Positions 1 to 64,000 of a DNA stretch of 64,000 nt are shown piece after piece. The notes below the pieces were generated by a model, which had not been told where the DNA came from, did not search any database, and was given only the letters and a program-made list of their open reading frames with translations. The first letter of the stretch is position 1; each line of letters opens with the position of its first letter. A program made the position numbers and the translations under genes. The stretch is from an uncultured Gammaproteobacteria bacterium (lineage in GTDB: Bacteria > Pseudomonadota > Gammaproteobacteria > JAURND01): positions 27,039 through 91,038 of the forward strand of contig CAVZRN010000001.1 of the NCBI GenBank assembly GCA_963777715.1, read 5' to 3'.

Positions 1-1235
1 GCGACCTTGGAGATAACCCTTGGCAAGCGCCTCATGCTTGCGTGGGCTAAAATCTAACAATGGATATAGTTGCGTAGCATTGTGTTTATCTTTTTCTACA
101 AACCATATTTGATCACGACGAAACAACTCATTGTCCAATAATGACGTGTCATGTGTAGAAAAAATCAATTGCGCACCCTTCTTATTAATCTCGGGATCAC
201 ATAATAAACTAATTAGAAATCGAACAAATAATGGATGCAAGCTGTTATCCAGTTCGTCAACAACCAATATACGACCGTTTTCTATAGCGTCTATCCAAGA
301 GCCAGCAAACCCAAACGCTCGCTTGGTTCCAGCTGATTGTTCACCTAAAGGTAACATGGCATCTTCAATACCATGATTAAACTTTACTTCCCAACGTTCC
401 TGATTTGCTAATTGTTTGTTAAAGAAATCTCTTACCTCCGATGGCATCTTCGTTGAAGAAGGGATTTCTGGAGTTTTATCCATTTTTTTGACAATAATGT
501 CGGTAATACTTTTATCCGCATTTTGTATAAATGTCAGAATTTTTTGTTTCCCTGCTTCGGTTTTAATTCCCTCGATACTCCTATGACCATTAAACTGTCC
601 CCCCCCCCAGCAGACAGATCAATAAACACTAAATCTGCTTGAAACCAGGCAAAAACTGGCTTCAGTTGTTCATTATTCAGGTCAACCGATCGCGACAAAA
701 ACAACACATTTTCGCGTGTCAAATCTGCCAACCGACGACCATCTTTAAAAAATTTACTAAATTTCCACGTATAACCAGCTTTTTTGGAATCATAAATCCG
801 ATGAAACCATCGTTGCGCATGTCCTGATGGATATGCAACCAACCATTCTTCTTGCACACGCGCTTTGTCCGCAACAAATCCATATTGATAACGCACTGCA
901 TCTCTAATAAACGTTACCTCAAACTCACTCGGCTGATGGCGAATTGTTTTATCAAACAAAAAACTCTTAACTGGAATACTATCTCCTTGCTGTGATTGTG
1001 TTGCAGAGGATTGGACTAAAAATTGCATAAGTAATAACGCGCTAAGCAAGTTACTCTTGCCCGCGGCATTCGCACCATAAATAACCGCAGCACGAGTCAA
1101 ACGTAAATCCGCATTGTTTTCAACATGGCATACGTTAGATTCTAATTCCTTATCTTTGCCAGAACTGGCCACCAGACTCAACGTCTGCGGGTCACGCATA
1201 GAGAGGAAATTGCTGACTTTAAACTCAATTAGCAT
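1..1235 (-). CDS. AAA/ABC-type ATPase, RloA/AbiEii-like (AAA_21); 3' end outside window; single frameshift at G10 run (599-608)
   Basis: N-terminus MLIEFKVSNFLS and Walker A GANAAGKSN in ORF 534-1235. By hand translation, the shifted frame is open from 600 to 1 and gives EQSAGT, Walker B ILVVDELDNSLHP, QLIFSTHD and RRDQIWFVEK, typical of RloA-like ATPases. Confidence 0.85.
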
Positions 1236-1491
1236 AGCTTAATTTCTCTAAAATTTGACTAATTCGCCTATTATTGCATAAAATCTGCAAATTATGAAGT
1301 AAAAGTTTAATTTTTAAGCCATTGGACTGAAACAAGTATGGCTAGCTTAGGCTATTTCTATTGCCATTTATCCGGATAATTGTTATTACAGCTGTAAATT
1401 TTCCGGAATTATTGACGCTTACATTTCTATCAAGCTGAGAATTCCAGCTTATGTTATCATCTCGTAACCCCAAACCTATTCAGCTGCCCCT

Positions 1492-2855
<1,364 letters not shown>

Positions 2856-3025
2856 AAAAAGATTTGACGCAAAGACGCAGAGACGCAAAGAAAAGATTAA
2901 AAAAAGAAAAAAACTTAAAAAAACAAAGACTCAATATAAAAACATAAACAAAATACCAAAAGACAAAAATAATTTTTTTAAATGTTTTATGTTTTTCTCT
3001 GCGTCTTTGCGTCAAATCTTTTTAT
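2856..3025. repeat. family A palindromic element copy 1 (GACGCAGA/GACGCAAA arms, AT-rich core)
   Basis: AAGATTTGACGCAAAGACGCAGAG ... CTCTGCGTCTTTGCGTCAAATCTT inverted arms between convergent purB and lpxA. Confidence 0.9.
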
Positions 3026-3044
3026 TTTAAGTCTTTTTCTTTAA

Positions 3045-3815
3045 TCACCGCGCGATCCCGCGCTTGGCGCGTTGCAACGCTGTAATGAGTGGCCTTAATT
3101 GTGGGCAAGTATCCGACATAGGAAGCAACTGTTCAACCGCATCCTGCAAACGCAAACCCTGACGATATACTAAGCTGTAGGCGCGTCGCAATACACGCAG
3201 AGTTTTTTCATCAAATCCCTGACGTTTCAACCCCACCAGATTTAAACCACGCGGTGTCCCTGGATTGCCAGTTACCAATAGGTAGGGCGGAATATCCTGC
3301 GCTACCTTGGTGCCACTGCCAAAAAAACTGTAGGCGCCCACGGTGACAAATTGATGCACGCCACAGAATGCACTAAAGTTAACAAAATCTTCAACATGCA
3401 CATGCCCCGCCAGGCTAGTGTTATTCGCTAAAATAACCTCATTGCCCACATTACAATCGTGCGCAATATGTGCATATGCCATGATTAGATTATGGTTACC
3501 GACACGAGTTACACCGCCACCTTGTATTGTGCCACGATGTAAGGTGCAAAATTCACGAATTACATTGTTATCACCAATTTCTAAATAAGTCGTTTCTTCC
3601 TTGTATTGGGTATGTTGTGGATCGCCCCCCACTGCTACAAAGGCATCGATGTAATTATTACGCCCGATCTTGGTGTTCTTATTAATTAGCGTATGCGGTC
3701 CGATATGGGTGCCTTCACCAATTTCTACATCGGCGCCCACAATCACATAGGGGGCAATGCTGACACCAGCAGCAATACGCGCACTGGGATCAATAATAGC
3801 GCGGGCATCAATCAC
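3045..3815 (-). CDS. lpxA: acyl-ACP--UDP-N-acetylglucosamine O-acyltransferase
   Basis: Hexapeptide repeats, HIAHDC motif, [15 protein letters not shown] start overlaps the fabZ stop (GTGA). Confidence 0.95.
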
Positions 3816-4252
3816 GGCTTTGGTCTCCGCACATTTAAAATTTCTGCTGAACACGCCAACTCTTTATCAACAAAAGCTTCACACTGAAACTTAAAAATTT
3901 CTCGCTTACTGCGTATCAGTTCTACGTTTAAACGTAACTGATCTCCCGGAACGACCATACGCTTAAAACGTACATTATCGATGCCCGCTAATAAAAATAA
4001 ATTTTCTTCCTTCGATAAGGTAGGATCAGATTTTAGAATAACAATGCCTGCCGCTTGCGCTAATGCTTCTACGATCAACACCCCTGGCATCACCGGTTGC
4101 TCCGGAAAATGTCCAGTAAAAAATGGTTCATTAATCGTAACGTTCTTAATAGCGACCAATGACTTCCATTCTTGAAACTCCAATACCCTATCCACCAATA
4201 AAAATGGATAACGATGTGGCAAGTAATGCAGTAACTCTTGTATGTTCATCAT
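3812..4252 (-). CDS. fabZ: 3-hydroxyacyl-ACP dehydratase
   Basis: [13 protein letters not shown] and [20 protein letters not shown] motifs; operon context. Confidence 0.97.
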
Positions 4253-4283
4253 AAGTTAATTCACCTATAAACGTAATTTGAAA

Positions 4284-5333
4284 CTATAACGCGGAAATAG
4301 TTCTTTCCAGTTTTTTCAAACGACGCGCCATATTATCCAATTGTGAAAAACGAATAATATTTTTACGCCACTCTCGATTCGGCACTGCTGGCATACCCGA
4401 TGAATACACACCGGGTTGCAAAAGAGACGACCCCACCTCTGCCTTCGCAGTTAAAATAACGCCATCGACAATTTCAATATGTGTACCAATTGGACCGCCA
4501 ATCGCCACACCACCACCAATCATACAATGTTTACCTATCTTGGTGCTGCCAGCAATGATAGTTGCAGCTGCAATGGCAGTATGGGCGCCAATGCGCACAT
4601 TATGCGCAACTTGAATCAGGTTATCTAGTTTCACGCCTTGCTCTATGACGGTGTCTTCCAGGGCGCCACGATCAATCGTGGTATTAGCGCCAATCTCCAC
4701 ATCGTCATCAATAACCACCCCGCCCAGTTGTGGAATTTTATGCCAAATTCCTCGGTCATTGACCATACCAAATCCATCGGCGCCAATGACTACACCACTA
4801 TGTACAATAACTCTATTTCCTAGTTTAATGTCGTGATAGAGCGTTACCTGGGCATACAATAAACTATCCGCGCCTATCACGCTGCGATCGCTAATCACAC
4901 AGCCCGGATACACAACGCTATGTTCGCCAATGGTAACATGGTTACCAATTACACAATTAGCGCCAATACGCGCGGTTGCTGCAATGCGACAGTGTTCGCC
5001 AACAACGGTACTCGAATGTATGCCGACCGCTAATGAAGGCGTAGACGCAAACAAGGCGGCCACCTTCGCATACCCCAGGTAGGGATTGTCTAAAATAAGG
5101 CAATTGCCCGTAAAGGCAACAGCGTCACGCGGCGCAAGAATAACTGCAGATGCCTGTGTTTTATCTAAAAATGGCTTAAACTTGGGTATATGTAGAAAAC
5201 TGATTTGACCGAATTGCGCCTTATCCAATGGGGCAATGCCAGTGATTTGACAGGTTGCATCACCATGTAATTCAGCCTGTAGGTACTGAGCTAGTTCTTG
5301 GAGGGAGTGGGAGGGGGTAGGGTATGCACACAT
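4284..5333 (-). CDS. lpxD: UDP-3-O-(3-hydroxyacyl)glucosamine N-acyltransferase
   Basis: Hexapeptide repeats, IGADGFG and [12 protein letters not shown] motifs. Start set at the ATG at 5333 because the longer ORF reads through a repeat. Confidence 0.93.
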
Positions 5334-5368
5334 CTTCGTAGGAAATCTCGTAGCATAGGATGGCGCTG

Positions 5369-5636
5369 TTTTCCTTCTCCCCTTGTGGGAGAAGGTGGCC
5401 GCACCTAGATGTTGGCTGTAACCTTGGCATGGGCAACGTGCCAGACCAACTGATAAATTAGGATAAATTCGTGCGGACGGATGAGGGGATGATGAGGATA
5501 CTGCCCCATCCAATTACCCCTCATCCGTCCGCACAGTTTTAAATAACGTCTTTTAGGCAAGATGTTAATTGCCCTTACACTGTTGTAAGCCTGCATAAAG
5601 GTGCGGCCACCTTCTCCCACAAGGGGAGAAGGAAAA
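5369..5636. repeat. family C composite palindrome (CCTTCTCCCCTTGTGGGAGAAGGTGGCCGCAC outer arms; GTGCGGACGGATGAGGGG inner arms)
   Basis: Perfect ~36-bp terminal inverted repeats (5369-5404 and 5601-5636) and inner inverted pair (5471-5488 and 5517-5534); related copies at 48650 and 53513. Confidence 0.9.
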
Positions 5637-5669
5637 AAATGACACTATCCTGCCACTACCCTTACAAAA

Positions 5670-6218
5670 TTATTTCTTCGGCATCTGTTGGAAAACCTCA
5701 TCCGTAATATTAACTACTTGATTGCTAGAATAAGCGACCGCAGCATCAAGTAATACGACGTCTACATTCTCTTTCGCAGCCACGGTTGCAACCACATCCT
5801 TAATTTGCTTTAACAACGCATCCACGGCCTTATTTTGTGCGGCTTGTGAATCTTGCATTAGGCTTTTTTGCATGTCTTGCAGATCTTTCTGCTGTTGCAT
5901 TAATTTCTGCTCTGCGGCTTGTTTATCCGAAGCTGACATTACTGCGCTGTCACGATTAAATGCCTCTACGTTTTTCTTAAACCCTGCATCGGTATCGGTT
6001 AATTTCTTGCCACGATCACTAAATTGCTTTTTCAAGTCATCGCCAATTTGCTTCATCTGTGGCAATTTTTGCAATAAGTCTTGCATATTGATAACAGCTA
6101 TCTTGGGCGCACCCGATTTAACCATCACACTTGAGTTAGCATCAGCTGCCCATGCTGGTGTTGCAGAAAATAGCATCACCACGCAAAGAGCAATAAAGGT
6201 AAGAATTAGTTTTTTCAT
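5670..6218 (-). CDS. skp: periplasmic chaperone Skp/OmpH
   Basis: Signal peptide MKKLILTFIAL, KIAVINMQ, coiled coil, C-terminal NITDEV; lies between bamA and lpxD. Confidence 0.9.
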   Translation of the reverse strand: MKKLILTFIALCVVMLFSATPAWAADANSSVMVKSGAPKIAVINMQDLLQKLPQMKQIGDDLKKQFSDRGKKLTDTDAGFKKNVEAFNRDSAVMSASDKQAAEQKLMQQQKDLQDMQKSLMQDSQAAQNKAVDALLKQIKDVVATVAAKENVDVVLLDAAVAYSSNQVVNITDEVFQQMPKK

Positions 6219-6248
6219 AATGGCTCCATTTTTTAAGTTAAAAAATAA

Positions 6249-6312
6249 CGTAGGGGCAGGCCTTGTGCCTGCCCGAAACATTCTGCGGGCAGGCACAAGG
6301 CCTGCCCCTACA
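6249..6312. repeat. GTAG-type REP doublet (family B)
   Basis: GTAGGGGCAGGCCTTGTGCCTGCCC ... GGGCAGGCACAAGGCCTGCCCCTAC inverted pair. Confidence 0.9.
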
Positions 6313-6327
6313 TTCAAAATCTGACAG

Positions 6328-8610
6328 TTAGAAACTCGTGCCGATTGAGAAGTTAATAAATTGTAAATTATCACCTGGCTTGTCATTTAATACCTGACCA
6401 AAGCTGACTTTCAACGGACCCATGGGTGAAACCCAATCGATTTCCAGACCAGTAGAATAACGCAAATCGTCAAGCTGTACATTGCCCTGGTAAACATTAC
6501 CGGCATCGAAGAACAATGAAGTTCGCAGGCGATTACTGCTAATCGGATTAGGCACAATCAGGTTAACGCTAGCCGCTGTGAGCACGTTACCACCTAACGC
6601 ATTACCGGCAGAATCTCTCGGACCTAAACTGTTAGATTCATAACCACGCACCGTACCCATACCACCCGCATAATAATTCTTGAAGAAGGGCAATTCGTCA
6701 TAGCTACCATAGCCATCGCCATAACCCAGGTTGGTATCCAACGAGACAATAAAGCCCTTGGCAATTGGTTGGTAGTAAGTCGCATTATAATTCAAGCGAT
6801 AGTATTCAAGATTATTGGGCAGAATGGGTAGACCCGCTTCTAAACCAAGGTATTGATTAAAACCCTTTGTAGGCAATACAGCGCGGTCATAATTGTTATA
6901 GCTCCAACCGGCGGTAATTTTCGCATTATTGAAATGATCGCCATGCTGAGCAATAAAACCATTAATCTCTTGCGATGTATCGCCTGATCTCACATGCAGG
7001 TATTCATAGCCATAACCAAAGCTAAAATAACTGTATTCGGATAAAGGTAGTCGGTAATTCATCATTGCGCCGTAAGAATCTAGGGTATAGGCAGCAATAT
7101 TGGTATCATCTGGCTTCACCTGTTGGAAATACAGGCTAAAGCCTCGACTAATACCAGAGTCGGTATAGTATGGATTAAAATAGTTAAAACTATAGGTTTG
7201 CGCGTATTGGCTATTGTTAAACCCAAGTGACACTACCTTACCCTCACCACGGAAATTCTTTTGGGTGACGTTAGCGCCATAAATAATACCGTAGGCATCC
7301 GAATAACCCACCTGGGCAGTAGCGCTTAAAGAAGAGGCTTCTTTAACGTTATATTGCAAGTCCACCTGGTCTGGCTTACCCGGCACCGGTATCATTTTAG
7401 ATTCGATGTTTTCTAAATAGCCCAGATTGTTTAAACGACGCTTGGATTCATCCTGTTGTGATACCGAATAGACGCCGCCTTCCATCTGACGGGTTTCACG
7501 CCGCATCACTTGATCCGCCGTCTTGGTGTTGCCAAAATAATCGATATTGCGCACATAAACTCGCTTACCCGGTTCGACATTAAACGTCACGAATACCTGG
7601 CGGTTAGCGTCATCCAAGTTTGGGATGGCGTTAACCCGCGCCATGGCGTAGCCTTGATCGCCATAATAGCGACCAATAGCATCATTAATCGCCAGTACTT
7701 TTCTACGTGAGAATACCTCACCTGGCTTTAGCGTAATAAACCTTCGCACCATCGCTTCACCACCCAACAGTTCGCCACTGAGCGCATAGCCCTTAATACG
7801 ATACACCGGCCCTTCGGTCACATGGAACGTGATATTCACGGTCTTTTTGTCGGGACTCATCTGCACGTCCTCTGAGTCCACCTTAAATTTTAAATAGCCG
7901 CGATCGAAATAGAAATCTTGCAGCGCCTTAATATCATCTTGCAATCCTTCTTCCGAGTATTGATCAACGCTGCTGAAGAAAGCCCACCAGGGGCGCTTTT
8001 TCATCTTTAGATTCTTCAATAATTCGCTGGTTTTAAACGCCTGGTTGCCAACGATGGTGATCGACTTGACCTTGGCGACTTTCCCCTCGTGAATCTGAAT
8101 ATCCACCAATACACGATTACGGCTTTCATTGGTGACATTGACTGTAACTGTTGCATCATACCGGCCGCTCTTATGATATTGTTCAAGCAACGCCTGCTTC
8201 ATGCCATCAACAATAGCCTGGTCATACACCTCTCCTTCTACAATGCCAACTCCCTTCAACGCAGACATCAAATCCTTGGTTTTAACCTGCTTATTTCCTG
8301 AAATTTTAATCAATCCAATCGTGGCGCGTTCGACGACTTGAACAACGAGGGTGTTGCCGCGTCGCGCCAGACTCACATCACTAAAAAATCCGGTTTGGTA
8401 TAGATTATGAATAATAGTAGCCGTATCCGCAGCCGTTAGCGTCTGTCCGACATGGACCGGCAAATACTCCATAACCGTCTGTACGGGAATGCGCTGCAAG
8501 CCAGTGACTTCGATTTTTTGCACGACAAAACCATCGTCTGCGATAGTTGGAAGAGCAAATAGAAGTAAAATGGCTAACCAAAGGATGTGAATTTTTTTAG
8601 GAAAAGTCAT
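6328..8610 (-). CDS. bamA: outer membrane protein assembly factor BamA
   Basis: POTRA repeats (VTGLQRI, GNTKTADQVMRRE), VRGY motif, C-terminal FSIGTSF. Confidence 0.97.
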   Translation of the reverse strand: MTFPKKIHILWLAILLLFALPTIADDGFVVQKIEVTGLQRIPVQTVMEYLPVHVGQTLTAADTATIIHNLYQTGFFSDVSLARRGNTLVVQVVERATIGLIKISGNKQVKTKDLMSALKGVGIVEGEVYDQAIVDGMKQALLEQYHKSGRYDATVTVNVTNESRNRVLVDIQIHEGKVAKVKSITIVGNQAFKTSELLKNLKMKKRPWWAFFSSVDQYSEEGLQDDIKALQDFYFDRGYLKFKVDSEDVQMSPDKKTVNITFHVTEGPVYRIKGYALSGELLGGEAMVRRFITLKPGEVFSRRKVLAINDAIGRYYGDQGYAMARVNAIPNLDDANRQVFVTFNVEPGKRVYVRNIDYFGNTKTADQVMRRETRQMEGGVYSVSQQDESKRRLNNLGYLENIESKMIPVPGKPDQVDLQYNVKEASSLSATAQVGYSDAYGIIYGANVTQKNFRGEGKVVSLGFNNSQYAQTYSFNYFNPYYTDSGISRGFSLYFQQVKPDDTNIAAYTLDSYGAMMNYRLPLSEYSYFSFGYGYEYLHVRSGDTSQEINGFIAQHGDHFNNAKITAGWSYNNYDRAVLPTKGFNQYLGLEAGLPILPNNLEYYRLNYNATYYQPIAKGFIVSLDTNLGYGDGYGSYDELPFFKNYYAGGMGTVRGYESNSLGPRDSAGNALGGNVLTAASVNLIVPNPISSNRLRTSLFFDAGNVYQGNVQLDDLRYSTGLEIDWVSPMGPLKVSFGQVLNDKPGDNLQFINFSIGTSF

Positions 8611-8760
8611 GATGACTGCAGTGTCCTATAAGTCTGTGGAGTAATGTTAATATCTACTAAAAAATACCACATCCCTATGAGGTAATTTCTTCCGTGCCCA
8701 GGCACATAAACAGCGCCATTATAAGGCAGGGGGAATCTTAGCAAAGGACAACTGGGTTGT

Positions 8761-9375
8761 CTATTCAAAATAATGCGCCCCGCCTTCCTTCAAAAAAGCC
8801 AGCTCTGCCGCTGTCGAAGGACGCCCAAGGATTTCATTGCGATGCGGAAAACGACCATACTGAACAATCAGGTCGCGATGCCGCACTGCATAATCTAAAA
8901 ATCGTTCAAATAGGGCGCGCGTTTCTGGAAACGCAATCGCCGCCAACATTTGATATGCACGCACCGACAGCGCTTGCATTTCCGGACTTTCCGAATGCAT
9001 CAGCGGAAAATAAAAAAATACCCGCTCTATTAAGCTAAGTTGATGATCGTAAGAATGTTCCACACCTTGCAAACATATTTCCAAAGCTTGTTTATCCTGC
9101 TCAAACGCCTGGGGTAAATGGCGGTGAATATGGCGAGAAAATTGATCGAGTAAGATAATCAACGCTAATGAGCCACGCGGAGTTTTACGCCACAGATCGT
9201 GGCTCCCCTGCACGGCGCTTTTATAATCCTGCTGGAACTGTTGTTTAATCTCGCCATCAATCGCTTGATCGCCACTAAACCAAATCCAGGTGCGATGTTC
9301 CGACGGCAACGCCATTCTTTCAGCATTACCAAACCAGTAATGCAAAATAGCCTCTATACGATCAATATTAGTCAT
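8761..9375 (-). CDS. DUF924 family protein
   Basis: ILHYWFG, LALIILLDQFSRHIHR, FFYFPLMHSE and GRFPHRNEILGRPST motifs. Confidence 0.88.
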   Translation of the reverse strand: MTNIDRIEAILHYWFGNAERMALPSEHRTWIWFSGDQAIDGEIKQQFQQDYKSAVQGSHDLWRKTPRGSLALIILLDQFSRHIHRHLPQAFEQDKQALEICLQGVEHSYDHQLSLIERVFFYFPLMHSESPEMQALSVRAYQMLAAIAFPETRALFERFLDYAVRHRDLIVQYGRFPHRNEILGRPSTAAELAFLKEGGAHYFE

Positions 9376-9381
9376 ACGTTA

Positions 9382-11373
9382 CTATACAACGTGAGTTTCA
9401 TTGGTTTTGGGAGCGGCCTCTAAAATACCACAGCCTTGCGCATAGTAGATGGGACCGCCACGAAAGGGGGCAAATCCAGTGCCAAAAATCAGGCCAGCAT
9501 CCACCAGATCGGAATCTGCCACAATTTTCTCGCGCACACAAGCAATAGCTTCATTAATCAATGGCATAATTAACCGATCAGCGATTTCGGCCAAATTAAC
9601 GCCACTGGCAGGTTGCTCTTTTTTAATCGGCCTATCCTTTTTGTAGCTATAAAATCCTTGGCCGGACTTACGCCCTAACTCACCATTCGCCACTTTTTGC
9701 CGCAAACTTTCGGGTACAGTTACGGGAACTTGTTGCGCTAAAATATCCGCCACTGCCAGACACACATCCAAACCTACCGTATCTGCCAATTCAACCGGCC
9801 CCATCGGCATACCAAAATCCAGCGCAGCTGCGTCAATGGTGGTGGCGGGTATACCTTCTTCCAGCAATGTCATCGCGGTCATTAAGTAGGGTATCAACAC
9901 GCGATTTACCAGGAAACCAGGCGCACTTTTAACCGGCAACGGCAATTTATCCAACAAGCGCACAAACGCCAGCGCTTGACTAGCGACCAATGCATCAGTC
10001 ACATCTGTATGCACCACTTCCACCAACTGCATTTTAGCCACTGGATTAAAGAAGTGAATACCCACAAGACGCGCAGGATTTTCCAACACCGTGCTAAGGT
10101 CTTCCAAACGTAAACTGGAAGTATTCGTCGCCAATATCGCCCCCGGTTTCAGGCGGGGTTCTATGGCCTGGTAAATGGCATGTTTGACTTGCAAATTTTC
10201 CGACACTGCCTCAATCACAATATCTGCCCTACCCACCCCCTGACCAGCAGGGTCCGGCATTAGACGATCCAATGCGGCCTGCACTAAACGCGGCGTTTTG
10301 AGTTTTTTCTCAAATAATTCCGTCGCACGTTTTATCGCAGGCGCAATTAATTCCGGTAGACGATCTTGTAACGTCACCTGCAATCCACGCAGCGCACACC
10401 ACGCTGCAATATCACCACCCATCACGCCAGCGCCAATCACATGCACGTGCTGTGGGGTGAAACGCGCACCCTTGGCCAATCCTTTTAATCGCGTTTGCAG
10501 AAAAAATACTCGCACTAAATTACGACTGGTTTCACCTACCATTAATGCAGCAATGGAGTGTGCTTCCTGCACCATCGCCGCTTCTCCCTTAGCGCCGTCT
10601 TTTAACCAATTATCCACGATTGCATAGGGTGCGGGATAATGCTCACGATTGACCTTGGCTTCCAACTGTTTATACAGACGTTGCGCAACTAACCCACGCA
10701 TTAATTTCTGGCTCAATAATTCTTGCCACCATACTGCATGATGTGGACGCGGTTTATGCAGTGCATAATAGATCGCCGCACGGCGCAGATCACGCTCCGG
10801 CGCCACCACATCGACTAAGCCGATCTTAGCGGCTGCCCTGGCGCTAACCGGTCGTCCGCTTAAATTCATTTGCATCGCCGACAATACTCCAACTAATTGC
10901 GGTAGACGTACAGTGCCGCCAAATCCTGGATGCAAACCCAAATTCACCTCGGGAGCGCCCAATATGGTTTTTACACCCTCTTCCGCCACACGATAGCGAC
11001 ACGCCAATACAAATTCTAAGCCGCCACCCAAACAAAATCCTTGAATCATCGCCACCGTTGGAATCGACAACCCTTCCAGTTTATCGAAAATTAATTGCGC
11101 ATGGCGTACCAATTCAAACGCTTCATCTTGATCTTTTAACGCGACAAATTGTTCAATATCTGCGCCGGCAATAAATCCCGATGATTTACCCGATTGAATG
11201 ATGACCGCACGTAATGTTGCATCCGCAATGATGCCATCCAAAATACGGTCAAACTCCGTCAACACCTCACGGTTCAAGGAATTAACCGCAGAGGATTGGC
11301 GATCAATGGTCAGCCATAAAATGTGCTCGGCATCGGTCTGTAGTTTCCAATGTTGATACGATTGTGTTGTCAT
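9382..11373 (-). CDS. fatty acid oxidation complex alpha subunit (enoyl-CoA hydratase/3-hydroxyacyl-CoA dehydrogenase, FadJ/FadB-like)
   Basis: Crotonase FIAGADI and CLGGGLE, Rossmann VIGAGVMGGDIA, ATNTSS, HFFNPV. Confidence 0.93.
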   Translation of the reverse strand: MTTQSYQHWKLQTDAEHILWLTIDRQSSAVNSLNREVLTEFDRILDGIIADATLRAVIIQSGKSSGFIAGADIEQFVALKDQDEAFELVRHAQLIFDKLEGLSIPTVAMIQGFCLGGGLEFVLACRYRVAEEGVKTILGAPEVNLGLHPGFGGTVRLPQLVGVLSAMQMNLSGRPVSARAAAKIGLVDVVAPERDLRRAAIYYALHKPRPHHAVWWQELLSQKLMRGLVAQRLYKQLEAKVNREHYPAPYAIVDNWLKDGAKGEAAMVQEAHSIAALMVGETSRNLVRVFFLQTRLKGLAKGARFTPQHVHVIGAGVMGGDIAAWCALRGLQVTLQDRLPELIAPAIKRATELFEKKLKTPRLVQAALDRLMPDPAGQGVGRADIVIEAVSENLQVKHAIYQAIEPRLKPGAILATNTSSLRLEDLSTVLENPARLVGIHFFNPVAKMQLVEVVHTDVTDALVASQALAFVRLLDKLPLPVKSAPGFLVNRVLIPYLMTAMTLLEEGIPATTIDAAALDFGMPMGPVELADTVGLDVCLAVADILAQQVPVTVPESLRQKVANGELGRKSGQGFYSYKKDRPIKKEQPASGVNLAEIADRLIMPLINEAIACVREKIVADSDLVDAGLIFGTGFAPFRGGPIYYAQGCGILEAAPKTNETHVV

Positions 11374-11406
11374 GATTGATCCTTAAAAATATAAAAGATT
11401 AAATAC

Positions 11407-11545
11407 AAAAGATTTGACGCAGAGACGCAAAGACGCAGAGAAAAGATTAAAAACAAAAAGAAAAAACATTAAAAAATAAAAATATTTTTTTAAATATTTT
11501 ATGTTTTTCTCTGCGTCTTTGCGTCTCTGCGTCAAATTTTTTTAT
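11407..11545. repeat. family A element copy 2
   Basis: TTTGACGCAGAGACGCAAAGACGCAGAGAAAA / TTTTCTCTGCGTCTTTGCGTCTCTGCGTCAAA perfect arms; directly after the thiolase stop. Confidence 0.9.
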
Positions 11546-11547
11546 CT

Positions 11548-32507: not shown

Positions 32508-33422
32508 ATGGACAAATTAGTCCGTTTTGACTGGGCGATGAAATATCTGCTGCGTAATAAGGCCAACTTCGACATTTTAGAAGGGTTTTTATCAGAATTG
32601 CTTAAAACTTCCATCCATATTGAAAGCATTCTGGAATCAGAAAGTAACAAACACGATGCTGGCGACAAATTCAATCGAGTTGATCTGCTGGTGAAAACAG
32701 CTGAAGACAAGCGTATTATTATCGAAGTGCAATGCTCCGGCCAGTGGGATTACCTTAGCCGCATCTTATACGGCACGTCTAAAGTGGTCTGCGAATATCT
32801 GCGCGAAGGCGATGCGTATAAAAACATCCGTAAGGTGATTTCCGTCAGCATTGTGTTTTTCGACCTAGGAACCGGCAAGGACTACCTTTATCAAGGCACA
32901 ACCGTATTTCGCGGACTGCATTACGGTGATACCCTGGGCTTAAACCCACAGGAACAAGCTGCCTATCGCACCGAATATAACTCATTGGCAGAAATGCCCG
33001 AACATATCTTTCCAGAATATTACCTGATTAAGGTCACGCAATTCCACGAACAAGTAAAAGACAAACTTGATGAATGGATTTATTTTTTGAAACAGGGGGA
33101 AATCAAGCATGAATTTTCTGCCCAAGGCATCCAAAGCGCAGCGGAAAAGCTGAAGCTACTGCGTTTGAATGACGCAGAACGACGCGTCTATGCCCGTTAT
33201 CAGGAAGGATTACACGATGACGCCAGCTTAAGCGATATGGTTCGTATAAGTAAAGAGGAAGGCAGAGAGGAAGGCAGAGAGGAAGGTAGAGAGGAAGGTG
33301 AAGCCAAGGGTCGTTTACTGGCATGTCAGCAAATTGCCAAATCACTGCGACAAGCTGGTTTATCCGATCAACAAATTGCTGAGCATACCGGGCTATCTAT
33401 GGATGAAATCCGTACGCTCTAA
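32508..33422 (+). CDS. Rpn-family recombination-promoting nuclease / PD-(D/E)XK putative transposase
   Basis: RFDWAMKYLL, RVDLLV..IIIEVQ, DEWIYFLK, EEGREEGREEGREEG repeats, C-terminal HTH IAEHTGLSMDEI. Confidence 0.88.
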   Translation: MDKLVRFDWAMKYLLRNKANFDILEGFLSELLKTSIHIESILESESNKHDAGDKFNRVDLLVKTAEDKRIIIEVQCSGQWDYLSRILYGTSKVVCEYLREGDAYKNIRKVISVSIVFFDLGTGKDYLYQGTTVFRGLHYGDTLGLNPQEQAAYRTEYNSLAEMPEHIFPEYYLIKVTQFHEQVKDKLDEWIYFLKQGEIKHEFSAQGIQSAAEKLKLLRLNDAERRVYARYQEGLHDDASLSDMVRISKEEGREEGREEGREEGEAKGRLLACQQIAKSLRQAGLSDQQIAEHTGLSMDEIRTL

Positions 33423-33444
33423 ACCTCCCTCGCAAGCGCGATTA

Positions 33445-33996
33445 CTACAAGCGAAAGAAATTCTGTTGGTAGTAACGCAATTCAGCGATGGAATCGTAGA
33501 TATCTTGTAATGCCAAATGCCTTGCTTCTTTTTTATGCTTATTCGCCTTCAACAATTCGGGTATCCAATAATACGCTAACATTTTTATCGTGCTGACATC
33601 TAAGTTGCGATAGTGGAAATACTGTTCCAATTTCGGCATCCAGCGAAATAAAAAGCGTCGGTCCTGACAAATGCTATTACCACACATCGGCGACTTACCT
33701 GGCGGCACATGGTGCATTAAAAATTCAATGGTGTCTGCTTGCGCTTGTTCCACCGTGACATTGCTTTGCTGCACGCGCGCGATTAATCCTGATTTCGTAT
33801 GTTGTTTGACATTCCACTCGTCCATTATTTCCAGCACTGTCTCCGGTTGATGGATGGCGTACACCGGACCTTCAGCCACGGTATTTAACTGTGAGTCGGT
33901 TACTACCGTAGCAATTTCTATAATATGGTCACGATCTGGATTTAAACCCGTCATTTCTAAATCGATCCAGATAAGGTTGTCGCGGTTGGGAGCCAT
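33445..33996 (-). CDS. orn: oligoribonuclease
   Basis: [45 protein letters not shown]. Confidence 0.96.
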
Positions 33997-34021
33997 AGTT
34001 ATGTCCTGTGTATGAAGTAAT

Positions 34022-34606
34022 TTACCATTCAACCTTGTCTTCCATACCTGTTTTTAAACGCTCAATGTTGTCATGATGACGCCAAATAATTAACGTTACT
34101 GCAACCGCAACCGGTAGAAAATAGCTGGTATGTACGAACAGAATAAGTACCGCTGCCAACACCATGGCAATCAACACTGCCAGGGAAACATAACGGGTGA
34201 CGAATACTACGACTGCCCAGACGATAGCCACTAATAGTGTAACCCAAAATGACAACGCCAGTAATACCCCAAATGCTGTAGCAGCTCCCTTACCACCGGC
34301 AAATTTAAAAAATACTGGAAACATATGCCCAACTACTGCCGCTAACGCCACACAGGCCAGGCCAAAATCCGTAACGCCAACTAGCTTTGCCAGCAAGACC
34401 GGTATGAAGCCTTTTAGTATATCACCTGCCAATACTAACAAGGCTACCTGTTTGCCATGCATGCGTAACATATTGGTGGCGCCAGGGTTACCCGATCCTT
34501 CCTGACGCGGATCAGGCAGATGCATAACCTTGCTGATTAAAATGGCGCAGTTTAAAGAACCAACCACATAGGCAATAATGATGAAAAGAAGTGCGACAAA
34601 GAACAT
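34022..34606 (-). CDS. plsY: glycerol-3-phosphate acyltransferase
   Basis: [21 protein letters not shown]...GGKGAAT, RHHDNI. Confidence 0.95.
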
Positions 34607-34628
34607 ACTATTTCTCCTTTAGAATGTT

Positions 34629-35540
34629 TTAAGGTAGTCCGTCTGATTCCCGCTTCGCTGCTGGTAAAAGATGCCTCCGATCCAACCCCATAGCAACCGC
34701 TAACGAACCTGCTACGTAAATAGACGAATATGTACCAACAACGATACCGATAATCAATGCCAGAGCAAATCCATGTAACATCTCACCGCCAAATAAAAAT
34801 AATGCCACCACCACTACTAATGTTAAACCCGACGTCATGATGGTACGTGATAAGGTCTGATTAATCGAAAGGTTCATAATTTCCATCGGCGTTCCCTTGC
34901 GCACACGACGAAAATTCTCACGCACTCGATCATATACCACGATGGTATCGTTTAAGGAGTAACCAATAATGGTTAATATAGCTGCTAACGCGATTAAGTT
35001 AAATTCCAATTGAAAAAATGCGAATATGCCGAGAATCAATATGGGGTCGTGAATAAGCGCAACTGCCGCGCTGACTGCAAAACGCACCTCAAAGCGAAAG
35101 GCGATATACGCCATGATAGCAATCAGCGCAATGAGTATTGCTAATAACCCATTGGTAAATAATGTCTTGCCTACTTGCGGACCGATATACTCCATCTGCT
35201 GAAAATGCGCATCAGGTAATGCCTGCGCTATTTTATCTTTTAATACCTGCTGACTTTCCTTATACGGCGGAATACGTATGACCACATCGCGAGAAGTATA
35301 GGCTTGCACCACGGCTTGATTAAAACCTGCCTTATCCAACTCAGCACGCACATTATTTAAATTGACAGCACTGGGGTAGTTGACTTCGATTTGCGTACCA
35401 CCGGTAAAGTCTAACCCAAAATTCAAACTGTTCACCGCTAAGGCCGCGATGGATGCTAGAAATAATAGGCTAGACAATACCGCCGCTAACCAGCGTTGCC
35501 CCATGAAATTGATTTTAGTATTGGCTTTAAAGAATTCCAT
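34629..35540 (-). CDS. secF: protein translocase subunit SecF
   Basis: GLDFTGG, IGYSLNDTIVVYDRVRE, QTLSRT. Confidence 0.96.
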   Translation of the reverse strand: MEFFKANTKINFMGQRWLAAVLSSLLFLASIAALAVNSLNFGLDFTGGTQIEVNYPSAVNLNNVRAELDKAGFNQAVVQAYTSRDVVIRIPPYKESQQVLKDKIAQALPDAHFQQMEYIGPQVGKTLFTNGLLAILIALIAIMAYIAFRFEVRFAVSAAVALIHDPILILGIFAFFQLEFNLIALAAILTIIGYSLNDTIVVYDRVRENFRRVRKGTPMEIMNLSINQTLSRTIMTSGLTLVVVVALFLFGGEMLHGFALALIIGIVVGTYSSIYVAGSLAVAMGLDRRHLLPAAKRESDGLP

Positions 35541-35544
35541 GTTT

Positions 35545-37455
35545 TTAAGATCGACCTGTAGTAATAGTGTTAGTGGTAGTAGGTTGCACCGTTTTCGATA
35601 CGCGAATGCCGATCGATAATCGTTTCACATTGCGTCCACCATAAATTAAATTGACCAGGGCGCGGGTAAAGAAAATCGCGGTTACCATCGAGGTCAAAAT
35701 GCCGATGATCAAGGTAATCGCAAATCCCTTAACCACGCCACCACCCAAGGCAAATAAAATCGTGGCAACGATTAATGTCGTCACGTTGGCATCGATAATG
35801 GTAGCGAAGGCGCGTTCATAACCAGCATGAATGCTGGCTTGTGGGCTAAGGCCATTGCGTAATTCTTCACGAATACGCTCGTATATCAACACGTTGGCGT
35901 CAACCGCCATACCGACGTTTAATACAATGGCTGCAATACCCGGCAGTGTCAACGTGGCGCCCAACATGGACAATACCGCAATAATAAATACCATGTTTAG
36001 CATCAAGGCAATATCCGCCACTAAGCCAAATACGCGGTAATACAGCAACATAAACAAAATCACTGCCAGGGATCCTACCAACACCGACATGACGCCTTTG
36101 TGGATATTTTCCGCACCCAAACTTGGCCCCACGGTACGTTCTTGCACAAAATTAACCGGGGCTGTTAAGGCGCCCGAACGCAATAGCAGCGCCAAATTCT
36201 GTGCATATTTCATATTGTCCAAGCCGGTAATTTCGAAATTATTACCCAACGCTGTGCGAATAGTCGCCACGTTGATCACACGTTCCACTTGTTGGCGCGT
36301 CACCACCGGCTGGCCATTGACGATTTGTGTTTGTTGAGTACTTTCAACATACACCACTGCTAAAGGTTTACCGATATTTTCCGCGGTTATGCGACTAAAT
36401 AAACTCTCCCCACCACCGCCCAGGCGAATCGACACCGCAGGCCGCCCATCTTCACCGATCATGGCGGTTGCATAAGTAATGGATGTACCAGTTAAAATCG
36501 CCTGATTTTTTAGTACAATTGGGCTATTTTCAAATTGATACACGCGACTGCCAAGAGGGGCTGAACCCGCCGCTGCACTTTGTAAATCCGCATCTGTATC
36601 AACTAAATGGAAACGCAACGTGGCGGTTTTACCGATTAAATCCTTAGCGCGCGCGGTATTTTGCACGCCCGGCAGATCTACGCTGATCTGATTCTGTCCT
36701 TGACGCTGCACGATCGCTTCGCTCACACCTAATTCATTGACGCGGTTGTTGAAGATGTTGATATTTTGATCGACAGCATAATTGGCAATAGTGGTAATGG
36801 CTGCGGGCGTTAAGTTAGCGGTGATGGCATAATCACTGGTTGTTGCCTTGGTAAACTGATAATCGCGGAATCGCATCGGCAAAAAATTCATTGCCTTATC
36901 GAGGTTATCTGCATCGTGGAATTGCAGCACAATGGTATTTTTTTGCCGCCCAATATCCGTATAACGAATTTGCTGTTCACGCAAATCAGCGCTGATATTA
37001 CTCATATCACCTTCTGCTCGCGCCGCAATAACACTGTCTATGTCTACATCTAATAGGAAATGCACGCCACCGCGTAAATCCAAACCCAATTTCATCGGCT
37101 GTGCATTAAGCAACTGCAACCAGCGCGGAGTACGCGGCGCGAGATTTAATGCCACTACGTAATCATTTCCCAAGGCGGCTTTAATGACGTCGCGCGCCTT
37201 GAGCTGAATATCCGTGGATGCAAAACGCACCAGCACATTACCTTTCTCTTCGTCCGCCGCAAGGTAATGCAAATCGTTCATAGCCAGTGCGTGCGTAACT
37301 TGATCCAGAGTTCCTGTCGCAACGCTGGATGCCTCAGGAGCAGATATTTGCACGGCAGGATCTTCACCGTATAAATTCGGCGCTGCATAAATCAGCGCCA
37401 AAATAATCATTACGGCCAATAATAAATACTTCCACAACGGATAACGGTTGAGCAT
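35545..37455 (-). CDS. secD: protein translocase subunit SecD
   Basis: MLNRYPLWK, LGLDLRGG, GMAVDANVLIYERIREE. Confidence 0.96.
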   Translation of the reverse strand: MLNRYPLWKYLLLAVMIILALIYAAPNLYGEDPAVQISAPEASSVATGTLDQVTHALAMNDLHYLAADEEKGNVLVRFASTDIQLKARDVIKAALGNDYVVALNLAPRTPRWLQLLNAQPMKLGLDLRGGVHFLLDVDIDSVIAARAEGDMSNISADLREQQIRYTDIGRQKNTIVLQFHDADNLDKAMNFLPMRFRDYQFTKATTSDYAITANLTPAAITTIANYAVDQNINIFNNRVNELGVSEAIVQRQGQNQISVDLPGVQNTARAKDLIGKTATLRFHLVDTDADLQSAAAGSAPLGSRVYQFENSPIVLKNQAILTGTSITYATAMIGEDGRPAVSIRLGGGGESLFSRITAENIGKPLAVVYVESTQQTQIVNGQPVVTRQQVERVINVATIRTALGNNFEITGLDNMKYAQNLALLLRSGALTAPVNFVQERTVGPSLGAENIHKGVMSVLVGSLAVILFMLLYYRVFGLVADIALMLNMVFIIAVLSMLGATLTLPGIAAIVLNVGMAVDANVLIYERIREELRNGLSPQASIHAGYERAFATIIDANVTTLIVATILFALGGGVVKGFAITLIIGILTSMVTAIFFTRALVNLIYGGRNVKRLSIGIRVSKTVQPTTTNTITTGRS

Positions 37456-37462
37456 GTGTCGG

Positions 37463-37831
37463 TTACACAATAGATTTCAAGGTGCCCTTCGGCAATACCA
37501 GGGCAACGGAACCTTTTTGAAAGGTTAGCTCAACGTTCTCAGCCACACTGACAACTACATAATTATCGACGATGCGTACAATTTTGCCGGCGATGCCACC
37601 CGTGGTAACGATTTCATCGTCCTTAGCCAGGCCTTCCACCAACTTGCGATGATCCTTGGCGCGCTTGGTTTGTGGACGAATCAACAGAAAATAAAAAATG
37701 GCTGCAAACACCACCAGGTAGCCAACGGTAGCAAGCATACCGGGGCTGGCATGGGCGCCCGTGGCGGCAGTCGTCACGGCAGCAGTATCAGCAACTGCAT
37801 CGGTAATGCCTAGTAAACTTAATAGACTCAT
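37463..37831 (-). CDS. yajC: preprotein translocase subunit YajC
   Basis: FYFLLIRPQ.KR, DEIVTTGGI, LPKGT; upstream of secD. Confidence 0.95.
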   Translation of the reverse strand: MSLLSLLGITDAVADTAAVTTAATGAHASPGMLATVGYLVVFAAIFYFLLIRPQTKRAKDHRKLVEGLAKDDEIVTTGGIAGKIVRIVDNYVVVSVAENVELTFQKGSVALVLPKGTLKSIV

Positions 37832-37908
37832 AGCAATAATTCCTCGGTATGTTTGTAATAGAAATGTTGATAATCTACCTTGTTATGCCGCGCTGCGCAA
37901 ATCCCAGC

Positions 37909-38415
37909 TTACGAAGACGCATTTTGTTGACGCGTTAACTTATAACGCTCCACTTCTGCACGACGGTGTTGGCGACGGTGCTCTGCTTCTTCATAGCGGC
38001 GCTTTTCCTCCACTGTCTCTGGGATAACCGCAGGTATTTCAATCGGGCGTTGCTGTTCATCCAATGCCACAAAGGTAAAATATGCCGATACGATATGGTT
38101 TTTCTCGCTAGTATGATAATTTTCCGCCATCACCTTGGCCCCGATTTCCATCGATGTACGCCATACACGATTGACTGACGCCATAAAAACCAGGATATCT
38201 CCACCACGTGCAGGACGTAAAAACTGCATGGAATCCACTGACGCCGTCACACAAATGCGACCACTGTGGCGTTCAGCTACGACAGCACAAACACGATCAA
38301 GTAGCGACATCACCAGTCCACCAAATACCGTACTATTGGAATTCATATCATTGGGAAATACACGGTAGGGACTGTAGTGTACTGCCGATGCGCTAACTGG
38401 TTTTGCCTGGGTCAT
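37909..38415 (-). CDS. acyl-CoA thioesterase (hot-dog fold, YciA-like)
   Basis: VFPNDMN..TVFGG, VTASVD, AYFTFVALD. Confidence 0.88.
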   Translation of the reverse strand: MTQAKPVSASAVHYSPYRVFPNDMNSNSTVFGGLVMSLLDRVCAVVAERHSGRICVTASVDSMQFLRPARGGDILVFMASVNRVWRTSMEIGAKVMAENYHTSEKNHIVSAYFTFVALDEQQRPIEIPAVIPETVEEKRRYEEAEHRRQHRRAEVERYKLTRQQNASS

Positions 38416-38453
38416 ATATTTAATCTCAGTTCTAGCTTCCGAATACTTATTTT

Positions 38454-38480
38454 CGGGCAACCACAAGGGTTGCCCCTACA
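38454..38480. repeat. single GTAG-type REP
   Basis: GGGCAACCACAAGGGTTGCCCCTACA directly after the ppiD stop. Confidence 0.8.
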
Positions 38481-40388
38481 TTATTTTATCGCTTCATACT
38501 TAACAGTCGCCTTACGCATCTGTTGCTGTAAATAGAGGTCATACTCTAATTTTCCTAAATTATCCGCCAACTGCTGCTGCGCTGCATTACGTTGCTCCGC
38601 AGTTGCCGTAGCAGCGTTACTATCTACCACTTTATTTACCGCGATAACCACACATCCGCCTTCTGGCAAATCAACACCCTGAATGGACGGTTTATCCGGC
38701 GATGTTGGCGCTGCCTGGTTAAATGCAAATTGCAACACTGGGGCTGGAATATCCTTGTCATCACGCGTTACGGCAGTTTTTTGTACCCAGGTCAATTTAT
38801 TTTGCTCAGCCACTTGTTGGGGCGACAGGTGTCTACCCAACATAGTTCGCGCCATCTGCATACCTAAATTTTTTGCTGTCTGCTGTGCCATTTGTCGTTT
38901 CAACGCCTCTTCAATCTTCGGCTGCACGGTGGTCAATGGTTGTATTGCCGCTGGCTTATAATCAGCCAGACGTATAACCGCAACCGTGTGTTCATCCAGC
39001 GAGATGACGTCGCTATTGCTGCGTTGCTTTAATACCAAATCACTGAATGCTGCATTGATTATCTTAGGGTTTTCTAATATCCCAGATTTATCCCCCTGAC
39101 GGGTAAATAGTTCTGTGGTTTGCAAGGGCAACCCCAGTGCATCCGCAGCTGGTTTTAATGTGTCCGGATGCGTATAGGTCAGATTAGACAACTTATCGCT
39201 TTCACTCGACACCAATTGGTCTACTTTTTGTTGGCGCACGTTTTTTTCTACTTCTGCCTTAACGCTGTCAAATGGAGCGACTTCCGCCGGCTTCACAGCC
39301 TCTACTTTAACAATATTCCATCCTTCCGTGGTTTGAAATGGCATCGAGGTTTGACCCGGCTGCAATGCTGATGCAGCCAGGATTAATTCCGGCTGCTGCG
39401 CACGCGTCACCCAGCCCAGATCGCCACCCTTCTGCGCCGAAACCTTATTATCCGAATGGCTCGCCGCCACCTCAGCAAAATTAGCGCCCGCTTGTAATTG
39501 TGTTGTCACTTGCTTGAGTTTTTGTTGCGCCGCTGCTTGCGTTTTTGCATCCGCATTTTTCGGCACACTGATTAAGATATGCGCTAATCGCCATTGCGCT
39601 GGAGTGGTAAATGCTGCCTTATTTTCTGCGTAATATTGCTGTAGTTCCGCGTCGGTGACCACGATTTTCTGCGCCATATCATCCGTGGATAATACGATAT
39701 ACTGGATACTAATCTGTTCTGGTGTAGTGAATTCCTGCGCATGTAACTTGTAGTAATCATTGATCGCCTTGTCGGTAGGCGCCGCTGCCGCCAGAAATGG
39801 CTCCAGGGGAATCATCACATAACCCAAGTCACGCACCTGACCTTGCAAGGCCAGTTTTTTATCGACTTCGTTAGGGAGGGCGAAATCACTTTCCACCACT
39901 ACATGTTGTACTTGCTGGATCAACAAACTGCGCTCTATCTGCTGCGAAAACATCTCTGGGGTATAAGCCAAATTCATTAGCGCACGCTGGAATAATTCCG
40001 GTGAAAATTTGCCTTGCAACTGAAATGCAGGAATCTGTTGCACCACGGCGGCTGCTTGCATGGGGCTGATAACATAACCCGCGCGCTGTGCCGTGCGCAC
40101 TAATATTTGCTCTTGAATCAGGCCATTTAATGCGCGTGCTTTTAATTGACGCAGTGTAGTCTCATTCAATGCGGCCTCTGGCGACTGTTCGCTTTGACGC
40201 ACTCGTTTATAAACCGTGTCTAGCTGCTGCTGCGTAATCTCCACACCGTCTACCTTGGCAACCACCGCTTCACTATGGCCGTTATTGATGTAGTATTCAA
40301 TTCCCCATAGCGCAAACGCCAAACACAAGATGCTGGCAATAACACCAGCAACCCAACCTTGGACGTGTTGACGAAGACTTTGTAGCAT
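38481..40388 (-). CDS. ppiD: periplasmic chaperone / parvulin PPIase PpiD
   Basis: MLQSLRQ, VVAKVDGVEIT, HILISV, FAEVAASHSD...GGDLGW; downstream of hupB and tRNAs. Confidence 0.9.
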   Translation of the reverse strand: MLQSLRQHVQGWVAGVIASILCLAFALWGIEYYINNGHSEAVVAKVDGVEITQQQLDTVYKRVRQSEQSPEAALNETTLRQLKARALNGLIQEQILVRTAQRAGYVISPMQAAAVVQQIPAFQLQGKFSPELFQRALMNLAYTPEMFSQQIERSLLIQQVQHVVVESDFALPNEVDKKLALQGQVRDLGYVMIPLEPFLAAAAPTDKAINDYYKLHAQEFTTPEQISIQYIVLSTDDMAQKIVVTDAELQQYYAENKAAFTTPAQWRLAHILISVPKNADAKTQAAAQQKLKQVTTQLQAGANFAEVAASHSDNKVSAQKGGDLGWVTRAQQPELILAASALQPGQTSMPFQTTEGWNIVKVEAVKPAEVAPFDSVKAEVEKNVRQQKVDQLVSSESDKLSNLTYTHPDTLKPAADALGLPLQTTELFTRQGDKSGILENPKIINAAFSDLVLKQRSNSDVISLDEHTVAVIRLADYKPAAIQPLTTVQPKIEEALKRQMAQQTAKNLGMQMARTMLGRHLSPQQVAEQNKLTWVQKTAVTRDDKDIPAPVLQFAFNQAAPTSPDKPSIQGVDLPEGGCVVIAVNKVVDSNAATATAEQRNAAQQQLADNLGKLEYDLYLQQQMRKATVKYEAIK

Positions 40389-40405
40389 TTAGAAAAACCT
40401 TAAAT

Positions 40406-40482
40406 TGGCGGAGTGGACGGGGCTCGAACCCGCGACCCCCGGCGTGACAGGCCGGTATTCTAACCAACTGAACTACCACTCC
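40406..40482 (-). tRNA. tRNA-Asp(GTC)
   Basis: GGAGTGGTAGTTCAGTTGGTTAGAATACCGGCCTGTCACGCCGG...GTTCGAG...CCA; 77 nt. Confidence 0.97.
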
Positions 40483-40489
40483 AATTCTA

Positions 40490-40565
40490 TGGTGGGTGCT
40501 GTAGGGATCGAACCTACGACCCTCGCCTTGTAAGGGCGATGCTCTCCCAGCTGAGCTAAGCACCC
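40490..40565 (-). tRNA. tRNA-Val(TAC)
   Basis: GGGTGCTTAGCTCAGCTGGGAGAGCATCGCCCTTACAAGGCGA...TTCGAT...CCA; 76 nt. Confidence 0.97.
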
Positions 40566-40657
40566 TGAAAACTTTAATAGGATTTGCAAGGGGCGAGATA
40601 AACCCCTTGCTACACTATTATTAACGTGGATTAGAAGATAAAAATTATCTAGCCATG

Positions 40658-40966
40658 TTACTTATGATTAACTGCATCCTTGAAGTCCTTACCTGGACGA
40701 AAGCGGGGCACTTTAGCTGCAGCAATTTTGATTTCCTTACCTGTCTGTGGATTACGACCCATGCGCGCCTTTCTTTCACTACGCTCAAATGTACCAAACC
40801 CAACAAATGTTACGCGATTATCAGCGGTCACTGCCTTTTTAATAGTATCTAACAGTGTCTCAACTACCTCTGTTACCGCTGCCTTAGACAACTTATCTAC
40901 TGATGAAGCAACCTGATCAATGATATCAGCCTTGCTGTGAACCTTTTTTTGTTTTTTATCAGGCAT
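40658..40966 (-). CDS. hupB: HU family DNA-binding protein
   Basis: VGFGTF..RKARMGRNPQTGKEI..VPRFRPGK; precedes tRNA-Val/Asp-ppiD. Confidence 0.88.
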   Translation of the reverse strand: MPDKKQKKVHSKADIIDQVASSVDKLSKAAVTEVVETLLDTIKKAVTADNRVTFVGFGTFERSERKARMGRNPQTGKEIKIAAAKVPRFRPGKDFKDAVNHK

Positions 40967-41125
40967 AAAATCCTCTTAAATAGTAAATTAATCCATTCGG
41001 TTAAAAATTATGGACAATGTGCCGCCCACAGGAACGCGTTTTATACCAACACTGAAAAGGTAGTGTCAAGGAGTTCAGCAAATATCGGTAAACTGTAACT
41101 GCTCAGGCGCCTCTTAAAAATGGCA

Positions 41126-41171
41126 CAAACGGTCAGATTTTAAATGTAGGGGCAGGCATTGTGCCCCTACA
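41126..41171. repeat. AAACGGTCAGATTTT arm plus single GTAG REP
   Basis: AAACGGTCAGATTTTAAATGTAGGGGCAGGCATTGTGCCCCTACA; same flank seen at 6312-6329 (reverse) and 12945. Confidence 0.75.
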
Positions 41172-41173
41172 AT

Positions 41174-41710
41174 CTAATATTGCAGCAACGAATACACATC
41201 ATATCCAGCTAATTTCTGCCGCCCCTCCAGGGCAGTCAATTCAAGCACAAAACAGAAGCCAACAATATCTCCTCCCAGAGAGTTTATTACATCCGCAGCA
41301 GCAGCAGACGTTCCACCAGTGGCTAATACGTCATCAACAACCAATACACGTTGTCCGGGTTGCAGCGCATCTTTATGGACTTCCATGGTTTCCTGACCAT
41401 ATTCCAAATCATAGGTGATAGATAGTTTATCGGCAGGTAGTTTTTTCGGCTTACGTATGGGGATAAAGCCAACGTTTAGCGCATAGGCAAGTAATGCGCC
41501 AAAAATAAATCCACGCGCTTCAACACTAACAATGCCATCAAGCGCATGACCCTGGTAACGTTGCGCCAACGTGTCGATAGTAAAACGCAACGCAGACGCT
41601 TCTTTTAACAACGTCGTGATGTCGTAAAATAAAATACCGGGTTTAGGAAAATCCGGTACTTCGCGAATAAATTTTTTCAAGTCTGTCGGGGTAGTTAATG
41701 CATGGTTCAT
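41174..41710 (-). CDS. apt: adenine phosphoribosyltransferase
   Basis: VPDFPKPGILFYDIT, EARGFIFG, VVDDVLATGGT. Confidence 0.96.
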   Translation of the reverse strand: MNHALTTPTDLKKFIREVPDFPKPGILFYDITTLLKEASALRFTIDTLAQRYQGHALDGIVSVEARGFIFGALLAYALNVGFIPIRKPKKLPADKLSITYDLEYGQETMEVHKDALQPGQRVLVVDDVLATGGTSAAAADVINSLGGDIVGFCFVLELTALEGRQKLAGYDVYSLLQY

Positions 41711-41740
41711 AAGATGTCCTCACTAGTTGGTTGTTATTCC

Positions 41741-43135
41741 TTACGTCGATAATACACGTAACAAATTTTTATAATCCTCCGCCATTGCCGAATTGGCGCC
41801 CATTAATTCCTTCACCTTGCGACAAGCATGTAACACCGTAGTATGATCGCGCCCACCAAAAGCATCGCCGATTTCTGGCAAGCTATGGTTCGTCAATTCT
41901 TTTGCCAATGTCATCGCTACTTGACGCGCACGCGCCAGAAATTGCGTGCGTTTTTTTGATAAAAGATCAGCCATCTTGATTTTGTAATAATCGGCCACGG
42001 TTTTCTGGATATTTTCAATCGTGACCAACTTAGCTTGCACAGCTAATAAATCTTTCAATGCTTCGCGCGTTAAGTCAACCGTAATCGCTTGACCCGTAAA
42101 TTGCGCATTGGCTGTCACGCGGCGCAATGCGCCTTCCAACTCACGCACGTTGGAACGAATGCGTTTGCCAATAAAAAATGCTACATCATGGGGTACGGTT
42201 ACTTTAAATTGTTCTGCCTTACTCATCAAGATTGCCACTCGCGTTTCCAAATCTGGCGGCTCAACTGCAACTGTCAATCCCCAGCCAAAGCGCGATTTCA
42301 AGCGTTCTTCCAAGCCAACAATTTCTTTCGGATAGCGATCGCAGGTAATAACCACTTGATGTTGTGCGTCCAGTAACGAATTGAACGTATGGAAAAATTC
42401 TTCCTGCGAACGATCCTTGCCAGCAAAAAACTGAATATCATCGATCAACAATACCTCGGCAGAACGGTAATAACGTTTAAAATCATCCATGGCATTGCGT
42501 TGCAGCGCCTTAACCATGTCGGCTACAAAACGCTCGGAATGCAAATAAAGCACCTTGGCGCCGGTCGTTTTTTGCAAAATTACATTACCCACCGCCTGCA
42601 TTAAATGTGTCTTACCTAGACCAACACCGCCATAAATAAATAACGGATTGTAGGAAACACCTGGATAAGCCGCAACTTGCAGTGCTGCCGCACGCGCCAA
42701 CTGATTCGATTTACCTTCGACAAAATTCTCAAAGGTAAAAATAGGATTTGGTTTATGTGAGCGCGCCGCGCCAAATAATCCAGTGCTATCTTCTGAATTG
42801 GCCGTGTGCTCACTTATTTTTGCAGCAGATATTTGCACATTGCCAACCCCATGTGCGATGGCTGGCTGACTACCAACCTTCAAGTGCACTGTTGGCAACG
42901 TACCCTCATAAACTTCGGCTAAACACTGCATAATACGTGTGAAAAACTGTTGATTGACCCAATCGAGTACATAACGATTCGGTGCTAATAACGCAAAATG
43001 ATCATGCCCCGCTTCTAACTGCAATGGGCGAATCCAAATATAAAAATCTTCTGGCGTCATCTCAACTTCAAGACGTGCGAGACATTTTTCCCACAACGAA
43101 GTAGTTGGTAATAAGGTTTGTTCAGTCACAGTCAT
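41741..43135 (-). CDS. dnaA: chromosomal replication initiator DnaA
   Basis: [45 protein letters not shown]; all four domains present. Confidence 0.97.
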
Positions 43136-43153
43136 AGTAATTTAATCATTCGT

Positions 43154-43226
43154 TGTAGGGGCAACCCTTGTGGTTGCCCGATATTGGACAAAACCCTTAC
43201 GGGCAGGCACAAGGCATGCCCCTACA
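43154..43226. repeat. GTAG-type REP doublet; supplies the psd stop codon
   Basis: TGTAGGGGCAACCCTTGTGGTTGCCC ... GGGCAGGCACAAGGCATGCCCCTACA. Confidence 0.88.
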
Positions 43227-44058
43227 AGGTTGCCCAAGTTCCTAAACGCTGCCCCATTCCTAATAAGCTCCCCGCCTGCAATTGTGGATCCCAATGTACC
43301 TCGGGCGCAAATAATAACACTACCGTCGACCCTAACTGGAAACGTCCTAATTCATCACCCTTGTTTAGTATGATCTCGGCGCCATCGTACTGCGACCTTT
43401 GCACCTCGCGCGTACGCGAAGGCGCCACCAACCCATTCCAAACCGTTTCAATGCTGGCAACAATCATCGCTCCCACCATAACCACCGCCATCTTACCCAT
43501 TGCTGTATCAAACAACGCCACCACCCGTTCGTTACGCGCAAACACGTTTGGAATAGTCGCGACTGATGCCATGTTCACTGAAAATAATCGCCCAGGAATG
43601 TATACCATCTCGATTAATTTGCCGGTAATCGGCATGTGCACACGATGGTAATCCTTCGGCGCTAAATAAATTGTCGCAAATTGTCCTTGCGCAAATGGCT
43701 GTGCATGTGTCGTATCACCACCTAACAACTCAACCGCGCTAAAATCAAAACCCTTGGCTTGAAAAATACGTCCCGCCTTAATGTCGCCCAGTTGACTGAT
43801 GCAACCATCTGCCGGGGACGCAATATTTTTTTCACCCGCACAAATTAAACGTGCATCCGGTTTAAGTGCGCGGGTAAAAAATGCATTAAACTGTGGGTAA
43901 CGCAGTGGGTCTGGCTCTAGCGCCAGGCGCATATCCACTGAATAGCGCTTGATAAACCATCGAATAAACGCATTCTTCACCCAGGCAATTCGACAGTGCG
44001 CTAATTTCCCAACCCAGTGAGATAGTAAATGTTGTGGTAAGATGTGTTGCCAGATCAT
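43222..44058 (-). CDS. psd: phosphatidylserine decarboxylase
   Basis: FNAFFTR, SPADG, IYLAPKDYHRVH, ARNER, LGST autocleavage motif. Confidence 0.95.
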   Translation of the reverse strand: MIWQHILPQHLLSHWVGKLAHCRIAWVKNAFIRWFIKRYSVDMRLALEPDPLRYPQFNAFFTRALKPDARLICAGEKNIASPADGCISQLGDIKAGRIFQAKGFDFSAVELLGGDTTHAQPFAQGQFATIYLAPKDYHRVHMPITGKLIEMVYIPGRLFSVNMASVATIPNVFARNERVVALFDTAMGKMAVVMVGAMIVASIETVWNGLVAPSRTREVQRSQYDGAEIILNKGDELGRFQLGSTVVLLFAPEVHWDPQLQAGSLLGMGQRLGTWATL

Positions 44059-44071
44059 TGATAAATTCTAT

Positions 44072-45371
44072 ATGTTAAAAAACCCTCGCGCTATCGCTAC
44101 TAGACTCCTTCTCCAAGTCATTGGCGCACACCACTCGTTGACCACCACCCTGGGGTCTGCGTCCCTGCAACACACTCAAGCTAACTTGGTCAAGGAATTG
44201 TGTTTTGGCGTCTGCCGGTGGTATTTCCGCCTAACCACGTTATTGGATTTACTACTCGCGAAACCACTGCGCGCAAAGGATCAAGATATTCAGGTGTTAC
44301 TATTGATTGGTTTGTATCAATTGCTCTACCTGCGCATACCCGAACACGCTGCGGTGCAAGAAACCGTGGCGGCGGCTAAGGCGCTGAAAAAACCCTGGGC
44401 AGCTCAACTAACTAATGGGGTATTACGCACGTTTCTACGCCAACGCGACACCCTGCTACTCTCTGTAGATCATACCCTGATTGGCCGTTATGCGCACCCA
44501 AAATGGCTAACGGATGAAATATATGCTGCCTGGCCAATGCAGGGTGAGGCTATTTTAACCGCAAACAACCGACATCCACCCCTGTGCTTACGGATCAATC
44601 GGTTAAAGATTAACCGAACAGATTATTTACATCAGCTTACCACCCAGGGTATCACCGCCCATCCCCTGGCTAGCCTGGCAGAAACGATTATTGTGGAAAC
44701 GCCACAAGATATTACCCAATTGCCTGGTTATCAAGCAGGACATTTTTTCGTACAAGACAGTAGCGCTCAGCTTGCTGCGGGCTTGTTGGAGCTGGGCCGG
44801 GCCAACGCGTCCTAGACGCGTGCGCCGCACCCGGCGGAAAAACCACCCATATCCTGGAAACGGAACCGCAACTGGGCGCATTGATCGCACTGGATAAAGA
44901 CCGCAAGCGCCTGGCCAGGGTGACAGAAAACGTGCTACGCCTGGGAATCGACGCACCGCTCTCCTGTATCGCTGCAGATGCGTCGGATACGGCTATCTGG
45001 TGGGACAAGCAACCATTCGATCGTATATTACTGGATGCTCCCTGCTCTGCTATCGGCGTAATCCGCCGCCATCCTGATATCAAGGTGTTGCGTCAACCAG
45101 CCGATATAATCACCTTACCTTCACTGCAATATGCCTTGTTATGCGCCCTATGGCCAACCCTTAAACCAGGTGGAATCTTGTTATATGCAACCTGTTCAAT
45201 CCTGCCTGGAGAAAATCAGCAGGTCATCGCACGTTTCTTACAGCAACATGCTGATGCTAAAGAAAAACCGATTATAGCAACTTGGGGGATAGATACATCC
45301 CCGGTAAGCAATTGCTGCCTGGGGAAGCTAATCAAGATGGGTTTTTCTATGCACGATTGATAAAAGATTAA
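44072..45371 (+). CDS. rsmB: 16S rRNA m5C967 methyltransferase (frameshifts near 44810 and 45300)
   Basis: NusB-like N-terminus, [17 protein letters not shown] (after frameshift), [16 protein letters not shown]-terminal DGFFYARL. Confidence 0.92.
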
Positions 45372-45488
45372 AAGATTTTGACGCAGAGACGCAGAGAAAA
45401 ACATAAAACATGAAAAGATTTAAATAAAAAATCAAAAAATATTTTTTTATTTGTTTTTTTAATCTTTTCTTTGCGTCAAATCTTTTTT
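45371..45488. repeat. family A element copy 3 (reverse orientation)
   Basis: TTTTGACGCAGAGACGCAGAGAAAAACATAAAA ... TTTTAATCTTTTCTTTGCGTCAAATCTT. Confidence 0.88.
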
Positions 45489-45496
45489 CTTTATGC

Positions 45497-45934
45497 TTAC
45501 TCGGGGATTCGCACTGCTAATACGTCGCACTTTGAACCATGCAACACTGCATTGGCAGTTGATCCTAGTAATAAACGTACGCCATGGCGACCATGACTAC
45601 CCACCAGAATTAAATCTGCCCCAATATTCTCTGCTTCTTCCAGAATGACAATTTTGGCAGGACCTACTTTAATAATGCGATGACTTTCTGGCACATTCAA
45701 CTTGTCACCCAATTTAGTGATACTTTCCTTCGCACTTTGTAACAGCATTTCCTCGATATCTGCACCTGCTGCAATACCATAGGCCGCGCCATAGCTGGTC
45801 ATATGCTCAACCGCATGGACCACGGTCAATTGGGCGCCAAATTGCTTAGCAAGTTCGACTGCCTTACGAGAAGGTATCTCGTCACAGCCAGTATCTAACT
45901 CAACAGCTAACAATATGTGTTTGTATTCTGACAT
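45497..45934 (-). CDS. universal stress protein
   Basis: YKHILLAV, ADLILVGSHGRHG, LLGSTANAVL. Confidence 0.93.
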   Translation of the reverse strand: MSEYKHILLAVELDTGCDEIPSRKAVELAKQFGAQLTVVHAVEHMTSYGAAYGIAAGADIEEMLLQSAKESITKLGDKLNVPESHRIIKVGPAKIVILEEAENIGADLILVGSHGRHGVRLLLGSTANAVLHGSKCDVLAVRIPE

Positions 45935-46000
45935 TGTGATCTCCATAGGGTTATAATTTATTGGAATACATTATAATTTATTAATTTGCTAACAATAAAC

Positions 46001-46102
46001 GTCATTCAAACCAGATCCCGCTCGTAGGGGTAGCCCTTGTGGCTACCCGAAAACTCTTACGGGCAGGCACAAGGCCTGCCCCTACAATCGGGATGACGAC
46101 TA
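46001..46102. repeat. GTAG REP doublet nested in GTCAT...CGGGATGAC arms
   Basis: GTCATT..CCAGATCCCG, GTAGGGGTAGCC...GCCCCTACA, ATCGGGATGACGAC. Confidence 0.8.
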
Positions 46103-46137
46103 TAATATTTCAAGTATAGTGCGTTGACTGCTAAAGT

Positions 46138-46587
46138 CTAGTGGAGATCGCTCTCTTGCGTACGCACTTCTGACTTACGTAATTTTCGCGCAATTTTGTC
46201 AAGCACCGCATTGACGTATTTAAATCCTTCTACAGCGCCAAAGGTTTTTGCCAAACGTAGGGCCTCGTCAATAACTACGCGGTAGGGTACTTGGGGGCAA
46301 TGCACTAGCTCATACAATGCAATACGAATAATCGCTAATTCAATGGGATTGAGGTCTTCCAGGGGACGGTCTAATACCGGGCGAATATGACTATCCAATA
46401 GTTGGACAGATTTAGGGATATTGCGCAGAAGCTCTAAAAAATAAGGCACATCCACTTTATCCAGCACTTGCGTCTGCAGAAATTGTGCTTCAATTTGTGC
46501 TGGCGGCATTTGCCCTAACTGCCATTGATAAATAGCTTGTAATGCCAGGCGACGGGCTAGACGTCGTGCGGTAGGTGTATATTTCAT
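46138..46587 (-). CDS. nusB: transcription antitermination factor NusB
   Basis: ARRLARRLALQAIYQW, VVIDEALRLAKTFG, YVNAVLD. Confidence 0.95.
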   Translation of the reverse strand: MKYTPTARRLARRLALQAIYQWQLGQMPPAQIEAQFLQTQVLDKVDVPYFLELLRNIPKSVQLLDSHIRPVLDRPLEDLNPIELAIIRIALYELVHCPQVPYRVVIDEALRLAKTFGAVEGFKYVNAVLDKIARKLRKSEVRTQESDLH

Positions 46588-46590
46588 TTG

Positions 46591-47048
46591 TTATGTCTCT
46601 TGCTCTAATTTTTTAATTTCGTCATGAAACGCATGTACTCCTTCAAAACTGCGATATACCGAGGCAAAACGTACGTAGGCAACTGGATCCAACTGACGTA
46701 ATTCCTCCATAACCAACTCACCTACCCAGGCAGAACTGACTTCACGCTCGCCACTGGCGCGCAGTTTGTGCATCACACGTGTCACCGCCGCCTCTACTTG
46801 ATCAGCACTCACTGGACGTTTCTCTAGCGCCTTCATCATACCTGTACGCAATTTTTCTGTCCATCGAATAAACTACGCCGTTGATCGCGTTTAATAATTT
46901 GCGGCATGAGCAATTCCGCTGTTTCATAGGTAGTAAACCGCTCATTACAGCCAATGCATTCGCGACGACGACGCACTTGGTTATCTTCATCCACCAGGCG
47001 CGAATCAATGACGCGTGTATCGGGTACATGGCAAAATGGGCAACGCAC
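46591..47048 (-). CDS. nrdR: transcriptional repressor NrdR (frameshift near 46858)
   Basis: MRCPFC...[17 protein letters not shown] zinc ribbon; [14 protein letters not shown]. Confidence 0.94.
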
Positions 47049-47085
47049 TATAATTAATCCCTATTTTAAAAAAACATAAAAAAAT

Positions 47086-47334
47086 AAAAGATTTGACGCA
47101 GAGAAAAGATTACAACAAAAGAAAAGATTAAAAATAAAAACAAAAACGTAAATAAAACATCAAAAGTTCAAAAAACGGCTCTATTGTCCCCTAGGAGCGC
47201 GGGCAGCTTGCCCGCATTTAGCCCATGGCTGAATATGGGCGGGCAAGCTGCCCGCGCTCCCAGAAGCTTTGTGCCATTGAATTGAATGTTTTATGTTTTT
47301 CTCTGCGTCTCTGCGTCTCTGCGTCAAATCTTTT
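47086..47334. repeat. family A element copy 4 with a nested GGAGCGCGGGCAGCTTGCCCGC palindrome (47194-47260)
   Basis: Family A arms flank a second, GC-rich inverted pair. Confidence 0.88.
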
Positions 47335-47338
47335 AACT

Positions 47339-48603
47339 TTAGTTAATTACATTATACACCGGGAACTGCTTACAAATCTGCAATGCCTGTCGTTTCACTG
47401 TAGCGATGACCTGGGGATTTTTATGATCGTCTAATACATCGCATACCCAATTTGCTAATACTTCCGTCTCTTTTTCTTTAAATCCCCGCGTAGTGATCGC
47501 TGGCGTCCCCAAACGCAATCCACTGGTAATAAATGGTGAACGTGGATCATTCGGCACCGCGTTTTTATTCACAGTAATATTCGCTTGACCCAGGGCTGCT
47601 TCCGCATCCTTACCGGTCATTTCATAACCAGATAAATCCACTAAGAACAAATGATTATCGGTTCCACCAGATACCAATTGATAGCCACGACGCATCATCG
47701 TTTGCGCCATTTTACGCGAATTGGCTAACGTTTGCTGTTGATATTGTTTAAATTCTGGCTGCAATGCCTCCTTGAACGCCACTGCCTTTGCGGCAATCAC
47801 ATGCATCAATGGGCCACCCTGCAACCCAGGGAATACCGCGGAATTCAGCTTTTTTTCAATGTCGGGATTAGCCTTCGCCAAAATAAACCCACTGCGCGGA
47901 CCACGTAACGTTTTATGGGTAGTTGATGTGGTCACATCGGCAATTTGCACTGGGGAAGGGTAAATACCCGCAGCAATTAAACCAGCCACATGCGCCATAT
48001 CCACCATTAGATAAGCGCCCACACTATCTGCGATGTCACGAAATTTTTGCCAATCCACCACGCGTGAATAGGCAGAAAATCCTGCTATAATCATTTACGT
48101 GGCTTGTGTTCTTGCGCCAATGCAGCCAACTGGTCGTAATCAATTTCTCCGGTATCAGGGCGTATACCATACTGCACCGCATGGTAGGTTTTACCGGAAA
48201 AGTTTACCGAAGCGCCATGAGTCAAATGCCCACCATGCGCTAAACTCATACCCAATACCGTATCACCTGGCTGCAATAAGGCCATAAATGCTGCAGCGTT
48301 TGCCTGGGAGCCGGAATGCGGCTGCACATTAGCGTAATCCGCGCCAAACAATTGTTTAACGCGATCGATCGCCAATTGCTCAGCAATATCCACATATTCA
48401 CACCCTCCATAATAACGCTTACCAGGATAACCTTCCGCATATTTATTCGTCAGCACCGAACCCTGCGCCTCCAATACCAGTGGGCTGACGTAATTTTCAG
48501 ATGCGATGAGTTCGATATGCTCTTCTTGTCGGCGCATTTCGCAGCGAAGCGCCTGCCAAAGTTCTGGATCGTAGGTGGCAATGGTTTGCTTATTATCGTA
48601 CAT
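47339..48603 (-). CDS. glyA: serine hydroxymethyltransferase (frameshift near 48095)
   Basis: [39 protein letters not shown]. Confidence 0.95.
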
Positions 48604-48620
48604 TTAGAAAGACTCCATAT

Positions 48621-48677
48621 TTAAATTATTGACGCAGTCAATTCATTGATCACCTCTCCCACAAGGGGAGAAGGAAA
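48621..48677 (-). repeat. family C hairpin plus 30-bp tail upstream of glyA
   Basis: Reverse complement of 48621-48660 matches 53702-53741 at 37/40. Confidence 0.85.
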
Positions 48678-48693
48678 CAATGCCATGGCTTAA

Positions 48694-49359
48694 TTAGTGC
48701 CACTGAGTATACATATCCACCAAACCATGCTCAATCGCCTTCAATACTAATTCCACATCGGTCTCTACGTGCATTTTTTTCAAAATATTGCGGTGATGAC
48801 CACTAATTGTTTTGGAGCTAAGGTACATCTTTTCTGCAACTACGTTGATGTCTATACCCCTGACAATCATTAACATAATCTGCAATTCACGTTCTGAAAG
48901 CACCGAAAAGGGTGATTTAGTTGCTTTTAATAACTGGGGAGTCCACCCTTCAAATACACGCTCCATCAAAAAAACATCCAGATAAGGGTGTCCTTCGTTA
49001 ATACAATGGATCGCTTTTTTTAGTTCCTCAGCGCCTGCATCCTTGGCTAAATATCCTAATACTCCCAGCCCCAATAAACGTGAGGGAATAATAGCGTCTT
49101 TATGACTACTAATCACTAATACCTTAACCTCTATTGGCAACGCCCCCTGCAATAAACGCATACAAGCGCCAAAACCTCCCAAGCCTGGCATACTAATATC
49201 CATTAATACTACATCCGGATGCAGTTGTTGCACCAGATGTATCGCCTCTTCGCCATTTTCTGCCTCACCAACCACCTCAATATCATTAGCATCCTGTAAC
49301 ATTAAACGAATACCGGCGCGCACCAGCTCATGGTCATCCACTAGAATGACCCTGATCAT
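48694..49359 (-). CDS. NarL/UvrY(GacA/LetA)-like response regulator
   Basis: MIRVILVDDH, VLMDISMPG, LSERELQI..LSSKTI LuxR-type HTH. Confidence 0.88.
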   Translation of the reverse strand: MIRVILVDDHELVRAGIRLMLQDANDIEVVGEAENGEEAIHLVQQLHPDVVLMDISMPGLGGFGACMRLLQGALPIEVKVLVISSHKDAIIPSRLLGLGVLGYLAKDAGAEELKKAIHCINEGHPYLDVFLMERVFEGWTPQLLKATKSPFSVLSERELQIMLMIVRGIDINVVAEKMYLSSKTISGHHRNILKKMHVETDVELVLKAIEHGLVDMYTQWH

Positions 49360-49375
49360 TGCAGATCTCCCGCTG

Positions 49376-52070
49376 TTAATGCGCTTCATCCCAGTTATCG
49401 CCTACACTAATATGTACTTCAAGCGGCACCGCCAGCGATAATACTGTCGTCATTGCCTCACGAATGTGCGCAATAGCAGATTCTACATCTACTTCGGCAA
49501 CTTCAAATACTAATTCATCATGCACTTGCATAATCATTTGGGCATCTAACGCACCCATCCATAACCACCGATCTAAATGAATCATTGCTAACTTAATTAA
49601 ATCAGCGGCTGTACCCTGCATGGGTGCATTAATTGCGGCGCGTTCTGCCGCGCGTCGACGCATCATTTGACTGCTGGCAATATCTGGCACATAAAGACGG
49701 CGCCCCCATACGGTTTGCACATAGCCATGTTTACGCGCAAATTCTCGCGTTTGTTCCATATAATCGTGCACCTTGGGATAGCGTGCAAAATAATTATCGA
49801 TATATGCTTGCGCAAGCTCACGCTCAATATTCAACTGCCGTGCTAAACCAAATGCCGACATGCCATAGATCAAGCCAAAATTAATCGCCTTGGCGTGGCG
49901 GCGCTGCTCAGTTGTGACTACTGACAAAGGTACGTTAAACACCTCAGCAGCCGTAGCCGTATGAATGTCGTGCCCCTGTTTAAATGCTGCTAATAATCCT
50001 GGATCGTGAGATAAATGCGCCATAATACGCAGTTCAATTTGCGAATAATCCGCCGAAATAATTTTATAACCAGGACGCGCGATAAATGCTTAACGAATTC
50101 TGCGACCTTCCTCGGTGCGAATTGGAATATTCTGTAAATTAGGGTCGGTGGAAGATAAACGTCCAGTAGATGTCACCGCTTGATTATACGAGGTATGCAC
50201 ACGTCCGGTTTGTGTATGAATCTGCCTGGGCAAACTATCAGTATAGGTTGATTTGATCTTACTTAAGCTACGATGTTCTAAAATCACCTTGGGCAACGGA
50301 TAATTCAACGCCAATTCTTGTAATACAGATTCTGACGTAGAAGCTGCGCCCGTCGGTGTTTTTTCCAGCACCGGTAACCCTAGGCGGGTATATAAAATTT
50401 CCTGCAATTGTTTTGGCGACGCCAAATTAAACTGCACTCCCGCTAATTGATAGGCGCGTTGTTCTAATTGTTGCAAGCGTTGCGCTAATTCCTGGCTTTG
50501 CACTGCCAATAACTTAGCATCGATACACACACCCGTGCGTTCCATATGCGACAATACCGGCGCCAATGGCAATTCAATATCGGTCAATACATTGACTAAT
50601 TGCCCATGCTCAGCAATTTTCCGCCCCAACACAGCATGTACTTGCCCGATTAAATCCGCCTGCTCAGCCGCATACTTACCTGCTTTTTCCAGATCAATTT
50701 GTTGAAATCCCAGTTGCTTAACGCCCTTACCAGCGATAGTCTCATAGCCAATGCAGCTTTTACCCAGATACTTTAAGGCTAAACTCGCCACATCATGGCG
50801 ATTAATGGAACTATCCAACACATAGGATTCCAACATGGTATCAAAAAACTGCGCACCAATCTCAATACCATACTTAGCTAATACGTTCATCAGATGTTTT
50901 ACATCATGACTAACAATCGTCTTACTCTCATCTTCCAATAATGGCGCCAATTTAGCCAATATCCAGGCGCGCGATAACTGCTCCGGAGCGCCAAGGTAGT
51001 TATGGAGCAATGGCACATACACGGCTTGATTTGCAGCAATAGCCAACGATATTCCAACCACTTCTGCATCCAAACTATTTGCCATAGTGGTATGGATTTG
51101 TAGCGTCACCAATGGCGCAGCTTGCAATTTTTCCATCCAGGCTTCAAATGCCGGGCGCGTCAATAACATTGGATATTCCGCCGCTGGCATCGCTGCTACA
51201 TCCGATTTATCCAATAAATCTTTCAACCACTGCTTAAATTCCAACCGTTTAAATAACTCTATTAACGCTGATGCATCATACGGCTGGCGGTGCAGCGCTT
51301 CCAACGTACATGGTAATGCAATATCGCAGTCCAATGTCACCAATTGTTTGGCTAATGGCAACATGTCTAAACTTGCGCGCAAGTTATCGCCGATTTTACC
51401 GCTGACCGTATCCGCATGTGCGATAATAGCTTGGAGAGAACCCTGCTCTTCTAACCATTTTACTGCGGTTTTAGGCCCATACCTTGGGTACGCCGGGGAT
51501 ATTGTCCGAACTATCACCCATTAATGCGAGGTAATCAGTAATACGCTCTGGCGGCACACCAAATTTTTTAATCACCCCCTCCCGATCTAACAGCGTATTA
51601 TTCATGGTATTAATCAGGGTGATATGCTCATCCACCAGTTGCGCCATATCCTTATCTCCCGTAGAGATAAGGGTAGACAACCCAGCTTGACGCGCCCTTG
51701 TCGCTAACGTCGCGATAACGTCATCTGCTTCAATACCATCCATCTGTAATAACGGCAAACCCATCGCACGAATCGCAGCAAACAAGGGCTGCACTTGGGC
51801 GCTTAATTCCTCTGGCATGGCCGGACGATGCGCCTTATACTGCGGATAAATGGCATCGCGCGTGGTCTTGCCGCGGGGATCAAACACCACGGCAATATAT
51901 TCAGGGTCGTAATCCAGCAGTAGTTTACGGATCATATTTAATACGCCATACACTGCGCCCGTAGGTTCCCCATGCGAGTTGGTAAGTGGCGGCAACGCAT
52001 GGAAGGCGCGATACAGGTAGGAAGAACCATCGATAAGGATGAACGGCTTGTCAGGGGATATTGTTGTCAT
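49376..52070 (-). CDS. polA: DNA polymerase I (frameshift near 51480; in-frame TAA at 50090-50092)
   Basis: [59 protein letters not shown]. Confidence 0.95.
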
Positions 52071-52178
52071 GGCGACATTCTACTATTTGTAGGCTTGGCT
52101 TGCGACTGCAATGATATACAGAATATACTTACGGTATAAATCATACCGGCTAAGCGCCCCAATCCTGAGGAATCCATT

Positions 52179-53492
52179 ATGCTCAATAACCCACAAGAAT
52201 TCGCCAATCGACGTGCACGTTTTTTAAAAACCATCGGTAAGGGCAGTGTAGCAATGGTAGCTTCTAATCATGAAATCCTACGTAATGGCGATAGCAACTA
52301 TCCCTTTCGGCAAAACAGCGATTTTTATTACCTGACTGGTTTTAAGGAACCAGAAGCCGTCGCCGTATTTGTCCCCGGCCGTCCCCAGGGTGAATTTATA
52401 TTGTTTAACCGCATCCGCGACCCCGCTAAGGAACTCTGGGATGGTAAACGCGCCGGCCAACAAGGCGCTTGCGATATTTATGGCGCGGACTCATCCTTTC
52501 CCTTTGATGCATTGGATCAAGAATTACCCGCCCTGCTAGAGAATAAGCGTCGACTGTATTACGCTATTGGTCGTGATATGGCGTTTACTCGACGAGTCAT
52601 GACTTGGTTAAATAGCGTACAACTGAAAGTGCGCAGCGGGATTAATGCGCCCACGGAATTACACAATGTTGAAAGCATCTTGCATGAAATGCGTTTGCGT
52701 AAAAGTCCTTATGAACAAGAATTGATGCGCAAGGCGGGGCAAATCTCTGCTAGCGCGCATTGTCGCGCCATGCAGGCATGTCGCCCTGGCATGTATGAAT
52801 ACGAACTGGCGGCTGAGTTAAACCATGGCTTTACCAAGGGAGGATGCCAATATCCAGCCTACAATCATATCGTCGGCGCTGGCGCCAACACCTGTATTTT
52901 GCACTACAATGATAATGATGCGCTCATTGCCGATGGCGATATGGTATTGATTGATGCTGGCGGCGAATATGAGGGTTACGCAGCAGATATTACCCGCACA
53001 TTTCCTGCCAATGGTCGCTTTACGAATGAACAACGCGCCATTTACCAGGCAGTATTGGCGGTACAGTTAGCGGTGATCGAAAAAATTAAAGTAGGTCTGC
53101 CTTGGATCCAATTACATGAAACCTCCGAGCGTGTGATGACCGAACAATTGGTAAAATTAGGCTTGCTCACCGGCAAGGTAGCAGACCTAATGGCAGAGCG
53201 CGCCTTTCTAAAATTTTATATGCACCGCAGCGGCCATTGGTTAGGACTGGATGTACACGACGCCGGTAGCTACAAGGACGAATCAGGACAATGGCGGTTA
53301 TTAGAACCTGGTATGACGTTCACAGTTGAACCAGGTATTTATGTGGCGCCTGGCAGTGACGGAGTTGATAAAAAGTGGTGGAACATTGGCGTACGTATTG
53401 AAGATGATTTATTAGTCACTGAAAACGGCTATGAAGTATTATCTTCAGGCGTGCCAAAAACCATTGAAGAGATTGAAGCGTTAATGGCTTAA
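52179..53492 (+). CDS. pepP: Xaa-Pro aminopeptidase
   Basis: FRQNSDFYYLTGF, LIDAG.E..GYAADITRTFP, HWLGLDVHD, TVEPGIY, GVRIEDD. Confidence 0.95.
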   Translation: MLNNPQEFANRRARFLKTIGKGSVAMVASNHEILRNGDSNYPFRQNSDFYYLTGFKEPEAVAVFVPGRPQGEFILFNRIRDPAKELWDGKRAGQQGACDIYGADSSFPFDALDQELPALLENKRRLYYAIGRDMAFTRRVMTWLNSVQLKVRSGINAPTELHNVESILHEMRLRKSPYEQELMRKAGQISASAHCRAMQACRPGMYEYELAAELNHGFTKGGCQYPAYNHIVGAGANTCILHYNDNDALIADGDMVLIDAGGEYEGYAADITRTFPANGRFTNEQRAIYQAVLAVQLAVIEKIKVGLPWIQLHETSERVMTEQLVKLGLLTGKVADLMAERAFLKFYMHRSGHWLGLDVHDAGSYKDESGQWRLLEPGMTFTVEPGIYVAPGSDGVDKKWWNIGVRIEDDLLVTENGYEVLSSGVPKTIEEIEALMA

Positions 53493-53512
53493 TTAACGTT
53501 TATTACCTTTGT

Positions 53513-53741
53513 CCCTTCTCCCCTTGTGGGAGAAGGTGGCCGCACCATGACGTTGGCTGTAAATTTGATTTTAGCAATGTGCGGTACTAATGGATAAATC
53601 TTGAAAAATCTGTGCGGACGGATGAGGGGTAGATAAGGTTGGCAGTGAAGAATGGCTTACCCCTCACCCGCCACACGACGTGTGTCGACCTCTCCCACAA
53701 GGGGAGAGGTGATTAATGTATTGACTGCGTCAATAATCTAA
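53513..53741. repeat. family C composite palindrome with 30-bp tail
   Basis: Same arms as 5369-5636; tail shared with 48621-48660. Confidence 0.87.
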
Positions 53742-53756
53742 TTAAGGAAAATAAAT

Positions 53757-54500
53757 ATGAAAACATTACCTACTCAACCAATATCATTATTCCAACTGAT
53801 TAAAACCAGCATTATCGCTTATTTCAAAATACTCCCGCAAATTATTGGGTTAGTAGTGCTTTCCTCACTAGGACACTTCGTCATTCCTCCACTATATTTA
53901 CAAGATCCTGCCTTTGCTGCTATAGCATTTGTAGGGTTTGTATTGCTGACCTGGTTTTTATATACCGCCATTATCTGCCGCGCGAGAATCTGCCTACTTG
54001 GTGGTCATATCGATTTTACCCATGCCTTTCGCTTAGCAAAACAGCGCTATCTGTCGGTATTGGGCAGCAACGTCATTTTTTTCGCCATCGGCGCACTGCT
54101 TATATTGATCCAATTCGCCTTATCCCTGCTGCTACACCCAAATCTCTACTTTGTATTAAGCGCTATTATCAATATTGTCATCTTCGTCTTTTTATACTTC
54201 GCCATTCCCGAAATCGCTCTGGAGCACTCGCCTATTTTAAAATCCTTCAAAAAAAGTGTGCGCCTGGTGCGGCATCACTGGTGGCGAACATTTATTATAC
54301 TCGCCTTAGTTGGCGCTGCCATCCTTGGCTGCGAAGCATTGGGAATTTTATTTACTGGAAAGAGCCGTATGTTCTTGTTCACTGGCTATCACTTTTTATT
54401 GCAAGTAGTGTTCTACCCATTAATTATTGCAGTGACTATCCTGTTGTTAAACGATTTAGAATTACGTAATCCAAAATATAGCCGTCATCCCGGAACTTAG
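53757..54500 (+). CDS. hypothetical integral membrane protein
   Basis: About 6 hydrophobic segments, good RBS (TAAGGA); the pattern SFKKSVRLVRHHWWRTF is common in small membrane proteins of unknown function. Confidence 0.7.
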   Translation: MKTLPTQPISLFQLIKTSIIAYFKILPQIIGLVVLSSLGHFVIPPLYLQDPAFAAIAFVGFVLLTWFLYTAIICRARICLLGGHIDFTHAFRLAKQRYLSVLGSNVIFFAIGALLILIQFALSLLLHPNLYFVLSAIINIVIFVFLYFAIPEIALEHSPILKSFKKSVRLVRHHWWRTFIILALVGAAILGCEALGILFTGKSRMFLFTGYHFLLQVVFYPLIIAVTILLLNDLELRNPKYSRHPGT

Positions 54501-54640
54501 TGCTGTTTAACGAGCTTGCGAGAGCTTAAATGACCCTGGATCCCGGATATTAAGTACTGCTAAGTTCGCAAGCTCACTAAGCAGTACTAAATTCCGGGAC
54601 GACTACGTCGCTTAGTATCCGGGACCTGGTTGGGATGGCA
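54481..54640. repeat. family E palindromic element (GTCATCCCGG...TCCGGGACGAC)
   Basis: CGTCATCCCGG, GATCCCGGAT, AGTACTGCT/AGCAGTACT hairpin, TCCGGGACGAC; overlaps the last codons of the upstream ORF. Confidence 0.7.
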
Positions 54641-54696
54641 TTTACTGTTAGAAAACTATGCACCCCAAAGTCACAATATAGGATAAACAAACAGTC

Positions 54697-54957
54697 ATGA
54701 AGAAAGGATTATCTCTATCACTAAAAATAATATTAGTTTATTGGTTGATCTTATTTTTAAGCGGCAAGGCGGTATTTGTCTACCGCAGCGGACCACAGAT
54801 CTTACCCGGCAATGAGCACGGCATCCTTACATGCACTTATATGGCATGGTCAGGGCTGATGTCACGAGATTATTGGTACTCTGCTGATGGCAGCACCGGT
54901 ATGCGAGTGTGCCCTAACATGCAGGATGTGGATAACTTAAAGGTAGGTACTACGTAG
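54697..54957 (+). CDS. small hypothetical exported/membrane protein
   Basis: 86 aa, N-terminal hydrophobic helix, two Cys; its stop is supplied by a GTAG REP (54954-54977). Confidence 0.5.
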   Translation: MKKGLSLSLKIILVYWLILFLSGKAVFVYRSGPQILPGNEHGILTCTYMAWSGLMSRDYWYSADGSTGMRVCPNMQDVDNLKVGTT

Positions 54958-54987
54958 GCGTAGGCCCCTGTGCCTACAACTGTTATA

Positions 54988-55683
54988 TTAAGTTCCCGCC
55001 AGATACAATTCCTTAATCCGTGGATCACCACGCAAGACTGCCGCATCCCCCTCCAAACCAAGCTTGCCATTTTCCAATACATAGGCACGTGTCGCAATCG
55101 TCAATGCTAAATGTACATTCTGCTCAACCAACAAAATGGCCACACCCTCAGCATGAATTTTTTTTAACGTCAGAAACACCTGCTCCATCAGCTTTGGCGC
55201 AAGCCCCATCGAAGGCTCATCTAATAATAACAATTTTGGCTTGCGCAATAACGCGCGTGCAATCGCCAACATCTGCTGCTCACCACCCGATAATGTACCG
55301 GCCATTTGCTTACTACGTTGTTTTAATTGTGGAAATAAATCATATGCGGCGGCGTCATCACCATCACCCGCTTGCATACCCCACATCGCTAAACGCAAAT
55401 TTTCTGCTACAGTCAAACTACTAAAAATACCGCGACCTTCTGGAACATGCGCAATACCTGACACAATACGCCGATACGGGGCAACATGCGCCAAATCCTG
55501 ATCGTTATAGGTAATATTGCCTTGATACGGCAGCAATCCTGAAATAGCACGCAAGGTTGATGTCTTACCCGCCCCATTACTGCCCAATAATGTCACAATT
55601 TCATTATGCGCCACTTGCAGAGAAATGCCGTGCAAGGCCGGAATGCCATCATAATTTACGCGTAGATCGGTAATCGTTAACAT
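54988..55683 (-). CDS. livF: branched-chain amino acid ABC transporter ATP-binding protein
   Basis: GSNGAGKTS, HVPEGRGIF, LSGGEQQMLAIAR, LLLDEPSMGLAP. Confidence 0.92.
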   Translation of the reverse strand: MLTITDLRVNYDGIPALHGISLQVAHNEIVTLLGSNGAGKTSTLRAISGLLPYQGNITYNDQDLAHVAPYRRIVSGIAHVPEGRGIFSSLTVAENLRLAMWGMQAGDGDDAAAYDLFPQLKQRSKQMAGTLSGGEQQMLAIARALLRKPKLLLLDEPSMGLAPKLMEQVFLTLKKIHAEGVAILLVEQNVHLALTIATRAYVLENGKLGLEGDAAVLRGDPRIKELYLAGT

Positions 55684-55699
55684 GCTTATACCCATTGTA

Positions 55700-55857
55700 C
55701 CTTGAGATGCGAGATTTTAAGCCCCAATGAGTTAGTAGATTTGAACGTCCTGATTGAAAAAAAGCGCAGGAATACTAGACGTCTTTCGAGCTTTTTTGAA
55801 TGAAGAACGTTCATAGATGCTGACTCAGTGGGAGCTTAAAAATCGTATCTTGAGGTA
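55700..55857. repeat. family D palindromic element overlapping the livG 3' end
   Basis: CTTGAGATGCGAGATTTTAAGCCCCAATGAGTTAG...GAACGTCC versus the reverse of GAACGTTC...CTGACTCAGTGGGAGCTTAAAAATCGTATCTTGA. Confidence 0.78.
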
Positions 55858-56617
55858 TGATGGGTATATTACCCAAATAAGATTCAATCACCATCGCATT
55901 TTCACGAATCGCCTGCGGCTCCCCCATCGCAATGGTCTTACCAAAATTTAATACCAGCATACGCTGACACAATCCCATCACAAATGGCATCTGATGATCA
56001 ATCAACAAAATCGCTAGATTTCTTTCCTGTTGAATCTCGCGGATTAATTGCGCCATCGCATGCGCTTCGCTGGGATTCATCCCACAAGCGGGTTCATCTA
56101 GTAACAATACTTTTGGTCGTGTCGCCAATGCGCGCGCAACTTCCAAACGCCGTTGTAAACCATAGGGCAACTCGCGCGCACGCTGATCAGCGTATTGCAC
56201 TAAATTCAAGCGTTGTAATAATTGATAGGCTTCATCGATAACTAGTTGCTCTGCCTGCCGAAATGATACGCCACGCAACATGGCGCTCATCACACCATAA
56301 CGACCGCTAATAGCAATCCTGACATTATCTAGCACTGATAATGCTTTAAATAGTCGAATGTTTTGGAAGGTGCGCGCAATACCACAACGCGTGATACGGA
56401 AAACAGATAACCCCGCCAGCGGCTGTTGGTTTAAATAAATTTTGCCTTGTTGCACGGGATAGATGCCGCATAGCACGTTAAATACCGTGGTTTTACCCGC
56501 ACCATTAGGTCCGATAATGCCAACGATCTCGCCAGCATTAATATCGAGATTAAAGTTTTCTATCGCATGCAAGCCACCGAATGCGTGGGATAAGTCTTGG
56601 ATAGCCAGTAAAGTCAT
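55811..56617 (-). CDS. livG: branched-chain amino acid ABC transporter ATP-binding protein
   Basis: GPNGAGKTT, ARTFQNIRLF, LPYGLQRRLE, LLLDEPACG, ESYLG. Confidence 0.92.
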   Translation of the reverse strand: MTLLAIQDLSHAFGGLHAIENFNLDINAGEIVGIIGPNGAGKTTVFNVLCGIYPVQQGKIYLNQQPLAGLSVFRITRCGIARTFQNIRLFKALSVLDNVRIAISGRYGVMSAMLRGVSFRQAEQLVIDEAYQLLQRLNLVQYADQRARELPYGLQRRLEVARALATRPKVLLLDEPACGMNPSEAHAMAQLIREIQQERNLAILLIDHQMPFVMGLCQRMLVLNFGKTIAMGEPQAIRENAMVIESYLGNIPIIPQDTIFKLPLSQHL

Positions 56618-56644
56618 AAAATTAATTTAAAAGATAAAATATTT

Positions 56645-56818
56645 AAAGATTTGACGCAGAGACGCAAAGACGCAATGAGAAAAACATAAAAGATAAAACA
56701 TAAAAAATTTAAAAAAATATTTTTATTTATTTTTTATATATTTTATTTGTATTTTTTGATCTTTTCTTTTTTTAATCTTTTCCCTGCGTCTTTGCGTCTC
56801 TGCGTCAAATTTTTTTTA
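56645..56818. repeat. family A element copy 5 (reverse orientation); contains the livM stop
   Basis: AAGATTTGACGCAGAGACGCAAAGACGCAATGAG ... CCCTGCGTCTTTGCGTCTCTGCGTCAAATT. Confidence 0.9.
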
Positions 56819-57728
56819 TTTCAGGGCGGAAAACCGACCATTCACGCAATCCCATAATTCCCGAGGGTCGAAAAATAATCAGCAAAATCAACAGCACCGG
56901 CATGATAATCATGCGCCACTCGGCAAATGGTCGCAGCACCTCTAATAAAATAGTGTACACTGAGCCACCTAACAGTGAGCCGGCCAACGAACCTGCGCCC
57001 CCCAAATAAACCATCACTAACATATCAGTGGATTTGGCTAGATCAAACATGCCAGGATTAATGTATTGCAATAGATGCGCATACAACGCGCCTGCAATAC
57101 CAGTAAAAAACGCTGAAATACTAAATGCGAGAATTTTAGTGCTGCGCGTATTGACACCCATGAGTTTTGCCGCCATTTCGTCTTCACGAATCGCTAACAT
57201 ATTGCGACCAAAGCGCGAATATACTAAATTGCGCATTAATAACAAGGTCACCACTACCCAAAAAAATACCCAGGGTAGTGTGGTTAACCGACTGATGCCT
57301 GATAAACCACGTGCGCCACCCACAACATCTAAATTTTCCAATATCGATTTTACGATCATCAAGAACGCCAAGGTCAAGATCGCCAAATAATCACCGCGGG
57401 TTTTAAACGATAACACTGCAATAATTACACCCGCACACCCCGCTAATAAACCACCGCCAATTGTAGCCATAATAAAACTATTGTCAGGTAATAGACGCAT
57501 GCTCAAAAAAGCGGACACATAGGCGCCAATTGACATAAACCCGGCGTGACCGACAGAAAACTCACCCATGTAGCCATTCACCAAGTTAAGGCTTAATGTC
57601 AGAATGATATTAATGCCTATTGCCATAAGGATTTGCTGATAGTAATTATTCAGCCATTGAAATTGTGGGATTAGCCAACTAAACGCTCCCAATATGAGAA
57701 CAACAGCGATGGTAAAAGAAGTGCGCAT
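56805..57728 (-). CDS. livM: branched-chain amino acid ABC transporter permease
   Basis: SLNLVNGYMGEFSVGHAGF, RGDYLAILTL, SRFGR..AIREDE. Confidence 0.9.
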   Translation of the reverse strand: MRTSFTIAVVLILGAFSWLIPQFQWLNNYYQQILMAIGINIILTLSLNLVNGYMGEFSVGHAGFMSIGAYVSAFLSMRLLPDNSFIMATIGGGLLAGCAGVIIAVLSFKTRGDYLAILTLAFLMIVKSILENLDVVGGARGLSGISRLTTLPWVFFWVVVTLLLMRNLVYSRFGRNMLAIREDEMAAKLMGVNTRSTKILAFSISAFFTGIAGALYAHLLQYINPGMFDLAKSTDMLVMVYLGGAGSLAGSLLGGSVYTILLEVLRPFAEWRMIIMPVLLILLIIFRPSGIMGLREWSVFRPEIKKI

Positions 57729-57750
57729 AAATAACCCTTAAAAACAAAAA

Positions 57751-57899
57751 TATTTGACGCAGAGACGCAGAGAAAATATTAAAAACAAAAAAATAAAATA
57801 TTAAAAGAACAAAGAAAAGACTAAAGATTAAAAAAATAATTTTTTTATGTTTTATCTTTTGTGTTTTCCTCTGCGTCTCTGCGTCAAGTCTTTTAATCT
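57751..57899. repeat. family A element copy 6
   Basis: TATTTGACGCAGAGACGCAGAGAAAA ... TTTTCCTCTGCGTCTCTGCGTCAAGTC. Confidence 0.9.
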
Positions 57900-58775
57900 T
57901 TAAATTTTCTCCACGGCGGTTTGGCCCAGCAGCCCACTCGGGCGGAATAATAAAAATACCACTAATAAACTAAATGCCGCAAAATCGCGGTATGTCGATG
58001 GGAAAAATACCACCATATAAATTTCCACTGCACCTAGAATAAAGCCGCCTAACATAGCGCCACGAATATTGCCAATACCACCAATAACCGCCGAGACAAA
58101 CGCCTTCCAACCAATACTGATCCCCATATAGGGATCAATGACTGGATACGACTGTGCATATAACACACCCGCAGCGCCTGCTAATGCGCCACTAATTGCA
58201 AAGGTATACATAATGACATAATTCAGTGGTACGCCGATGAGTGTCAGGTCTTGGCTGTTGGTGGCAATTGCACGTTGCGCTAATCCCAATAAGGTATGCC
58301 TCGAACCCCAATCCAATAACAGCATGAGCACTAATGCGATGACAATAATCAACAATTGCAGGGATGATAATGTAACGCCGCCAAACTCCCAGCTTATATT
58401 TTGTACCAACATGGGTACAAATTGCGGATATGGGTTCTTCAGCAACACGACATGTTCTAATACTAACCCACATGCCAACGCAGTAATGAGTATCGAAACC
58501 TTGGGCGCCTTACGCAACGGTTTATAGGCTAACTGCTCAATGAGTACTGCAATCACTGCGCTACCCAGCATACCGATAGCTAAGGTCGGCCAGAAGCCCA
58601 GGTGCAAGCTAATGGCGCCAAATAGCCCGACAAACGCGCCTGCCATGAATACATCTCCATGCGCGAAGTTAAATAAGCGCAAGATGCCATACACTAGGCT
58701 ATAACCTAATGCGATTAGCGCATAGATGCTGCCTAGTTGGATGGCGTTGAGTGTTTGTTGGAGGATATACGTCAT
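57900..58775 (-). CDS. livH: branched-chain amino acid ABC transporter permease
   Basis: GSIYALIALGYSLVYG..NFAHG, AFVSAVIGGIGN..GAMLGG. Confidence 0.92.
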   Translation of the reverse strand: MTYILQQTLNAIQLGSIYALIALGYSLVYGILRLFNFAHGDVFMAGAFVGLFGAISLHLGFWPTLAIGMLGSAVIAVLIEQLAYKPLRKAPKVSILITALACGLVLEHVVLLKNPYPQFVPMLVQNISWEFGGVTLSSLQLLIIVIALVLMLLLDWGSRHTLLGLAQRAIATNSQDLTLIGVPLNYVIMYTFAISGALAGAAGVLYAQSYPVIDPYMGISIGWKAFVSAVIGGIGNIRGAMLGGFILGAVEIYMVVFFPSTYRDFAAFSLLVVFLLFRPSGLLGQTAVEKI

Positions 58776-59935
58776 GGCTTCGCGTTGGTGACCCAAACAA
58801 ACTGATTATCCTTCACTTGCATGATAACCGCACTCTTGCTGGGATCGCCGGAATTAGCGGGAAATTTAATCGTGCCGGTTACCCCCTCAAATGCCGGTAA
58901 CGTTGCAATACTATCGCGCACCGCCTGACGATCTAACTCACCTGCTGCAGCAATCGCCTTAAATAGAATCTGATACGCATCATACGTTAACGCTGCAACA
59001 TCGTCCGGTTTTACACCATAGATTTGCTGATATTTTTTCACGAAGTCATGTGTAGTCTTGGTACTGGCATCGGACGAATAATGATTGGCGAAATAGGCGC
59101 CTTCTACTGCACCGTTGGATAGTTTAATTAATTCTGGACTACTCCAGGCATCACTACCTAACAATGCCACATGTAGGCCCAAGCGCTTGGCTTGCTGTGC
59201 GATTAGCGGCACATCATTGTAGTATGCTGGCAAGAATAGCACATCTGGATTTGCTGCCTTAATCTTGGTCAATTGCGCCGAAAAATCTTTATCATTAGTA
59301 GTGTAAGTTTCAAACGCAACAATCTTCCCACCCAACTTTGTGAAATCTTCACGGAAAATAGCTGCTTGTGTGCTGGGAGCTTCTGAAGCCACATCATATA
59401 GCACTGCAGCAGTTTTATAATGCAAATTATCGCGTGCGAATCGTGCTAATACGGTTGACTCAAATGGATCAGTAAAGCAGGCACGAAATACATAATGCTT
59501 TGGTTGGCCAGTTTTGGCGTTTAATGTGGTTTTTGGATCAGTAGACCATGGCGTAATTAATAGCGTCTTCCCGCTCTCAGCAACTTCGGATGCAGGGATA
59601 GCGCCGGAACTGGAATTAGGACCCACAATCGCCAGTACATTATCTTGGTCAATCAGCTTGTGTGCTGCCGCCGCCGCTTGATCGCCCTTGGCGGCATTAT
59701 CTTCCACCGTCAATATTACCGGCATCTTCTTGCCATTAATGGCTATCCCACCTTGGTCATTTATTTCCTTCACCGCCATATCTGCCGCATTTTTACTGGA
59801 AGCGCCAACAGCCGGCATACTGCCAGTCAATTCTAAAATAGTGCCGATGCGAATCTCATCCGCATTTTTATGTGATTGATTACAGCCAGCCACTATTAAA
59901 CACGATGTCAATACAATGAGAATTTTTTTTAACAT
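58772..59935 (-). CDS. branched-chain amino acid ABC transporter substrate-binding lipoprotein (LivK/LivJ-like)
   Basis: Lipobox IVAGC, YVFRACFTD, DKDFSAQLTKIK..NPD, FEGVTG. Confidence 0.88.
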   Translation of the reverse strand: MLKKILIVLTSCLIVAGCNQSHKNADEIRIGTILELTGSMPAVGASSKNAADMAVKEINDQGGIAINGKKMPVILTVEDNAAKGDQAAAAAHKLIDQDNVLAIVGPNSSSGAIPASEVAESGKTLLITPWSTDPKTTLNAKTGQPKHYVFRACFTDPFESTVLARFARDNLHYKTAAVLYDVASEAPSTQAAIFREDFTKLGGKIVAFETYTTNDKDFSAQLTKIKAANPDVLFLPAYYNDVPLIAQQAKRLGLHVALLGSDAWSSPELIKLSNGAVEGAYFANHYSSDASTKTTHDFVKKYQQIYGVKPDDVAALTYDAYQILFKAIAAAGELDRQAVRDSIATLPAFEGVTGTIKFPANSGDPSKSAVIMQVKDNQFVWVTNAKP

Positions 59936-59984
59936 AGCTTTCCCTTTTTTTGTAAAGGCTTTGGTGAAATAGTCAAAGTGTATC

Positions 59985-61043
59985 TCACCTAACCAACTTA
60001 AACAATACCACATCAACCAATGCAAAAACTACCAACGGCACTGCGGCGGATAAAAACGGGGGGATTTGATATAATAAACTAAAGGGCCCAAGAAATTCAT
60101 TCAACGTATAAAATCCAAAACCAATAACCACACCAACCAAGATACGAAATCCCATAGTAGTCGTACGTAATGGACCAAAAATAAATGGCACTGCTAAACC
60201 AATCATCACCAATGCGACAAATGGCTGTAAAATACGTTTCCAAAAGGCAAACTCGTACGGCTTGGTATACAAACCACTCTTGCCCAAATAGTGAATGTAA
60301 CTATGTAATTCTAACAACGATGCTTGATCTGGATGAATACTCGCAATACCAACAAAATCTGGATCTAGCGCAATCGGCCACACTTGCTGGGCGATATGCG
60401 TTGTGGTAATGCCATCAGCGCTAATAATACTTTGAGTAATATCCGAAAATACCCACTTACCTTGCTGATAATCGCCAGTTTTTGCCATGCTGATGGAATA
60501 CAGTTGACGTTGATGAAATTGGTAACGCAAGATTGATTTCAATTTTCCATCCGGTGATGCTTGATCGATATGGACAAAATTTTCACCATCGCGTATCCAC
60601 AAGCCATCAGAGTCCTGCGCTGCTGCACTTCCCTGGGTCTGTGCCTTGTATCCTTGTGAAAAATGGTTTAACGATGGGCTGAATCCTTCTCCCACAATGG
60701 TAATCACCACTAACATGCCAAGCGTGGCGCGCAGCACCCAACCAGCAATTTCTAGCTTGGATACACCCGCTGCCTGCATCACAATCAATTCACTCTGCGC
60801 AGCTAATTTTCCCAAACCAATTAAACAACCCAACAATGCAGCGGCAGGAAATAGTGGATACATATCACCCGGTAGTGATGACAATACAACCATAAATGCC
60901 TGTTGAATACCATAACCATGATTATTAAGATCATCCAACTGACTGATAAATTTGATAAACATCTCGATACCGGCAATCACCAAGACTACTATGACAGTAG
61001 TCGCAATGACAGTATTACGTACGTGACGATATAAAATCTTCAT
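59985..61043 (-). CDS. lptG: LPS export ABC transporter permease LptG
   Basis: LGKLAAQSELIVMQAAGVS, GLWIRDG, GPLRTTTMGFR. Confidence 0.93.
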   Translation of the reverse strand: MKILYRHVRNTVIATTVIVVLVIAGIEMFIKFISQLDDLNNHGYGIQQAFMVVLSSLPGDMYPLFPAAALLGCLIGLGKLAAQSELIVMQAAGVSKLEIAGWVLRATLGMLVVITIVGEGFSPSLNHFSQGYKAQTQGSAAAQDSDGLWIRDGENFVHIDQASPDGKLKSILRYQFHQRQLYSISMAKTGDYQQGKWVFSDITQSIISADGITTTHIAQQVWPIALDPDFVGIASIHPDQASLLELHSYIHYLGKSGLYTKPYEFAFWKRILQPFVALVMIGLAVPFIFGPLRTTTMGFRILVGVVIGFGFYTLNEFLGPFSLLYQIPPFLSAAVPLVVFALVDVVLFKLVR

Positions 61044-62146
61044 AACTTTTTACTCCCAAACCGTCGCCACCCCACAAAGCGCCATAGTAATAGGCACGCG
61101 ATTAATAGCATTAACACATGCACCCACCAAATCCCAATACCAGAAGAGACTTGACCTTTGTGTAGCCATGCCCTACTAACGAACAATAAATCCACATACA
61201 GAATATATAATAAAAATGCCGGCACTAATTGTGCATAACGTCCCTGCCGCGCATCCACACGACTAAGTGAAACGGCTAATAACGCTAAAATCAGGGTGGA
61301 TAATGGTAATGCGATGCGCCATTGTAGTTCTGCCTGCAACTGATGATGGCCATGGCGTTGCTGCCATAGTTGTAGCGTTGGTAATGTTTCTACACGATTA
61401 TCCGCCGGAATCGCATCACGTTGAATGCGTACGCCATAGGTCTTATATTGAACTGTACTAAAATCCGATTCACCTGGCATTCCCATGTAACGATAACCAT
61501 CTTCCAATACCAGAAAACGATCACGTGTTAATGCATCCACTACTTGATGCCCTTCATCGGCAATCACGATATCCCAGGCTGAACCACCCGATTGCAAGGT
61601 TTTATCCGCACGCTGTGCAACAAATACATCTTGTAAATTCTTATGATCGCGCGATAACCCTTGTGCGTAAAACACTAATTTACCTGCTCGTAACGGCACG
61701 AACTGATCAGGAGAAATACGTTCCAACGGCGAAGAGGCAGCCGCATCGATTAAAATTTGTCGCTTATAGCTTTCCACCTCTGGTTGCAACCACATCGTCA
61801 ACACAGCTACCAACAAACAAACCACTGCGGAAAACATTAGCGTCATGCCAATGAGTTGCGCCTTACTTAGACCACATGACCACAATACAATCATTTCGCG
61901 ATCACTATACAAACGCCCATACGCCACTAATATACCAATATACAGTCCAAGCGGCAGCAACAACGGTAATAGTAATGGCATTTGCAACGAAACAATTTGC
62001 ATTACCGTACGCAATGGCATGACGCCAGCGGCAGCCTGAGTTAAATAATGTACAAACTGATTACTAATGAGAAGCAACAGTAATACTATCGTACTCGCAA
62101 GCAGCGTACCGTAAACTTCTTTGACCAAATAACGTAAAATAATCAC
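61040..62146 (-). CDS. lptF: LPS export ABC transporter permease LptF
   Basis: [32 protein letters not shown] start overlaps the ung stop. Confidence 0.93.
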
Positions 62147-62814
62147 AGGCGCCAATCAATCTCCGGTTGCCCCATCTGTCGCAACAACTGATTTGTCTTA
62201 GAAAAATGTTTACAACCTAAAAAACCACGATGCGCCGATAACGGCGAAGGATGGGTTGCTTTTAATACATGGTGACGCGTAGTGTCGATAAACTGACCCT
62301 TACGCTGGGCAGGAGTGCCCCATAATAAAAATATCAAGCCTTGTTTTTCATTATTTAATAATCGAACGATTTTATCAGTAAATGTTTCCCACCCTATATT
62401 CGCATGTGATTGTGGTTTACCTGCTTCAACCGTTAATACCGAATTTAACAGCAATACCCCTTGTTTCGCCCAATGTTCTAAACAACCATGTGTAGGCATA
62501 GGAATACCCAGATCACTGTGCAACTCGCGAAAAATATTTTGTAGGGATGGCGGCGGGGCTACACCAGGCGCTACTGAAAAACATAGCCCATGTGCTTGAC
62601 CCTGACCATGATAAGGATCTTGCCCCAAAATAACCACACGCACCTGATCAAACGGTGTGTATTTTAATGCGTTGAATACATCAGCGGGCTTGGGATAAAT
62701 TTTCTTACCCAGCTCTCGTTCGGTTTTTAAAAAATTCAGCAGCGCTTGAAAATACGTTAATTGTCTCTCGCCTGCCAGCAACGACTGCCAAGTCTTTATA
62801 GTCTCTTCCTGCAT
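62143..62814 (-). CDS. ung: uracil-DNA glycosylase
   Basis: [30 protein letters not shown]. Confidence 0.97.
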
Positions 62815-62842
62815 AATAAAGTCCCTCGTGAGTTAAAAAAAC

Positions 62843-63020
62843 AAAAGATTTGACGCAGAGACGCAAAGACGCAGAGAAAAGATTAAAAACTAAAAATAAA
62901 ATATTAAAAAACAAAGAAAAAACTAAAGATTAAAAAATAAAAAAATAATTTTTTTATCTTTTATGTTTTCCTCTGCGTCTTTGCGTCTTTGCGTCAAATC
63001 TTTTAATCTTTTTTCTTTTT
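62843..63020. repeat. family A element copy 7
   Basis: AAGATTTGACGCAGAGACGCAAAGACGCAGAGAAAAGATT ... CTCTGCGTCTTTGCGTCTTTGCGTCAAATCTT. Confidence 0.9.

Positions 63021-64000: not shown

Follow-up and report, generated by a model that had tools for sequence, protein, structure and literature searches.

Palindromic elements at gene 3' ends in a gammaproteobacterial genome: probable gene-less derivatives of octamer-armed GxxExxY cassettes

Introduction

What are the long palindromes that lie just behind stop codons in this DNA, and do they serve the host or themselves? Seven of them occur in the 64-kb stretch analysed here, referred to as the window, which belongs to a 2.05-Mb metagenome-assembled genome (MAG) with a completeness of 67%. 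The host is an uncultured intracellular bacterium. An initial annotation, made from the sequence alone, described a polar element with arms of tandem 8-mers around AT-rich cores, regarded it as a non-autonomous mobile or REP-like unit and knew of no family with this design. Here we examine the anatomy, distribution and relationships of this element and weigh the possible explanations of its origin.

Results

Seven copies in the window

All seven copies were found where the initial annotation had placed them, and the names it had given to the adjoining genes (purB, fadI, rsmB, glyA, livM, livH and era) were upheld. The window contains 36 GACGCARA octamers, compared to 4.1 ± 2.0 in shuffled sequences, none of which reached 36. 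Copy coordinates are given from arm end to arm end unless stated as a spacer-wide feature, and all are given without strand.

Copy 1 (2864-3015; spacer-wide, 2856-3044) has arms at 2864-2889 and 2995-3015 with 3 + 2 octamers, and it lies between the convergent genes purB (stop codon at 2853-2855) and lpxA (stop codon at 3045-3047). Copy 2 (11414-11535; spacer-wide, 11374-11547), with arms at 11414-11440 and 11509-11535 and 3 + 3 octamers, separates the stop of a thiolase (FadI-like) gene from the start of a FadJ/B-like gene, both on the minus strand. Copy 3 (45378-45479; spacer-wide, 45361-45496; 2 + 1 octamers) is located between the convergent rsmB (C-terminal ORF) and a universal-stress-protein gene. 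Copy 4 (47093-47327; spacer-wide, 47070-47338; 1 + 3 octamers) lies between the glyA stop and the start of an nrdR-like gene on the minus strand; it is a member of a composite subfamily, and its core contains a nested GC-rich palindromic repeat of a different family (47177-47276; TGGCAC...GCCA type). Two copies reside among the minus-strand liv genes: copy 5 (56651-56808; spacer-wide, 56618-56808) in the spacer from the livM stop to the livG start, with the livM TGA (56805-56807) inside the terminal TTGAC of an arm, and copy 6 (57754-57887; spacer-wide, 57729-57899; 2 + 2 octamers) in that from the livH stop to the livM start. Copy 7 (62850-62997; spacer-wide, 62815-63020; 3 + 3 octamers) lies downstream of rnc-era, in the minus-strand spacer that runs from the era stop to the ung start.

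Anatomy of the element

Each element is a long imperfect palindrome consisting of outer A-rich words, one to four tandem octamers, conserved inner ends and an AT-rich core, with a loop of 50-120 bp. The arm follows the consensus TTGAC(GCARAGAC)n; the TTGAC cap agrees with the earlier description, but the number of octamers, previously given as 1-3, ranges from 1 to 4 genome-wide. GACGCAGA or GACGCAAA accounts for 265 of the 287 arm octamers in the genome. Conserved sequence extends outward about 14 bp beyond TTGAC (AAAAnnTAAAAGAT), and both these non-repetitive ends and the inner ends are conserved across about 128 arm ends. The two inner ends of an element differ, one being GAAAAGATTAAAA and the other TTTTATGTTTTYCTC, and these words demonstrate the polarity claimed earlier, with copies 3 and 5 inverted.

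As had been noted, the cores are nearly devoid of G+C (median 11%; other intergenic DNA has 41% and coding DNA 45%). Their reported "A-then-T" order carries less meaning, since a core reads this way on both strands because any hairpin with an A-rich 5' half does so; what is truly asymmetric is a surplus of unpaired, A-rich sequence on one side. AT words recur inside and outside the arms, and on either strand the stem is followed by T-rich tracts.

Folding predictions agree with the long hairpin originally proposed: outer words, arms and inner ends all belong to the predicted structure, whose z-scores lie between -9 and -14. The octamers in the left and right arms of the same element agree in 68 of 93 cases, compared to 52 ± 3.8 when the right arms were permuted (0 of 5000 permutations reached 68). 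The two arms of one element covary, and this is a hairpin constraint.

Outside the A/G position, the arms are about 99% conserved per base while the cores have diverged by 17-31%. The proposal that cores diversify faster than arms is thus sustained as to the far better conservation of the arms; fast core change was seen directly in one allelic pair. That no two cores are the same holds within the window but not beyond it, as the cores are homologous and fall into subfamilies: the identity of a core to its nearest neighbour has a genome-wide median of 0.83 and reaches 0.95-0.97 between unlinked loci. Contrary to the earlier suggestion of shuffled words, each core is passed on together with its element and is not built afresh.

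Number and placement of copies in the genome

The genome carries 64 non-redundant complete copies and about 10 half copies, or about 75 in all. They occupy short spacers from the upstream stop codon on, in either orientation, so that the stop-codon adjacency described for the window proved to be a genome-wide property. The median distance from the upstream stop to the start of the arm is 12 nt, and this gap is filled wholly by the element's own A-rich words. Four of the upstream stops are a TGA inside TTGAC, that of livM among them. Co-directional or convergent spacers hold 60 of 66 copies; 48 copies are in co-directional spacers, and 5 of 65 are in spacers between divergent genes versus about 10 expected. 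Copies are also present within operons, for example livHMG and thiolase-fadJ. Their orientation relative to transcription showed no bias (17 against 30, p = 0.08). The ends of the element are not sharp, and the target-site duplications that the initial annotation had proposed to look for were not found above chance, the lengths of direct repeats at the ends matching those in a permuted control.

Evidence of mobility

The arm-plus-inner-end pattern was absent from 40 relatives, including two of the same genus and all eight other genomes of the order. The only matches, two that overlap at one site in a genome from another family, were judged not to be this element. As it was not found in these 40 relatives, the element is not a conserved regulatory device. 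Empty sites, another check proposed earlier, were found at two orthologous junctions: the glyA/nrdR spacer measures 3-10 bp in two relatives versus about 300 bp here (copy 4), and the thiolase/fadB spacer, the site of copy 2, is without the element in relatives. At least 8 copies genome-wide form the composite subfamily, in which the identical nested GC-rich repeat sits at the same place; the junction GCCA/TTGAATTAAATC is common to at least 7 of these and is lacking in free copies of the nested repeat. Several unrelated cores were found within the same ends (AAAAGCTTTGAC and three octamers) in a different gammaproteobacterial MAG.

The absence from relatives, the empty junctions and the spread of the composite subfamily as a unit bear out the earlier view of a mobile unit. 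The element behaves as mobile DNA that is non-coding, multi-copy and hairpin-forming. With a median core identity between copies of only 0.69, the copies may be fossils of an old burst.

The same arms bracket GxxExxY nuclease genes

The arm-plus-core design is not isolated, as had been thought; this type of arm is part of a family that spans phyla and encloses GxxExxY nuclease genes (TIGR04256 / PF13366). The exact arm type flanks such genes in Dehalococcoidia, Bryobacteraceae, Caldilineaceae and Bacteroidales MAGs; loci L103 and L180 carry exact GACGCAGA-type arrays, and L109 and L187 carry close unit variants. Inverted NCRCNRAG arrays were present on both sides of 43 of 79 GxxExxY loci from many phyla and on at least one side of 62, versus 0 and 3, respectively, for distal control segments. 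Among 400 genomes of the phylum, GxxExxY was found in 43 of 59 arm-bearing genomes versus 37 of 341 arm-free ones, figures that are inflated by relatedness because one family dominates this sample. Outside this family, the approximate counts are 5 of 9 arm-bearing versus about 10 of about 260 arm-free genomes, and in other phyla, 4 of 5 arm-bearing genomes have the gene. The 16 other arm-bearing genomes of the phylum sample have no GxxExxY gene.

The copies studied here resemble these octamer-armed cassettes in the NCRCARAG arm unit, exact GACGCAGA arrays included, in the position just after stop codons and in the arm-loop-arm design; their arms are (GACGCARA)1-4. They differ in being gene-less, in a genome that as assembled is also without the gene, and in their extremely AT-rich, low-complexity loop, which is absent from the other genomes examined. 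Neither PF13366 nor TIGR04256 was found in this 67% complete assembly or in any of the 9 genomes of the order, and a six-frame profile search of the assembly for GxxExxY with E up to 10 revealed no gene or remnant (best E = 2.1). A mobiliser with the same arms, whose presence had been suggested as a check, was thus not found in this assembly, where the one Y1 transposase gene bears different repeats.

The GxxExxY protein has an invariant D...E-x-K motif, and its predicted model, which is a confident one (pLDDT 92), bears only a weak resemblance to restriction-endonuclease-like folds; a sequence search found no solved structure of it. We found no published account of octamer-armed GxxExxY cassettes or of the gene-less element. 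In Rfam 15, two tRNAs alone scored above the gathering threshold in the window, and short versions of the element from other phyla gave just generic sub-threshold matches to miRNA hairpins.

Discussion

Most likely, the copies are a gene-less, non-autonomous derivative of an octamer-armed GxxExxY cassette, that is, a foldback-type mobile element. In this model: the unit would be bounded by inverted arrays of 1-4 GACGCARA octamers plus about 14 bp of outer conserved sequence; anything between the arms would move along, in this case an AT-rich, slippage-prone loop that sometimes holds nested foreign repeats; the family would have entered the lineage after its split from the sampled relatives and multiplied to about 75 copies; and the copies would have inserted into short spacers where genes end, facing either way and leaving no target duplication. 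Because the same tandem-octamer arms (NCRCARAG) bracket GxxExxY genes in many phyla, the likeliest mobiliser is the GxxExxY PD-(D/E)xK nuclease, presumably acting in trans; its gene may have been lost, or may lie within the missing third of the assembly. Alternatively, the GxxExxY genes may be passengers with a preference for hairpins of this kind. In transcripts of the flanking operons, a 25-40 bp stem is expected to form from the element, and RNase III probably cleaves it, by analogy with the stems of 23S rRNA intervening sequences. The rnc gene is present in the genome. Both the insertion chemistry and the RNase III processing of the element are putative.

Could the hairpins rather serve the host, their retention by selection counting for more than their spread, as transcript ends, as protection of mRNA 3' ends or as a means of differential expression within operons? 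The avoidance of divergent spacers and the prevalence of co-directional ones, the conservation of arms while cores diverged, the covariation of the arms of one copy and the T-rich tracts past the stem on both strands are consistent with such a role. However, promoter-region avoidance is equally expected from purifying selection on a parasite, both same-genus genomes and the other relatives searched lack the element, and in relatives the corresponding operon junctions function without it. The lack of orientation bias relative to transcription argues against such a role as well, and strong termination would be harmful inside the livHMG and thiolase-fadJ operons, which hold copies. An intrinsic (Rho-independent) terminator has a short GC-rich stem, a loop of 3-8 nt and a U tract directly after it; the loops here are 50-120 nt, and a consensus terminator scan of positions 55500-63500 made no call at copies 5-7. 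We therefore consider a host-serving structure unlikely. Still more doubtful is the local generation of simple-sequence hairpins, by slippage and fold-back synthesis, independently at many gene ends and with no mobile ancestor. The variation in octamer number from 1 to 4, the recurrence of AT words outside and inside the arms and the pure (GACGCAGA)n arrays in other genomes would fit such an origin, but the conserved non-repetitive ends and inner ends, the 95-97% core identity between unlinked loci and the recurrence of one and the same nested insert and junction at 8 loci or more do not. As the composite junctions are shared, this reading is close to refuted, and we regard it as highly improbable.

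The other candidates are classical REP/REPIN or MITE units moved by a conventional transposase, either a single RAYT-like Y1 enzyme or an IS DDE enzyme, with no link to GxxExxY. High-copy extragenic inverted-repeat units are typical of both, the genome contains several IS families and one Y1_Tnp gene (C21:98258-98638), and at least 64 copies show a REP-like, extragenic and mainly gene-downstream placement. REP/BIME/REPIN sequences with their RAYTs in E. coli and Pseudomonas (the GTAG/CGTC families; Di Nocera et al. 2013, PMC3733652) are likewise high-copy, non-coding extragenic palindromes mostly after genes, in co-directional or convergent spacers, with larger hairpins from inverted partners, restriction to species and nested insertions. 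They carry, however, an unpaired GTAG/CGTC tag on an 8-13-bp stem with a short loop, whereas this element has variable-number octamer arms and a 50-120 bp loop; GTAG is absent altogether, CGTC is confined to the paired octamers, and its stem and loop are not sized like those of the published CGTC families. The Y1 gene, the only PF01797 match in the 67% complete assembly, is flanked by GTAG-type GC-rich REPs and not by octamer arms. For a MITE, the arms are unlike the ends of all six IS families, and no fixed-length target duplication rises above chance. A REP/REPIN or MITE origin is thus improbable, and the label "REP-like" given initially does not hold.

In comparison with other systems, the gene-less cassette derivative that we favour has a design analogy, and no more than that, in the eukaryotic, kilobase-sized Foldback (FB) transposons of Drosophila, whose inverted arms consist of short tandem repeats in variable number, differing between copies and between arms, around a variable or cargo-bearing loop. 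Correia/NEMIS inverted repeats in Neisseria mRNAs are cut by RNase III, as De Gregorio and co-workers reportedly found in 2002-2003. These MITEs, which function as hairpins in RNA, are also non-autonomous, about 100-150 bp long, with terminal inverted repeats, co-transcribed with their neighbours and with stems expected to be nuclease substrates; their inverted repeats are well defined, at 26 bp, and accompanied by a TA duplication, whereas this element has octamer arms, fuzzy ends and no duplication. The intervening sequences (IVS) of 23S rRNA are likewise selfish inserts with long terminal inverted repeats, a transcript stem of about 28 bp, a small ORF that may be present or absent and a sporadic distribution suggesting horizontal transfer; in Coxiella burnetii, RNase III cuts the 28-bp inverted-repeat stem of the 428-nt IVS (PMC4990558). 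IVSs lie in helices 25 and 45 of 23S rRNA, whereas all copies here lie in mRNA spacers between protein-coding genes. Their ORF encodes the four-helix-bundle S23p protein and their stem is a proven RNase III substrate; the examined gene-bearing relatives of the octamer arms carry GxxExxY, and the stem here is a predicted substrate.

It is possible, though we hold this only tentatively, that octamer hairpins and GxxExxY together constitute an undescribed, phylum-spanning class of mobile element. In this class, a small PD-(D/E)xK nuclease would replace the transposase, recognise its own octamer arms, possibly extruded as a hairpin or cruciform, and target the 3' ends of genes for insertion with no target duplication; the present genome would then record a burst of about 75 gene-less copies with intact arms and decaying loops. 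Should the connection to GxxExxY be right, a mobile cassette present in at least a dozen phyla would have these hairpins as its commonest visible trace, and almost nothing has been published on its enzyme. The genome offers a clean natural experiment, with about 75 copies, no enzyme gene found in the assembly, arms about 99% conserved and loops diverged by 17-31%. Its copies are concrete substrates for studying nuclease recognition, the possible splitting of operon mRNAs by RNase III and exact insertion at gene ends. The elements also supply stop codons of housekeeping genes, and for the annotation of MAGs they account for intergenic DNA of unusual make-up, for altered C-termini and for breaks between contigs.

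Structure and copy number of the octamer element

The octamer element is a hairpin-forming non-coding repeat in which inverted arms of tandem octamers (GACGCARA) surround an AT-rich core. All seven copies described for the window by the initial annotation were found at their places (arm to arm 2864-3015, 11414-11535, 45378-45479, 47093-47327, 56651-56808, 57754-57887 and 62850-62997), and GACGCARA occurs 36 times in the window versus 4.1 ± 2.0 times in dinucleotide-preserving shuffles, none of which came near 36. A genome-wide arm search, as the initial annotation had proposed, was run on the studied gammaproteobacterial MAG, G000 (2.05 Mb, 25 contigs, 44% GC, 67% completeness; its GTDB order holds nine genomes only), in which the window corresponds to C1:27039-91038. 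It yielded 66 complete elements, or 64 once two in a duplicated contig end were removed, together with about 10 half or solo arms.

The arms consist of one to four tandem octamers, 265 of 287 being GACGCAGA or GACGCAAA, and the commonest form carries three octamers per side in the order G-A-G. When all arm ends were aligned, the outer side read AAAAnnTAAAAGAT followed by TTGAC, with conservation fading by about -20. Two distinct words form the inner ends, which read inward as GAAAAGATTAAAA on one side and GAAAAACATAAAA on the other; the element is polar, as had been claimed, and by these words window copies 3 and 5 are inverted. The core, where it carries no nested insert, measures 53-124 bp and has a median GC content of 11%, in line with the earlier description of cores nearly devoid of G+C. 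As other intergenic DNA of G000 has 41% GC and its coding DNA 45%, the AT-richness belongs to the element itself and is not general to non-coding DNA. The loop, an extreme AT-rich tract, uses the words that also make up the outer flanks, and single-strand folding predicts the one long hairpin that had been postulated, in which outer words, arms and inner ends are paired while an A-rich excess on one side is left unpaired (free energies of -48 to -73 kcal/mol; z-scores of -9 to -14).

Placement at gene ends

Gene context was taken from ORF-based gene calls made in this analysis. The element lands at gene ends: 48 copies lie in co-directional spacers (68% of all spacers genome-wide), 12 in convergent spacers (16%) and 5 in divergent spacers (16%), while one copy overlaps an ORF call. 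The earlier claim that copies stand at stop codons holds genome-wide, with a median of 12 nt from the upstream stop to the arm start and about 31 nt from the arm end to the downstream start. The stretch between stop and arm is composed wholly of the element's own A-rich words. Stops 5-13 nt from the arm are all TAA and fall on the TAA within the GATTAAAAGAT word of the element; four others are the TGA within the TTGAC of the arm, among them that of livM (window 56805-56807), which the initial annotation had correctly placed inside an arm. Overall, TAA accounts for 45 of the 65 stops adjoining elements, compared with 51% genome-wide. The C-termini of thiolase and GlyA end within one or two residues of the ends of their relatives, indicating that the element is positioned at the stop codon, which it often provides itself. 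Copies adjoin stop codons very precisely, in convergent pairs even those of both genes. The flanking genes named earlier were likewise confirmed at the window copies (purB/lpxA, FadJ-like/thiolase, rsmB/usp, glyA/nrdR-like, livG/livM/livH and ung/era). Orientation relative to transcription showed no bias (17 versus 30, p = 0.08), and target-site duplications, for which the initial annotation had proposed to look, were not found beyond chance at the element ends.

Copies are unevenly distributed, with 16 of 49 spacings under 3 kb (8.9 expected) and no element in contigs C9-C11 (413 kb of G000), where about 13 would be expected (Poisson P about 3e-6). C10 and C11 share IS copies with other contigs, C10 also carries GC-rich repeats, and C9 overlaps C12. 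This region may be a younger acquired one, a separate replicon, or one that the element avoids.

Evidence for mobility

The arm-plus-inner-end pattern has 142 matches in G000 and is absent from 39 of the 40 relatives searched, which included two of the same genus and every other genome of the order; the sole match in the remaining relative is unrelated to the element. Because the same-genus genomes are fragmented and only 66-76% identical in DNA, just two junctions could be compared, and both lack the element in relatives, supplying the empty sites that had been sought. The glyA-nrdR gap is 3 and 10 bp in two family-level relatives versus about 300 bp in G000, where it is made up of the element and its nested repeat. 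For thiolase/fadB, one relative has a spacer of 64 unrelated bp, and in a same-genus genome the spacer is occupied by a small gene of TM2 type. The latter insertion, at G002:C147:3600-4260 (locus L176), encodes a small protein with a zinc ribbon and a TM2-type membrane domain, and differs from that of G000, where copy 2 sits.

Cores are inherited. Pairwise core identity has a median of 0.69 versus 0.62 in a composition-matched control, the nearest-neighbour median is 0.83, and cores at three unlinked loci are 92-95% alike. A composite subfamily of at least eight copies, including window copy 4, shares a foreign GC-rich palindrome that is nested at an identical point in each, and the junction GCCA/TTGAATTAAATCTTTTATG is common to at least seven of them, whereas free copies of the palindrome are followed by unrelated sequence. 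It follows that the arm-bounded unit spread together with its cargo. In another gammaproteobacterial MAG, the same ends (AAAAGCTTTGAC plus three octamers) enclose several unrelated cores of mixed composition, which marks the arms as the functional ends. The arm-bounded unit multiplies and carries its loop along, and the element is a recent arrival in the G000 lineage. The non-autonomous mobile unit proposed in the initial annotation is upheld by lineage restriction, empty junctions, inherited cores and the composite subfamily.

Divergence of arms and cores

Outside the A/G alternation at position 7, 22 of 287 octamers are changed (about 1% per base), whereas cores diverge by 17-31% and contain numerous small indels. 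Within an element, the left and right arms agree at 68 of 93 octamers, compared with 52 ± 3.8 after permutation (0 of 5000 permutations reached 68), and a rare variant in one arm recurs in the other (GAg/GAg, AGA/AGA, AAA/AAA). The arms stay complementary, and their agreement, down to the rare variants, suggests either that the hairpin is under constraint or that repair is templated. One direct comparison of cores is offered by the C7/C12 overlap (10 kb at 98% identity). Here, one element within the best-conserved 2.6 kb differs at 10 places over 139 bp: two fall in an arm and the others are core indels and substitutions. Its immediate flanks show no difference for 200 bp in either direction, and a second element of the overlap has just one difference. 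The notion that cores diversify faster than arms thus stands at the family level, while direct rapid change is represented by this one case.

Search for a mobiliser

A RAYT or IS200-like TnpA between the same arms had been suggested as a mobiliser, but the sole Y1 gene in the assembly (C21:98258-98638) is flanked by GTAG-type REPs, another family, and the six IS families of G000 have ends unrelated to the octamer arms. A 1.7-kb IS, present in three copies and carrying a 487-aa transposase ORF, interrupts the core of one octamer element (C22:51709-53473, C7:31784-33591). The two halves of this octamer element, with matching GgG arms, now lie on C22 and C7, suggesting an assembly join across IS copies.

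The other candidate, the small PD-(D/E)xK nuclease family GxxExxY, was found between the same arms in other phyla and is absent from the G000 assembly. PF13366, PF05635 and TIGR04256 had no match in G000 or in other genomes of its order, and no GxxExxY remnant came up when the 67%-complete G000 assembly was searched in six frames with a profile at relaxed stringency.

Loci elsewhere were retrieved by an exact 22-mer of the arm and then by a tri-octamer pattern; reversed, GACGCAGA is a cyclic shift of itself, so that a reversed-pattern control is not valid for this motif. More than 117 octamer-arm loci were recovered, a few from isolates, in Acidobacteriota, Planctomycetota, Chloroflexota, Verrucomicrobiota, Gemmatimonadota, Bacteroidota, Proteobacteria, Actinomycetota and others. 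Most of those inspected are short hairpins with TTTGAC(GCAGAGNC)n, a loop and a mirror arm, often directly past a stop codon and multi-copy in their genomes, and some have inner stems recalling the inner ends of the G000 element (GAGAA..ACAT..ATGT..TTCTC). Among 2.9 million viral contigs only 4 matched the arm pattern; one predicted viral contig (IMGVR_UViG_3300014202_000917, L278:5700-5810) carries a short hairpin of the same type.

Clustering the genes beside 90 arm-bearing loci of other phyla gave no shared neighbour; the link to GxxExxY emerged from genes between the arms. In a Dehalococcoidia MAG, arms of the G000 type enclose a 125-residue gene matching TIGR04256 and PF13366 at about 1e-40; a Bacteroidales MAG has a decayed GxxExxY copy between arms of the same type, and a Bryobacteraceae MAG has a GxxExxY gene between GACGCAGA/GACGCTGA arms. 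Four of five arm-bearing genomes from other phyla contain one to eight GxxExxY genes each, several of them between octamer arrays. Conversely, inverted NCRCNRAG arrays occur within 150 nt on both sides of 43 of 79 GxxExxY loci sampled across many phyla, some archaea included, and on at least one side of 62; in control segments 285-450 nt away, the corresponding numbers are 0 and 3. Among 400 genomes of the phylum, GxxExxY is present in 43 of 59 arm-bearing genomes versus 37 of 341 others, and outside the dominant family of this sample in 5 of 9 versus approximately 10 of about 260. Arm matches number 117 in one genome of the phylum sample, which has one GxxExxY gene, and 111 in G000, which has none.

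The predicted GxxExxY structure is confident (pLDDT 92) and keeps an invariant D...E-x-K motif (D66, E76 and K78). The model has only a weak resemblance (TM about 0.5) to restriction-endonuclease-like folds, among them Cas4 and lambda exonuclease, and no related solved structure turned up when the nuclease alignment was used as a profile against the PDB.

Relation to known systems and possible mechanism

The octamer element is a real, well-defined, non-autonomous foldback repeat of the REP/MITE/IVS kind. It works like a REP/REPIN or a MITE, and to that extent the earlier designation as REP-like is apt. However, it has neither a GTAG or CGTC tag nor a cognate RAYT, which separates it from REPs and REPINs, and neither a cognate IS nor a target duplication, which separates it from MITEs. 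As every octamer contains CGTC, a CGTC-tagged REP was considered; such REPs have 8-9-bp stems with 4-5-nt loops, and in addition an unpaired tag and a CCA tail (PMC3733652), and the reading was discarded on these structural grounds. Among the closest designs are the 23S rRNA intervening sequences, which have the arm-loop-arm layout and an optional small ORF in common with it. Eukaryotic foldback elements also have arms of tandem repeats in variable number, although this is an analogy only. Readings of TTGAC as a -35 box and of the element as a terminator were not supported by a consensus scan of window 55500-63500 (copies 5-7). The octamers also resemble the metboxes of MetJ (tandem 8-bp AGACGTCT) and Type III restriction sites (CAGAG); both were dropped because neither fits the cross-phylum spread. 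Rfam detected only tRNAs in the window, and the short versions from other phyla gave generic sub-threshold hairpin matches. Full-text literature searches found no paper with the arm sequence, in agreement with the initial annotation, which knew of no described family, and 'GxxExxY' received passing mentions only, in three papers.

What makes the element most interesting is that it belongs to an octamer-arm family that is widespread and linked to an uncharacterised nuclease. A GxxExxY nuclease acting in trans probably recognises the repeated octamers; the G000 copies would either be orphans or rely on a gene in the third of the genome that is missing from the assembly. Insertion probably departs from the staggered-cut chemistry of DDE transposases. 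At the RNA level, the predicted perfect 25-40-bp stem within operon transcripts (livHMG, thiolase-fadJ, glyA-nrdR, rnc-era-ung) is a putative substrate of RNase III, the gene for which is present in G000 just upstream of era. The closest documented case for cutting of such a stem is the Coxiella intervening sequence, in which RNase III cuts in the middle of a 28-bp inverted-repeat stem (PMC4990558).

Other features of the window and genome

The GC-rich palindromic repeat (TGGCAC...CCCTGGGAGCGCGGGCAGC...GCCA) nested in copy 4 at window 47177-47276 has about 35 ends genome-wide, roughly a third of them inside octamer elements. Unlike the octamer element, it is multi-copy also in the family-level relative G007, and some of its copies carry a further GTAG-type REP nested at the centre. 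Two other short repeat families (window 12913-13000 and 5365-5401) have dozens of matches at 83-98% identity in the same-genus genome G002 and the family-level relatives G006 and G007, a multi-copy spread that sets them apart from the octamer element with its restriction to one lineage.

Contig ends overlap at 98-99% identity (C7:1-10019 with C12:1-10016; C9:138999-145686 with C12:38575-45262), with differences that are strongly clustered, implying two haplotypes in the MAG or else a recent duplication. At C5:30400-46630, a tract of about 16 kb, with tandem repeats of roughly 320 bp period at 74-83% identity, is presumably a giant repetitive gene. In the window, glyA (47339-48603, minus strand) is split into two ORFs (48091-48603 and 47339-48094) that overlap by four bases and align to the serine hydroxymethyltransferase model at positions 1-158 and 159-404; the split is a frameshift, by assembly error or gene decay. 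Two ORFs also make up rsmB (44042-45360, plus strand), at 44042-44815 and 44881-45360, matching model positions 10-249 and 278-405.
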